64,000 bases of DNA from positions 186,001 to 250,000 of the forward strand of contig CBFFSA010000002.1 of NCBI GenBank assembly GCA_965644495.1, read 5' to 3'. The DNA is from Perkinsela sp. CCAP 1560/9 (lineage: Eukaryota > Protista > Euglenozoa: Kinetoplastea). The notes beneath the pieces were generated by a model, which was not told the DNA's origin, did not search any database, and saw only the letters and a program-made list of their open reading frames with translations. The position numbers and the translations under genes were made by a program. This document shows, one piece after another, positions 1-64,000 of this stretch; within the stretch, counting starts at the first letter, position 1; every line of letters starts with the position of its first letter.

Positions 1-475
1 CTAGAAATGAAGAAAACCCGGATTGACATGTACAAGAATAGTCTTGTTGAGGAATACGATTATTCAAGACCACAATATACATCGCCCGAATATGCGAGTA
101 GGGTATTCCCGCTGCGGCAAGAGATCCTAAAGCATTCTGTTCAGCACAGCCTTTTAGTATACCGCGAAGAATGGAATTTGTGATAAAGTTCTCGGAAGCA
201 TAATTTGTTGACTCTCGCATTGAAAATTTTGAGAATTTGCGTTCTGTTTTGGAATAGTGCTCATTGATAGCTTTGTGCAATGAATGATTAATGCCAAAGA
301 GAAAATTTCTTGCGGAAACATCCGAGTGCAGGTGCGGAGTTTTTAACGACTTCGAATCGACCGAGAACTGAAATTCTGAATTCGACGATTTGCACTCACT
401 GTACTCCAATCCACATAGTACATATTGTGGGTGCCTTTTAGCTCCAGAAGATTTATTTTCATGCCTTAAGTTCAT
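1..475 (-). CDS. Partial ORF (runs off the left edge), possible cytidine-deaminase-fold protein
   Basis: Manual translation from ATG 475 is open to base 1 (MNLRHENK...ILKGCAEQNALGSLAAAG...). CAExxA resembles the CDA zinc/catalytic motif. No PCxxC is inside the window. Not in the ORF track. Confidence 0.4.
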   Translation of the reverse strand, partial: MNLRHENKSSGAKRHPQYVLCGLEYSECKSSNSEFQFSVDSKSLKTPHLHSDVSARNFLFGINHSLHKAINEHYSKTERKFSKFSMRESTNYASENFITNSILRGILKGCAEQNALGSLAAAGIPYSHIRAMYIVVLNNRIPQQDYSCTCQSGFSSFL

Positions 476-1025
476 GTTAGTATGAGTTTTCCGGCTTTGT
501 ACATGACAATCGTGGGATAAAGGAAAACGTAGTTCAGAAAGCGACAGATTCTTTATTTTAGCTTCGATATGACGCCATACGTTTGTGGTCGGGAACTGCA
601 TCACATTGTTGGATTGGACTTCTTCACAGTTTCAAAAGCACAGTACGCGAATATAGTTCATTTCATAGGTTTCGGAAACCCCACTTTTTCAAAAGTAAAG
701 CTAACTTCGAAAATTAATTTATAAGGTGACCCGACGACGTTTCACAGCAGTTTTCATTCAATGAGTGCGCCAAAAAACATGCTAGTGTTCTACTTTGAAA
801 AAGTAAAAAATAATCATACATATTGCGTAAAACAAATTCATACAATATAATTAGCGGACACCCGCCTTCCTCCACTCTTTTACCGCGGAGGATAGTATTG
901 CGTACGTATGCAAAAATTCAATCGAGGTCAATCGAAGTTGTATTGTACAATCTAATAGTCGTAAAAAAGGACATCAAGCGTATTGAAACGGAAACATCAA
1001 TTACTATGTGAAATAGCGCATCGCA

Positions 1026-1988
1026 CTAAACCTCATCATCTGGAATGTCTTCATCTTCCACCATTTTACCTGTGTGTTCATTGTACCATGGTACGGGCGT
1101 CTTCGTGTCCACATATTCTTCTGTCGCCTCCGTATCACGTTTCTTTTTTCTCCTCTTTCTTCTTTCTGGGGCAAGAAATGCTTGTCCTGTTTCCATGGCA
1201 ATATCTTCCTTGCGAGGTTGTGGTAATGGTGGAAAAGTTGTGCGCTCTTCAAATTTCCTCTTTTCTCGCTTGCGCCTTACTTTTGCGCCAGGACCTTCCG
1301 CGTCCGGCTTATCGGTATTGTCGTCTACACTCTTCGGATGTTTTGTTTTCTTTTGATGGGCTTTCCGGTACGTAGGGAGAAACCTTGACCAGTCCTCGTG
1401 AGCTAAATCCTCCCTAGAAGATAATTCTTTCAAGATCATCAGGCGTTTGAGACCATACACAGGATGGATGTTCCGCATCGTATCCAAAACAATGCGACGA
1501 ACTTGCTTAATCCCTTTTTCAGGACCCATCACAGACACAGTTTTTCCTTGAACAAAAACATAACACTCTGTCAAGATTTCTAAGGTGCGAAGCGTTTGAC
1601 CATTGGGTCCCACGAGCCTGTCTCGACGCTTCACAAATCTTTGTGTGTTGTGTACAAGATTGCCAATCTTTATTATATCATAGGACATTTCGTCGCGAAA
1701 TATATTCTGGGCCTGCGAGAGGGGTACGCTACGAGCAAGTAAACGAATGAAATCTCTGGCCTGTAATATTGCAAGAGGGTCGAAAGTTTTACGTGTGGTT
1801 TTTACTGTCATGGAGCCCTCTATAAGATTTAGTTCGCCCCTAATTTCGCAAGCACGAAGGACATTCTGAGCTTCATTCCACAGAGAACGGAGATGTGACT
1901 CTAAGTAGGAAGGGAACAACGTAGTAAATGATGACTCCTCAATACAGCAACCTTGACCCTTGGGAAGGTCTTCTCTTGTAAGCTTCAT
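1026..1988 (-). CDS. KRR1: KRR1 small-subunit processome KH-domain protein
   Basis: EESSFTTLFPSYLE, EGSMTVKTTRKTFDP, RFVKRRDRLVGPNG, NIHPVY, WSRFLP, FPPLPQPRKED; first ATG at 1988. Confidence 0.95.
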   Translation of the reverse strand: MKLTREDLPKGQGCCIEESSFTTLFPSYLESHLRSLWNEAQNVLRACEIRGELNLIEGSMTVKTTRKTFDPLAILQARDFIRLLARSVPLSQAQNIFRDEMSYDIIKIGNLVHNTQRFVKRRDRLVGPNGQTLRTLEILTECYVFVQGKTVSVMGPEKGIKQVRRIVLDTMRNIHPVYGLKRLMILKELSSREDLAHEDWSRFLPTYRKAHQKKTKHPKSVDDNTDKPDAEGPGAKVRRKREKRKFEERTTFPPLPQPRKEDIAMETGQAFLAPERRKRRKKKRDTEATEEYVDTKTPVPWYNEHTGKMVEDEDIPDDEV

Positions 1989-2967
1989 CAAAATGGACGA
2001 ATTCCTCAAAAAATGAAGTGCAGAAAAATATAGTTGTATTTGCAAATATGTAGGACAGAAGTGTCACCCATGGAATAAGATTATGTTATGGTGAAGAATA
2101 AAGTGTTCAAACGGATGAGAACATGAAAATGGTTGGTGAAAGGGAACTGGTTGAAAGTGTACATTATTTGTTCAATCCCACCAATTAGACTATTTATAAA
2201 TATGATTATAATAATTGTTTTTGACCTAATGGCGAATCAAAGTTACTACACCCCCGTTCTTGCCTTTTTGAAACTGTTCCATGTAGATGCATTGTTCATA
2301 TTTTAGGAAGACAATGTGCGGAAAATGTTCCTCTAGTGGAGCATAACTCAGGAAAAATAGTTAAAAACTTTCGGAATCGAATTAAAAGCATTTTTCCGGT
2401 CCTCTCAGCACTGTTCCCCGAAAGTACGTTTTTAAATTACTTAAAATAGATTGACGTAGCTCTCTGGGGAATAGTTTCATTATTTTAGAACGGGGGTCAT
2501 TATTTTAGAACAAATCTGCGATTTGTTCGATCTTATTCTATATTTCGTGCATGAATTGGCAGCATTGCTCTGATCTCGTGTACTGACAATTGGTCATATA
2601 CGGTTTTAGCAGCAACGAGAGAGAGAGAGGGACCCTCTCCATTGTTTAGCGAATTGTAAGCTTGTATACCAACATGTGGGACGCGCTTAAGACCATGCGC
2701 CGCTGTTTTTCCCCCCAAAACCGACTCTAATAAGCGGGCAACTCTAGCCTAGAGTTGAGGGGGATACCTGTTTGCCAATGTTTTTAAGCCTTTTGAACAT
2801 AAACACTCATACAACCGCATTCGACCCAAAAGCCTCATATCGATTCGTGTATTATTTATGAGTGAACACATAATAAACGGTAGAGCAAGGAAGATTAAAA
2901 GACGTTCCATAACACTGTATAAGACAAAAAATGCTTTACATTTTGTCGGAAAACGTACGAAAATATT

Positions 2968-3444
2968 TCAAGAAATAGTTCGACGTCTGAAAAATCGAGA
3001 AGGATCGTCAAGCATGCGAGAGGGTATTTGTGGATGAGGCTTAGTGAGCAAGCAGTGCTTGATTTGTTGAACTTGTTGCACTGCTCGAATAGGGTCTGCT
3101 CTCTTGAAAGGCAAAAGTTTTTTGTTATCATATAAGCGGAACAATGGAGTTCGCCTTTCACTCGTTTGAAGGCGGCTTGTATGAGTGGGTAAATGTTGCA
3201 ATGGGGAACGAACAGGCAAATAGTCAAGAGAATTGCGGGATCCATCTGTGGCTTCTTGCCATGTGCGGCGGACGTCAACCCCATCTCCCACACTATGTAA
3301 ACGGTGATATTTTTGATACTTAGCATCACACATAGTACGACGATTTCGTTCAATACGCTTTGGGCCATCAAAGTATTTTTCCATGTGGCGAGTGATATTA
3401 ACCCTGTTGTGCTTGCGTAAAGGACCGGTGTACCAGGAAGGCAT
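2968..3444 (-). CDS. Hypothetical basic protein
   Basis: 158-aa R/K-rich ORF from ATG 3444 on the coding strand; no recognised motif. Confidence 0.5.
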   Translation of the reverse strand: MPSWYTGPLRKHNRVNITRHMEKYFDGPKRIERNRRTMCDAKYQKYHRLHSVGDGVDVRRTWQEATDGSRNSLDYLPVRSPLQHLPTHTSRLQTSERRTPLFRLYDNKKLLPFKRADPIRAVQQVQQIKHCLLTKPHPQIPSRMLDDPSRFFRRRTIS

Positions 3445-3811
3445 TTGCAAAACAGATACCGGTAAAAAAATATGTCTTCAATGAATAATCTGATGTTTTT
3501 CAACATCAGACAAATCAAAGATAACCCAAGTCAAGAGTAAGATAAGTCAAAGGTAATCCAGCAGCACGAGCTGCATAGAATGTGCGTGTAAAAAGAAAAT
3601 CTGTCAGCAACTTTAAATATGAGTACTAAAGAAAACTAATGCAAAACAGTAAGCCAGAATACATTTTCGCTCCGTGTGAAGCATTCAGCTGGTTGTTGCT
3701 AATTCACGTGTGGCATTTCACGAAAAAACATTCTTCTTCGTATTAAAAAACATACCAAAGAGTTTTTCTAGCCAATCGATTCGCTCTACTGTCTGATCAA
3801 TACGCACAATA

Positions 3812-3976
3812 TTAATTCATACATGGTTGATTCGAAGATAGAGCAGCATCAAGAAGTTTCTGTCGCACTTTAGAAACCTCACTATTTGTGTCTTTAACCT
3901 TCTTGTGAAGCTTGGTGACGGTACGACGAAGATTTCTTTTGCGACCTTTGCGCTGCTTACCCAGTCTTCCGGGCAT
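3812..3976 (-). CDS. Small basic 54-aa ORF
   Basis: MPGRLGKQRKGRKRNLRRTVTKLHKKVKDT...; on the polycistron strand, below the ORF-track length cutoff. Confidence 0.35.
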   Translation of the reverse strand: MPGRLGKQRKGRKRNLRRTVTKLHKKVKDTNSEVSKVRQKLLDAALSSNQPCMN

Positions 3977-4286
3977 GATATGTTAAGACAAAGAAATTTA
4001 ATAATTAGTTTAGCAGTAATAAAACATGATAGGAGATATTCACAGCAATAGCCTTTTGATGTTTCTATAAATTCTATATTTCTTATCCTATGATTCTCGC
4101 TGTGCAGATGATAACGTTTCCGGACGCCATGGGCCCACTAGCACTGAGCAAAAGAAAAGGAATGAGGACGTACGTTCTATAGAAGTAACGGTGAAACTGA
4201 ACCAATATTCGCACTTTTCTCAATCTGGCAAAATTTTTACCTGAACGTTTTATCGCTCCTTTCTTTTATTCTGAATCATGGTTCTG

Positions 4287-4433
4287 CACATTAATTTTAT
4301 AAGCATTGTGTTTTTTGAATCCATTAGTACTTGTTTATTGCTCTTCTCACCTTTAACACATCACATTTCTCACATTAATTTTATAAGCATTGTGTTTTTT
4401 GAATCCATTAGTACTTGTTTATTGCTCTTCTCA
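4287..4433 (+). repeat. ~64-bp direct duplication in the Merlin 5' region
   Basis: CACATTAATTTTATAAGCATTGTG...GCTCTTCTCAC at ~4287 and ~4370. Confidence 0.9.
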
Positions 4434-4440
4434 CTTTTTA

Positions 4441-5399
4441 ATGACGTGCACTGGGTGCGGTGGGTTCTCGTGCCGTTCGAAACTTACGATCAGAAGAATT
4501 TCTTCCTGGAGTGAGAATCAATGTCTGGATTGGATGAAAAACCACTCTCTAGTGGCGCAGAAAGTTATTTGCTACAAGAAAAATCACAGAGCTCCGCACA
4601 CCATGGCATTAGTCGGGAATAAATGGGTCTGCACCAAGCATTGTAAAGGGAGGTACGGAGCTATGGGGCCGCTGTTGCCCAGCAAGAGCCAGCGAAGCGC
4701 TAAACAGACTCTCCTGTACATCGTTTTGTACTCTAGGGGTGGGAGCCATGCGTCTTCAGTGGCGGAAACGGAGTTAAGCGAAAAAACGGTGATTAAATTG
4801 CGTCAATGGCTGGATTCCCTCATGGCCACAGCGCATATACGCCGACGAGTTCGACTGCGATCCAAGGTGACCACAATGCAATGCGATGAAACTTTTTTTC
4901 TGTCCGAAAGAGGGGCGGTTGCCATCGAGCAAAACGTGTTCGCCAAGATGGTAATCAAATTGCTCAGACGATAGCGGTCACAACGAGGGACAACAAATTA
5001 TCTGAAATTCTCATGGAATCTGTTCCAAATCGAACATCTCAGAGCCTTCTTCCGAACATCCAGAATCTAGCTTCGGGAAGTCGTACAAAAATTTGGACTG
5101 ATGGTGCCCGCCATAATTTGTCTCTCCGCGGCAAATATAAGTAGGAAAGTGTAAACCACAAGAGACAGTGGGTTACGAATGAAGGTGTGCACACTAATAC
5201 TGTGGAGTGCGCGAACTCCATGGTCAAGAAGCGTCTAAAGCGGGACGGCAATGTTCTAGGTCGAAAGTTGGAGAAGAGGGGGGATCGAATACAAGCATAC
5301 GCAGAGGTATGCACCGGAAGTTTGAAGTGCAATGGGGGTGATACACTGCTTCAAGTCTTGCGAAATTTGAAGGAGCACTGCGTATGCCTCCATTTGTAA
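4441..5399 (+). pseudogene. Merlin transposase pseudogene
   Basis: Cys/His-rich N-terminus, QCDETFF, IWTDG, VNH...GVHTNTVE. Frameshift in the T run at 4893-4899 and in-frame TAG at 5142-5144. Confidence 0.88.
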
Positions 5400-5479
5400 G
5401 AAGTAATCAAGTTTAAGTGGAGAAAAGTTTAAAGTGTAAGCAAAAAGGGACGTGAAATTTTGAAAATTCATAAATTTGC

Positions 5480-5563
5480 GAATATTGGTTCAGTTTAACC
5501 GAATATTGGTTCAGTTTAACCGAATATTGGTTCAGTTTAACCGAATATTGGTTCAGTTTAACC
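5480..5563 (+). repeat. 4 x 21-bp perfect tandem copies of the right TIR
   Basis: GAATATTGGTTCAGTTTAACC at 5480, 5501, 5522, 5543. Confidence 0.97.
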
Positions 5564-5617
5564 GAAGTAACCTCTATATTTTTGTTTAAAGTAAAAGAGT
5601 CTGTATCTTAAACTACG

Positions 5618-6523
5618 TTACTGCAGTTTCTTTATTCGCGTCCCATGTACCAAAACACCCGTTAAGGAACAAGGAAGTAGAGATTCGTACATTCTACCAC
5701 GCAGTTCCTCATTGTTGGAAAGATTTAAGTGCGTCAGATTTTGTGGAAGTGCATCAAAATATGATTGACCCGAAAACAAATTTCTGTTCAAATCAAAAAC
5801 TCTCAATCCATCAGATAGTTGTCTCAAATCTAGCATTCCTTCCAGAGTATTGCGACTGAGGTTAAGCTCTGTCAGAGAATCTGGTAACTGACAAAGGCTA
5901 ATTTCACCAAACAGTTGATTGTGTGCCAAGTTAAGTACCGACATTGTTTCAGGTAGCTGATCTAAGTTGATGCTACATTTGAATCGATTCTGAAAACCTT
6001 TCAAGACCTTAAGGTGAGCGGGTAGTTCACTCAGGTTAATTTCACCCACAAAAGCATTGCGTGACATTTCAAATTGTGTTAGTTGCTCTGGCAGATAGCT
6101 AAGTGGCACTTCTCCAGATAAATTATTTCCATGAATCTGCAGAACAACAAGGGAAGTAGGCAAATAATTCCATGAAGGGATTCCTCTTATACCAAAGAAT
6201 CCCCACTCAATTTTCGCAACTAGTGCTTGCGCACTGCACTCCACACCTGTCCATTCACAAGCGGAAAAAGTCGTATTCCATGAACTGTGCCTGTTGCTGA
6301 TATTTTGAATAAATCTTGTAAGCTCATACTCTGGAGGCAGGCTTGTTCCACGAACTCTTCCTCGAGGAGCATAATCGGGTTTAAGCGTTTTTCTAAGAGA
6401 GACAGACGTACTCGGTGCTGCGGTACCAGCCTCTGTATCACTCTGTACCGTGTGATTCGTTTTTAATCTTTTGCGGGCAGGTTGACAAACATCATGAAAA
6501 AGAATCCGTGTCGTTGTGTGCAT
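5618..6523 (-). CDS. Leucine-rich repeat protein (plant-RLP-like N-cap)
   Basis: ACEWTGVEC cap followed by LxLxxNxLxGxIxLxxLP repeats. Confidence 0.9.
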   Translation of the reverse strand: MHTTTRILFHDVCQPARKRLKTNHTVQSDTEAGTAAPSTSVSLRKTLKPDYAPRGRVRGTSLPPEYELTRFIQNISNRHSSWNTTFSACEWTGVECSAQALVAKIEWGFFGIRGIPSWNYLPTSLVVLQIHGNNLSGEVPLSYLPEQLTQFEMSRNAFVGEINLSELPAHLKVLKGFQNRFKCSINLDQLPETMSVLNLAHNQLFGEISLCQLPDSLTELNLSRNTLEGMLDLRQLSDGLRVFDLNRNLFSGQSYFDALPQNLTHLNLSNNEELRGRMYESLLPCSLTGVLVHGTRIKKLQ

Positions 6524-6968
6524 TAAAATGTGTATATCGTATGTTTAGAAAACAGAAGTCAAGAAATCAGGAGACAAATTGTTAAGAAAACGGAATTTTC
6601 TTTTCGACTCTAATAATCAGATATCTTTTCGACTCTAATAATCAGGTTCTCTAACTGCAAGTATGAAGGTTGAAATTAACCTAAACGACACCCCCGTTCC
6701 CTCGTTTTCCCGGTACTATGTATGTGATTAAAGTACTGTTTGTTTGGGTCTAAAAAGGTGGTTGTATTTCTCCAACTAGTAGTTTCTCTTACTCGAGATT
6801 CGAACAAAAGACGCTATAAGCAACAAAAACAGTATAGAGAGAAAGAAAAATCAATAATATGAAACGTAAAAAGGGGTCCTAGTGCAACAGTGCCACTTAT
6901 CGCAGTTCGGAAAGATTAGGAGGGCTATTTACTACTTTATCATTACTTAGTAATAGTAGTACTTAATC

Positions 6969-8264
6969 CTATAATACCACTGAATTATGGCGAAGTACAA
7001 GGCGTGAATCTTGAATTTGTATAGTAGAACCGCTTGACAGAGAAGGTGTTTGGTTGTACCCCAGATGTGTAAACGTTTGTTGGCCCGGCTTAGATGAGAT
7101 AAACACAGGATATTTTCCATAAACAATGACGTGGTACGACTTGTTATTCCAAAAGACAGCGGCATGCATTCGGCTCACCTTACGCGAAGATTTAGTAGGG
7201 TTGTGTAAAGCAAGATTTAGGAAGGGCACAGAATAGGAAGATGAAAGATCAAGAGCCCGCTCATTCACTTGAGAGGTATATTGCCCTTGGAGTGGCTGGT
7301 CATTTTTTATCACATTTTTTGATTTTATTGTGTCATTATTTTCTGCTTTCTCCGGAGAATGCCTGCTAGAAGATTCATGTGTGGGAGAACAATTTTTCGA
7401 GGTTTGCGCAGCCAATATTTCTTTTCTTTCTTCTTTCCTACCTAGCACAGCATATGCGCGAAATTCCAGGAGAACAGTTCCTTTTTCATTAGTAATGTAT
7501 GCCCAAGGCGGGGGTACTTCTAAGCGAGTGAGTGAAGAGGCATATAGCACGGAGCTCTCTTGCCGTCTCCGCTTTTTCCTGGAAGACATTTCACTAAGAA
7601 GCTGTCTTTCTGGTGGGAGTCGGTACACCGGATTCACCTCCTCACTCTGAATCTCCTGGTCCTGATAATCTACGGAGAGTCCTGCGGCTTCACATAATTC
7701 GTTCCACGAGAGAGAAGCTTTTGCTGCGTCCGTATTGTCATTAGCGATAACATCAGAGTTATTGTTTATTGCGTTAGAGGATGGCTGACGTGTAGGACCC
7801 TCCGCAATGATGGAATCGTGAAGTTGCTTGAGTCGTTGAAAAGCAAGAAGTACCATGAAATATCCGGAGTGAGACATAAGGGCCCGGGCTTCAGAATTTT
7901 CTACTTTGCTTGCAACAGAAGCGACCATCTCAGCGATGTTTGCAGAAGTGACTTGATGTTTAATAGGTTTCATGCATAGAGAGTCACATAAAAGGGGATC
8001 TCTATGCAACATGTCGTGCATCCAGCCGAGTAAGCGCTCTTCAGATAAAAGTTGAACTGCGCCTGAGCTATCGGTTTTTAGGGTAAATTGATCGTGCTCA
8101 TCTTTGTCTTGAACGGTCAGGTCCTCAGACATTTCGATAAAGGACGACAACCTTTTGTACACGCCGAATTCGGTTGGTGTCCTATACATCAAAGGATTAA
8201 TCCGCTTAGCTTCGTGATTTGAAGATGCAACTGAGAGACAACGGGTCTCAGGATTAGAGCACAT
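6969..8264 (-). CDS. C-terminal FHA-domain protein (MCRS1-like architecture, tentative)
   Basis: VLGR ... VSRMHA ... LSSGSTIQI match the FHA GR/SxxH pattern, with a long insertion; first ATG 8264. Confidence 0.6.
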   Translation of the reverse strand: MCSNPETRCLSVASSNHEAKRINPLMYRTPTEFGVYKRLSSFIEMSEDLTVQDKDEHDQFTLKTDSSGAVQLLSEERLLGWMHDMLHRDPLLCDSLCMKPIKHQVTSANIAEMVASVASKVENSEARALMSHSGYFMVLLAFQRLKQLHDSIIAEGPTRQPSSNAINNNSDVIANDNTDAAKASLSWNELCEAAGLSVDYQDQEIQSEEVNPVYRLPPERQLLSEMSSRKKRRRQESSVLYASSLTRLEVPPPWAYITNEKGTVLLEFRAYAVLGRKEERKEILAAQTSKNCSPTHESSSRHSPEKAENNDTIKSKNVIKNDQPLQGQYTSQVNERALDLSSSYSVPFLNLALHNPTKSSRKVSRMHAAVFWNNKSYHVIVYGKYPVFISSKPGQQTFTHLGYNQTPSLSSGSTIQIQDSRLVLRHNSVVL

Positions 8265-8415
8265 ACTTTGAGTGAAATGCCAAAACAACGAAAGATTTAC
8301 CCTACAACATGGAGCTAAATAGAGCTCTATGACACCCTGCAGTACGCTAGTGCGAGCTTTAGAGAACGAAGATAAAATCAATCAAATATTAGTACATGCA
8401 TTCTCTCACTTGCTA

Positions 8416-9111
8416 TTATCTTCTACATTTCTCAAAATTTGGATCACACATCATCATAAGAAGAAGCAAAAAAATGAAACCAACAGCTAAACACCCTGTA
8501 GCAACCATTCGCACATTGTTCCACCACATTTTGCTACTCAGTGTTTTAGAACCATGCTGAAAATTTTCAGCTCTAACTTTGAGCTCACTTGTGCGATCCA
8601 TGAGCGTGTCGATGTTCTCCCCACGACTCAAAACAGCGTCAATATTTTCAAGCATTACATTTTTAACCTCATCGATTTGTTTCTTCACACTTGTGAGACG
8701 ATCCGTTCGAGGGTCATTGAAGTGATGAAGTTGTTGCTTCAGTGTGGGCAAAAAAAGAAGACTATGTCGCATAAGAGGAGCAGATGGCGTAAAAGACGAG
8801 ATGGGCCCACGACTTAACACTGCGCAGTGCGCACGGTAGCGACATGAGATGTCCTCAAGAAAGCCGAACACAACGCGGAGAGGGACTTGAGGTCCGCTGA
8901 TGCAGAGGTAAAAAAGGCCTTGCTCATGTAGGTAATGATAACACTGACCGTTCCATGTCCCACTGTTGCGATATTCCGAGTGCGGGAGGGAACGTAATAA
9001 TTGGGAATAAGATAAAGCGGAAGTCCCATGCATATCGCTCGTCGCTGAAGTCTCGCACAAGACCTCGCCGGACTCGGCTCCAATAAGAGTATGTGTGATC
9101 ACGTTGTCCAT
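8416..9111 (-). CDS. VAMP7: Longin R-SNARE, VAMP7-like
   Basis: Longin N-terminus, QIDEVKNVMLENIDAVLSRGENID SNARE motif, KMWW, C-terminal TM. Confidence 0.9.
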   Translation of the reverse strand: MDNVITHTLIGAESGEVLCETSATSDMHGTSALSYSQLLRSLPHSEYRNSGTWNGQCYHYLHEQGLFYLCISGPQVPLRVVFGFLEDISCRYRAHCAVLSRGPISSFTPSAPLMRHSLLFLPTLKQQLHHFNDPRTDRLTSVKKQIDEVKNVMLENIDAVLSRGENIDTLMDRTSELKVRAENFQHGSKTLSSKMWWNNVRMVATGCLAVGFIFLLLLMMMCDPNFEKCRR

Positions 9112-9706
9112 TTTATTTCTGTAATGGCGCGGCCCATAGAATCTTATCCGAGTGCACACATGTAGAAAAAGAATAATACTAAAGTAGCTGAGTATAGAAT
9201 GTAACGTACCACTCCCATCCTTCGTTCATTGATCTTAATCGTTTTGAAAATATAATTCACGTATAATTCACATCTTCATTTAATTAATGCATGATATGCC
9301 ATGCAATTATGTATGTAAGTCTATCACCCATCTAAAGAGGAGATTGTGAGTACGAGCGTTTCACACAGTTCTTGAATTCCATACCACATTTAATAAGCTA
9401 ACTCGTATATATTAGAGATATTTCGTGAGAATGTAAAACGTGAAATTCGGTCGATGTCAAAGAATTACACTTGTTAAATAAGTTTATAATTAAACTTATT
9501 TAGTTATAAATGGGTTATTGATGTTTAAGGCGATAATCAAACAGCTGTAAAAAAATACAAGACTCTATTGAAAACAACAACATAATTCATGTAAAATTTG
9601 ATGAAAATGATCCTTCCGTTCTTAACACGTTATTCAGAAGCCCACTTCACGATAATGATTAAAGATCAGTACAGAGATCTCTTTTGTTAAGAAATCTTCT
9701 CTTCTA

Positions 9707-12700
9707 CTAGTTTTCAAAAAAGCAGATGCTCGGCTTCGAAGTACGACACTTTTGCGCTGTAGCGAAATGTACATTATCATTTTCTACCACATCACGATCG
9801 ACAATATCAATGTGCGATACTGAGGTAAATTCCTCCAAAAATCCACGCTGTTCTAGTAGGGTTGCGTAATCGTTTACCGCAGGATAAAGCTTCTCTACTT
9901 CATGTAAAATACTATTATCCCTAACATACGCTAGGAACGAGAGTGCATCTGCTACGTACTTAGATGTTTCGGCATGGTTTTTAAGGGGACTGGCATATAG
10001 TTTTGCGACATCTCCATCAACAGCAAAAATTCCCTGTGTAACACCTTTTTCCTTTGATACTACAGTAAGAGCATGCCGCTGCCAGGAAGTGTAACACGAG
10101 GAAGCGAATATACGAACGGCATTGATTTTTGGACGCTTCTTTACCGCTTTCACTAAATTCCCTCGAATATCACACAAAGTATCCTGCAGTAGTTTCTGAG
10201 TCAGTTGCAATGCCAGACTGACTTTGGGGGCATCGGGCCATTGTACTCCAAAAGACTGAATTGATGGGAGCTTCCCGGGATATACCTCAACACAGTTTTG
10301 GTATATATGCTCTGCCGTATGGGGGGCTATAGGGCATAATAGTTTGGCCTGAACTTCCACATATCTGCGAGCAATGTCATGATGAAGTCCCTCAGCTCCG
10401 CAGTATAATTTCCATTCATCACGTGCGTTCGTCAGATCAAAAAACATGCAATGTAACACGTTTCGAAACTGCATATTCGTATACGCCTTCTCACATTCTA
10501 CTATCGAGTGCGATATGTGATTGTCAAATATTTTATCAAAAAGGTTCCTTTTGCCGTCGCGCATCTTCTGCCTGGAACTGACAAAGTCCTCACAGAAATC
10601 GATAATCTGGCCCAATTTCGAAATTATAGAAGGTAAATTGTTGGTAACAAAGTTAGGATCATCCAACGAATCACCCGCGTCGGCCAAAGCCAGTCGCGCA
10701 GCATCAGAAGTGTACTGATCAACAGTTTCCTTTAGGGTCCTAAAGTTACCTTTTGATTTGCTCATCTTTTCTTTGTTGACAAGGATGTGACCGTTACAAT
10801 AATATGCCCGAGGCCATAACTCTGGTTTGGTGGGCCAGACAGCGGCGTGATTATAAAGGCACATAGTTAAGTGATTCTGAATTAAATCTTTACCACTGAC
10901 TCGCAAATCTACAGGATACCAGTAAAGAAATTCTCTTCTCATGCGACGTAGGAGTGAACTTGGAATTCCACATTCAACAGGCTCGAATTCTCCAAAGAAA
11001 ATGTAATTCCATACCTCGTTCGTCATGGACGACGCCTCAATGCCATAATCTGGAGAAGGACGTGATCCATCGATGTTATCCTCCCCATGCAACAAGTGGC
11101 ATATGGTATAATACGCCATATAAATAGTGCTGTCCGAAAGAGAATCCACGAGATACCTCTCAGCCCCCGCGTACGGCAGTCGCGAGCCCAGACCAAAAGT
11201 TCGGCTACACGCCCAATCTCCCAACCACGACAGCGTCTCACAGAGACCATTTCGCACTGCCGGGCTGTAACATTCCATTGTTTGCGCGACATGGCGTTCT
11301 ACAGCTTCTCTCCAACTCTCCTCCCCGTACCGGAGATACCACTGGTCGACCAGCGCCACCACGCATTCGTCTCCACTACGGGAGATGACCAACCCGTCGG
11401 GCTCGGAGTACGCAAGTGCCTGGCCACTTTCTGTCATCTCTTTCTTCGCCAGCATTTTAGCCGCGCTCACCGGTTTGCCACAGTACGGGCCTGTGATCAT
11501 AACCCCTCGATAGAAACCTTCACGATAGGTCATTTGCTTCGCGGCTAAAAGCTTCTCCGCGTCTTTTGGTCCACTGACTTGGTGGATAGCGCACGCCACC
11601 TCTGCTGAGTTTTCCCCAAGTTCGCTGTTCGGAACCTGGATAATCGCCACGGGGTTGAAATTCATAATCCACTCATCGTTAAGTCCAAGCTTAAATCGAT
11701 AATCCGGCTTTCGTTTCAGCGCTTGTAGATTAATAAAGTCATCAGGACTGTCGGAGGGCACAGACACCACGATTGCGGTTCCCTTGGATTCGGAAATGGT
11801 GTCCATCGGCAGCGCGTACACGGACGCATATGGTCCCATGGGTGTTAGCAGTCGTGTGCCCACGAGATCCTGTCCGGAGACTTCAAAAAGAGAATCTGAT
11901 CCCATGCCTTGCATTTGATAACGCAGGTTTCTTGCGCTGCGCTTTGTCATAATAAAAATTTCGTTTTGGACAAGATACGCGCTGTAGTTTATGCTTGGGG
12001 ATACCCAACAATTCGTAAGCCCAGGCATTGTTTCAGGGCGAAGTGTGGCTGCAGGAAAAATGACGGAGCGAAAGCCAATGAGCGCTGCAAAACGAGAAAT
12101 CGCTGGATGCGAAGAGGGATCGGCAACTTGAAGCTTTATTAAGGTGTATTCTTGAGGAAGAACTCCTTCTCCTGAGGCACGATCGTGATCTTGGCACGGC
12201 TGTTCGTCAAGGGGTGAAAATACGGTATAGCGCTTACCGAAGGCTATTTTTTTGCCCCTTTTTAGTATGTCGAATTGCCAACGAACAAAACCGTCATAGT
12301 AAGGGTTCAAACTCGTTGTGATAAATGAACGGCGGTAGTCAATGCGAGCACCAAATGCCTTGAGATCTTCAAGAGCCCGTGGAGGAAAGACTTTTAGCCA
12401 ATGTTCCGGGTCTCTAAATTCAGAAATATTATCGCACTTCATCTCCTCCAGGATAGTCCACTGTGGCTTCGCCGCAGGACCTTTTTTTCCTTTCTTACTT
12501 TTGAATGCAACGATCTCGGAGCCAGATAGGGGTTTCGAATCCGCTTTCTCCACTGTCTCTTCACTCGGAAATATCGGAGGATTGCCAAAATTTTCAATTT
12601 CATTTTCAAGTTTCTTTGCGCAGGCAGCAATGGGCATTCCTGTGGCATGAAGACCAAATGGCCATAATACGTGCTTGCCTTTCATGCGAGCAAAACCGGC

Positions 12701-12922
12701 CGCGAACTCTGACTTAGATAAGGAGAAAGCGTGTCCCAAATGAAGCAAACCATTCATATACGGATAAGGAAATGTCACAAAATACTTGTTTTCGTTCTTC
12801 TCGAAGTTCGATGGGGCGTCTGCTTCGAAGACTTTTTCTTTCGACCAGAGTTCTTGAGATGCCTTTTCAATGGAACGCAATTTCTCTACGCGCGTACTCG
12901 ATATACTGGATGCGCCTTTCAT
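9707..12922 (-). CDS. LARS1: Leucyl-tRNA synthetase, eukaryotic/archaeal type
   Basis: FPYPYMNGLLHLGH, ATLRPET, GKDLIQNHL, KMSKS. Confidence 0.97.
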   Translation of the reverse strand: MKGASSISSTRVEKLRSIEKASQELWSKEKVFEADAPSNFEKNENKYFVTFPYPYMNGLLHLGHAFSLSKSEFAAGFARMKGKHVLWPFGLHATGMPIAACAKKLENEIENFGNPPIFPSEETVEKADSKPLSGSEIVAFKSKKGKKGPAAKPQWTILEEMKCDNISEFRDPEHWLKVFPPRALEDLKAFGARIDYRRSFITTSLNPYYDGFVRWQFDILKRGKKIAFGKRYTVFSPLDEQPCQDHDRASGEGVLPQEYTLIKLQVADPSSHPAISRFAALIGFRSVIFPAATLRPETMPGLTNCWVSPSINYSAYLVQNEIFIMTKRSARNLRYQMQGMGSDSLFEVSGQDLVGTRLLTPMGPYASVYALPMDTISESKGTAIVVSVPSDSPDDFINLQALKRKPDYRFKLGLNDEWIMNFNPVAIIQVPNSELGENSAEVACAIHQVSGPKDAEKLLAAKQMTYREGFYRGVMITGPYCGKPVSAAKMLAKKEMTESGQALAYSEPDGLVISRSGDECVVALVDQWYLRYGEESWREAVERHVAQTMECYSPAVRNGLCETLSWLGDWACSRTFGLGSRLPYAGAERYLVDSLSDSTIYMAYYTICHLLHGEDNIDGSRPSPDYGIEASSMTNEVWNYIFFGEFEPVECGIPSSLLRRMRREFLYWYPVDLRVSGKDLIQNHLTMCLYNHAAVWPTKPELWPRAYYCNGHILVNKEKMSKSKGNFRTLKETVDQYTSDAARLALADAGDSLDDPNFVTNNLPSIISKLGQIIDFCEDFVSSRQKMRDGKRNLFDKIFDNHISHSIVECEKAYTNMQFRNVLHCMFFDLTNARDEWKLYCGAEGLHHDIARRYVEVQAKLLCPIAPHTAEHIYQNCVEVYPGKLPSIQSFGVQWPDAPKVSLALQLTQKLLQDTLCDIRGNLVKAVKKRPKINAVRIFASSCYTSWQRHALTVVSKEKGVTQGIFAVDGDVAKLYASPLKNHAETSKYVADALSFLAYVRDNSILHEVEKLYPAVNDYATLLEQRGFLEEFTSVSHIDIVDRDVVENDNVHFATAQKCRTSKPSICFFEN

Positions 12923-13099
12923 TAATATTGTATGTCGACGCAAAATGAATAACCCGGATACAAAAGTGGCTATAAAGCGATATAAAACGATAATAAGCGA
13001 TATAAAACCTTTTTATCATTACTATTTCGTACTCTTATTTATTATGGCTCAAAGTATTATGGCAAAGTAGGCTCAACTCTATTGATAGATGTAGATATA

Positions 13100-13276
13100 C
13101 GGTCCCCCCTGTTTAAGCGCACCTCGTTTTCCGTGAAATGTGCGCTTCAACGAGGGGGTCTGAATCAGTACATAAAAAAACATTGGCGCCGCTTAGCGGC
13201 GCCGGAGACTTCACCTCAACTCTATGTGCGCTTAAACGGGGGGTCTGACCGGGTGCGCTTAAGGGGAGGGGGACAG
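13100..13276. mobile_element. TA-flanked MITE (Tc1/mariner-pogo type)
   Basis: TA|CGGTCCCCCCTGTTTAAGCGCACC ... GGTGCGCTTAAGGGGAGGGGGACAG|TA; internal hairpin GGCGCCGCTTAGCGGCGCC. Confidence 0.8.
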
Positions 13277-13488
13277 TACCAATAAACCATGTACAATTGC
13301 CGATAATAAATAATGTATATACAAAAATATTTGTACTGGTACTTGTACCGTGCAACTCGCAGGAAACATACGAGTGGATTAATGCCAACTATGTACATAC
13401 ACATAATTCAGCAGGAATGTAAATATTTGGTCAAGTTTTGAGACCAATTTCAAAAAAAGACGTTTTGAACGAAGTGTTAAAAGCCATG

Positions 13489-14895
13489 TTACCACTCGAC
13501 GTCTCCAATAAATAGAGAAATTAGCTCGACGATCTTTGACCCCGTAAAGTACAAAACTGTTATGACAATTAAGAGAAATGCCAGTGAAAGTTCCCAGAGC
13601 TCTCTCCTTATCCATGTGGACAAAGAAAGATATCTTCGAAAAATCTCTCCGAAAGTACTTGAATAATTCTCATTTTTCGTTTTTCTTACCTTTCGCGTCG
13701 CTGGTGCTGCAAAATTCTTTTTCTCGCAAGGAATTTCGGGCATAAAAATTCGTTTATTTCCTGTCGCCGAATTCGTAGATTCTGTAGGAGCAGAGCAATT
13801 CCCCTTAGTTCGCCTCTTTTCACATGGTATTTGAGGAGGAACTGTTTTCACAATATTTATAACATCCGCTTGCCCTGATTCTCTATGAAGTTCCGAGTTC
13901 TCCTTTATTGAAGGCAACTTCGAGTTTTTATTTTGCATGAATGATGCGGCGAGTTCGCTGCGCGCAGTAGAATGCACCTTAGCGACGGAGTCCGATTCTT
14001 CCCTATTACCTCTTAGAAGAGATTCTATACGAAAGCCTTTCTTCCAAATTTTATCATCCGCCTGGATTTTATCTGCATGCATTCTAGAATTCTTATCGTA
14101 AAATTTATCGACATTACCAGGGTCATGTGGTGAAGCAGCATAAGTTGAGCCTTTCACAAAAAGACTCTTCTCTACGAGATTTGTTTTTGATTCTCCGACG
14201 GCCCAATAATTTTGATATTTTAGATCCAAGTTTGAGGTAAAATCACGTTTGTCAGATGCCTTTCTTTCCAACAAAGATTTTTCATGTCTTCCTTGCAACT
14301 GTTCAAAGTGAGTGCTCGCAAGCGTGAAATCGCTGAGCCAACCGCATACCGCACGCGAATTTTCAAAAGGAAAGCGAGAGCCGACTAGGAGTTCCGTTTT
14401 TGTGTGGCCAAAGCGAAGACCACAAGCATGCTCGATTCCCAGTGACGGCAATGTGGCATCTCCCACAACGCAAAGAAAGAGACGAACCCGAATTTTGTGG
14501 CGCAATAGGGGATCTGACACTTGGTCGCCTATAATGAACTTTCCCAAAAAGAGGTCATCTGCATAGTTTGCTGTACTGCCTTCCTCTGATCCTTCATAGG
14601 TTTGTTCACAAAAATTGAGCATCCGTTTTCCAAAATCTTTGTATGAACACATCCAAGACCACATCAGCGTGTAACTGCAACCCTTTTCGTGAGACATTTC
14701 TTTAATTGCAGAGGCAACATCACGCATCGTTGATATAGGAAAGATGCCATTGATATCTGAAGGTGAGTTTTGCGGGAATGACGGTACGTAATTTTTATAC
14801 AGGATCCAATTTTTTGACAAGCTGTATGAACAGTCTTCATCCATTGACCACAGCAAGAAAAAGTCAAATGAAATTGCAAGAATTCTAGACTGCAT
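13489..14895 (-). CDS. Hypothetical protein with C-terminal transmembrane segment
   Basis: 468-aa ORF ending ...LSLAFLLIVITVLYF... Confidence 0.7.
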   Translation of the reverse strand: MQSRILAISFDFFLLWSMDEDCSYSLSKNWILYKNYVPSFPQNSPSDINGIFPISTMRDVASAIKEMSHEKGCSYTLMWSWMCSYKDFGKRMLNFCEQTYEGSEEGSTANYADDLFLGKFIIGDQVSDPLLRHKIRVRLFLCVVGDATLPSLGIEHACGLRFGHTKTELLVGSRFPFENSRAVCGWLSDFTLASTHFEQLQGRHEKSLLERKASDKRDFTSNLDLKYQNYWAVGESKTNLVEKSLFVKGSTYAASPHDPGNVDKFYDKNSRMHADKIQADDKIWKKGFRIESLLRGNREESDSVAKVHSTARSELAASFMQNKNSKLPSIKENSELHRESGQADVINIVKTVPPQIPCEKRRTKGNCSAPTESTNSATGNKRIFMPEIPCEKKNFAAPATRKVRKTKNENYSSTFGEIFRRYLSLSTWIRRELWELSLAFLLIVITVLYFTGSKIVELISLFIGDVEW

Positions 14896-15302
14896 ACGAA
14901 AATAGTGCGATCATCAGAGGAACAACACCATAGGTGTTGTAACATCCATTACTTCTATTAAATTGTTCCCATGATCTAATACAGAATTCATTGAAACAAT
15001 GCCTCAATACCCGTACAGTGGTATGTATACATACCGGGGTAGGTATAATACCCCGGCATACGATATGTAAGAAAAATACCGTACCAGTGTTGAGCGATTA
15101 CTAGCGAAGGGGAGACCTTATTCGTAAAATAACTTAAAAACAATCCCAAACGTTCCCCATCATCTTCCACACGATTCAGCGAAACGATAAAACTTCCGAT
15201 TTGGTATTAGAGCGATCATGAAGCTGCAATGGGGTAGTGGGCGAAAGCTTTAACACCGTTTCGCTTCCAGCTAAAGTTATAAATAGTAGGCGCAATGTTT
15301 AT

Positions 15303-15812
15303 TCAACATCGTCTCGTAAAATGATTATTTCTATTCGTGGTTTTGAGTTGTACTGTCCTTCTCAAAAGTTTGCTGGTGTGTGCGAATGGGTAGTGGGGAA
15401 GTCGCGCAAAATCCACATCATCCGTACTGGTGTCAACCTGCGACCATGTGGGAGGCGTCCCGCATTCATTCATTCTCGCCATGTGTTTAGAGAGGGACTG
15501 TTGCAAGAAGAGAAGTGAGTCATTCTCTTCCCTTTCTTCGGCTACACTTGTGGTTTCAACCTCTTCCGTCTGATCCACATTTCCATTTGATACACAGACA
15601 TTATCCTCCGGTGCATGTTGAGACACTGTTGAAGCCCATTCAGCAACAAGGGAAAAGTATTTCCTTAGATTTGTTGAAGATTTGTTCGAAAAATGCGGGG
15701 TGTGGCTTGAAGGACTCGTATCTCGTGCCTTGCGTTGCGCAGGGGGTCGAAACCCATGAGAAGAGCGATATCCCTGCGCAACCACAGACGGTGTTTCTTT
15801 GCTAAGACACAT
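15303..15812 (-). CDS. Hypothetical protein
   Basis: 169-aa ORF on the coding strand. Confidence 0.5.
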   Translation of the reverse strand: MCLSKETPSVVAQGYRSSHGFRPPAQRKARDTSPSSHTPHFSNKSSTNLRKYFSLVAEWASTVSQHAPEDNVCVSNGNVDQTEEVETTSVAEEREENDSLLFLQQSLSKHMARMNECGTPPTWSQVDTSTDDVDFARLPHYPFAHTSKLLRRTVQLKTTNRNNHFTRRC

Positions 15813-16149
15813 TTTCTGTTCTATGCGGCACTAGGTCATTAGAAATCAAAGCAGTAAGAATAAAAGAAGACGGAATTCTATTTTAAATATTTATATTTTA
15901 ATTAAATGTAATCTGTACTTAAACTAAAGAAATTACGTAAGACTACCGAGCAAAAAATCTCTCCCCATAGCCGAGAAAGGCATGTGAAAAAAATTTAATA
16001 CGCACTTAACAGCGCATCATTGATCGCCTCAAACAACTATAAAAAACTACACCTTTCGCTAATCTGAGCACAACTAATCTAAATGTTGATTACCCAAAAG
16101 CATCAAACACACAGCACATACCATACACGTATCTGTATACACAATCCTA

Positions 16150-16860
16150 CCCTTCTACCCCCCCCCCCACCCCCTTTTCTCAGCCGCTCTTTTGTTTCTT
16201 CGGCGTCTTATTCTTCTTCAGCAGCATCCGGTGCAGCTGCGGCACCACCCCCCCGCCACGAATCGTCCCCCGCACCACCGCGTCCAGCTCCTCATCCCCG
16301 CGCACCGCGAGGAGGATATGCCGCGGGGTGATCCGTTTCGCCTTTAGATCCATACACGCGTTGCCGGCGAGTTCCAGCACCTCCGCGGTGAGGTACTCCA
16401 CCAGCGCCGCGGTGTAGATCGCCGCACTGGTCCCACAGCGCTGGTGACGGAGCAAGTCCTGTTTTAGTCGACGGTGGATGCGGCCGACGGGGAACTGCAG
16501 CCCCGCCCGAGCGGAGCGTGACAGCGGGGGCTTGCGGACCTTCCCGCTGGTCTTGCCGGCGGATTTCCCGGTCTTGGCTTTGCCGCCCTTGCCGCGGGTT
16601 TTGGCCGCGACTTTGGCGCCGGTGGTGGTGGTGGTGCCGGGTAATGCGGGGGGGAGGGTGGGGGAGGAGGGGGGTGAGTTATCGCGGAGGGGAGAGGGGG
16701 AGGGTTCGGGGGAGAGGCCGAGGGATTCGGAGGCCATGGGGGAGGGAGAAGAAGGAGAGAAGGAAAAGAAAGAGGGAGAGGGAGAGAGAAATAAAGAAAA
16801 TAACTACGAAAGGAGAGTAAATGAGGAATTATAAGAATTGGTAGGGTGAGGATGGTGAGT
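16150..16860. other. GC-rich skew-flip island 1
   Basis: + strand C runs at ~16150-16400, G runs at ~16620-16860. Confidence 0.8.
16180..16737 (-). CDS. H2AZ: Histone variant H2A.Z with long kinetoplastid-type N-tail
   Basis: [49 protein letters not shown]. Confidence 0.95.
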
Positions 16861-17235
16861 ACAAGGAGATGGACAGGAAGCATCACATCGCGAGAAAATA
16901 TTCCTAGTTAGAGAGGTGAAACTTAAAAAAACGGCACCTGAACGAAACGGGGCAAACCGACTCAATCCCATTGAAATCAATGGCGATTTCTAATTGTCGG
17001 TTTTTCAAGGATGGTTCCCAGCTTTTTCGGGGAGCCATGCACCATGGTGGCCCCCCTTTAAGACCACTAGGCGTTACTCTGCCCCAGGACAACGAAACAG
17101 TGCCTAGAAGCACACATGACAGAAAAATGATGCCTGGGCGAAATACTAGACTGCACTTATTTTTCCGTTATCGGAATAGCCACTACCACATTGGACGAAA
17201 AAGTGACTGTAGAGTTTAGAAAGAACGACTTGGAC

Positions 17236-17421
17236 GAGGAACTAGAAATTGGCTGCGGGTTTTCTTATTCGATTCACAAAGTTCAAGGGGCTGCTGTCCT
17301 GGGAAATTTGTGCGTTGATCTTAATCAACGCCCATAAACTTATCACAGATGTATGCTGACTCACGCTTCCGTTTACGTTGCTCTTTCGAGAGTAAAGTCA
17401 GGACAGCAGATATGGTTGTTC
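17236..17421 (+). pseudogene. Pif1/RecD-like SF1B helicase C-terminal fragment
   Basis: GFSYSIHKVQG...VDLNQRP*...VYVALSRVKS (motifs V/VI) with in-frame TAA at 17335-17337. Confidence 0.8.
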
Positions 17422-17562
17422 CATAACTTTCCAAAGAAATGCGAACAAGACTCCTTGAAGGAGTCTTGTAAAACCGAAAAGGCATACTCAGGCCAATCCT
17501 TCAGGCTAATAAGATTGGTATGCCTTTTTGGTTTGACTAGCATTTTGTGTTGTGCATGATTC

Positions 17563-17670
17563 TTCCGAATAGGGAAGCATTACCTAGGTGTCCACGACAG
17601 CACTGTAAAGTTGTGGGTAAAACGCTTCGAGGAAACCGGAGATATTGAGCGTGCTACGCCCTTCTCGAAG
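17563..17670 (+). pseudogene. Tc1/IS630-like transposase N-terminal HTH fragment
   Basis: LGVHDSTVKLWVKRFEETGDIER. Confidence 0.65.
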
Positions 17671-18434
17671 CGTGCCGTGAAATTATCGACAAATATGACA
17701 GCTTCGTCACATTGTTTGCTATGACGAGAAAAGTTCACTTGTCAACTTGGACAGAAAAGCCGTTCTTACATTGGCAGAGCATGACCAGCATAAAGACGAA
17801 TAAGAAAGACGAATAAACACAGTAACTAGTAGAAGTAAATAGACTGCGCCAGGCGAGCCGAAGCGAACCGACCCCGAACTTAAACCGAATTTCGCTTCAG
17901 TTTAGCCGGTTTCATCCCTCTAAGTTAGGGGAGGTGACGGTACTTACGCGTTTATGAGGAGACGATATTCTGTTTTAATTAATAGCGAATGTTTCTATTA
18001 TTGAAATGAATTGGGTGCAAAGTCTTAGGAAGAACTGAAGGGTCAATCTCAACATAAAGATCCATGCTTTCAAGAAAAATTCAAGTTTTCAGGAAGACGA
18101 TCAAACATCACTAAACCAGAGAAAGAGTTGTTATCCGTTGTAAAATACATCAGTGAAGACGCGCTACACGGTGGTGCGAAGCGGAGGCCCCTCTTCAAAG
18201 GAAAGAAGAGTTTCCGGCCCTAGCGCCAGCCGGAAACGAACACGCATAAAGTTTTAAGCGTATGCTCGTTTCCGGGAAAGGAAAAGACGAACTAGAGAAA
18301 ATACACCAAGGTACGTAAACTGTATCTTAGTAAAAAGAACATGGATTCGTGAGATCAAGATTTCCTTCAAATTGGTTGTCACTGAGTCGGTTGAGTCTGA
18401 GGGCCTGGTAGATTCGGAGGTCCAGATAATTCCA

Positions 18435-18758
18435 GATTACTCCGGACGGTCACTGGCAAGCCAGACCCTTCGCAGACTGATTTGGAAATTCCGAGGCCGA
18501 CGTCCTCTACCAGTTTCCTCTTGTCCAAGGCGGTACCAACGCACTGCTACCAAAACGCTGCGTCGACGAATTGTTCGCCAACACGGCTTACCCAAGAGGT
18601 GTAATCCGGGTAAGGGACCTGTTTCCCTGAGGGGAGGGTCCGGGTCGGTCCTCCGAATACTGGGCCTAGTCGGTTCTCAGCCCAGCCTCCTAGAGTGCGG
18701 CCGCCGGGAATAATGCGATGAGCGGGTTTGAACTCGCCGTCTGAGAACACCATGTGCT
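18435..18758 (+). repeat. ~320-bp dispersed GC-rich repeat, copy A
   Basis: Aligns by eye end-to-end with the reverse complement of 25429-25750. Confidence 0.92.
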
Positions 18759-18829
18759 TCAAACTTTGAATTCTTGCCACTCCGCCACCTGAATCAGCAT
18801 GGGGTGATAAAATAAAATAAAATTCTGTG

Positions 18830-19768
18830 TCAGTCAGTGGGCCCAATGCAGGGCCCGAGTGACCCAGCATGGCCCCCAGTGGGCCTTGGTGGCCCCGAGT
18901 GGACCCGAAAACCGGCGATAAATATACTGTCGCTCCGATGACGTTTCGGACCGCTAACCTCATTTCTTCTATTTGTATCTCGTATCTCTACGATTTCAAC
19001 CTCAGCTTCTGCGGAGATGGAACTACGAGGCGGAGGTCTCGCCACGTGGACGAGGTGGAATTTGTCTGTCTTTCGGTGTTTGATGATGCGACGTTGTAGA
19101 AGGTCATCTTTAAGGGAAGTGACTTCACTTCCTTCCAGTGTAGCCAAAAGTTTATCCTTGACATCATCTTGAATTTGGTGAAAAAAACTTTGGATCAACT
19201 TCAAGGTTTGCATCCCACAAGGTCGATAAAAAGCTTTCCACCAAAGCTGCTTGATCGTCGCGTAGTCTCTTTTTGAAAAAGAGAAAAATTTTCTCGTTCG
19301 CACGCACAACCTCGTACATGCGCCACATGTTTCGAAGAAATTCTTGCAGGGAGTTGCGTGGGTGATTAAAGTATGCGCATATTGCTTCCGAGAGATGTAG
19401 CGCTTGATGGAAACATCTTTAGCTCGCTTGATCAAGATAAGGACCTGTGCCACGTGACCGAACATGAGTTTCGTGCCTCAAAGCATGCGGCCAACGTACT
19501 CTGCACACACATTGAGAATTTTAGTCTCTTGAAGCTCACGAGCGTGAAGATGGTCGATGGCACTGGGCAGAAGTCGTTCCGAATCCTTTGGAGCATTGCA
19601 TAGAGGACAGTAGTTCGTGCCTATGATTACAGAGACCCTTTGACATTGGATGCAAGGATCCTTTGCATCACTTTCAATGGTGCATGCACACATTACACAC
19701 CGTATAGGTTCCCCCAAAGACACGTGGCGGTCCACCTTGCAGCGAGGACAATACATTTTTCCCATCAT
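18830..19768 (-). pseudogene. Multi-CxxC (double zinc-ribbon-like) ORF split by one in-frame TGA
   Basis: 19478..19768 and 18830..19465 share a frame; CPRC, CVMC, CIQC, CPLC; 18-bp direct repeat at 18889 and 19929. Confidence 0.55.
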
Positions 19769-20376
19769 AATAATTTTGAATAGATGGAGAGTTCGAATCT
19801 AGAGAATAATAATGAGTATCATTTTGCATCACAAGGGGGCAACTTTTAAGAAATAACAGTAACAATCCAGATCTGCTCAACTAAAATTATAAAAAATGAT
19901 CAGCAAAGACCAGTAGCAGTGCCACACCGTGGCCCCGAGTGGACCCAAAAAAGATGTCAAGTTGCAGGGGGTCTAGTGCCAGCCACACTTGCATGGACTC
20001 CATTACGGTGTTCCTCTATATATTTTCACTGTTTTCACTTGTTTTTCAATAATCGAGGGCAGAGCGGTAGTTATACAACCACCGCAATTGAAGTTTTTAC
20101 GGTAAGTGGATCTAAAGGCGAATTTAAGCGTTAGGGAATCTAATGAGAGAAAGCACCGGCAAGATATGCTTTAAATATAATTTTAGATACATACATGTAA
20201 CTGCAAGGAAGGGAGACTTCGGTTTCTAGTTTCTACTACTGGAGGACTTTAATTAATCGTTCAATTGATGTTTCCTTGGACTTTTAAAGTCCAAGGTATG
20301 TAAACGCTTTAGACTCATTAGCAAGGTACTTCGGTTAACATATTTTGATAAAGAAAGACATGAAAAAATCCAGATG

Positions 20377-20943
20377 TCACTTCTTTTTCGAGAAGGTTTG
20401 TGTCATGTTGCACACGTTGTAAAGAATATGCTGTGCATTGCGTTGGACGGCGTCCTTGACCAAGCCAACCTCGGAACTTTGAATACTGTGGATCAATGAC
20501 TTCGTGTGTTGAATTTGATTCTTCTGCTCTTTTAGAAGTGTAATAAGCTCTTTCATTGCAGTATCTTGCTGATCTCGAAGTGCAGCCAATGCGCATTGAC
20601 GAAGACGATGCGAATACAGAGCGATAGTTAACTCAGCACCCATAGGAAGCAGGCAAGTTTTTTTTGCCATGTTCCCTGATGGAGAATCACCATTTCCGCG
20701 TTGAATGCTTTCTAAACCTTCATGACATTTTTTTGAAGTTCGTAGCAAAGGTAGTGAAATTACTCTGAGCAAGTGAGCCCAACTTTCGGGATGTTGTCTG
20801 CTCCAATCCTCGTTGTCACTGTGAGGCGCTATTTGTGGATACGTCTCGATTAACCCGGTGCTCGTCATTTCAAATTGTAGATTCCTTTTCGAATAAACAA
20901 TATTCACAAAATGTAATATCCCGCATGAGAAAATATTGGGCAT
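20377..20943 (-). CDS. Hypothetical protein, coiled-coil C-terminus
   Basis: 188-aa ORF. Confidence 0.55.
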   Translation of the reverse strand: MPNIFSCGILHFVNIVYSKRNLQFEMTSTGLIETYPQIAPHSDNEDWSRQHPESWAHLLRVISLPLLRTSKKCHEGLESIQRGNGDSPSGNMAKKTCLLPMGAELTIALYSHRLRQCALAALRDQQDTAMKELITLLKEQKNQIQHTKSLIHSIQSSEVGLVKDAVQRNAQHILYNVCNMTQTFSKKK

Positions 20944-21358
20944 TAAATAGACTAACGTAAAAAGGGAAATGGCTTAAGGAAAAGACTTGAAATAAAAAAG
21001 GAATAATCAATTGCAAGAAAAGTACTTTGAACGGAACACAAAATTCTTTTTCCTCAGCACGAAGGTTTTAAGATCTTTGACGAAATAACATTAGGACCGA
21101 CATCAGCACACGGAGTCATGGCTAAATGTTTTAGTAGACATGTAAAATACACGTTAGTTCACTACGATAGGACCGCAATATTGAGTTTCCCCTACAACTG
21201 CGTGCTCGAACAACGCGCATGATGTCCAACATGAATACGACATAATCGTGGATTTCAATGCACAGTGTAACCTAACCAGAGTGTAGACATACACTACTGT
21301 ATCTTGAAAAGAACATTACTTTCTTTATGATTTCTTCTACTACATACCAATTCCAGAT

Positions 21359-23413
21359 TCAGACAGCTAATTCTTGAACAGAAATGCGTGCTACATCTGC
21401 CCAATTTTCATCCAAATCGGCGGCTCGTTGGTAGTTGAAAATTGCCTCTGATTTCCGACGGAGTTTCTCATGACAACGCGCTAAATTGAGGTGTACAAGC
21501 GCGTCCTCTGGACAGTGAATCCGCAAGAATTCTAAATCAGGAAAAGCCTTTTCATAGTTTGTTCGAAGCATTTCCAAGTGAGCCCGACGATGGCGTACGT
21601 TGTGGTTCTTAGAATCAACTTCCAATATTTGATCATAAATATTTAAAGCTCGAGTGCGTGCTTCTTCATCGTCGAGTTCTTCAAGTGACATTGCTAAGCC
21701 TGTCGCTAGAGCAGGATTTTCAGGCTTCAAGGCTTGCGCTGCCTCAAAGTAAGTTATGGCTAGAGGAAACTTACCACGTCGTCGTTCCACCTCGCCCAGT
21801 CCCGCAATCGCCGCATACAAACGTGGGTCGAAATCTAACGCCCGTTGAAAGCGCTCTGATGCTGACCTCCACGCCTCCTGACGTAAAAGCTCGAACCCAA
21901 GTAACACATGTCCGTACGCAAAATCCTCCTGCACGCCAATCGCAAGCGTGAACAGACGCTCTGCCTCCTCTACCTCTCCACAAAGGCTGTGGTAGTTACC
22001 GGCAACACACATAGCGATCACGGAAAACGGTTCCTGGGCCACACAACGCTGTGCCAGGGTACGAAGTTCAGCCACGGCTCGTGTGTGCCACAGCGCTATA
22101 CTGTAGTACAGAAGCGAGGGGTCCATTTTCCACGCATAGCGCCGGGTGTATGTCGACCACGACCGAACCGCCTCCGTGTATAGCCCTCTCTCGTAGTAGG
22201 TCTGCGCCAGCATCGGGAGATACCACTCCACGTGTTTGTGTGCGGTAGCGAAGGACCCGTTGGTGAGACAGGACAGCCCACTGGTGTTACTCCCACGGAG
22301 ACACTGGCGTGCCTCTACGTAGGGCTTTAGCACATCCACGACGGAGTGAAGTCTCTGGGCGTAGGTTTTTCGTAAAGGTCGCGGGTGAGTGCTCTCGGGG
22401 CTTATGTCCTCCATGTGGGTTGAGTGTAGAAAAGTACTCCGACGTCCGTAACTTGACGGTCGCCCGTCAAGGACTAAGTTGGAGAACTGTTGCAATGGGG
22501 TGCGACGTCCGAGCATGTTCGGGCGACGCTCTGAGGGTGGGGTGTGAAGATTTCGGGGTCGAGGCGACTTCATGAGAGGGGGAGGTGTACGCCTCGCGGT
22601 AGAGTTCCTCACAGGAGCCGGAGTGGAATATTCAAGAGAGGAATCCAAGGCTGAGCCCTGAGTGGTTCTAGTGGAGCTACGCATAGTAAGTCCACCCAGC
22701 GTACTTCGCCGATGTTTTCCTATAAGAGAACGTGTGAATACGGGAGGGGCGGCAGAAGGGTCTGACGTTTTGCACTCGGCTGAGGAAGGGACAGGTTCAT
22801 TACTTTCCTTTGCCATGTTCGGTTTTTCCGTCTTACAGTGTGTGTCGTTTTCAGATGCGGCATCAAAGTGTTCTGCTGTAAATTTATGAAATACATCATC
22901 CGTATCGGCGCCTCCACACAAAGCTTCATCGAGCGCTGCTATTTGGGTGGGATCTATAGAGTAACACTGTGAGTACGACTTTTTTGCCTCTGCGTGCCTG
23001 CCTAACCGTTTCTTGCACTCTGAAGTCCAATAAAGTATTCCACAGAAAAGGTCTTCTCGAATTTCGTGTGCTATGTCTTCCGTAGTTGACTCCAACGCAT
23101 ATCGTAATTCAGTTAAAGTTCGTTCAGCTTGCTTGAAATTCCCCACCTGCACCTGTGCTACTCCAAATAAGTACATTAAGCGAGCATAGGCAACGATATC
23201 ATTCAAGGAAAACGGATAGAGCGATTCTATAAAACGACAAACGGTTCGAACTTCGCCAGCGAGGTAGTAAGTCTGCGCTAAGATATGGGCTGTGCTAAGA
23301 TCCCGATTTATTTCATAGAGGCGATGAGCTAAAAAGATTGCATTGCGGTGAAGCAGAAGCCGGTGTGAACGATCAATAGCAGCGTGGAGACTCCTTATGA
23401 CCTCGTTGTCCAT
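21359..23413 (-). CDS. CDC27: APC/C subunit CDC27/APC3
   Basis: NAIFLAHRLY N-terminal TPR, S/T/P-rich linker, YYSIALWH, VAGNYHSL, FAYGHVLLGFE. Confidence 0.85.
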   Translation of the reverse strand: MDNEVIRSLHAAIDRSHRLLLHRNAIFLAHRLYEINRDLSTAHILAQTYYLAGEVRTVCRFIESLYPFSLNDIVAYARLMYLFGVAQVQVGNFKQAERTLTELRYALESTTEDIAHEIREDLFCGILYWTSECKKRLGRHAEAKKSYSQCYSIDPTQIAALDEALCGGADTDDVFHKFTAEHFDAASENDTHCKTEKPNMAKESNEPVPSSAECKTSDPSAAPPVFTRSLIGKHRRSTLGGLTMRSSTRTTQGSALDSSLEYSTPAPVRNSTARRTPPPLMKSPRPRNLHTPPSERRPNMLGRRTPLQQFSNLVLDGRPSSYGRRSTFLHSTHMEDISPESTHPRPLRKTYAQRLHSVVDVLKPYVEARQCLRGSNTSGLSCLTNGSFATAHKHVEWYLPMLAQTYYERGLYTEAVRSWSTYTRRYAWKMDPSLLYYSIALWHTRAVAELRTLAQRCVAQEPFSVIAMCVAGNYHSLCGEVEEAERLFTLAIGVQEDFAYGHVLLGFELLRQEAWRSASERFQRALDFDPRLYAAIAGLGEVERRRGKFPLAITYFEAAQALKPENPALATGLAMSLEELDDEEARTRALNIYDQILEVDSKNHNVRHRRAHLEMLRTNYEKAFPDLEFLRIHCPEDALVHLNLARCHEKLRRKSEAIFNYQRAADLDENWADVARISVQELAV

Positions 23414-23867
23414 CTAAGAGTAAAACAAGGTGTTATTGATTCAATTGAATCTATGCCATGTATAATTGTTCAACTTTCAAATAGAGTACTTAGTTACGAA
23501 ACATGCACAAAGCAATTTCGCTTAAAATATTGCTACGAAATGTAGTACGATTATAAATTTCAACGACTATCTACATCATAAAACCATTTTCTAGCAGTTC
23601 CTTAACGGCTTCAGTGTACTGCGGAAAATATGTCTTTTGCGGAAGGGTTAAACAAATTTACTCCGCGGTCGGTTCGTGAGTTACGTTATACCTTAGACTC
23701 GTATACCAAACAGTGATTTCGTTAAATTACAAAAGGCGAACAAAGCAAAGAAAAAACACGCCCAAAATACCAGTAAGCCAGCAAAAAAGCCGTGCGAAAC
23801 GAAAATTCAGAAGCTACTCAAACGTCAAACAATCAAAAGCAAATGAAAACAATCCAACGGTTAATCA

Positions 23868-24974
23868 TTAATCTAATTCGTCGCTGGATTGGGGCTTTGA
23901 AGAAGTTGATTTTGATGTTGATGTATCGTTGAATGGAGCTGATGTACTATTCGTACCGCTGGCGGAAGCCGAGGGCATGTTCATAGATGACATCATCTTC
24001 GAGATCAATTTAGACATTTTTGGGTCTTGCATGTATTGCATAGCACTCATAGGATTACTCATTAAGTTTTTAAGTTTCTCCGCCGTTTCAGGATCACGAA
24101 GAGCTGCTTGTACCTCAGGGTCTTGAAAAAGCGAATCCATCTTAGGAATGCCGCTGAAGGACGCGCCCGTAAATGGCGTCTCTGCCGTACTCGATGCTTC
24201 GGGTGTTTGACTTTTGTTCTGTCGTGGCATATAAAAATTTCTTTCTTCCGGTTCATGACGCGCGGACCTTCTCTCCTCCTGCACACGTTGCTTTGTGCGT
24301 AATTGACGGGCGCGAGACTCGACAAACTTTAATACTTCCGATGTATCGGGGTCATAATCAACTCGGTTAGCAGCATTTAAATCCAACGTGGCTTGAGCGT
24401 AGTTACCCAGATACCGATGTGCCATACCTCGTACACGGAGAGCTTTCGCATTCTCCGGATTGTATTGCAAGGCTCTGTTCGAGTCTTTTACAGCACAGTT
24501 GGGCTTTTTCCACTTTAAATAGCACTGAGCGCGAAGTGCCCAGAGGGGAGCTTTGTAGGGATTACAACGTAATGCCTCATTGATCTTTTCTATTCCCTTT
24601 GAGAGATCGCCCGCTTGTATGAGTTGTGCTGCCTCGGACCGAAGTTTGTTTATGTGCGTCTCCAAAGCCTCATCTGAGACTGATTCAGTGGGTTCCAGGA
24701 CTTCCTCGTATGAGGGGTCTTGAGGTTCCACTGTCCATAGATCCGGGTCCGGGTCTTCATCGGAGGAGATATCTGATTCTTCATCCATATCACATCCCAA
24801 GGAGTTTTCCGGAACGTCACGCTCACAGGGATTGTTAAGAAAGTTAGTACTGGCGTATTGAAGGAAATCGCGAAAAAAGGTCAAACGATCATCCTGAAGA
24901 AGATCTGGGTTTTCTTGAATCTTTTGAACGAACGAACGAACTGTAGTTATTTCTTCTTCGCACAAATTATTCAT
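23868..24974 (-). CDS. ST13: Hsc70-interacting protein HIP
   Basis: NPDLLQDDRLTFFRDFL dimerisation region, acidic stretch, 3 TPRs (KKPNCAVKD), STI1/DP C-terminus. Confidence 0.9.
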   Translation of the reverse strand: MNNLCEEEITTVRSFVQKIQENPDLLQDDRLTFFRDFLQYASTNFLNNPCERDVPENSLGCDMDEESDISSDEDPDPDLWTVEPQDPSYEEVLEPTESVSDEALETHINKLRSEAAQLIQAGDLSKGIEKINEALRCNPYKAPLWALRAQCYLKWKKPNCAVKDSNRALQYNPENAKALRVRGMAHRYLGNYAQATLDLNAANRVDYDPDTSEVLKFVESRARQLRTKQRVQEERRSARHEPEERNFYMPRQNKSQTPEASSTAETPFTGASFSGIPKMDSLFQDPEVQAALRDPETAEKLKNLMSNPMSAMQYMQDPKMSKLISKMMSSMNMPSASASGTNSTSAPFNDTSTSKSTSSKPQSSDELD

Positions 24975-25148
24975 AAGTTATAAAGAAACAAAAACTTTCT
25001 TGCCGCTATTTTTCTAAACTAAATGGCAATGAAGAGAAAATCGTTTCGCTTGTTTAGAAAGAGGGTGATGAATTCAAAATGTACACAAAAAATGAAGACC
25101 AGTCGCTTAACACAGTATTAAAATATGCAATTCTTAAATGTTACTAAA

Positions 25149-26040
25149 CCCCCGCACACTATTATTCCGGATATTTTCGTCCACATTTTCCGGAATAATA
25201 AGTGTTTCCGGAATAATAAGTGTGTTTCCGGAATAATAAGTGTGCGCGCACACTTATTATTCCGGAAAAATTAAGGTTATGTACACAATAAACCTTGAAG
25301 CGAACTTTCAAGTTGAACCATGGATTCGGATATGACAAAAGAATAACGGGAGATACTGTTCCATTTTAGCCGTGCCTTGTCAGCAGATCTTTTAGTATTT
25401 CCGTCGTTTACAATAGCCTGGGTCATAGAGCACATGGTCCTCAGACGGCGAATTCGAACCCCGCTCATGGAACATAATTCCCGGCGGCCTCACTCCAGGA
25501 GGCTGGGTTGAGAATCGACTAGGCCCAGTACTCGGAGGACCGGCCAGGACCCCTCTCAGGGAGCCAGCTACCTTACCTGGCTTACCTCTTGGGTATAGCC
25601 GTGTTGACATACAATTCGTCGACGCAGCGTGTCGGTAACAGCACGTTAGTGCCGCCTTGGGCAAGCGGAAACTGGCAGATGACGTCGGTCTCGGAACTTC
25701 CAAATCAGTCTGTGAAGGGTCTGACTTGCCAGTGACCGTCCGGAGCAGTCAGGGTCTTTGGAAGAGCCATCGTTGAAGGATTCTTCATCGGGAGAATTCG
25801 AGTTTCTTTCTTCAATAATGTCAACGCCCCATTCACGACGCTCCTGGCGAAGGTTCTTTGTTTCAAGCTATACCAAATTTTTCTCGAATCCAGGAATCCA
25901 ATTTTTCCATTGGCAGAGATAAAGTTTTGTAAAAAATCTCAAAGGTGAAATAATAATAAAAACGGAATAATAAGTGTGTTTCCGGAATAATAAGTGTTTC
26001 CGGAATAATAAAAAAAACGGAATAATAAGTGTGCGGGGGG
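25149..26040. mobile_element. piggyBac-like non-autonomous element
   Basis: TAAA|CCCCCGCACACTATTATTCCG ... CGGAATAATAAGTGTGCGGGGGG|TTAA; multiple subterminal CGGAATAATAAGTG copies at both ends. Confidence 0.75.
25429..25750 (-). repeat. ~320-bp dispersed repeat, copy B (nested in the piggyBac-like element)
   Basis: Reverse-complement homologue of 18435-18758. Confidence 0.92.
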
Positions 26041-26316
26041 TTAAAATGAGTTGCTACGAAAAGGATTAAACTAAAAAAAGAATTGTACGTTGTATCTTGA
26101 TGCAAAAAGAATACCGGTATCGGACTTCCTGCGTAATACTTCTTGCAGTATTGAAAAAGATCTGCAGAAAAACGTTTTGAAGATGGAGTGCATTTACATG
26201 ACCAGAATGATAGAGTATAGTGATAGAGAACATTTACCATTGAAATTGTCGTTCAACTGTGTACATTATTCCATGTTTTCTATCTGTTCACGGTACTACT
26301 AAAATGATGGATTTTA

Positions 26317-27480
26317 TCAGGAAAAAATTCCAATCTGTTGATTCCATTCTCTATGCAAAAAAGAGTTAGCCTGTTGAATTCGATCTACCCAAGATTCTGC
26401 TTTCTTGGCGAAGACACCAATTTCTTGAGGATGTAATACACGGGGCTTAATTAGAGTCACCGTTAATGTTCTCGCAATGCCATCCATCCGACCTTCGAAA
26501 AGATCCAAGGATAGCGCTGAAATCAGTAACGATTCCACGTCATTCGCATTTATTTCGCAACGCTGCGCAATTTGAGAAAATTTCAGAATACGGCCCTTGT
26601 TTTCCGGAGTGTAGAAAATATAGTGCAACAGGCTCATGAGAGTGAATTTTTGCTCAAGTCCTTCAGAATGAATTCGTATGAGATCATTGTGCGAGATTTC
26701 TAGAGAGTACTTTGTTTTGAGATTTTTCCATGACTCAACGTCTCCTTCTTGAAATGATTGAAGAATCGTGCTCAACCACGGAGCTGTGTCTTTAAGTCCT
26801 TCACTGACACGAACATTACTCAATAGCTCTCCAAAATTGTGGAGCTGAGGACATAAAAGTGCAGATATCGCAACCTGCACACAAAGAGCAGAGAAATCAT
26901 TAGGTTCCAGTGTGACGTTCGTGTCACAATAAGCCAAATATTGAAAAACACAATTGTAAAAGAACTCCCACTCTTGACGAAACCAGTGCGCTACGCAGCG
27001 CATACGATAATACTGCATCCATAAAAGGGGCGAGACACGGACACGGTCCAAAGGGCGCGTGTAGTCTTCAATTTCACGGCATGCGGCATCGAGCAACAAA
27101 TATGAATTATTGCAAGCATGCGTAGCTATGGAGAATTCGGCTTGAATACATTTCTGAGCCTCGAAATCTTTTGATACGACATTCTTCAAAAAACTGCAAC
27201 GAGTTTCTGGCGAAAACGTAAGAGCAATCATCAAAGAGAGTCGAGCGTAAGAGATCGGATTGAAGAACTCGGCTTTGGGGTGAAGGACAAGCTGATGAAC
27301 TCTTTCTCCATTTTGGGCTAGAAAAGAGGTATTGTGGAAAAGCTCAAAAGCATGTAGAGTGACTTCATGCCACATATTTTTATGAAAGGCCTCAAGCAAA
27401 AGTCGAACGGTGTCCTGGAGTGCGGGGTACTCGGCACTAGCATTAAACGCATCGGATAAAGAACTTCTTGATTGCGCCAT
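26317..27480 (-). CDS. RPN9: 26S proteasome lid subunit RPN9/PSMD13
   Basis: MWHEVT, HNFGELL, KFTLMSLL, PCI domain ending KPRVL. Confidence 0.9.
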   Translation of the reverse strand: MAQSRSSLSDAFNASAEYPALQDTVRLLLEAFHKNMWHEVTLHAFELFHNTSFLAQNGERVHQLVLHPKAEFFNPISYARLSLMIALTFSPETRCSFLKNVVSKDFEAQKCIQAEFSIATHACNNSYLLLDAACREIEDYTRPLDRVRVSPLLWMQYYRMRCVAHWFRQEWEFFYNCVFQYLAYCDTNVTLEPNDFSALCVQVAISALLCPQLHNFGELLSNVRVSEGLKDTAPWLSTILQSFQEGDVESWKNLKTKYSLEISHNDLIRIHSEGLEQKFTLMSLLHYIFYTPENKGRILKFSQIAQRCEINANDVESLLISALSLDLFEGRMDGIARTLTVTLIKPRVLHPQEIGVFAKKAESWVDRIQQANSFLHREWNQQIGIFS

Positions 27481-27864
27481 AATAGGATCAGGGAATCAAG
27501 GTAATGCAAAATAGCTTTTTGTAAACTATTCCAAGGCAAACTATTTTTGTAAATGATTCCTCTTATTTTTAGATTATCTAAAAAGAATCTAAGATAAAGT
27601 AAAGTGGCTGAAAAAAGCGCGAGGATACCTACACAGATTTGACGTCAGACGATATGTCTGGTGAAGCTACGCCCAGTGAAATTCACTGGACTTATGAAAG
27701 TAACGTTTGTTTTTTTCGATTTATAGAAATTAATGCTCCCGCGTAAAACAGATTTTTATAACTCGAAAGTATAAATTTATGAGAGAGCAACATATATGTT
27801 ATGCTCTTAAGATTAATTTTGGCCACCCAAAATGAACCCCCAACAAGGAGGTGTCCTGGAAAAG

Positions 27865-27916
27865 CTGAGCAAACTTTAGCAAAACCTGACAAAACTTGAC
27901 AGGTTTCAACCCTCTA
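27865..27916. repeat. Solo hAT-like terminus with ~10-bp subterminal repeats
   Basis: (GCAAAACC-like)n ACAGGTTTCAACCCTCTA; same terminus at 36954-36971. Confidence 0.7.
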
Positions 27917-27993
27917 CATAATATCGTAATTGAATATGCAAGGGAATTTGCAAATTTAGGAACTCCTCACCATGATATACTATGCTTTGCTGA

Positions 27994-28944
27994 CTACTTC
28001 ACTCCTCGAATAAGAATCTTCGGCGCTCTCCGCCAGGTGTTGCTAGACACTTTTACAAAATTTTTATTAGGAGGAATCACGGAATCAAAGAAATTAGAAT
28101 CGACCTCAATAGAGTTTAGTGAGTTCGGAAGTCGTGAGAGATCAAGCACCCCAGCCAAAAAGTTACCCTTTACCGCAAAAACTATAATACCTTCTGAAAG
28201 ATCTCTGGGTAATAGGGGGCCACTCAGCTTGTTTTGAGAAAGACGCAGTTCCTGTAGAGAAGGAGGAAGAGCGCTAATGTCCAATAAACCATCGAAATTG
28301 TTGTGGTCAAGGTTTATACAAGCCACAGAAGTTGGTAATTGAGTTAGATCAAGGGTCCCATACAAATTGTTCCGTGAAAGCAGTATTGTTTCAATTTTTA
28401 TTGGAAAGAGTCCTAGTTGCAGCGTTGATGAAAAGAGATTTTGGCGACCATCAAGTCGAATGAGTGACGAAACTGACTCGGGGTCCACGGCCCCGCTTAA
28501 TTGATTTTCCGCAAGATGTACCCAAGTTATCGAATGAGGCAGATAGGCCCAAGTTAAATTTCCTACCATTCCGAGGCAGTTCCACTCTAACATTATTGGT
28601 TCATCGGCTTCGTTGCATATTACGCCATTCCAGTCACATCCAGGTACCATCTGAGACCACGTGGAATCTGGTGACTTGGAGAGCAATTGCGTGAACCGTG
28701 TGAGCTGAATTTCCAGAGGGAGTAATGAACGAGAGACTTTGCCAAGAGCTCGTTTTGGACAAGAGGTTACGTCTGCGCTGCTAAAAAGATATGTCTGCAG
28801 CAAACCTACCATTTCGAAAATCATATTCAGAAATACAGCTTTGAAAAAAGAAAAGAATGCTTTTAAAGATAAAAACAAGCAAACGTGAGATTTTCTCATG
28901 CAAGAGTACTTGGAGGATATAATGTAAAAATCGAAGTACAGCAT
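27994..28944 (-). CDS. Leucine-rich repeat protein (true start may be downstream)
   Basis: GCDWNGVIC cap followed by LxxNxLxGxLDLxxLP repeats. Confidence 0.88.
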   Translation of the reverse strand: MLYFDFYIISSKYSCMRKSHVCLFLSLKAFFSFFKAVFLNMIFEMVGLLQTYLFSSADVTSCPKRALGKVSRSLLPLEIQLTRFTQLLSKSPDSTWSQMVPGCDWNGVICNEADEPIMLEWNCLGMVGNLTWAYLPHSITWVHLAENQLSGAVDPESVSSLIRLDGRQNLFSSTLQLGLFPIKIETILLSRNNLYGTLDLTQLPTSVACINLDHNNFDGLLDISALPPSLQELRLSQNKLSGPLLPRDLSEGIIVFAVKGNFLAGVLDLSRLPNSLNSIEVDSNFFDSVIPPNKNFVKVSSNTWRRAPKILIRGVK

Positions 28945-29216
28945 TCAGGTTTTATGCGCCATATAACAAAACAAGCGTACCAAAGTGCTGAACACACAAT
29001 GTACATGTATTATGTGATGAGTCCCAGAGTAAAAACATTAACAACTTTAAAAAAAACATTTGGCAAGTAGTAGTACGCGGCAAGCTGTACAACAGAAAGC
29101 AAGAGTTTCCATAAGTGGAATTTCCCAGATTGTTTTTTGTAACAACAGTACAAGTAGGGTTGTGACACCTAATTCGTAAAAAAAACATATTCTACAAAAA
29201 AATAAACGTATCATCC

Positions 29217-30065
29217 CTAAATGCCACAAATAAAACGTAAATGTTCACAAAATCCCACCAGGTCTGTTCCTGCGAGTCCGCATGCATCACGACGAGTGCT
29301 GTCCTCGGATAAATTCATCAATGCGCTGTAGAATTCCCTCATCGTAGGCCTGTGAGCGGCGTGCGTCACTACATGTGGAAAGCATCGTACACCCTCGTAA
29401 AGCAACAAAAATCCGCAGCAAATGTTTTGTTCTGTGGTGGGACGAGATCGTGCGCGCTGCGAGAGGTTCTTTCGTCGCGTCAATTTATCTTGCTCACGAA
29501 GAGAGACACAAATCCAGTGCTGGAGAAGCGGAATCAACATTTCAAAATGCCCAGCGTCAAGTTCTTGAAATTGCTGAGCACTTTTTATGGCATGTAGTTT
29601 CTCATGCAGCTCAAGACAATGCGTTGTTGTCCCTTTTTCGAAGGCCTTTGAGATTGTCGAATGCAAAGAGAGTTCAGCGGCATCCGTGGGGAGCGGGGTG
29701 GTGGAAGACATCAATGGAAGAGCTCTTGAGCACTCTGGAAGTGTGTGTATCTTAGTGCAATTCGAATTATGGGAATCGGAAAGCTCGAATGGAGGCTGCT
29801 CAAGATCTATTGAAGGCAATGAAGGATCGACCTTTTCCCGAATATTGTTCACCACTTCTCCCATGCGCAAAATATTGCGGTGATGGGTGCGATGCCAAAT
29901 TTCTTCACCTTTGGTTGAATCCAAAAGCTTTTGGAGATAACCCTGAAGCTCCTCCCATTCCTGCTTTCGAGGGGAAGGCGCGATTTCAGTACGCGGCGTT
30001 GATGATCTAACTTGGGCTGAGTCAGACGTCTTATTTAAGGATTTCAATGGTGCGCGTGCAGGCAT
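29217..30065 (-). CDS. Hypothetical protein
   Basis: 282-aa ATG ORF. Confidence 0.7.
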   Translation of the reverse strand: MPARAPLKSLNKTSDSAQVRSSTPRTEIAPSPRKQEWEELQGYLQKLLDSTKGEEIWHRTHHRNILRMGEVVNNIREKVDPSLPSIDLEQPPFELSDSHNSNCTKIHTLPECSRALPLMSSTTPLPTDAAELSLHSTISKAFEKGTTTHCLELHEKLHAIKSAQQFQELDAGHFEMLIPLLQHWICVSLREQDKLTRRKNLSQRARSRPTTEQNICCGFLLLYEGVRCFPHVVTHAAHRPTMREFYSALMNLSEDSTRRDACGLAGTDLVGFCEHLRFICGI

Positions 30066-30460
30066 GTAATCAGAAGATATTCAAGGAGAAATTTAAGTAT
30101 AAACCGATGAACGACGCCAATTCATAAAGCAACTTTCTGCTAGAGTTCTTATACTTTTTTGAGAAATTCATAAGAGTTTTGAGAAATGTGAGGGACTGTC
30201 GGTAAGAGTCAACTCGAGATCACGTGAAATCCCTCACCAGAGTATCGTAAAATAAGAAATCAATACCCTTTTAATTCTTCTATAAAAGCGCGTGCGGCGT
30301 ATGATAGCATACAACGAAAATGTCCGTCATACCTATTTTAATATTCATATCGACAAAGTAGTGAAGTGATTGCAGCACTTCAATTACAGATCTTGATTGT
30401 GAGTAGTGTTTTTAGAAAATCTGTTCCTTTTGAAATCTTCACTACTACATTAAATGCGAC

Positions 30461-31718
30461 TTACGGTGCGGGAGACTCTTCAAACGACGGAGCACTGCGT
30501 TTAGTTGTCTCACGCTTTTTATCCACACCTTTTCCGTCTTTCTCCGCCTTTTGTTTTTCTCGTTCCCTTGCCCGACGTTTGTTCTCGCGTCGGGTGTGAC
30601 GGGCTTTCTCCTCCAGGAGCGCCACCTCTGCTGGGGTCTTGGAAACGTAACTATGCCAAATCACTTCGCCCCCACACACCCCGCTCTCCACCTTGAGCAG
30701 TCTCAAACTGAGCCGGGGACCCAGTTCTACCAGCTTCACCCGGAGCGAACCCTTCTGCCGACGAAACGTCAGCGCGGGCGGAAGTTCAACATTCTCCCCT
30801 TCCCCCTCCGTATCCGAAGCTCCCCCAGGCCCCGCACTCAACGCCTCGGACAAACTCTCCGCATACGAAAAACTCTCCGGGACATTCCCCCCCGAGAGCT
30901 TCGCAATACTCCGATTCAACCCCGTGGGACGGGACTGTACCGTATAATGCCGCATCTCCAACACCACAGGCGTCTTTTCCTCCCCTCTCCCCTCCTCCTC
31001 CTTCCCCCCCTCCACACGCTCCACCTCCCCGGGCTTCATTAAATGAAACAACACCACACGGTGAATGTGACTCAAATCACTACGACGCTCCACCATGGGC
31101 TCCGGAACCATCGACTGCAACATCTCCAACGTCAGCGCAAGCTCCGGGCGAAGTCGCGAACCTGAAACCCACTTCTTTTTTTCTTCTCTATGGGTAGGGA
31201 CGGAACCCTCTTCATCCTCCTCACAAACTACCCCCCCCTCGCGCCCAAACCCGTTACACATCACCAGCGGGGGGTACTGGTACTGCCGCTGCCCCCCCGC
31301 GCACCCCCGGGTCCGTGCCCCCCTCCCCACCACCACCCCGCTCCCCGGGGTGTAGGACTGGACCCGGAAGCACAGCGTGGGGCCGTGGGGGAGGCGCGAG
31401 AGCGCGAGCGTGGGCCCGCGCGGGGGGCTGGCGAACTTAAACAGGTGGGTGAGCCGTAGCGCGGGGGCGAGCGCGAGGAGGTCGCGCAGGGGGTGGCGGG
31501 AGTGGGGGGGGGAGGTGGGAGAGGGTGTGGGGGGCGAGGGCCTTGCGGCAGTCCCGGATGAGGCGGTCCATGGTGGGGTCCGCGGGGCCGTGGTGGTAGA
31601 GGAGGGAGCAGGGGAGGGGGGCAGGGGAGGGGGTGGTGGGGGAGGGGGAGGAGGGGGGTGGTGGGGGTTGGGTGAGATGGGTGCGACGCTTCTTGCGACG
31701 TTTTCCTTTGTAGGGCAT
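30461..31718 (-). CDS. PPAN: Peter Pan/SSF1 Brix-domain ribosome biogenesis factor (one apparent frameshift)
   Basis: MPYKGKRRKKRRTH...LIRDCRKALAPHT in one frame; PLRDLL...GPTLCFRVQSY...LEMRHY...VKLVELGPRL in the other; shift at the G9 run 31504-31512. Confidence 0.88.
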
Positions 31719-31790
31719 GGGGTGGGGGGAATAGGGAGGAGGATGGGTAAAGGGAGATGGAGGGAACGTGGAAGATTGGGGTTGGGAGGT
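30600..31790. other. GC-rich skew-flip island 2
   Basis: C-rich to ~31340, G-rich from ~31380. Confidence 0.85.
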
Positions 31791-32111
31791 AAAGATGTCT
31801 TTTTTGAAGTAAAAAATGTAAGAGATTGTGAAAACTGTCATGTCCTATAAGATATACACGAGATACAAGATGTATTGATGTTCCCGTGTATATTGGCTCT
31901 GCGAAAGCAATATTAAAAGGCATAAATTGTAGGTAAAAAGTCTTAGAAAAATTCTTAAAGCTGATCCCCTCCTTATCCAAATGCTGCGCTAAATAATAAG
32001 TAGACTTTACAAAGAAAGAACAAAATTGCATTTTTCAGCAGACTAAGGCCCAATGTCGTCTTATCCATTCAACATTCAGTTGCGCATTCTATATGATCCA
32101 TTCGTCACTGC

Positions 32112-33722
32112 CTAGGCATCTTCCTCTTCCTCCGAGACCTCCCCTTGCTCTTCTTCATCTTCGCTGTCCCCAAGATCATACAGGGTAAGCATTCCCTTTC
32201 CAGCTTCTCGAACCAACATGTAACTGCCGTCCCCAAGCTCCAGTGTGGCATCCACAAGCACACAGAACGCACTCCACATCTTCCCCATGTTCAACCCCAC
32301 CTGTGCTGCCAGTTCACTAGGAGGCTTTGTGTCAAGCCCTAGAAACTGGTGAGAGGTGTTGCTATTGTAGAGGGATCGCGTGGCGTAGGCCAGTTTTACG
32401 TTATCCACGCCTGAAAGAGTAGCCATTGTCGCCCATCGAGTAAACTTACACGCATTCGTCTTGATGAAATGTGCAAGAACGGCACCCCGACCGGTTTGCA
32501 TTTTGTTTTTCCATTCGTTTCCACTGTGCTCGTTTAACGTAAACACACGTAACAACTCCCCTGGTTTATTCGGGGCGGATTTCAGCACGGCATCTACTTG
32601 GCATCGGCATATGACTACAATGTCCGGTGCCGAGGCCCGGCGCAGCGTCCATTGACGATACAGATATGTTGTTGAGGCCACCGGGTCTTCTCCCTCCTCA
32701 ACTGTGGCATCAAATACATTCTTGTGACGCGGAACCTCCCGGGTGAGCTTGGCGCGCTGCTTTGGGTTTACTAACATTTGCGTCAGATCCCGGCAGAGTT
32801 TGGTGGCTTCCTTGGAGAGACTACTCGCTGAGTTAATATCCCTCAGAGGGGCCTCACCGGAGTCAACAGGGGGACAAGTGGAAGTCTCATCTACCGTGTA
32901 GGCATCCGCGAGGTCGTCATCTCCACGCCAGTCCAAAAACAGTACTTGGCCAGCCCGCGTGACCTTTACGTCCCAGGAGAAGATACTACGGGGGGCCGTG
33001 AGTAGAGTAGATAAGATACTCTCATTGGTCACCACACACAGACGTTCGTCCTGCTCCTCACCTCGTGCCATCACGATTTCACGCAGCACCTCGTCCTCCA
33101 GAGGTGACACGTGGGGGTGGGTCCGTGGGGGGGCTCTCACGGGAACCGGCTTTAACGGACTAACAAAGTCGAATGAAGTATCGAAGGTGTGAAGGTGACC
33201 GTGATAGGAGAGGTCTTCGGCAGGAGACACGGAGACGTGAACCCCACTGCGTTCTAAGGTGTTCAACGGGATCCGGTGCTTTGCCTCCCACCGGTCGCGA
33301 ATAAGAACAGAGGAGAGGTGACCGACGGATTGATCTCCCAGATGACGGGGACGGCCGGGATTACCCCCTCTCGCTTTACGCGCGTCAGTTACGCCTCGTT
33401 GTTTGCTTTCGGGACGCTTCCCCGCAGTGGCGAAGTTCCGTTGCGCGGGTTTGGGTGGCAAACCGCCTGTAGACTTTTTCTTCTTTTTCTTGCCAATGTC
33501 GACCACCTCAAAAGCATCCTCGGCCTCTACTACCTCACGCATTGCGTTCTGGCCATACGGTGTAATCCCAATCCAATCACAAGCCTTGTAGGAGTGATCG
33601 ACCCGAGTAATCGGAACCACGGGGACATCTAAAAAAGTCTCTTTCGTTGGTAGCGGACCCCATCCAGAAGTGTTATACGCCAGAGGAGGAAGTTGTAAGT
33701 CGCAACGTCCGTCAGAATGCAT
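32112..33722 (-). CDS. EIF3D: Translation initiation factor eIF3 subunit D
   Basis: NTSGWGP, PRSIFSWD, TVDET, INSASSLSKEAT, YLYRQW, NACKFTRW. Confidence 0.92.
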   Translation of the reverse strand: MHSDGRCDLQLPPLAYNTSGWGPLPTKETFLDVPVVPITRVDHSYKACDWIGITPYGQNAMREVVEAEDAFEVVDIGKKKKKKSTGGLPPKPAQRNFATAGKRPESKQRGVTDARKARGGNPGRPRHLGDQSVGHLSSVLIRDRWEAKHRIPLNTLERSGVHVSVSPAEDLSYHGHLHTFDTSFDFVSPLKPVPVRAPPRTHPHVSPLEDEVLREIVMARGEEQDERLCVVTNESILSTLLTAPRSIFSWDVKVTRAGQVLFLDWRGDDDLADAYTVDETSTCPPVDSGEAPLRDINSASSLSKEATKLCRDLTQMLVNPKQRAKLTREVPRHKNVFDATVEEGEDPVASTTYLYRQWTLRRASAPDIVVICRCQVDAVLKSAPNKPGELLRVFTLNEHSGNEWKNKMQTGRGAVLAHFIKTNACKFTRWATMATLSGVDNVKLAYATRSLYNSNTSHQFLGLDTKPPSELAAQVGLNMGKMWSAFCVLVDATLELGDGSYMLVREAGKGMLTLYDLGDSEDEEEQGEVSEEEEDA

Positions 33723-33907
33723 AGTACAAAACAAGGTTCTTTTAACAATTACAATTTTTATGATGACTAATTCCTGAAAAAATATTTGTCGAAAGAATAA
33801 TTCAAAAATGGAGGTCCAAGAAAAATGTTCTCTCCCAGATAGTGGCGTACTACGGTTACATAAACGTACGTATGTGTACGTGCGTATGTGTATGAAGGTA
33901 TATTATG

Positions 33908-34168
33908 CTATGATCTAGTGTTTTTCCGGAGTTTTGACACTTCTTCCTGGGTAAACCCTTCTCGTAGAAGACAACTATAAAAGTTTTCTATCTGTCGCAC
34001 GCACTTCTTCCTGTCCTCGTTGAGCAAGATGCATTCATCTCGTTCTCTGCGTTCTATTGGGCAAGCACAGCATATTTTGCAAGTTGGTGTCTTCGTCGAT
34101 TTGTCAGGAACATTGTATTGATTTTCACTTTCGGGTGAAGAGGTTTCTCCTTGGATTGGAGAGAGCAT
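33908..34168 (-). CDS. COX17: Copper chaperone COX17
   Basis: CKICCACP..R.ERDEC twin CX9C, ending ...C...EGF. Confidence 0.92.
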   Translation of the reverse strand: MLSPIQGETSSPESENQYNVPDKSTKTPTCKICCACPIERRERDECILLNEDRKKCVRQIENFYSCLLREGFTQEEVSKLRKNTRS

Positions 34169-34569
34169 CAGCAAAAAAGGAAATACAACAAAAAAGTTAT
34201 AGCAAGAGACACACGAAATACGACAGAGAAGTTATTGAAAAAGTTTTATCACCTATATGGTACGTGGAAATACATGCTTGTATGTAAAATAGATTTTGTT
34301 ACTAACTTAGACTAGCGAATTCCTGAACTAAATAGGCTTGTTTTCACAACCTCGCTGAGTGCATTAAAGATGTTGAGCCCCATTTTTACGCAGAAAAAAC
34401 AAAAAAATAGACGAGCAATATTTCGGACATACAGCCCGAGTCTGTATACGTCTGTATAGTATACAAATTTAATAGGAGAATTAGAATAGTATTAGAAAAA
34501 GAGAATATATGGAAATCGTACTTCAAATGAGAGTGATAATATAGCATTTAATTCGTTACTGATTGTGCT

Positions 34570-35253
34570 TTAGGAATGTCCTGAAGGAGCGACGATTTGC
34601 CTAGCTACACCATTCGTCCAATGCGCTGTCAGAGTAATGCGAAATGTACACATTCGAATTCCCCAAAGCTTTAATAACTGCGCGGCATTACTTGTAAGAG
34701 CACACCCTTTGGTGCAAACTGGAGTATCCTCGCGCACATGAATTACTCCATGGTCTAATTTCACCGGAAGACCTAAATGCGCTAATTGCTCACTCATGTT
34801 ATGAGGAAATGTTTCCGTTGAAAGAGAACCCGAGGGTATGACAAAGTCATGAGTTGCGAGTGCCCCAGTACGGGCAAAATCTTCTCGTACGAAAGTTTCA
34901 TGAAAGAAAGTCTTTATTTCATTTTTTGAAAGTCTCGTGAAAAGCAAACCAACGCTCCCTTTTAAGAAACGAACAAGTTTGTATATATTTGGTGCAACAC
35001 TCTCCTCTTCGTTGCGGCCTAACGCGACGGCCATAACACGATTACTTCCCATAAACATCCGACTATCTGCCTGTCGCTCTAAACGAATTTGCTTAAGAAA
35101 ACTGGCCCGGAGATTAGTATAATCAAATGTATAAAGATGCGGATATTCCTTTAGAGCTTCTCGTATGGTTTCGATAAGGGTTTCCTTATGAGATCGGCCT
35201 TTCGGCTTGCTCCGGGTTAGGTGCTCAACGCGAACGCGTTTCGATCGAGGCAT
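34570..35253 (-). CDS. MRT4: Ribosome assembly factor MRT4
   Basis: MPRSKR, FMGSNRVMAVALG, GLLFT, DFARTG, AAQLLKL. Confidence 0.95.
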   Translation of the reverse strand: MPRSKRVRVEHLTRSKPKGRSHKETLIETIREALKEYPHLYTFDYTNLRASFLKQIRLERQADSRMFMGSNRVMAVALGRNEEESVAPNIYKLVRFLKGSVGLLFTRLSKNEIKTFFHETFVREDFARTGALATHDFVIPSGSLSTETFPHNMSEQLAHLGLPVKLDHGVIHVREDTPVCTKGCALTSNAAQLLKLWGIRMCTFRITLTAHWTNGVARQIVAPSGHS

Positions 35254-35465
35254 TGACGAACAATTTGTGTATCTAAAAAACTTTTCGAAAAAAACGACAC
35301 TTTCTGATTTAAGTGATATTTAATAGTTACTGCAGCTCGAATCCCGAGACCTACGTTTTTAAGCACAACTATTTGCCCCCAAATCGAAGATTATCCTCGA
35401 TCCACCCTACCCCGGACACCATAAAGAAGGGAGAGGCAGAGGTTGTAAAACCCCCGCAATTTTTC

Positions 35466-35578
35466 TTTTTTAGTCGCTTCGTTAGACGCGGTGGCAGTTT
35501 TCAACGCGAAGCTCGCAGCATGAGTCATTTCTATGTATGTTGAAAACAACCACCGCGTTTAACGGAGCGACAAAAAAA
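35466..35578. repeat. Foldback: ~40-bp imperfect inverted repeat with a 33-bp spacer
   Basis: GTCGCTTCGTTAGACGCGGTGGCAGTTTTCAAC / GTTGAAAACAACCACCGCGTTTAACGGAGCGAC. Confidence 0.8.
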
Positions 35579-35604
35579 TTATGCATCATAGTGTACTGAT
35601 ACTA

Positions 35605-36113
35605 CCGGGCGTTACTTAATTACGATTAACGGTTAAAATTTCGTCGATTTTAACCTTAAATCGGTTAACCGTAATTAGGGAGTAACCGTAATTAAGAAAT
35701 TCCGTAAATAGAGAAAATGGGTTATGCAAAGACCGCAACGAATTTCAACATCAATGAAACGATAACAATTAATCATCAACTAGATTCGAATCAACTAGAT
35801 TTGAAAGTGCGTTGTAGCTTTCTTCTAGTGGTATCCGCATCATCGTTGCGTTCCCCGCAGCCAAGTCCAAGCTATAATGTTTCCAAGCCCCTCGTAATGC
35901 AATTATCTGATGGTGGCGCATTCCACATTGTACGAGGAATGCCAGTCGCTCTATTCCTCGCCCAGGCGACTTTCTGCTTCCCGATATTCCAGTCACAGGG
36001 CGCATAAAAATATTTTGCTCGGAAAATAAAAATGTCAGTTTAAATCTTAAATAGATTAACCGTAATTAGGTAAAAACTGTAATTAAGGGCAACCGTAATT
36101 AAGTAACGCCCGG
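35605..36113 (+). mobile_element. Internally deleted Tc1/pogo-like DNA transposon
   Basis: Perfect 20-bp TIR CCGGGCGTTACTTAATTACG, TA on both sides, subterminal CCGTAATTA repeats; possible relic peptides GYAKTATNFNINE and QLSDGGAF. Confidence 0.85.
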
Positions 36114-36904
36114 TAACCGTTACTAACATTATTTTGTATGATTCTAACGAAATACATTACTTATGAAATACATTACTTACCAGTATACTTTGCGGGAGCT
36201 TTTCAGGAAGCAAAATGCTGCATTTTTCATGAACAAAAGTAATTTCGAAACAACTGCGTCAAACAGTGTGATCATCACGAATTGGAGTAAGAATAATGAA
36301 AACAAAAACATAATAGAATATAGTACATGTAAACCGAGTTCCGGGTTATTGTGCCCCCCCTCCTCCCGGCACAATAACTACACCCCCTTTCATTGAGAAT
36401 GATAATTGAAAAAAATTCACCTCAGGCTGTGACAATTACTCAAACATTATCAAAAAAAATTCAGTAGTCGGAAGTGTCCTCTGGTTCTCCAGCTTCACTA
36501 CCACTGGTAGCCACATAGATTTCCTGGATATCTGTTTCGTCACTTTCGCCACCGGAAAGGCCGACAGACCCTTCATCTTCTTCTAGCTATTGGACACTAC
36601 TTCTCGATGGCGATCAAGTCCATCTCAAAAAAATGAATACACGAAGAACAGAGATCAGCATGTTGATGAAAACATGTCCATAATGAAGGGAGGTGACTGC
36701 TCCAGTCCACTACTAACCATATACAGTGGTTTCAAGATATCTCCACCCTGCGGAAATTTGAATTTCTTTATACACTTTTTTCTCATTTTTGCAGCATTGG
36801 ATAGATCTCGTTCTCTTGGTGAAGAGCTTCATCCCCACTCTTCCCCCTACATGACTTGGCCGTTCAGACTGCCACTGGTTGCCATGAGTGTCACAGACTG
36901 CCAT

Positions 36905-36971
36905 AAGAACCAGGCAAAACCAGGCAAAACTTGGCAAAACCCGGCAAAACTTAACAGGTTTCAACCCTCTA
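36905..36971. repeat. Solo hAT-like terminus with GGCAAAAC tandem repeats
   Basis: 4 x GGCAAAAC followed by ACAGGTTTCAACCCTCTA. Confidence 0.7.
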
Positions 36972-37030
36972 ATATGTCATAGAAAAAAGATCACGAAAAG
37001 CATAAATGTTCGTGCCACATAATACATTTT

Positions 37031-39790
37031 TTAAACATCATCGAAAAATAAAATGTCCCGTTCGTGATGTAACAACTGCTTTTTCACACGTTCCAAGTTT
37101 TCGATTGAACATAGCACTTTGTTGAAAGTAGGATATGATGATTCAAGTTTCATAGAACCGCAATGAAAAGACAACAAGTTTAATGTCTTTAATGTGACAA
37201 CCGCCAAACATTCGAAAGTACTAGGGCGCTGATTTTTCTCAGGCCAAGAATAAACCATCTTTGTATATTCTAAAAACGGATTTGAATCTGGATTTGCGAA
37301 GGAGTTCTTCAACAGATCCAAAGAAATGGTCGCGCTTTCCTGTATGGAGTAGTAGCAGTCAAGGGTCGCCGAAACCAGTTCTAACAAACAGGAGGAAATA
37401 TCACTTTTAGGTAACACATGATGTGCTCGGTGTCCAGAAACCTCAGAAAACAAGGATTCTGACCCAACTGGATAGTGGAGACGATATAAAGTGTATAACG
37501 GAACCGATGCACTATGTACATCTTCGTTAATACTATTTTTAACTGCAATTTGCACAAGTTTTTGATAAATACTTAGCGAGATCGTACGACCGCCGTCGTG
37601 CGAAATAGACTCTGCGTGATGCAAGATTCGTTCGAGGTATTCTGCGAAATACTTTCTCGAATGATGTTTAGAAGCTTCGTGCCACAAGAAAATAGAAGCG
37701 CAAACTTCGTTGATCATAGTCTTGTTGCCAGAAGAAAGACCATTGGAGAAAATTGTTGCCCACTTTTGCCTATGTTCCTTGCTGCAAACATTTTCTATTG
37801 TATCAACAGCAAATTTTGGTTCAAGAGAGAGTAAAAGACAGATGCTGCAAGTTCTAAAGGCATAGACACATACATTTGATTTTTGAGCAGTTGAAGAGAA
37901 TTTGATTAGGAAATTCCATGCAGAACCTAAAAATCTTTGAAGAGGAATGTTGTAGAGAAGATCAGATTTCATGACGAATAACCCACAGAGTATCGATGCA
38001 AGAGGTCGGTATTCTAGATCGATGTTACTCCAAATAATAGTCTTGAGAATACGTTCGAACAAAGACAAGAATGCGTCGCATTCTGCGCTAAAAGCTTCAT
38101 TTGATGTCGTAATCGCGTCAACTAACGCTCCAGCAAAGTATACTAATGGAATAGAAAGTTCAGAGTTTTGACAAGACTCAGTAAAAATCTTCAGTTGTTG
38201 CCAAATGGACGAGTCAAGATCAGATAGAGCACAGCAAATTGAGGCAAGTGTATGTAAGCCTAATTTACAAGTTGAAATGTCGTTGTCCTTCGCGAGGATT
38301 AGGAACAGAACACAACATAAAAAATCATGCAAATATGTACCGGCGAACAAATCTCGTTGATCATTCAAGGGATTGCAAGCGAAATCCAGAGATGAAGAGT
38401 TGCTTAATGGAGAAAGTGAGGTAAATGTACTCTTTTCTCGGCTAGGATCATCGTGCGAAGTAAAAGGATTTTCTAAGCATGACTTCAAACTTGGTGTCTC
38501 CAATGCGTGACACAATGATATGAAAAAGCTTACTAGCCACGTCTCCTCCGTATCCAATTGAAATCTTGGTTGTCGAGAGCGCCAAATATGTGCCAGGCGA
38601 GAGAGACCGAGCAATGTAGCATACCGGTTCCTTTTTGAAGGGGAGCTAGCCCCATGCTTAAAAGCTGATAGAAGATCCGAAATATAGGACGAGCATAAAA
38701 TGCTAGGATAAGTTGTGTACATTGCATATAAAACTTTGAGGCTCTCCTCGAATCGATCATCATCCTTGTGGCATATATGAATAAGTTCGTAGACAATTCG
38801 GTGTCCGCTCCAGGAAGAAAGAAAAAGAAGAATTTTGTCAGACGGATACTTCCTAAGAAAAACGTTTCGTAGTACCTGTGCCGCATCTCCTTGTAACTGC
38901 GCACTCCTAGAAGAAATAATGCTGCAGTAAAAATTACCTGACAGAAAAGAGAGAAGAACTGTCAAAGCTTCAGGCATTGCATTATACGGTGTGGAAATAA
39001 CTATTTGCTGCCATACGCGGCACAAAGCTCCATGCAAGTCAGAATAGTCCTCATGTTTTTCAAGGAATTTCCTCAATCCATAATGAGTACACAAAAGAAC
39101 GCTACGATATTTGTCCATGCGAGATGTGTATGATAGATTTTTATGTGTAGCAGTACGAGGCGTGACCAAATAAACTTTGAAGAGGTTATCCAGAAAATCG
39201 TGCGAATGCTGGAATAAAGAATGAATGCAGTTAAAAGCAGCCAATTTGGCGCGTATGTAGTCATCATGTAGCACAATTGAAAACAAATGACGTCCAAACG
39301 GCGAGTCTACTTCAGCCTTGTACTTTGGTAAAATATATTCCCAATGCTCAAGGAGCGCTTTCGGATAGAATCTTGCCAGGGCGTCTAATACGACAATAAC
39401 GTAAAATCTGAAATCTTCGTACAATTTTCGAAGACGTTGATTACAATAAGATCTCTTCCCGTCAGTTTTGAAAAGAAAGGCACACGGGAAAACATCCTTT
39501 ACAATGATTCCCACCGCTGCTGAAGTGACAAATTCCAATGAATTATCGACCAAAGCAATTGTAAGACCCTGAAGAAGTGCTATTAGCGCGTCCCATTGCC
39601 TTTCCTTTTCTACAAAGGTTTCTGAGCTAATATTCACGAGCGTCATTACGAGAGAATGAAAGAACTCAGGCTTGGTGGTATCTAGAGGAAAACTCAGAGA
39701 ACACACCTTCAGAAGCCTCTTATTTATAGCTTCTGTAGAAGGAAGACGGTCCCGAGCAGGAAACTTTCTACGGGGTTCGTCAGCTACCAT
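37031..39790 (-). CDS. HEAT-repeat protein, HEATR6/DUF4042-like
   Basis: LHDDYIRAKLAA, SYTS, THYGL, STPYNAMP pattern; all-helical 919 aa. Confidence 0.7.
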   Translation of the reverse strand: MVADEPRRKFPARDRLPSTEAINKRLLKVCSLSFPLDTTKPEFFHSLVMTLVNISSETFVEKERQWDALIALLQGLTIALVDNSLEFVTSAAVGIIVKDVFPCAFLFKTDGKRSYCNQRLRKLYEDFRFYVIVVLDALARFYPKALLEHWEYILPKYKAEVDSPFGRHLFSIVLHDDYIRAKLAAFNCIHSLFQHSHDFLDNLFKVYLVTPRTATHKNLSYTSRMDKYRSVLLCTHYGLRKFLEKHEDYSDLHGALCRVWQQIVISTPYNAMPEALTVLLSFLSGNFYCSIISSRSAQLQGDAAQVLRNVFLRKYPSDKILLFLSSWSGHRIVYELIHICHKDDDRFEESLKVLYAMYTTYPSILCSSYISDLLSAFKHGASSPSKRNRYATLLGLSRLAHIWRSRQPRFQLDTEETWLVSFFISLCHALETPSLKSCLENPFTSHDDPSREKSTFTSLSPLSNSSSLDFACNPLNDQRDLFAGTYLHDFLCCVLFLILAKDNDISTCKLGLHTLASICCALSDLDSSIWQQLKIFTESCQNSELSIPLVYFAGALVDAITTSNEAFSAECDAFLSLFERILKTIIWSNIDLEYRPLASILCGLFVMKSDLLYNIPLQRFLGSAWNFLIKFSSTAQKSNVCVYAFRTCSICLLLSLEPKFAVDTIENVCSKEHRQKWATIFSNGLSSGNKTMINEVCASIFLWHEASKHHSRKYFAEYLERILHHAESISHDGGRTISLSIYQKLVQIAVKNSINEDVHSASVPLYTLYRLHYPVGSESLFSEVSGHRAHHVLPKSDISSCLLELVSATLDCYYSIQESATISLDLLKNSFANPDSNPFLEYTKMVYSWPEKNQRPSTFECLAVVTLKTLNLLSFHCGSMKLESSYPTFNKVLCSIENLERVKKQLLHHERDILFFDDV

Positions 39791-40095
39791 GCTGAAAAGA
39801 TCGCTGACGTATAAACTGGGGTGCTCGTGTAGAAATCAACGCGATGAACAAGTGGTCACCGTTTGCCCAAAAAACCAGAGATGTTATATGCCGTATTTAA
39901 GCCCATGTAAAATAGTTCCTCGTTAAAAAAAAACCTCTGCTTCACAGATTCATAATAAGTAGATATGATGGCACTAGCAAAAATAAAACTATAAGCGCCA
40001 AAATTCAGTGCCAAAATAATAATTTGATTTATAAGACTAAATACCCAATTAAAATGTGAAAAATACTTCTCAGAGGGAATAACTACGTATCACCA

Positions 40096-41793
40096 CTACT
40101 TGCGCAGAAATGGAAGGATTTTACTATCTAACGGCCTGACTAGTGCTCTGCAAAACCTCATGTGTCGACAAAGACCGTAGTGTCCATGATCACGAGCAGC
40201 CGCAGAAATCTTCACATACAGACTTGGATCAAAAAACTCGAAAAATGATGTCTCCGAAAGATGAAGCATAAAATAATAAATCTCTTCAATATCACCTACG
40301 TCTAGTAGTGTATGTAGGAGAGTTTCTACAGTCTCAATTGTATCACATGCAAATGTTCGACGATTCGCAGCGTGAGATTCATTATAGGATGTTGAAACAG
40401 GAACTGAACGAAATTGATACAAGCAGCGAGAAAGTTTACGTGTAAGATCACTGTTTCTGCCTTTACAACTAACAACATTTTTATCTTTTAACGACTTCAG
40501 TAGAGCTTCACACAGAACTTGTAGAGTTCTGGGTATTGCAGGGATACACGTAAATATCCTTTGTATAAAAGAACCTGACTTATTAGAATCCGTAGAATTG
40601 ATGTAAGTAAGCCAATAAAGAGTGCTTAAAGCACCACGTCGCCGTGCAAGCTCTTCAACAGCTAGGCTAAGTTTAACATCTATCCCATTTACGGATTTCT
40701 CACCAAATGATCCCTGTACAGATGGATCGAGCTCCGTCATGATGTAGTTTTGCAATTCTGCGCTCGACATTGTACTATCCTGTAGTTTTAATTGAAGTTC
40801 TATATCGGATAGGTTTATAGATTCAGAACATGAAGTTATTTTATCGCCTGTCAACACCTTACCTGTTGGTTTCACACTGCGTATCAATTGGCAATGCATT
40901 TCCCGTGCCTCTTGATGCTTCCTCCCAAACAATAACGCCTCGCAAAAATAAAGTGATGCTTTAGGGTACTGGAAAGGATGCCTCGTAAGGGAGGGAAACA
41001 TTTTTTCCAGGATATGCAGAAAGTTGTCATCGCCGGACACACGCAGACCATATATCACAATTGAAAGAATCTCATCCCAATGGGCGTAGTTCGCTGGCGC
41101 GGCTCCACGCTTGCGATAAACTGCCTCATAATCCTTGGCGTCTTCCACAAAACCCTCCGACACATCCATGATGCCCATGAGAAGAATCTTCATGCCTGGA
41201 ACACAACCTAAAAGAGATAAGCACTGGAGTATATCCATAGAAAAGTTATACAACGTTTTATTCGTCGCAACACGAAGTGTGGTGCGGCCAAGCACACTAG
41301 CACGCTGCTTTTGCAACGGGCAATTGGATAGATAAGGGCGGGTGACAAGATCTAGTGTCACTCTCCATAAGGGAAGTAGCAAATCCTCTGCTATATGCGG
41401 CGCAATGCGACCTTGCCCTTCCCAGAGGAGCGTGTGAAGGTATCCCACCGAAGTAGCTAATTTTTCAACAATCTCTTCCGGGAGAGGACGTCGTCCGGAA
41501 GAGCCTAGTTCTTGAAGAAGCATCAGGACACGTGAATAGTTGCGCTCCGCTGTGTGGGAAAGCAACAAATGGTGTAGAATTTCATCACCTGGAACATAAC
41601 CATGGGAAGAAGCAAGACGTTGATACTGTCGTTCCTTTTCGGTAGAAGTTTTGGAGGCAAACAATTGCTCCCGTATGGAAAGATAGGTTGGAGTATTATG
41701 TCGAGAACAGTTTAACGTACGAACGAAGGGGAGCTTAATAAGATGTTGGGTTGATGATTCAGCGTGATATTGCAGTTTTTGCCGGAAGAACAT
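40096..41793 (-). CDS. Hypothetical helical protein, possibly mitochondrial
   Basis: 565-aa ORF with a basic MFFRQK N-terminus. Confidence 0.75.
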   Translation of the reverse strand: MFFRQKLQYHAESSTQHLIKLPFVRTLNCSRHNTPTYLSIREQLFASKTSTEKERQYQRLASSHGYVPGDEILHHLLLSHTAERNYSRVLMLLQELGSSGRRPLPEEIVEKLATSVGYLHTLLWEGQGRIAPHIAEDLLLPLWRVTLDLVTRPYLSNCPLQKQRASVLGRTTLRVATNKTLYNFSMDILQCLSLLGCVPGMKILLMGIMDVSEGFVEDAKDYEAVYRKRGAAPANYAHWDEILSIVIYGLRVSGDDNFLHILEKMFPSLTRHPFQYPKASLYFCEALLFGRKHQEAREMHCQLIRSVKPTGKVLTGDKITSCSESINLSDIELQLKLQDSTMSSAELQNYIMTELDPSVQGSFGEKSVNGIDVKLSLAVEELARRRGALSTLYWLTYINSTDSNKSGSFIQRIFTCIPAIPRTLQVLCEALLKSLKDKNVVSCKGRNSDLTRKLSRCLYQFRSVPVSTSYNESHAANRRTFACDTIETVETLLHTLLDVGDIEEIYYFMLHLSETSFFEFFDPSLYVKISAAARDHGHYGLCRHMRFCRALVRPLDSKILPFLRK

Positions 41794-42211
41794 GACGGCG
41801 CTAAACGCTCAGTGGAAGTTATCAAAAGCTTGATTTGATCCCAATTGATATCGCATCGATATTTGATAGTATAAATTACTGCATAGTTTTCATAAGGAGG
41901 CAAACAAACGGCGGTTACAATGAAAATATAATATCTTATTATATATTCCAATTGAAACTGAAGGATTGTAATGTAGCTGAGAGTGTACTCCATGATTATA
42001 TTAATGAGCACCAAAATATCGTATAATGTCGTATAATGCACCAAAATGTCGTATAATGACCATGATTATCACGTTTAAAAAACGCACCTGAAAAGCGCAT
42101 TATTTGTGTATCTTGATGTCAATTTAATCTCCTAATTTTGCTTTGTCCACTTTCCCCGTTCTTTGCCATTACATTATCACACAAACTTCATTCACATTCG
42201 CATGCTTCAAA

Positions 42212-42856
42212 TTAGTAAAGTCGCTGTGGTTTTCCCATGGTTGACTTTAAGTACACACTGCTGAGGTTTTGCCAATTCTTCTTTAAGAGGGAGACGAGGA
42301 AATTGATGGCCATAGTTGTGTTCTGCCGTACTTCATCGTCACCCATCTTCAAATGACCCACGCAACATGCGAGACACAGAACTTTCTTCAGTTGAAACTT
42401 TACTGTGGATTGGATTTCCTTTATCTTTCCGACCAGATCATCCCCTGGAGAGACTGCAGTAGGAAACTTTCCGGCGCGATTCATTTGGGGTCCCACCACT
42501 TTCGGAACCTGCTTGATCACGGTATCGCTGGCCAGAAAGGCATCGTAGCTCTCACAAAGCTTCTTTACAAGTTTCTTGTTCTTGTTGAGTTTCTTCAAGT
42601 CATCCATGTTAATGTGGAGAATACCGAGCTTCTCTGCTTGTTCCTCGTGCGCGGCGTCTGCAATGATACATACGCGGAACCGAGGGCGAGCAATGTGAGG
42701 GAGTTTGACGGAACCGCTAAAACGCTTGTCCTTAGTGGGGTCGTAGTTCTTCAAGTTGAACTGAAGATCGACTGATTCGTTGAACTTTCGCTTCTTCTCC
42801 GGGTTCAGCACTTCTTTGATGGCACCAAGAAGGGTGGCCGGAGCGATTTTAGACAT
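42212..42856 (-). CDS. RPL10A: 60S ribosomal protein L10a (uL1)
   Basis: [37 protein letters not shown]. Confidence 0.98.
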
Positions 42857-43445
42857 TTGTTCTAACTTCTAAGGAAAGAGCGCAATACAAAACAATATGG
42901 AAACACAGAGTTGTATGATAACAAGTTTCTCTGTCTTTTTATCCTGACTACAGAAGCTCGAAAAACAATAATATATAAATATTTAGATTTTTAAAAAAAC
43001 AGGGATGTACCGTGCAATATAAATGCAACTTAATAATGACGAGAAATCGTTTCAAAAATTCTTGACGTTTTCCACTTGTCACAAAGCGTTAGTGGATTTA
43101 ATCTTTCTTGATCAAAATCTTAGATTCAAATGTACGAAACATTGCTACTTACAGATGATACCTGCACCCTCTTATAAATTCCAGCGTGGTTTATCACATT
43201 GACTCACGAAACAAGAAAAAAATTAAGCTTCTTCGCACAAGTCTTACGTTCTACGTTTCGTATGCCCTAAAAAATGAAGAAAGGTAAAATGTTCATTAGA
43301 GCGTGCATCTGCGGATACTAAACCACTGTCCAGCGTACCATATCTCTCCAGTATATTAAGAGGGGTGGACCGGGATCGGTGCGAGCGGGTGTGGCCGGGT
43401 GCGCGCGGGGATTATAAAGTAGAGATCCAAAAAAGTTAACGTATA

Positions 43446-43736
43446 CCCCCCCTCCCAGTAATAGACCCCCCCAGTAACAGAGATTTGACCATTTTTGGGC
43501 TGACCCCCAGTAACAAGGATTTGTCTCGAAAGGGTGGTTGGAGGGGGGAGGGGGTGTTTGGGCGGGGTGAGGGTGATTGCACGGGAGCGAATGGCGCAGT
43601 TGCGGGGTTGTCTGGACAGAAAATCAACCCACTCATGAACAAAAAAGGCTTTTGCCCACCAAAAAAGCGTACCCCCCACAGTAGCAAGAATTTGGTCATT
43701 TTGGTCCAAAATCGATTCTATTACTGGGGAGGGGTG
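43446..43736. mobile_element. TA-flanked MITE
   Basis: TA|CCCCCCCTCCCAGTAATAGA ... TCTATTACTGGGGAGGGGTG|TA; internal CCCCCAGTAAC repeats. Confidence 0.75.
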
Positions 43737-44862
43737 TAAGGCTTCCCTATAATGTTTTAGTACCAAGGAGGTGAATGAGTTTATACACTTCCCTGGCTTC
43801 AGAATTTTGAAATGCACACGTTACCACTACTTTTAGTAGACTTTTTCGAAGTTTTTTCTCCAGCAAAACTATCAACTTTCGGCATAACTATTTTTTGATG
43901 AAATACAGTAGAAACGTATCCTAAACGAGTAGAAAATACAGTAGAAACGTATCCGAAACCTTCTAGTTCCAAATTTTATTTTGAGCTTGTATACCTTTTG
44001 ATGGATCTTCCTCCCGACGACACTGTGTCTTCTGAAGACATGTATGCCAGCTCTTCTTCTCCCATCTACCACCGTTTGCGCAAATGGGTAAGCCACAAGT
44101 TGCGCGAAACAATGATTATGCCTTTGACTCGCAAGGAAATAATAAACTTGAATTTCGTTGGTCTTTCGGATGTAGAGAAGAACAAGATCAAATACGCGGA
44201 GAAACGTCTTCCTGCGCAAAAAATCATGGGGCGCATAGAAGAGGGTGTCCTACATACTTGCTGATCGTCGTCAGCAGCTTCAGGTTGGGTCAGAGACTTG
44301 CCTAAAAACACTTTGCGAAATTCCTACAGATGAAACAATCCTACTTGAGGTATTGGTTTCGATGGCAAAGACCCGTGACGCGGGACTCATGTTCTACAAA
44401 GATGCCATAAAATGGCGTTACGTTACATCATGGCGTTAAGGAACGAGAGATGGAGAATTACTGGCGATGGAACAGTCCAGAGGGCAAGTGGAAACTTGTA
44501 CTTCAGGTTTTACCTGTGGACTCGTTAGCTAAGGATATGGATAAGTTCCTTAGGCAGTACTATGATGGGAAGTATGAGCATTCTCATCGCTCCTCTAAAG
44601 AACTTAGAATTCGATCTGCAAAGTCTACTCCCACACTCGTTCACAATGTCTGCGCCTTACCGAGATGTCCTTCTTGGATGTCAGACCTTGTATGTCTGCA
44701 TCACATGCCTTTACAGGATACGACGCTGGTATTGTTTCATCCTTATCCGTACGAATCGGGTGCACAAGCTTACAAAAGTTCGCGTCATTGAGTGTCATTC
44801 ACCTCAATTTAAGCTATGAACAGGCTACGGTCGTCCTACTTCCGTGTCTCGGCAAAAAAAGG

Positions 44863-46551
44863 TCACAGACGAAGTACAAGAGACCTAAGACGATTCAAGG
44901 CTCCGGACATTTCAAAGCGCCGCACACGACTTGAAAACCCCAATGGAAACCAGCTTTTGCCTGTTTGGGGCTCAACTTCTGGCCTAGTCTCGAATTTTTC
45001 TCCAATGGATTTCAAGCAAGAATTCGATGGCTTTTCCTCCGCAAGCCTGAGCAAGGCTTGTGCGATAAAATTCGCTTGTGCGGGTTCCACAAGTTGTTCC
45101 AGGTGAGAAATGTCAACTTCCTCCGTCCCACACTGAATGTAGCCTCGGGTAGCTTTGACCCTTGGGCTGTCTTTATTCAGACACCAAAAACTGCGCCCAA
45201 CTTCAACCCATCGATCCCGAGGAAGCACCAGCGGAGTGCTGGGTTTAGGAGGGAGGCTGCAAAGTCCGGGGGACTCACGTAATATCTCTGTGACCTGATC
45301 AGTAAGGTCATCACATCTGTACCCCTGCAACCCCAACACCGTGTCTGCGACGTGCAGGTACTGCCCCGACCCCCCAACAACCAGAATAATAGATACGCCA
45401 TGGGTACGAAATAATTCCCGCACACGAGACACAAACGGCACAATTGGCTCCGCCTCCACGACCCTCGCTATCAACGCATCCCGAACCATAAAATTCGTCG
45501 CCGAGGTATCCTCATCCACCAAAAGCGTCTGCGCCCCACATTCCAACGCCTCCGCAATATTCGCCGCCTGACTCGTCGACCCACTCGCATCCGGTGAACA
45601 AAACACCGCCGTATTCGCCCCCGACGGCACCTCCTTAATAAACGACCCAATATCCACGCTCGTCACCACACGTCGATCCTCCGCTCGAATCTTACACGCC
45701 GTCGGGTCCGTCACCACAAACTCTCTCCCATCCCCGGGCAAATGATTATACACCCCCACCTGCAACGCCCTCAACAGGGTCGATTTCCAATGAAACCCAC
45801 CCCCCGTAATCACAACCACCCCACGCGGAATCCCCATCCCCGTCACCACCCTCCCCGACGGCAGCCGCACCGTTTTCTCCAGCCTCTTCGGGGACGCGAA
45901 CGGGAGGGCCCCGGGCAGCGCCGTGTCCACCGTCCCCGAGGCCCTGGGGAGCACCGCCCCATTGGCCACGAACCCACACAGCCCCCTCCCCGGGAGGGCG
46001 TCCCGCAGCGCCTGCTGGTCACCCACGTGGGTGAGGTAGTCCCCCATGTGGGCGGGGGGGACGCGGCTGAGGTGAGTGAGAACCCGCAGGGGGGCGTGCA
46101 CTAAGGCCCGGGCACACCCCGGGGCGTCGACACGACGGTGGGGACCGGGGAGCGCGACCCGGCAGCGGAGCTCCACGCCCCCGGCGGGGGTGAGAAGCAC
46201 CGCGGAGCGCTGGAGGATGTGCTGGGAGGGGGGGAGGAGCTCAAGGGGGGGGAGGGGGCTGGGGAGCGCCCCGTGGGCACGGCGAAGGAGGTAGTCCGCG
46301 GCGGCGATGTGGGAGATGTGGGTGGGGTCGGAGAGGTTAAGGGGGAGGGAGGTGAGGAAGGGGAGGGAGCAGCGTAGGGTGAGTTGGCTGCCCGGGGCGA
46401 AGGGGTCGGGTTGGACTCGGGTGAGTTCGCCCTGGAAGAGGGAGTTCCCCCCCAGGCTGTATTTGATGCCTTGGAGATTGCGCAGGGTGCTGTAGGGGGC
46501 TTCGTGCATTCTCTGCAGCCGTTTATCCATCGGTTCTGCGTTTCCGATCAT
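44863..46551 (-). CDS. ABC-class P-loop ATPase (PF09818 type), MRB1590-like
   Basis: VQPDPFAP, FVANGAVLPRASG, GVYNHLPGDGRE, ASGSTSQAA, DEDTSATNFM, ALNRLR. Confidence 0.9.
   Translation of the reverse strand: MIGNAEPMDKRLQRMHEAPYSTLRNLQGIKYSLGGNSLFQGELTRVQPDPFAPGSQLTLRCSLPFLTSLPLNLSDPTHISHIAAADYLLRRAHGALPSPLPPLELLPPSQHILQRSAVLLTPAGGVELRCRVALPGPHRRVDAPGCARALVHAPLRVLTHLSRVPPAHMGDYLTHVGDQQALRDALPGRGLCGFVANGAVLPRASGTVDTALPGALPFASPKRLEKTVRLPSGRVVTGMGIPRGVVVITGGGFHWKSTLLRALQVGVYNHLPGDGREFVVTDPTACKIRAEDRRVVTSVDIGSFIKEVPSGANTAVFCSPDASGSTSQAANIAEALECGAQTLLVDEDTSATNFMVRDALIARVVEAEPIVPFVSRVRELFRTHGVSIILVVGGSGQYLHVADTVLGLQGYRCDDLTDQVTEILRESPGLCSLPPKPSTPLVLPRDRWVEVGRSFWCLNKDSPRVKATRGYIQCGTEEVDISHLEQLVEPAQANFIAQALLRLAEEKPSNSCLKSIGEKFETRPEVEPQTGKSWFPLGFSSRVRRFEMSGALNRLRSLVLRL
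45330..46500. other. GC-rich skew-flip island 3
   Basis: C/A-rich to ~46020, G-rich from ~46130. Confidence 0.85.
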
Positions 46552-46821
46552 GAGGAGTGGTGAGAAAGTACACGCTACATAAAAATTGAAAGTCTAGGCA
46601 TATTTAATAGCGTTGGGAGAATTGTGTGGGTTGCAAGGTATGTAAAAGTTACCAATACGTAAAAACAGATTTTTGCAATTTAAAGTTATAATTTGAAACC
46701 TTATAATTTCATACTTTAAACTTGATTTTTATTCTCCTTCTATCTGTACTTCCTTACTTCAATACACCTCACCACCACTCCTTACCCTTTCTCTTCTTAT
46801 GCAGCAACCCAGCAATTTTAC

Positions 46822-47793
46822 TTAGTCGAACAATCCCAGGCCCATATCCTCATCCTCTTCCTCGGCTTCCTCTTCCTGGACTGCGGCGGCCTCTGTCTTA
46901 CTGGCGGCATCACCACTGGCGGCCCCAGCGGCGGGGGCCAGCGATTTGCCACTGCGAATGGCTTCCACGATTTCCTCCCCGCTGAATTCGGGAAAAGAGT
47001 ACCCAGTGCCAAGCGAGATGGCCAACAAGTTCTTGAATGCACGGGTGGCGACATGAGGCATGGAGGACACGGTGGGGATGCCAGTGGCAAGAGCTAGGGA
47101 GGTGACATTGCGCAGCGCAGTCTGGATGTTTTCCCGGAAGAAGTCGTCGTTGAGCTCAAGGATGTCCGAGCCAAACACAGTGCCGTTGTCGAACACGAAC
47201 TTTATCTCTAGCCCGTAGAAGAAGGGTTTGATCTTTAGCTTTTGCAACAGCACGGCCGTGGAGTTGTCTACCTTGTCCCCGGTCGTAAGAACCTTTTTCT
47301 CGGTCAGAATCTCCACTGCCCCCTTCACGATCTTGGTGTTGATCGAGAGCGCCTGGAAGAAGGTGGTCATGCCGGGCTCCAGACCGGTGTTCCCGGCGGG
47401 AATCACCACGTCCAGAGGGGCGATCGCCCCGACGCGAGAAGGAGCCTGAATGCGGTTCAAACGGATCACTTCCTGAATGACATCAAACTCCTCGTTGGTG
47501 AAGATGATACCGAGATTTCCCACCAGAGAACCAGCCTCGATGACCTTTTCCAGGAGTTCCTTGTCTTGCTGCGTGGCGTCTTCCGAGGACGCACGCATGC
47601 GAATGGCTTTGCGCATCAGAGTGTTCTTCCCCATAAGGATCTCCCCTTTTCCTCGAAGCCCCTTGCGAATGTTGTGCATTTGTTGGGACTGCACGTTGTC
47701 GACGTTACAGAAGATAAGGCGGCGGTGGGTCGCGACAAGATCGGCCATACGATCGAGGTAGTTTGCTTTCTTTTCGGAAAAGACGCGCACCAT
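46822..47793 (-). CDS. RPLP0: 60S acidic ribosomal protein P0 (uL10)
   Basis: DNVQSQQM, LMGKNTLMRKAI, GNTGLEP, C-terminal EEEDEDMGLGLFD. Confidence 0.98.
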   Translation of the reverse strand: MVRVFSEKKANYLDRMADLVATHRRLIFCNVDNVQSQQMHNIRKGLRGKGEILMGKNTLMRKAIRMRASSEDATQQDKELLEKVIEAGSLVGNLGIIFTNEEFDVIQEVIRLNRIQAPSRVGAIAPLDVVIPAGNTGLEPGMTTFFQALSINTKIVKGAVEILTEKKVLTTGDKVDNSTAVLLQKLKIKPFFYGLEIKFVFDNGTVFGSDILELNDDFFRENIQTALRNVTSLALATGIPTVSSMPHVATRAFKNLLAISLGTGYSFPEFSGEEIVEAIRSGKSLAPAAGAASGDAASKTEAAAVQEEEAEEEDEDMGLGLFD

Positions 47794-47936
47794 TGGAAAG
47801 AACTGTGTAGAGAGACGGTTAAGAATCTATTGAATTAGAAATATGATGTTAAAATAGTCCGATTTTCAAATAATATAAGCTGGCATACACAGTCAATCAT
47901 GTATAGCAGCATGTGCCAATCTTACAATTGTAACTT

Positions 47937-48770
47937 TCAGCCATGTGCTGAAGAAGGAAGAAATCCGGCGTACAAGAGCCATCTATCCCGATCCTCTGCA
48001 CTTTGAGGATTAAAAGGGCTATACGGGTATAACACCTCTGATGACGCATAAACAGGTTTCGTGGTATGAACGTCTATGAATGGTCGACTGGGCATGCGAA
48101 CTCCGAGAAAAGAAGCCCGGTTCTTGTTTTCCTGTGTGGGAATCCAAATTTGATAGATGGTGTTCGCTGCATGAACAGAATCTCCGTGATTCGCTAAATC
48201 AAGAAACGGGACTAACCTGATCCTCTTTTTCGAAAAGTGGCTTCGAGAGAGAACTGCAATCAATGCCCATGGTTCCACATCGGATCGAAGTCTTATTGCG
48301 GATTCGTAGAAGTGCCACTGTGCTCGGGCCCCGGGGGTCTGCAAGCGCGACAGAGTTTCCTGTGAAAGCAAAGGTAGAACTGGTTGCTGTTTTACCTTTT
48401 TTGCATGTAGAAACGTAGCGTGTTCGGGGTCCGCGGCAGCTTTTTGAAGAGCCCTAGCAACAGATAGGACACCGTCTTCCGTGGTGTATATACTAGACTG
48501 CTTGAGAGGTTGTGATTCATAGCACAATTCAAGCGGTATACGTAAGAGAAGCGTACCAGCTTTGAGAAAGAAATCGGTAGTTTTTGAGCTCGACAATAAT
48601 TTTGATCCTTTGATTGTCTTCAGAGACGAGCAACCATCATCGGAGTCGGATGAACATGGCTCAAAGAAAATCCCAAGACCATGTAACTGACTCTTTTTAA
48701 GCTTTAGATTCGGGTGTATATAGAGACCTCGCAGAATGCCTTTTTGAGCAGCAAGCGAATTCAATAACAT
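47937..48770 (-). CDS. SET-domain methyltransferase-like protein
   Basis: HGLGIF, VLSR, LVPFLDLANH, EVLYPY. Confidence 0.75.
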   Translation of the reverse strand: MLLNSLAAQKGILRGLYIHPNLKLKKSQLHGLGIFFEPCSSDSDDGCSSLKTIKGSKLLSSSKTTDFFLKAGTLLLRIPLELCYESQPLKQSSIYTTEDGVLSVARALQKAAADPEHATFLHAKKVKQQPVLPLLSQETLSRLQTPGARAQWHFYESAIRLRSDVEPWALIAVLSRSHFSKKRIRLVPFLDLANHGDSVHAANTIYQIWIPTQENKNRASFLGVRMPSRPFIDVHTTKPVYASSEVLYPYSPFNPQSAEDRDRWLLYAGFLPSSAHG

Positions 48771-49022
48771 GTTGGCTCAAAAAATAATGTGAACGTTTAA
48801 AAAATGAGCACACAAGTCTCGAATGATATAAATTTGAGAGTTACCGTTATTTTTTCCAATCCAATATTCCGACTACAGTATTCCATGTTCAATATGTTCT
48901 TGAATCCCGCGCTTTTCTATGGAATTTCGTTAAGGCACTCATTTTTGATGATGAAAATGAAATGTGTTGAACGGCTGTTCGGAGCTCTTTATCCGTCAGT
49001 GACCTATGGCTAAATAATCTAT

Positions 49023-50981
49023 CTAGGAAATCAATGTTTCCAAAGGATCGAATGGTGCTTCTTCCCCTATCTTAGAATCCTTCCCGTCCTTTGTTTGCTT
49101 TGCAGGGCTTTGTTCCTCGACTTCACTACCAGGTTCGTTAGATGTGACGTCGTGTCCATCCTCGGGTTCAGACTTCCAGGAATCCAGAGAGCGGATAAAA
49201 TACTTTGAGGTGACACCAAAAGTAGGGCTTAGAGTGTTAAACTGTTCAAGAAGAAGATCCTGGACCTCCCCTCGTCCCCAATTCATAAATCCAGGTGCCA
49301 AACCGGACTGTGGGTCAAGCTGAGAACTCACTACACGTTTCGCAAGATCTACATCTTTTTTTAGCAGGGTGTAGTAAAGTTGAGCGTGATAGTGAACCTC
49401 TGTGTGTGAAGGACAGAGCCGCATGGCACAATGGAGAATCTTACCCAATGTTTTTTGCATTGCTGGCGGGTGCGCAAAGAAACACTTCATGCTCGAGGTT
49501 AAAATCTCTAGCTGCACGCGCGCACATTGCTCCGAAAAAGATTCCACGAAGGATTCGAGAATGTAAGGTGATTTGTCAAGTCGGAAACTCAATTCCCCAA
49601 TGAGTTGAACAAAAAATGCAAGGGAATCCTCTTTTTCGAGATTAAGTGACCCAGAGATGTAAAAATCAATGATGGTATCAAGACACAGTTGAACCTCATC
49701 GGAAGACCTGTACTTTATCGCAATGTCACGAAGTGCCATCAATGCGTTTTCACGGAGAATCTCATTCCCGGTTGACAGAATACTGAGCATATGCCCCACT
49801 ACTTTGGACATTGTGGCATCAATTTTTAGCGCGATAGCACATGTTGCATGCAGAGCCTTGCAGGCAACCTCACTCTGTGACTCACTTTGCTCCGAGTACA
49901 CGATCATCTCACTTAAAATATTCTCTGCGTTTGATTTGAAAACCAAACGTGATAATATTTCTAACTTCAGGAGTTTCATATTTAGCGGTTCTGTGTGACG
50001 CAGGTAAAATTCGCGGTAGTGTGCCATGAAGAGGCGTGGCTCGCGAACGACAAGCAAATGAAGTTGCGAAAGACATGCATAGGAAATTTCGAAAGGTGCA
50101 GTAAGTGTGGCCGTGATCAAAGGCTCCCGTACTCGATCGATGACTTGTCTATAAAGATCTGAATCATGTTGGGAAAGTTGCATGAAAAAATTTACACAAG
50201 ATAATACCACTCCACTATGTGCACTCTGAAGTTTGTTATCCAGGAGGTTCATGATGTCATACATGTCTTCTTCTGAAGACGGAATGTACGGAGTCACCAA
50301 TTGAAGCACGATTGTTGTGTGCCATTCGTTAAAGTCGCGAATTCGATTTAGAAGACGGAAAACTAAATTTTTCGTAAGTTCCAACCCCTTTCCGTTTTCT
50401 AGCAAGAGAAGCTCTTGTACAACCATAAGCGCGTTTAATAACACATCGTTATCGGAATCTCGTAGACATGAAATAAGCGTATCTAGAAGCTGTAAACTAT
50501 GGAATACGCTCTTGTCCCGATAAAAAAGCTTAGCGGCAGCAATGACTGCCGTTTTTCTGACGTATCCGGAACGATCGTTAAATCCATTTCGTAGCAAGGG
50601 AGCTAAATATTCTACGACTTCCGGGACGTTAAGAGAACTTAGTGCACGAAGTGCAACACCACGTATGACAGGTGAGGGATCTCCACAATCTTTTTGCAAT
50701 GTGTTGACGGCCATCAAGGCCAATTCAGGGCTTTCCTCAGCTTGGGAGGATAAATAGAAATATACCATCTTCTTCTCTACGACGCTTTCTGTGGCGCATG
50801 CTAGCAACATATCCGAGAACAGTGCAGATGTGCTAATACCCTGAGTCATCAGTGATAGGACATTTTGTAGTGCTTCACGACGAAGTGCAGAATTTGGTTT
50901 AATTTTTGGGTCACGTAGCTTTTCCCGGAGCTCCTCAAGTTCCGTGTTAAACTCCCTGCTATGGGTCTTGGGGGTAGTCAT
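49023..50981 (-). CDS. Beta-adaptin, most like AP-4 beta
   Basis: KKMVYFYL, LMAVNTLQKDC, YVRKTA, YDIMNLLD, FNTLS. Confidence 0.85.
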   Translation of the reverse strand: MTTPKTHSREFNTELEELREKLRDPKIKPNSALRREALQNVLSLMTQGISTSALFSDMLLACATESVVEKKMVYFYLSSQAEESPELALMAVNTLQKDCGDPSPVIRGVALRALSSLNVPEVVEYLAPLLRNGFNDRSGYVRKTAVIAAAKLFYRDKSVFHSLQLLDTLISCLRDSDNDVLLNALMVVQELLLLENGKGLELTKNLVFRLLNRIRDFNEWHTTIVLQLVTPYIPSSEEDMYDIMNLLDNKLQSAHSGVVLSCVNFFMQLSQHDSDLYRQVIDRVREPLITATLTAPFEISYACLSQLHLLVVREPRLFMAHYREFYLRHTEPLNMKLLKLEILSRLVFKSNAENILSEMIVYSEQSESQSEVACKALHATCAIALKIDATMSKVVGHMLSILSTGNEILRENALMALRDIAIKYRSSDEVQLCLDTIIDFYISGSLNLEKEDSLAFFVQLIGELSFRLDKSPYILESFVESFSEQCARVQLEILTSSMKCFFAHPPAMQKTLGKILHCAMRLCPSHTEVHYHAQLYYTLLKKDVDLAKRVVSSQLDPQSGLAPGFMNWGRGEVQDLLLEQFNTLSPTFGVTSKYFIRSLDSWKSEPEDGHDVTSNEPGSEVEEQSPAKQTKDGKDSKIGEEAPFDPLETLIS

Positions 50982-51259
50982 TGAAAGCGTCACGAAAAAG
51001 TACTATGACATTGCCAGCAAGCGACCAAAATATAAAAAGAAAAGTGCTATCTGTATAGGTAAAATCATTTGATTCATGTACCCCATCTTTTCACACCACT
51101 TCAACATCGTGTTAACATTTAGCCATGATTTTTTTGCAGTAAAAATATTTGCTTCAGCATTTTTACAGTAACTTATCCCTAGATCCTTAACTCTTTTCTA
51201 CCAACCTCTTCCTACTCTTCGCTTATTTCCTTTCCCCTTTCGAAAGAGTAACTACTCAC

Positions 51260-51826
51260 TTACTCTTCCTCCTCCTCCTTTCTGCCACGACCCTTTGCAA
51301 GTTTCACCCGGCGGCACCGTGCGATCTTGCCACTCACCAGCGGACTCTGTGCCGCCAACGCAATGTGCTTCTCACTCGTCACCCGTACCATGAACGAGGG
51401 CACCGTCACAATCTGTTTCCCCACGGCAATATGTCGCTGGCGTACCATCACTCGGGCATGGTGAATCGACTTTGCGAGTCCGAGCTTAAACACAATCGTC
51501 TGCAGCCGGCGCTCAAGGATATCGGTGACGCCCAGGGAGAGCACGTAGTCGAGCTTGTGTTTGTCCGCAGAGAGCAGACCTGTTTCCTGACATCGTCGTA
51601 ACAGGGCTGCGCCCTCGAGTTGTCGTCGCGGGTGGTCCTCGGGGAGGGTCAACAGAATACGTGCGGTACGACGAAGCTTGGAAAGAAAAAGGTTGACACG
51701 CCAGATTTCTTTCTTACAACGCAGGCCGTACTCGCCGCAGAGTTTGAGTTCACGGTCGAGACGTTCACGTTCGAAAGGACGGCGGGGGTTCTTGCGGACC
51801 CGGTTGCAGTTGCGGTAGTTGCGCAT
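51260..51826 (-). CDS. RPS9: 40S ribosomal protein S9 (uS4)
   Basis: [26 protein letters not shown]. Confidence 0.98.
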
Positions 51827-52448
51827 GGGTGGGAATACGGTTTAAAAATGGGGGAAAATATAGTTTTAAGGAAAATAAAAATGTAGGAAGGGTTGAAATT
51901 CGATATTAATGGATGTGAAAATACATGATATGCGACGATTGGTCGAATAGAATTAAAGAATTCTAAGACTCACGATTCTAGTCTCATGAATACGTGCAAA
52001 TTTTATTAGTTAGTATTTACTAATCAAATTGGAGATGAATCAGTTGCAAGACTTACAACTTGTTGCACAAAGTGTTACAATTTGTTAATAAATGTATTTA
52101 ATAAGAAGTGTAATTAAGTTTAAATACTACAAAAGGTGCACTTTTTCGGGCGTACTACGTTGTATGATCAACCGACGCATTTAAGCTTCTCAACTAAACA
52201 GGACAATAGCTTCTTACCACATGTATTTTTCTGTCGACGGGTTTCACTACATGATAAGAGATTACATCATAAGGGTTGTATATCAATAGGTGTTTTCATA
52301 GCGAAGCAAGAAATAATTTCTTGAAAAATATAGAACTTGTTGCACTACGGCGTATGATATTGTGTTGATACTACGAATGTTTCTTGTATTCAAAAAAATA
52401 TATTGCATACTGTACACGAACCAACCCGGTGTCTTCAAGATTACTTCT

Positions 52449-53294
52449 CTATAAGCCCACAAACTTGGTCTTTTCTAGTGACTTTCCCTTTTCCCATAAT
52501 TTTTGACGATTTTCGGCCACGTTCAACACGCCGTTCGGATGGCCATTGAGAAGCCTCTGTACGCGACTTAATGAAGGTGTATGTGCATCATAACCGCAAT
52601 CCTCTTTACATCCATTGAAGAGAGTTTCTAATATGTGACATTTACTACAGAAAGGACATTTTTTACTTCCATGTAGCTCAGATGAAGAAAATGTAGCATG
52701 ATATTTAGAGACACATGGACACATGACCATAAAGGACCCAGATGGCTTTTTACTTGATTGCAGCGCTGCTTTGGGAGAAAGACCCGTCGAGCTGAATCGG
52801 GTCTCCTCACCGGGAAAACTTTTTGGTTTGCATGAGGTCTTCAGGGTTGTTTCTATAGCAGTTGATGATTTCATACTCTTAGTCTCATCGTATACGGGCT
52901 TCAAAGGTTGAGTAGGTGCAGAAGTTAATGTCGCACTACGTGACAACTTCGAATGAGCAAAGAAGGGAAGAGCCATGTGAGAAGGGGTGGTAAGTTGGGA
53001 GGCTGGTGGAATAGATTTCGCATTTTCCTTTTCACAAATTTTCGCATCGTTTTGTGTTTTTTCTAATTCATTGACCCGACTTGTAAGACTGTCTATTTTT
53101 TCCATAAGGGTAGAAGCCCATTGTGGAGGAGTTTCTGTACTCTCAGGTAATGTTTTCAACATTGATCGACACTCTTTGCTTTTAGGTGAAGCTACTTTTG
53201 AGTTCACCGACCTCTTTGCATTGCTCTGTATTTTCTTCAGTTTTCCTTTTTGAGAGACCTTCGGCTTCGATGTAATTTTGTGCTTTGGCGACAT
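52449..53294 (-). CDS. Hypothetical K/S/T-rich protein with Cys/His-rich C-terminal domain
   Basis: Short coiled coil; CPC..H, CPFC..CH, C...C....H. Confidence 0.7.
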   Translation of the reverse strand: MSPKHKITSKPKVSQKGKLKKIQSNAKRSVNSKVASPKSKECRSMLKTLPESTETPPQWASTLMEKIDSLTSRVNELEKTQNDAKICEKENAKSIPPASQLTTPSHMALPFFAHSKLSRSATLTSAPTQPLKPVYDETKSMKSSTAIETTLKTSCKPKSFPGEETRFSSTGLSPKAALQSSKKPSGSFMVMCPCVSKYHATFSSSELHGSKKCPFCSKCHILETLFNGCKEDCGYDAHTPSLSRVQRLLNGHPNGVLNVAENRQKLWEKGKSLEKTKFVGL

Positions 53295-53733
53295 AAGCTT
53301 ATTTTAAAATTTATAAAAAAGAGAGTTTAGTTAACAGTATGAGTGCTAAATATGTTAATACGTAAAGGTCATCCCACAATTTGTCCAAAAAGTGCCAAAA
53401 TTTGCTACTTATAAAGCATGTAAATATTCTTACGAATACCATAAATAACTTTTGAGATCAGTATTTTACAAGTTCGTGTGGATCAGAAGAGTGAAAAAAG
53501 TATCATGTAAAAAATGCCATGTACACTGACGTAAGAAAGAAATCTATTTAACATATAGGATCACTCGGAGTCATATGCCGAAAACGTGTGATAAATGTAC
53601 ACTGGACAATCTTATTCGATTGCGAAGATAATTTTTAGTAGATAGTTTCTCAAAAATTGTACTTTGCAGAATGTAGAATTTTCTTTTTTTAATTGACAAT
53701 TATACATATTTTTAAAACCCTAAAAGACTTGCT

Positions 53734-54231
53734 TCATGATGGTATATAGAATTTCTTACTTCCTGCAGAAGTCAGGCAGCCAACATGTGCGGCACTAATC
53801 TTCGTGTATTGCCATACATGAGAGCGGTGATCCCAAGGCGAATTGTTAATGGCCTCCTCCCACTCCTTGTTCATAAACTTTCGCCATGTCGGTGAGGTTG
53901 CTGGTACCCAGCGGTTGTAGTAATACCATATGAGACCCATGTTAACGACGGTTTGCACCATCATGACAAGCAGACAATTCATCCACATGTGCCTGTGAAA
54001 TTTCACGCCGTCTCCGAGGAACTTTTTGGAATACTTCATATTTTTCACTGTATCCACGTGATCACGGAAGGCTTGGGGGTTCTTGAACATGGCCATTGTC
54101 TCCGGGTGATAATACGTCTCTTGGTGCAATCGCCAGAGAGGAACAAATCGAAAATCACGCCAAGCCGGAGTGCGTGCACGAAGTTCAGCGATCGTGGTCG
54201 CAGGATGCCACGTCCCGAAAGGCCGGGGCAT
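53734..54231 (-). CDS. Kinetoplastid mitochondrial membrane protein, probably cytochrome c oxidase subunit VII (from recall)
   Basis: MPRPFGTWHPATTIAELRAR N-terminus recalled from trypanosomatid COX VII; single TM. Confidence 0.6.
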   Translation of the reverse strand: MPRPFGTWHPATTIAELRARTPAWRDFRFVPLWRLHQETYYHPETMAMFKNPQAFRDHVDTVKNMKYSKKFLGDGVKFHRHMWMNCLLVMMVQTVVNMGLIWYYYNRWVPATSPTWRKFMNKEWEEAINNSPWDHRSHVWQYTKISAAHVGCLTSAGSKKFYIPS

Positions 54232-54393
54232 TCGCAATAATAATAAAACGAAAAAACAAATGTAGCACCTATGCGACTTAATGTATCTTCACTCACAAAA
54301 TTGAAGTTGCTATCAGATGTATACATGTGTATGGTACACGCGTATGACACAAATAATTCCCACTTCTTTCGTTGAAAAAGAAATTCACCAAAA

Positions 54394-55536
54394 TTACTTC
54401 TTTTTAAACAAATTTCGAATTCGTTTGGGCAAAGCTTTACTTTTTTGAGGATCCGTAGTGAAACCTTGCCACGGTTTCTGATCTATGGTTGAATCCGTAT
54501 AAAATTTATTTCGCTTATTTTTTTCGTTTCCTAGAATGATTTTGTTCGACACGTTCGTTTTTGTTTCCTTCGAAGATCTTTTTTGCATTTTACGTGTTTT
54601 CATAATGCGCAGTTCACGTCCATTCAGTTCCACCCCGGTCAATTTCAGAGCTTGTTTCGCACTGTCGGCCCCTCGAAAGGCCACAAACCCAAAACCCTGG
54701 CCTAGTCCCGTGTTGGAATCGCGCACAAGTCGTACATGATGTATGTCAGCGAGCCCTTGCGCCGCGAAGCAGTCGATTACGTTCTGTTCCGATGCTCTTC
54801 GCGGTAAATTTCCGACGAATATGCTCGAGTCGGATTCGAAAGCCTGCGGAGAACTACTGCAGGAATCTACGTGCAAAAGATTTCCGCCGGCAATAGTCTG
54901 ACCTTGAAGTTCGAGAGAGCGAACCACGGCGTCGGGATGAGAGAAGCACACGTAGGCAAAAATCGTTCCTGTTGGATTGTGGCGCAGAGCCGTCGCATCC
55001 CTAGAGTGAGTTCGTCGGGAATAAGCAGACTTGGCAAATGAACGCAGTCGAATAGAACGTATTTCGCCACAGAAGCGAAAGAGCCGTTGGAGAGATCTTT
55101 TCGTCGTGTTGGCAGGGAGATTGGAAACGAACGTGGTACATGAGGGATCGTCATAATGTGGAGTGTCTTTGTTTTCCGGAGGCACTTCGGAGTGCGATTC
55201 TTGTAAAATCTTGTCTTGAGACAATTTCTTTGAAGCCTTGCCCATAGATTTGCGATCGGTGCATTTATCCGCAGGCGTGTCTGACGGTATATTCTTTGCA
55301 GTCTTATCGGATTTTCGAAAAACTCTTGACTCCGAGACATCCTTATTTATTCTTTCCTCTTTTTTTACCCCTTTTTCAGAACCATTTAGAGGCAAATCTG
55401 GTAAAACGTATCCCTGCGAAGTGAAGAACGACGTAGTAAGATCATTTTGATTTCCGAACAAAGTATCGGCTAGACTTGAAGGAAGCGTTGAAGAGATCGG
55501 CTTTATTTTACGTTTTCGTTTGTGAGATTCTACCAT
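54394..55536 (-). CDS. NOP12: Two-RRM nucleolar protein NOP12/RBM34
   Basis: TFVSNLP..IRSIRLRS..AYVCF; SIFVGNLP..VRLVRD..GFGFVAF. Confidence 0.85.
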   Translation of the reverse strand: MVESHKRKRKIKPISSTLPSSLADTLFGNQNDLTTSFFTSQGYVLPDLPLNGSEKGVKKEERINKDVSESRVFRKSDKTAKNIPSDTPADKCTDRKSMGKASKKLSQDKILQESHSEVPPENKDTPHYDDPSCTTFVSNLPANTTKRSLQRLFRFCGEIRSIRLRSFAKSAYSRRTHSRDATALRHNPTGTIFAYVCFSHPDAVVRSLELQGQTIAGGNLLHVDSCSSSPQAFESDSSIFVGNLPRRASEQNVIDCFAAQGLADIHHVRLVRDSNTGLGQGFGFVAFRGADSAKQALKLTGVELNGRELRIMKTRKMQKRSSKETKTNVSNKIILGNEKNKRNKFYTDSTIDQKPWQGFTTDPQKSKALPKRIRNLFKKK

Positions 55537-55910
55537 GTCAAACGTAGAGGGAAGCGTAATAGAAAAGAAGTATTCGTATATCGAAAGATTAAGAAACTAT
55601 ATGCCAAGACGCTATCTCTTTAACTTGAATAAGCAAATATTTGCATACCACATTTGGTTGTGCAAGTGTATTTGTGTTCTCCATCAAATCAAATGTGTAA
55701 TACAATTCATACAGGTACATACCGCCCCTAACCACATCGCCCCCCAACCCCGTACCCTGCGGCGGTACCAGTCCTGTACCGCCCCTTGTACGATCTGGGC
55801 ATTTCCTTTCTGAATGGCCACACATATTGCCATCAGAAGGGGTGACAGACATCCGTTCTTGTCGGATGTGTGCGCGGATTTGTGTTGTTCTGCAGCGCAA
55901 AATATCAAGA

Positions 55911-56636
55911 CTAAAACAGTATCGGAGGATAATCACCCACGGAAACCTGGTTCAAACGAGCAAAGCATCCATAGTTCTTACCACACACAAAGTATCGATA
56001 CCCCTTGAGTTCACCATCATTTTTTCCCAAGGGTTCGTCGAGCTCCACACCTACCCACTTACTATCAGTGTCAAGATGACGAAGAGGTCCAATGTATCGA
56101 ACACTACCTAAACGATCTCCGGGAGAAACACAACAGCGATTTCCAAGAACAACAGAGTTTACCTCACTAGTGTCAGAATTTTGTTCAAGAGATTCGGAAT
56201 CTCTTGCATCGACTGAGCCTATATTTCGTCTTAGTGAATGCATTTCGGCCATCCGCGATTCCTTGTATCGACGCATGCTATTTGGACGCAGATTATAGCT
56301 CTCTTCGTCCATAGTATATTTTTCTACTAAAGATACATCAGTTAGCTCAGATACTCTGGCCTGTGCATTTTTTAGGTTATCTTGATCAATCACATGAATA
56401 GAATGTCCTTCATGTAGAGAAAAATCCCTGAAGCGAGTACCTGGAACATCCCCAAGTCTATCACAGAGCACTTCACCTCTTTCGTTATGAAGCTGTAATC
56501 GCATGGATAACACAGGCGTGCCAAAAAATCCGTGACACATATTCTGTAGCTCGCATAATGTAATTAGCCATGAGACACGCTTTTCTCTTACACACCCTGG
56601 GTGAACGTTATGCGTAAAATCCACTTTGACGTACAT
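55911..56636 (-). CDS. TBCB: Tubulin-folding cofactor B
   Basis: Ubl N-terminus, VEKYTMDEESY, CAP-Gly WVGVELDEPLGKNDG. Confidence 0.93.
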   Translation of the reverse strand: MYVKVDFTHNVHPGCVREKRVSWLITLCELQNMCHGFFGTPVLSMRLQLHNERGEVLCDRLGDVPGTRFRDFSLHEGHSIHVIDQDNLKNAQARVSELTDVSLVEKYTMDEESYNLRPNSMRRYKESRMAEMHSLRRNIGSVDARDSESLEQNSDTSEVNSVVLGNRCCVSPGDRLGSVRYIGPLRHLDTDSKWVGVELDEPLGKNDGELKGYRYFVCGKNYGCFARLNQVSVGDYPPILF

Positions 56637-56918
56637 TTGAAGAACGTAAAGGCAAATGTAATATAATAGCAAGAATACAAAGCACTCCGATATTGCGACT
56701 GGACTACATTATCGTATCTTCAAGTGTTGAAGATGTAAATATCAATGATATGTATGATAATCATACATAATAAGATACAGAGAGTAGCTCATCCTCTAAA
56801 TCAAAAATAATCTTACATCAATAGTCATCATTAAGTGTGAAAGCACACTTACTACACATCGTATCTGTGTTGTTCTTACTTTTCGGAATTGACAAGATCG
56901 TTTTGAGACATCCTTAAT

Positions 56919-57665
56919 TTATCTCAGGCTAAGCTTTGCAAGTGGATCTAAGAGTTGCTGTGTGGAAAGGGATGTATCGAGATTTAAAACTTTATTGGCG
57001 CATTGAAAGAATTCTGGAGGAGACACGAATACGTTAAAATCAAGAAGAGTGACAAATAATGCCTCAAGTTCGTTAAGTTGTTCATTGCTTATGCCCCCAA
57101 CTCCAGCAAAATTCTTGTTGTTAAGTGTGCGCAGATCATTTACTTTAGACGCTATTCGAACCGCAATAAAGAAAAGTTTGTAAACATTCATGACACTTAA
57201 ACAGGCTTGCTGAGAATCGAGTATTCGATTCACATAGATTAATGCAATCAACAGTGTAGAAGGAGAAGTATAAGTGTATTCCGCAATGCGCCACACGTAT
57301 TGAGAAAGCTTTATTTGTGGCGTGACGGAGGTTTCAAAGGGTTTCAGGGAAGCTCTTGATTCGGAGGTATCGGTTCCAGAAACGTGAGCCGAGGACTTGT
57401 GGGCTTGAAGCGTATCATAAAGCGCTTCCGTAATAGACGGTACAAGTTGCTCAAATTCAGGTAAATGCTTTCTTTGAAGAATTTCAATCTCACCTAGTTG
57501 CCTCCCTGACTGGCTGCGCACATTTGTCTCTCGTTCGTATGGAGAATGAAGAAAGAGCTCTCGTTTCGCGCGAGCATCTTCAAGAACTGGGGTAGGTACA
57601 GGAGAGTGAAGAGCTGCTTCTGGCGGCTTTAGAAAATCCAAAACACTAAAGGATGGAGATGTCAT
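56919..57665 (-). CDS. PHO80/U-type cyclin
   Basis: YVWRIAEYTYTSPS, ALIYVNR, IASKVND, FAGVGGI..LNELE. Confidence 0.88.
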   Translation of the reverse strand: MTSPSFSVLDFLKPPEAALHSPVPTPVLEDARAKRELFLHSPYERETNVRSQSGRQLGEIEILQRKHLPEFEQLVPSITEALYDTLQAHKSSAHVSGTDTSESRASLKPFETSVTPQIKLSQYVWRIAEYTYTSPSTLLIALIYVNRILDSQQACLSVMNVYKLFFIAVRIASKVNDLRTLNNKNFAGVGGISNEQLNELEALFVTLLDFNVFVSPPEFFQCANKVLNLDTSLSTQQLLDPLAKLSLR

Positions 57666-57971
57666 ATTATTCCAACGACAGCTCTTTTTTTAATCTAGCA
57701 GCGAATCTCCTCCGTGGGTGCATATCGAAAAAATATACGCCTATAAAATGCGGTGTTAAAAATAATATAGTACTGCTAAAGGTTCGAGAGTAGCGATACA
57801 TGTACATCAATATAAGCTTTGCCATAATTAGGCCAATATAATTAGGCCAATTGCTAGCGTACACGTCTGTAGCACACGAGTACTTTGTCGAGTGTAAGTT
57901 GCGTTTGTGCATAGATGAACCATCAGACGCAGCTTTCAGCGGATCTTGGATACCGTTACGTGCAAACCACG

Positions 57972-58913
57972 CTAAGTACTAGAGATATCGTCTGGTTTCA
58001 TTATATACCCATACATTGAATGTAATCGCAATGTATGAAGCAATCCTTCCCTTACTTCTCTTTGTTTAGATATAAGTTTAGGATTCATCCACTCGTGATT
58101 TATTCTAGCAAGATAAGGAATGTCGGTATCCGTCAAGAGCTCTAATGAAAGGAATCCGACTAACATGTAAGATTCCTTTACTTTACTCGAGCTCTGAGGT
58201 AATAGTGAATGTTCACTAACCTTTGATAATGTAGAATTTAGAAAAGTGCCTAAATCTTTGTCCTTATTAGACGTCGTTGAGCCATTAGATAATTTCATGC
58301 ATAGAGCAATGCGGTGAGATGTGGACGAAAGCTCGACGGTACCATTTTTAGTTTCCTTGTTTCTCGAGCGCTTGCCTTTTATCGCTAAAATTAGTTCTGA
58401 GTTTCTTTCTTTTAAACCAGAGCCACTACACCCAGCGAATACGATTTCACAAATCTGTCTTACAGACAAAGACGTGTAATAGGAAGGGGAGACGTATCCG
58501 AATACCAACGCAGGTGCGATTTCCAGAGGTGCCAAGGTACAGATTTTTCTTATTCGAGCTGCAGGAAACTGATCTACAGTGCTACACAATTTTCGATGTA
58601 AAGCGTCGTCTTCCTTGTCTCCTGCGGTGTACACCATACCACACGTATTGCAGGTCGAAACACCCAAGTTACTTTGACCAACATCCAAACACATTTGTCT
58701 TAGTTTACTATTGGTTTCTCTGTGAGTGTAAGATTTAGGCTTCGACAATGTCTTCTGTTCATTGATCGTAAGACCTTGATCGACGCAATGTGCTTCAGAA
58801 GATCGTTCCGTGCATTCGGTCAATGCGCTACATGTAAATTTTCTCTCATGATCAGTGATTGGAGCAGGCAATTGTGTGGTGGTGCGTATCCCGAAGTCAA
58901 AGAGAGTTTTCAT
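57972..58913 (-). CDS. Eco1/ESCO-like protein, divergent
   Basis: QMCLDVGQ followed by CxxCGMVY...EDDALH zinc finger; degenerate acetyltransferase C-terminus. Confidence 0.75.
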   Translation of the reverse strand: MKTLFDFGIRTTTQLPAPITDHERKFTCSALTECTERSSEAHCVDQGLTINEQKTLSKPKSYTHRETNSKLRQMCLDVGQSNLGVSTCNTCGMVYTAGDKEDDALHRKLCSTVDQFPAARIRKICTLAPLEIAPALVFGYVSPSYYTSLSVRQICEIVFAGCSGSGLKERNSELILAIKGKRSRNKETKNGTVELSSTSHRIALCMKLSNGSTTSNKDKDLGTFLNSTLSKVSEHSLLPQSSSKVKESYMLVGFLSLELLTDTDIPYLARINHEWMNPKLISKQREVREGLLHTLRLHSMYGYIMKPDDISST

Positions 58914-59046
58914 ATGAATAACAAAAGATGAGCATACTTATAAAACCGAACACATACATCGAATACTTACCACTTGTAGAACTCGTCTAATAAACGTAGA
59001 AGTAGGATGATATTAAGAATTGTGATAACTAGTGATAGGGGAGTTT

Positions 59047-59682
59047 TTACACAATTCCTTCCATTTTTAATGATTCCTTGTAGCGCGTAAGGGATGAAAT
59101 ATGGTCAGCACGATGAACTAAGTCAAGCTGGATTTGTCTTAGAGATTTATTGATCTCACTAGTTCGTGCAGGAAACTGAATGCCATTTATGGCTGTAGGA
59201 ATATCTATGCACGAAACCTTTGGAAGGGTAGTGATTTTTGCGAATTCATTAGAAAGGTTTTGACCTTCTGTATCAATCGCATTTCGATTTTTTTGAAAGC
59301 CCGAAAGAGAAGTGCGAACATGATTTACACGGGAGGATTCTGATTGATCACTATTCATACACAAACTATTTCTCACAGGAATCTGTGAGCAATATGAATA
59401 CGAATAATTGCACAAATTCCCCTGTATGATATGTCTTATCCGGCGATGATATGGCGGAAAAGCATTAGACTTGCGCACAAAGTCGCATACACGCACGTAA
59501 TCTGTGCCATTCGACAGATGTCCCACATTTGAGATAAAACCAACACCTTTTATTGAACTCCGTGTAGTTGAGGAAGAAGCCGCTGCTGTTATTTGTTTTT
59601 GTGCATCAAACTTGCATACATCTCCAAGTTTGATTTCAGAACCCTTTCCAGTTTTCGCTTGCTTACGAGGCCTACCAGACAT
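59047..59682 (-). CDS. Hypothetical protein
   Basis: ORF from first ATG 59682. Confidence 0.6.
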   Translation of the reverse strand: MSGRPRKQAKTGKGSEIKLGDVCKFDAQKQITAAASSSTTRSSIKGVGFISNVGHLSNGTDYVRVCDFVRKSNAFPPYHRRIRHIIQGNLCNYSYSYCSQIPVRNSLCMNSDQSESSRVNHVRTSLSGFQKNRNAIDTEGQNLSNEFAKITTLPKVSCIDIPTAINGIQFPARTSEINKSLRQIQLDLVHRADHISSLTRYKESLKMEGIV

Positions 59683-59976
59683 CCACAATAAAGACCTTCT
59701 ATGGAAAAGTATGATGTGTCGAAAGCATTCGTATAGTATGAAATCGTCTCCCCTTGCATTGTCCTGTTTTGGTAAAAACAACGCTGATGATAATCAACGT
59801 TGATAATAAACAACGCTGATAATAAACAATATACAATGTACAATGAGTCAAAAAATTGTGTCGCTCCGCAGCAGGATTCACTTCCCTAAAACGACGACAT
59901 AACCTTGACTCTGCTGTGACAATGCTAGGATAGAGAGACCACCAATGGAGGACGGCGGGCATAAGATCGTAAGTTT

Positions 59977-60663
59977 TTACGTACTAGGATCAGCCTGATT
60001 CCTTTTCACCAAATCAAAAGCATTTACATGATACTTTACAAGTTTTACATTGTGTGGAAGCTTTTCCAGGTCTAGTACACCTTCAAGGTCATTTTTGTGG
60101 ATAAGTAGAACAGAAAGACTGCCTGGTAAATGATTAAAGGAGATACTCCCAGAAAAATGATTATGATCCAGACAGAGGTGCTTGAGGCCATGTGGCAGAC
60201 AAGTGAGGTCGAGTGAACCACCGAAGTTATTGCGCGTCAAAATCAATGAACTAAGCGCCCCATGGTACCGCAGCTCAGAAAGTGATAATGACCCACAGAA
60301 TTCATTAAAATCTAGGCGAATCTTTTTGCAAGTGAGCGGCAGAGAGGCAAGCGATATTTCCCCTTGTAATCGATTGACAGCAAGAACCAAATCTTGTACT
60401 CTAAAAGGAAGATGATTCCAAGACAGAGAACCCGAAATTCCTTTTTGAAACAGATCTATAGAAATCACGTATCCCGTTTCATCACACTGAATGCCTTCCC
60501 ATTTTGAAGCAGGGATTTCATCCTTCCATGATAAACTCGAATATGATGTGTTGCGGAAAAAGCGCCTAAGAGTTACTTCTGGAGGAAGAATGCAGCTACG
60601 AACGCGATATGGATGATGATGAATGTCCACATTCAAGAACAAAGAAATACGCGGCAGATTCAT
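59977..60663 (-). CDS. Leucine-rich repeat protein
   Basis: KWEGIQC cap followed by LRRs. Confidence 0.88.
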   Translation of the reverse strand: MNLPRISLFLNVDIHHHPYRVRSCILPPEVTLRRFFRNTSYSSLSWKDEIPASKWEGIQCDETGYVISIDLFQKGISGSLSWNHLPFRVQDLVLAVNRLQGEISLASLPLTCKKIRLDFNEFCGSLSLSELRYHGALSSLILTRNNFGGSLDLTCLPHGLKHLCLDHNHFSGSISFNHLPGSLSVLLIHKNDLEGVLDLEKLPHNVKLVKYHVNAFDLVKRNQADPST

Positions 60664-61215
60664 TGATTTATTTGCTGCCTAATACTGTACTGTAGATGTT
60701 TCGAATAAATAAATACCAATTAAATGGGAATGCAAATTTCTGATTCAAAAACTTAATTTTGAAATGTAATATAGAATTTTAAGAATGTAGTATCACATAA
60801 TAATAATTCCCACTATCGATTTCTATTCAGTTCTATTCACAAGTCTTAGTATTATTTATATCTCATAACCATATTTGCATAAATAAAAACATTTATGATC
60901 CGGATAATCTTATGAAATAGCCAAACTTACGACTGGGGATTACGTTCGCCTTTCCATGTCCCATTCAAAAATTATAGTCGCGGATAAACCAAACAAGAAA
61001 TACATGTATAATGTACTACACATTAAGAATGAGTTTCATCTTATTCGTAATTACAACTAAAACTATATACACAATTCGACTTTTATATACACAATTCGAA
61101 TTACTAACGTAAAGTTTACGAATTTATGATCTGGTGCCCACAGCCTAATGGAATCTCGGTGATTTAGGTTGAGGATGTATATCATGAAAAACTTTTAACG
61201 GATTGAAAAAAACAA

Positions 61216-62133
61216 TCACTGTAACAGTTGATTGATTTCTTGCAGCTCAAATTCAGAGAGAGGTGTGACAGAACGTGCTACCACCAAATCTTCGTCCATG
61301 TGCTTTTCTGAAGTAGTGCCGTCCAATGGAGTGATACCAAGATCTAGAACAAAGCGGTACAATGCTTGTTCAACTGTGATACCACGCTTTTGAGCAAGAT
61401 CTTTTAACTCTGTACTTTGAAGAAGATGTGGGTTAGCCGTCAGGGTCCAGAATGATTGATAAACTACTCCATTTTCTTGACAGAAACTTCGTATTTCCTT
61501 GTCGTATCCGGATTGATGGTAAAAACGATTCTGAACAACGGAGGGTTTGACACGAGCATGACTATAAAGCCAACGCAAGTTTTTCAGGCTATACTCATTG
61601 CTAATTCCAAGGCTACGTACGTGTCCTTTAGAAACCTCTTCTTCCATCGCTCGCCACGCACTTATTGTGTCTTGCGGATCAGAATATGGTGAGTGAAGCA
61701 CAAGGCTATCTATGTACATTGTTTGTAGATTCTTTAAGGATGTTTGCACGGAGGAAGACACTTGAGTAGCAATGGAAGATAGCGGGTCGTAGGGAATATT
61801 ACTCGGATCTTGTGCAGAAATTGGAGAAAATTTCGTTTGGAGGAAAAGGTCTTCACGTCGCAGATCGGGATTTTCGTGATAGGCCTTGATGATTCCTATG
61901 CCGACGAGATCCTCCCGATAGTGCCGCGGTTGACAGGCAGTATCGATACCACGAAAACCATGCTTCAAGGCGGAAGCCACAAGATCCGCGGTGCGTTGTT
62001 TTTTCCAAGCTGTCCCATACAGAATCTTAGGGAGTGCGCGTAAAGCGGCTTGTGCAGGAAAGTCTGCAGTGCTTCCGCAAGTCATTGTAAAGGCGAGCAA
62101 AACTACTCGACACAAGATAGATTTCAGAAACAT
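61216..62133 (-). CDS. Aldo-keto reductase
   Basis: YGTAWK, IDTACQ..Y, LQTKF, LVLHSP, LGISN, QNRF. Confidence 0.92.
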   Translation of the reverse strand: MFLKSILCRVVLLAFTMTCGSTADFPAQAALRALPKILYGTAWKKQRTADLVASALKHGFRGIDTACQPRHYREDLVGIGIIKAYHENPDLRREDLFLQTKFSPISAQDPSNIPYDPLSSIATQVSSSVQTSLKNLQTMYIDSLVLHSPYSDPQDTISAWRAMEEEVSKGHVRSLGISNEYSLKNLRWLYSHARVKPSVVQNRFYHQSGYDKEIRSFCQENGVVYQSFWTLTANPHLLQSTELKDLAQKRGITVEQALYRFVLDLGITPLDGTTSEKHMDEDLVVARSVTPLSEFELQEINQLLQ

Positions 62134-62292
62134 TGAAAAAAATTATGTTACATCTGAAAGTATAGTAGTAAGTCTAGTAACGTGCGACGCACACTAAGAA
62201 ATAAACTAAAGCACATTTAGTGGGGCACTATGGAGGAGGAACAACGTCACAATCGGAGATGTGGATAAAAGAATTGAAGCGAAACTAAAATA

Positions 62293-62512
62293 CTGTGTCC
62301 CCCAATTATTTGTCACCTGTTCTTCGAAAAAAGGACAAAGTGGGGGGGTTAGGCTATGAAAATTAAGTGGGGGGTCAAAATATTTTTATACTTCGAAATA
62401 TTTGTTTACGAATGGAAGACCACGAGGAGGTCTTCCCCAATTTTGGGTTGCGCGCAGAGGCAAGACAAATAAGTAAGGGGGCTTGCTATGACAAATAAGT
62501 GGGGGGACACAG
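62293..62512. mobile_element. TA-flanked MITE
   Basis: TA|CTGTGTCCCCCAATTATTTGTCA ... TGACAAATAAGTGGGGGGACACAG|TA. Confidence 0.85.
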
Positions 62513-62547
62513 TACGTTATTCTATAATTTAAACGACATCTCTGATT

Positions 62548-64000
62548 TTACTCTATGGGCTCACGATGCTCAGAAAAGAATCTCACTGCGCAAAGCCACT
62601 GCCACGTAGTTACAGTAACGCCCTTCATATAGATAGCGGGCTTCTCGTGCTCCAGCGCTGCACGATTAGGGATAGTTTTCGAAAACTCCCTCTTCCCATT
62701 TTTTTGTGATGATTTCTGTAACATGGAGAAAACAACCCATTCAGGAGAAGGATGAATACGACTAACCCCGCTATCAGGATGAATGTATAATGCTTCCTTA
62801 ACGGGAGAAAAATCGTTTCGTACGAAAAGCGGAAGTACGTGAACATACGCCACATATCTAGTGCGACCGGTGGATACACAACGAACGTGAAGTTCCTCAC
62901 ACTCCATAGAAGTAGCTCGTCGAGCCACACAATCCAAAAGACCCCGGCAAACAATTTGTCGAAACGTAATTTCTTCGTCCTTTGAAAGAAAACCTCTAGG
63001 ATGCGTTATTCGGTGACGTGAGCTCATCAGCTGGCGTTCCTCCTTGCGATCTGTCACTGCACTAGACATAGACATTTCTTGTCTTTCATCATGTGAATTT
63101 TCGCGACTGCACAAGGGCACCGTTGTACCAAATAGTTTTCTGTGCTTCTTAAGCTGTATGCTAAGGAGAAGAGATTCTCGTATGGTGTTCTGAATAATAT
63201 TGTGCTTCTTGCAAAATAATTTTCGGTTTTTGGCCTTACGATAGTATTCCAAACAATTCGCCGCAGTTAACATATCGCTTCCTGGATGCAAGAATCGGTT
63301 CTTTGTTTTCTCTGTCGCTTTTGATGGTTCCTCTTTATTAGTTTCTGCGAAACCTTGATCGGAAAAAGAACGAGGTGCGGTCTTTTTACCTTCCACTTTT
63401 TGTTTACAATAACTTTCACGATCGAAGAGATCGACAGCAGTCGAGCACACACTCACGGCATCTACCAGGTAGGATTGTACTATAGGAGGCATTGATCGAG
63501 CGGACAATAACATTATAGCAAACCTAGGGGCAATCGGAATCTCGAGCAACTCTTCACCTAGAGTAGTAATCTGAATTCCTAGACCGCTATCGCTTGTTCC
63601 CATTTTACGCTCGACGGCTCCCGTAATTTGTAACGATTGAATCGCACACTGTATATCCTCAACACGGGGTTCCGTTGGAAAAGGAAATGTGTCGGTCCGA
63701 ACGCCCAACTTTGTCAGGAGTAGAATAGGATGCTCTAATGGGGTTCGAGTAATTTCAGGAATCTGTTGCGGGGACATGCATGACATCGTTCCCGTACTAT
63801 AAAGTCGATAACAGTGTCCAGGAGCAACACGTCCCGCTCTGCCCGCACGTTGAGTTGCAGAACTTTGACTGATCTGGGTAGTGTGATATTTATAAATATG
63901 ATCATCTGCATTGTATAATCTTTCTTTAACGAAACCTGTGTCTACAACATATCGTACAAATGGAACGGTGAGCGAAATTTCCGCAACATTTGTTGCGACG
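62548..64000 (-). CDS. DEAH-box RNA helicase, DHR1/DHX37-like (5' part outside window)
   Basis: Frame is open upstream of 63786: VATNVAEISLT, QRAGRAGR..PGHCYRLYS, FPFPT, HA2/OB-like tail. Confidence 0.85.
   Translation of the reverse strand, partial: VATNVAEISLTVPFVRYVVDTGFVKERLYNADDHIYKYHTTQISQSSATQRAGRAGRVAPGHCYRLYSTGTMSCMSPQQIPEITRTPLEHPILLLTKLGVRTDTFPFPTEPRVEDIQCAIQSLQITGAVERKMGTSDSGLGIQITTLGEELLEIPIAPRFAIMLLSARSMPPIVQSYLVDAVSVCSTAVDLFDRESYCKQKVEGKKTAPRSFSDQGFAETNKEEPSKATEKTKNRFLHPGSDMLTAANCLEYYRKAKNRKLFCKKHNIIQNTIRESLLLSIQLKKHRKLFGTTVPLCSRENSHDERQEMSMSSAVTDRKEERQLMSSRHRITHPRGFLSKDEEITFRQIVCRGLLDCVARRATSMECEELHVRCVSTGRTRYVAYVHVLPLFVRNDFSPVKEALYIHPDSGVSRIHPSPEWVVFSMLQKSSQKNGKREFSKTIPNRAALEHEKPAIYMKGVTVTTWQWLCAVRFFSEHREPIE

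Follow-up and report, generated by a model that had tools for sequence, protein, structure and literature searches.

Mirror-image C-to-G islands inside genes of a unidirectional kinetoplastid gene array: candidate footprints of an outward, strand-asymmetric mutational process

Why should about one gene in six in a one-way gene array of an early-branching kinetoplastid carry a GC-rich patch of about 1.1 kb, in which each strand flips sharply from C-rich to G-rich? The window, by which we mean the whole stretch of 64,000 nucleotides analysed, raises this question most clearly in three places, where 100-bp windows reach a GC content of 0.65-0.78 against a window mean of 0.437. As the initial annotation had described, each flip (~16440-16600, 31350 and 46030) has a C-rich plus strand to its left and a G-rich one to its right, and the flips lie inside three unrelated minus-strand genes, encoding H2A.Z, a Brix/PPAN protein and an MRB1590-type ABC ATPase (Table 1). 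We confirmed that the intragenic sites are fixed, that their local bias is strong and strand-symmetric, and that neither gene orientation nor protein function accounts for it. The left sides had been called "C(A)-rich"; this holds for C, whereas the A component is weak and lacks an AT-skew flip. Altogether, the islands are real, discrete, lineage-specific footprints, and their cause is most likely mutational rather than a coded function.

Table 1. Islands and host genes in the window (positions count from its first letter)
Feature	Coordinates	Strand or polarity	Details
Island 1, left arm	16000..16299	+ strand C-rich	100-bp GC skew -0.43 to -0.72
Island 1, balanced core	16300..16599	polarity switch here	GC 0.64-0.73, skew ~0
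Island 1, right arm	16600..16899	+ strand G-rich	GC skew +0.56 to +0.78
H2A.Z gene, 185 aa	16180..16737	-	Pfam Histone and H2A_C domains; entirely within island 1
Island 5, weak	21780..22790, centre ~22190		in CDC27/APC3 (21359-23413, -); two-sided flip -0.10 / +0.13
Island 2, left arm	30506..31346	+ strand C-rich, sense G-rich	change-point fit: skew density -0.22, GC 0.60
Island 2, right arm	31347..31826	+ strand G-rich, sense C-rich	skew density +0.41, GC 0.67
Brix/PPAN gene	30461..31718	-	two overlapping ORFs and a third frame for the N-terminus
Island 3, left arm	45306..46026	+ strand C-rich, sense G-rich	skew density -0.23, GC 0.62
Island 3, right arm	46027..46446	+ strand G-rich, sense C-rich	skew density +0.31, GC 0.72
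MRB1590-type ABC-class ATPase gene, 562 aa	44863..46551	-	Pfam ABC_N, ABC_ATPase and MRB1590_C
Island 4, weaker	51073..51953, centre ~51453		over RPS9 (51260-51826, -); third-position skew -0.73 to +0.55

The host gene of island 1 is an H2A.Z, its best PDB matches being to H2A.Z (165 bits) as against about 124 bits for canonical H2A. Third-position skew along this gene changes from -0.92 to +0.68. Since the plus strand is C-rich in the left arms, the sense (minus) strand is G-rich there; in island 1 this arm takes in the 3' portion of H2A.Z together with the start of the 3' UTR, and has a G13-like run. The core corresponds to the histone-fold region, with the centre placed at 16436 by the cumulative-skew minimum and at 16596 by the change-point. 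The right arm spans the N-terminal tail, the 5' UTR and a polypyrimidine tract, and its G-rich plus strand makes the sense strand C/T-rich.

The right arm of island 2 begins some 100 bp upstream of the start codon of PPAN and reaches a 100-bp skew of +0.82. Here the reading frame is interrupted at least twice, at homopolymers within the island (a C9 run at ~31504-31513 and G runs at ~31262-31336); an independent assembly has a one-base difference in the run at 31504. The syntenic PPAN orthologues in L021 and Perkinsela have an intact frame and no island. Island 3 occupies roughly the first 1.2 kb of the ATPase gene, its left arm spanning the P-loop domain and its right arm the N-terminal domain, and composition is normal in the last 440 bp. 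The Pfam domains cross the island boundary with their conserved residues kept, and third-position skew goes from -0.63 to +0.87 along the gene. GC3 within the H2A.Z and ATPase islands is 0.8-0.9.

Two weaker islands lie at ~51.5 and ~22.2 kb. In RPS9, third positions shift from 29 C and 11 G in the first third to 10 C and 32 G in the last, a switch absent from relatives with an 86-87% identical protein. In CDC27/APC3, GC3 reaches 0.68 in the gene's fourth sixth, and the L021 orthologue is flat. The 14.8-kb regularity suggested by the three strong sites is a coincidence: over C2:50-260 kb the 17 intervals between islands are irregular (1.8-27.9 kb, mean 11.6, CV 0.67), with one site per ~12 kb.

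This 210-kb region is a single transcription unit, and the gene array around the islands is unidirectional for more than 200 kb. It holds 21 two-sided C-to-G flips, a count that exceeds chance, as 200-bp block shuffles of the same sequence gave a mean of 5 and a maximum of 11. There was no independent flip of the opposite, G-to-C, kind in the 210 kb; the three found were all island edges. Islands are typically ~1.15 kb long, reach outward by ~0.5 kb per side, and are graded continuously in strength rather than uniform. All 18 of 18 island centres fall inside ORFs, against ~11.6 expected from the 64% of coding sequence (P ~3.5e-4).

Mis-assembly or contamination had been raised as a possible origin of the islands; the two islands that we compared were, however, reproduced in an independent ENA assembly. 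Island 1 is near-identical in that assembly (L026), with no difference at all over 16187-16808, and the PPAN island shows ~4 substitutions per kb. The two assemblies differ as a mosaic of identical blocks and blocks ~1-4% divergent, and homopolymer lengths within islands vary between them. Differences were not elevated inside the two islands compared, so that a high present-day mutation rate is not evident, although saturation might mask one. The comparison of orthologues in sister species, proposed in the initial annotation, gave no shared island: we found none in 84 kb from four related prokinetoplastid genomes, syntenic orthologues included.

The check on synonymous sites proposed in the initial annotation came out positive. 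At four-fold degenerate sites, where the background is 0.20, C reaches 0.61 in one arm and G reaches 0.59 in the opposite arm; in each arm A and T give way to just that one strong base, with the remaining strong base at background. The losses of A and T are equal, and no AT-skew flip (T>A co-skew) occurs at the islands. Two-fold sites reveal a strict strandedness. On the arm with the C-rich sense strand, C/(C+T) at NNY codons is 0.72 (background 0.39), and G/(A+G) at NNR codons is just 0.44 (background 0.38); the arm with the G-rich sense strand is its mirror (G 0.73, C 0.40). Such strict strand specificity rules out classical GC-biased gene conversion, and the two-fold pattern looks like mutational asymmetry rather than conversion acting on base pairs. 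A GC-biased conversion hotspot, from which strand-symmetric enrichment of W-to-S changes would be expected, was rejected on these sites.

The skew is also seen in non-coding and UTR flanks and at first and second codon positions. Translational codon-usage bias was rejected as well, since it should produce a uniform, synonymous-only bias in highly expressed genes, contrary to the flip within genes and the UTR skew. Amino-acid use follows the islands, with proline rising from 4.8% to 14.7% (threefold) and glycine from 4.7% to 12.9% (2.7-fold). Conserved residues are retained despite this shift, a combination that is mutation pressure opposing selection.

The shape of the islands points to their centres. 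In the averaged profile, C stands at 0.41 in one 50-bp bin and at 0.20 in the next, with G going from 0.26 to 0.47 over the same step, an abruptness that has to be read with the alignment of the islands on their skew minimum in mind. GC content forms a triangle, peaking at 0.67 in the centre and decaying over ~550-700 bp; skew is back to background by the same distance and does not persist along the replicon. The triangular GC profile and the abrupt switch are consistent with a process started at the centre. The two arms are similar in length (medians 480 and 550 bp), and the stronger is the one with the C-rich sense strand, which lies 5' in the gene. Similar arm sizes, together with a stronger C-rich-sense arm despite unidirectional transcription, argue against a purely transcriptional cause.

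The proposal that the outward G tracts could form G-quadruplexes (G4) was borne out at the level of motifs: 51 of the 58 G4 motifs in the 210 kb lie within islands, always on the outward strand (plus-strand motifs right of the centre in 33/33 cases, minus-strand motifs left of it in 18/18). The arms themselves are not reverse complements of each other. Their best local alignments were low-complexity matches, most z-scores against arm-wise shuffles were below 3 (with one outlier at 10.2), and folding energies were near those of the shuffles for most islands. An inverted repeat or cruciform was therefore rejected, as the arms show no specific complementarity beyond composition.

Considering all the above results, the 5'-to-3' strand running outward from each centre is driven toward G and the inward strand toward C, with codon choice and tolerant amino-acid positions overridden. 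We read the islands as probable footprints of a strand-asymmetric mutational process working outward from fixed points; our leading candidate for these points, which we hold tentatively, is a fixed site of bidirectional replication initiation. In this model the strand running outward would serve as lagging-strand template in a bidirectional replication bubble, and at a constitutive initiation site it would be exposed or re-synthesised again and again. Where this exposed strand has lesions or gaps, they might be resolved by base-independent insertion of C opposite, for which we suggest REV1-type bypass of non-instructive sites as a possible step. Such insertion would convert any base to G on the exposed strand and would yield both the central GC peak and the sharp skew jump; the G-runs and G4 motifs would be by-products that might reinforce the site. 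By analogy, the upward polarity of the jump matches that of classical origin skew jumps, and also that of bidirectional CpG-island promoters. Counting against an origin are the local extent of the skew (~±0.5 kb), the lack of T>A co-skew and a density high for constitutive origins. Nor would a simple origin model predict that every centre lies inside an ORF.

Divergent transcription is the first alternative, and in our opinion an unlikely one. Bidirectional starts or stalling at the centre would expose the outward non-template strands and drive them toward G, and G-rich RNA would stabilise further R-loops, leading to runaway growth as at bidirectional CpG-island promoters. The polarity predicted is the one observed and also that of bidirectional CpG islands (PMC2817419); the positive feedback would account for discrete, extreme islands. 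Every centre is within a transcribed ORF, arm ends often lie near mRNA boundaries (in 13/18 islands the 5' edge is no more than 250 bp to either side of the ATG, and in 10/18 the 3' edge is equally near the stop), and the arm in the sense direction has its G4 motifs and G-runs on the non-template strand. However, transcription is one-way for more than 200 kb, and the stronger 5' arm has a C-rich non-template strand, so that antisense transcription would need to dominate locally. Moreover, non-island genes of the unit show no sense-strand skew gradient, and the island genes, which include RFC, CDC27, a kinase and a RING protein, share no function or expression class.

Recombination hotspots, which we consider somewhat more doubtful, would act through central double-strand breaks, resection and biased repair or fill-in over ~0.5 kb per side, with hotspot turnover between lineages. 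Island size fits the scales of resection and conversion tracts, and the triangular GC peak, the lineage-specific and continuously varying islands and the mosaic of identical and ~1-4% divergent blocks between assemblies are all compatible with recombination. Runaway GC islands that alter conserved proteins are also known from gerbils (PMC7403616, PMC6573468). Yet classical GC-biased conversion acts on base pairs and should lift G and C equally in each arm, which the two-fold sites contradict. Human meiotic hotspots, where exposed inward 3' tails carry C>N and A>N changes, including C>G and A>G (PMC7615360), predict the opposite polarity. The location of the centres, in ORFs and not in intergenic DNA that is presumably poor in nucleosomes, also counts against hotspots.

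Less probable still is a selected element, in which mirror C and G arms would be functional as outward G4 arrays, nucleosome-excluding poly(dG:dC) or fold-back structures, kept for chromatin, pausing or origin licensing. The perfect strand specificity of the G4 motifs in the arms and the invariant polarity favour this idea, and selection for G as such would deplete A and T to the same degree, as is seen. On the other hand, no sampled relative conserves an island, even at syntenic orthologues, the arms lack specific complementarity, no common motif was apparent by inspection, and a coding location is costly through amino-acid changes and frameshift-prone runs. Finally, ordinary codon-usage selection in highly expressed genes, or an assembly, contamination or base-calling artefact, could appeal to ribosomal protein genes with raised GC3 (P0 0.71, RPL1 0.58) and to the in-island homopolymer differences, but is already contradicted and deserves almost no credence: every sixth of P0 is C-biased or balanced within its raised GC3 with no switch to G, whereas island polarity flips within a gene and affects all three codon positions and UTR flanks, low-expression classes included; neither ORFs nor Pfam domains are interrupted at island borders, RPS9 is 86% identical to its relatives in protein despite its third-position switch, and the same islands recur in the independent assembly (two compared).

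How, then, do the islands compare with known systems? Classical origins, with the upward skew jump cited in PMC9645720, share with them a plus strand that turns from C-rich to G-rich at one point. At human constitutive origins GC rises locally, together with skews and an enrichment of G4, and this is ascribed to initiation-linked mutagenesis (Murat et al. 2022, PMC9645720); all three are features of the islands. The islands differ from bacterial and human origin jumps in their intensity (skew as high as 0.8, and GC of up to 0.78 where the genome has 44%), in their confinement to ±0.5 kb, in lacking a T/A skew flip and in having centres always in coding sequence. Arabidopsis origins are ~0.8-kb GC-skewed, GGN-rich GC peaks, mostly exonic in an AT-rich genome (Sequeira-Mendes et al. 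2019, PMC6499314), and likewise have one G-rich strand able to form G4. Their skew, however, is a modest one-sided peak over the midpoint, in contrast to the mirror-image flip seen here.

Bidirectional CpG-island promoters carry R-loop-associated GC skew (Polak and Arndt 2009, PMC2817419) and resemble the islands in being GC-rich over ~1 kb, with G-rich non-template strands and positive skew running outward. The islands, instead, are not at transcription-unit ends but in ORFs of one unidirectional polycistron, in a genome without CpG depletion (background observed/expected 0.99). Gerbil GC islands, large and attributed to GC-biased conversion (PMC7403616, PMC6573468), are a further case of local composition drive able to remodel conserved proteins; the bias described here differs in being strand-specific and flipping at a point. 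Closest in phylogeny are the origins of T. brucei, also in Kinetoplastea, which stranded SNS-seq places mostly in intergenic regions, with plus-strand G4s upstream and minus-strand G4s downstream (2026, PMC13179062). They share with the islands strand-specific G4s flanking a centre and sites within polycistronic units, whereas the islands have the opposite G4 polarity to these (OGRE type) origins and place all 18 of their centres in ORFs.

We confirmed that the three skew-flip islands described in the initial annotation are present in 100-bp GC and skew profiles, where they peak at a GC content of 0.73-0.78 over a window mean of 0.437, the + strand passing at each of them from strongly C-rich to strongly G-rich. 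Their host genes are indeed unrelated, encoding H2A.Z (by best PDB matches), a Brix/PPAN protein and an MRB1590-type ABC ATPase. The skew is also carried by synonymous sites, which had been set beforehand as the point on which the claim could fail: third-position GC is 0.8-0.9, and the skew at these positions changes from -0.92 to +0.68 along H2A.Z and from -0.63 to +0.87 along the ATPase gene. Furthermore, the H2A.Z and PPAN islands are found almost unchanged in an independent ENA assembly (ERZ24900291, ~0.2-1.5% divergent), and ORFs and Pfam domains continue across the island borders. We conclude that the islands are not an artefact of mis-assembly or contaminating reads.

The even spacing of ~14.8 kb did not hold, as the intervals are irregular and further islands lie inside the window (see Table). 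We extended the scan to positions 1-186000 and 250001-260000 of contig CBFFSA010000002.1 (C2), with 260 kb of genome read and a 210-kb core analysed. In this core, 18 C-to-G flips are clear and 3 are weak, with spacings of 1.8-27.9 kb (mean 11.6 kb, CV 0.67), where 200-bp block shuffles yield ~5 flips of either polarity. G-to-C flips number just 3 in the core, all of them island edges; island polarity is therefore invariant and, because the pattern is its own reverse complement, each strand reads 5'-C-rich then G-rich-3'. Genome-wide, C7..G7 homopolymer pairs gave 175 matches vs 121 for G7..C7, a comparison that is uninformative about polarity, since poly-G-bearing repeats dominate the latter class. 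Arrays of G7-11 runs with TCCA spacers ('GGGGGGGGTCCA' units) recur on several contigs, and this family of repeats interferes with simple poly-G pattern searches. No skew-flip island was found in the first 57 kb of C2. The subtelomeric end of this contig carries a tandem repeat of ~1,995 bp in at least 5 copies, with a 196-aa ORF in every unit, adjoined by a 2.5-kb block whose + strand is uniformly C-rich (skew -0.37, GC 0.55).

Table. Coordinates of the islands and of other features (window positions unless preceded by C2).
Feature	Position	Strand	Gene or remark
Island centre	~16.45 kb		H2A.Z
Weaker island	~22.2 kb		CDC27
Island centre	~31.35 kb		PPAN
Island centre	~46.03 kb		ATPase
Weaker island	~51.5 kb		RPS9
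PPAN gene	30461-31718	-	Brix/PPAN protein
PPAN frame shift sites	C9 run ~31504-31513; G runs ~31262-31336	-	reading-frame breaks
ATPase gene	44863-46551	-	MRB1590-type ABC ATPase
ATPase residue 255	45783-45785	-	Trp replaces Walker-A glycine before lysine
P0 gene	46822-47793	-	GC3 0.71, no C-to-G flip
RPL1 gene	42212-42856	-	GC3 0.58, no C-to-G flip
P0 - eIF3D - PPAN order	21359-47793		common to four related stretches
RNase H domain ORF (example)	C2:29193-33440		
Tandem repeat and adjoining C-rich block (L001-L003)	C2:8870-17440 and C2:19500-22000		subtelomeric end
G7-11/TCCA arrays (examples)	C2:951954-952197; C2:1446855-1447169		

Change-point fits give a total island length of ~1150 bp, with medians of 480 bp for the 5' C-rich arm on the gene strand (C arm) and 550 bp for the 3' G-rich arm (G arm). 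In the mean profile of 18 islands, GC is 0.67 at the centre and falls about linearly to background by ~-700 / +550 bp; the C/G switch is confined to one 50-bp bin, to be read with the caveat that the skew minimum served to align the islands, and CpG observed/expected is ~1 throughout. Islands occupy ~11% of the core and touch 19 of its 119 ORFs. Besides H2A.Z, PPAN, the ATPase, RPS9 and CDC27, the genes concerned encode RCC1-like, RFC, kinase, DEAD helicase, RING, transketolase, HMG-CoA reductase, CobW and MAM33 proteins, and are unrelated. A general 5'-C to 3'-G gradient of all genes was rejected, since the 81 non-island genes are flat (second minus first half 0.029, P = 0.12), so the islands are discrete. 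The raised GC3 of the ribosomal genes P0 and RPL1, with every sixth of P0 C-biased or balanced, looks like ordinary codon-usage bias and provides an internal contrast to the islands.

All 18 centres lie within ORFs, the coding share of the region being 64% (P ~3.5e-4). Of the 18 islands, 13 have their 5' edge no more than 250 bp to either side of the ATG, and 10 have their 3' edge equally close to the stop. This match looked significant at first, but by our own estimate much of it would follow from short genes together with a G arm unable to pass the stop into the polypyrimidine/processing region of the next gene, and we retain it only as a hint. We take the edge alignment to reflect a constraint; it does not prove that the mechanism is mRNA-based.

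At four-fold sites of the C arm, C is 0.61 (background 0.20), G 0.18 (0.19), A 0.08 (0.26) and T 0.13 (0.345), and the G arm is the mirror image: A and T are lost about equally, while the other strong base is untouched on average. At two-fold sites, NNY codons of the C arm show a rise of C/(C+T) from 0.39 to 0.72, while for its NNR codons G/(A+G) increases far less (0.38 to 0.44); the G arm has 0.73 for G/(A+G) and 0.40 for C/(C+T). This asymmetry rules out classical gBGC (pair-level W->S), and the drive is therefore strand-specific, towards C on the centre-ward strand, that is G on the strand leaving the centre. First and second codon positions are also shifted, with a rise of proline on the C arm (4.8% to 14.7%) and of glycine (4.7% to 12.9%) and valine (5.8% to 10.3%) on the G arm. 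Likewise, the non-coding flanks are skewed (5' flank G 0.04; 3' flank C 0.09, G 0.33). Conserved residues are kept in the ATPase, and RPS9 is 86-87% identical to relatives, with a third-position C-to-G switch only in this genome. We conclude that the pattern is mutation pressure checked by purifying selection. Faster protein divergence in the ATPase island was not observed, the ratio of own-to-others to others-to-others identity being 0.83-0.95 in the arms vs 0.85 outside.

As had been proposed for the outward G tracts, G4 prediction places 51 of the 58 canonical motifs in the 210 kb within island arms, on exactly the expected strand (plus for 33/33 on right arms, minus for 18/18 on left arms). 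The essential PPAN gene is split over three reading frames, with at least two shifts at long C/G runs; at 31504 there is a one-base difference in the second assembly, where still only the 3' piece of the gene is called. Possible causes of these breaks are homopolymer error in long reads, genuine polymorphism, or expression that depends on slippage; sequencing error is conceivable because the length of one run differs between the assemblies. In the ATPase, the Walker-A motif reads GGGFHWKST instead of the consensus GGGFHGKST, in a column otherwise invariant in nine orthologues, which leaves two readings: an error in the sequence, or an MRB1590 homologue that is ATPase-dead. No record of the exact ATPase protein was found.

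The closest relative found (stretch L021; eIF3D 53% identical) conserves the gene order P0-eIF3D-PPAN-PSD13-STI1-CDC27, and its PPAN and CDC27 contain no island. Across 84 kb of four relatives (L021, Perkinsela and two ENA contigs with Perkinsela-like gene order), where the island density of this genome would predict ~7, no orthologue shares one, the maximum flip score being <0.10 vs 0.14-0.42 here. On this comparison, the islands appear lineage-specific. The order P0 - eIF3D - PPAN is common to L021 and three other prokinetoplastid stretches (L022, L024, L025), extending to CDC27 in L021, and in this genome ~13 kb of extra genes, the ATPase included, lie between P0 and eIF3D. Two stretches of the second ENA assembly (L026, L027), which comes from this organism or one very close to it, match window 1-43758 as a mosaic, with no differences at, e.g., 41-43.7 kb and 1-4.5% divergent blocks at 35.5-37 kb; this looks like haplotype/strain recombination or loss of heterozygosity.

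The assembly comprises 21.0 Mb in 110 contigs. All long ORFs of the window are on the minus strand, and over C2:1-260000 this minus-strand array continues without a break from ~50 kb up to 260 kb or beyond, constituting a kinetoplastid-type polycistronic unit. A kinetoplastid spliced-leader 13-mer had six dispersed matches. Judged by its leucyl-tRNA synthetase (61% identity to EukProt entry 'PhM_4', 53% to Perkinsela sp. CCAP 1560/4), the source organism falls in Prokinetoplastina. From the strain code, we take PhM_4 to be Papus ankaliazontas. The latter species is described in PMC7859406. RNase H domains have at least 138 matches genome-wide, mostly in ORFs of 1,000-2,800 aa and also in a tandem array on contig C45, so that the retroelement load is heavy for a kinetoplastid genome of 21 Mb.

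A centre-out geometry with the outward strand turning to G is common to three situations: an origin, divergent transcription with R-loops, and fill-in at a break. We tentatively favour, at somewhat less than even confidence, the arms being lagging-strand templates of a candidate bidirectional origin. The polarity equals the universal skew jump at origins, the step is sharp, the arms are comparable despite one-way transcription, and the stronger arm is the one with the C-rich sense strand. On the other hand, the skew is local only, without T/A co-skew, and the ORF-only position of the centres is left unexplained. That A and T are lost almost equally suggests a base-independent step, and we infer that C may be inserted opposite, e.g., non-instructive lesions. 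The genome has three IMS-domain (Y-family polymerase) genes and RNase HII, which speaks neither for nor against such insertion. Hence neither the Y-family polymerases nor RNase H were seen to be lost; RNase H matches are plentiful, although most are in long retroelement ORFs.

Divergent transcription or R-loops, in which the outward strands would be the non-template ones, fit the geometry and seem to us improbable. Repair linked to DSBs, with fill-in synthesis after a central break, is slightly less probable again: it is weakened by the two-fold-site result, and human recombination hotspots are reported to show the opposite strand asymmetry (PMC7615360). Breaks in flanking intergenic DNA with inward resection were rejected: in long genes the two arms adjoin each other, and the G-to-C flips, being one-sided edges of islands, leave the genes to either side unaffected. 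A selected structural element seems to us a little less likely still, weakened by the non-conservation of the islands in relatives and by the lack of specific arm-to-arm complementarity, which also led us to reject a true inverted repeat or selected hairpin. Codon usage or artefact is excluded in practice.

No description of such islands was found in the literature searched. If their centres are initiation sites, they would offer a sequence-readable, high-resolution origin map in a small genome, from a lineage with disputed origin placement, and a natural experiment in the shaping of genes by initiation-linked mutagenesis. A bolder form, which we consider possible but unlikely, has the centres as constitutive, base-pair-precise bidirectional replication start sites in coding DNA, the firing of which, by way of a strand-specific anything-to-G repair or bypass pathway so far undescribed, would have rewritten about one tenth of the core genome and its proteins. 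By extrapolation there would be ~1,800 centres in the 21-Mb genome, and this would be a eukaryote with origins directly legible in its sequence. Whatever the trigger, the mutational process is extreme, cleanly polarised and overrides selection: it triples proline on one arm, nearly triples glycine on the other, places frameshift-prone homopolymers in essential genes and concentrates nearly all regional G4 motifs in the islands. Codon-usage, dN/dS and gene-prediction analyses of this organism will be misled by the islands.

With regard to known systems, the origins mapped by SNS-seq in T. brucei are mostly intergenic and of opposite G4 polarity to the islands (PMC13179062), which argues against placing origins at the centres. 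On the other hand, constitutive human origins (PMC9645720) and Arabidopsis origins (PMC6499314) carry local GC and skew footprints, and thus provide a precedent for the origin reading that we favour.
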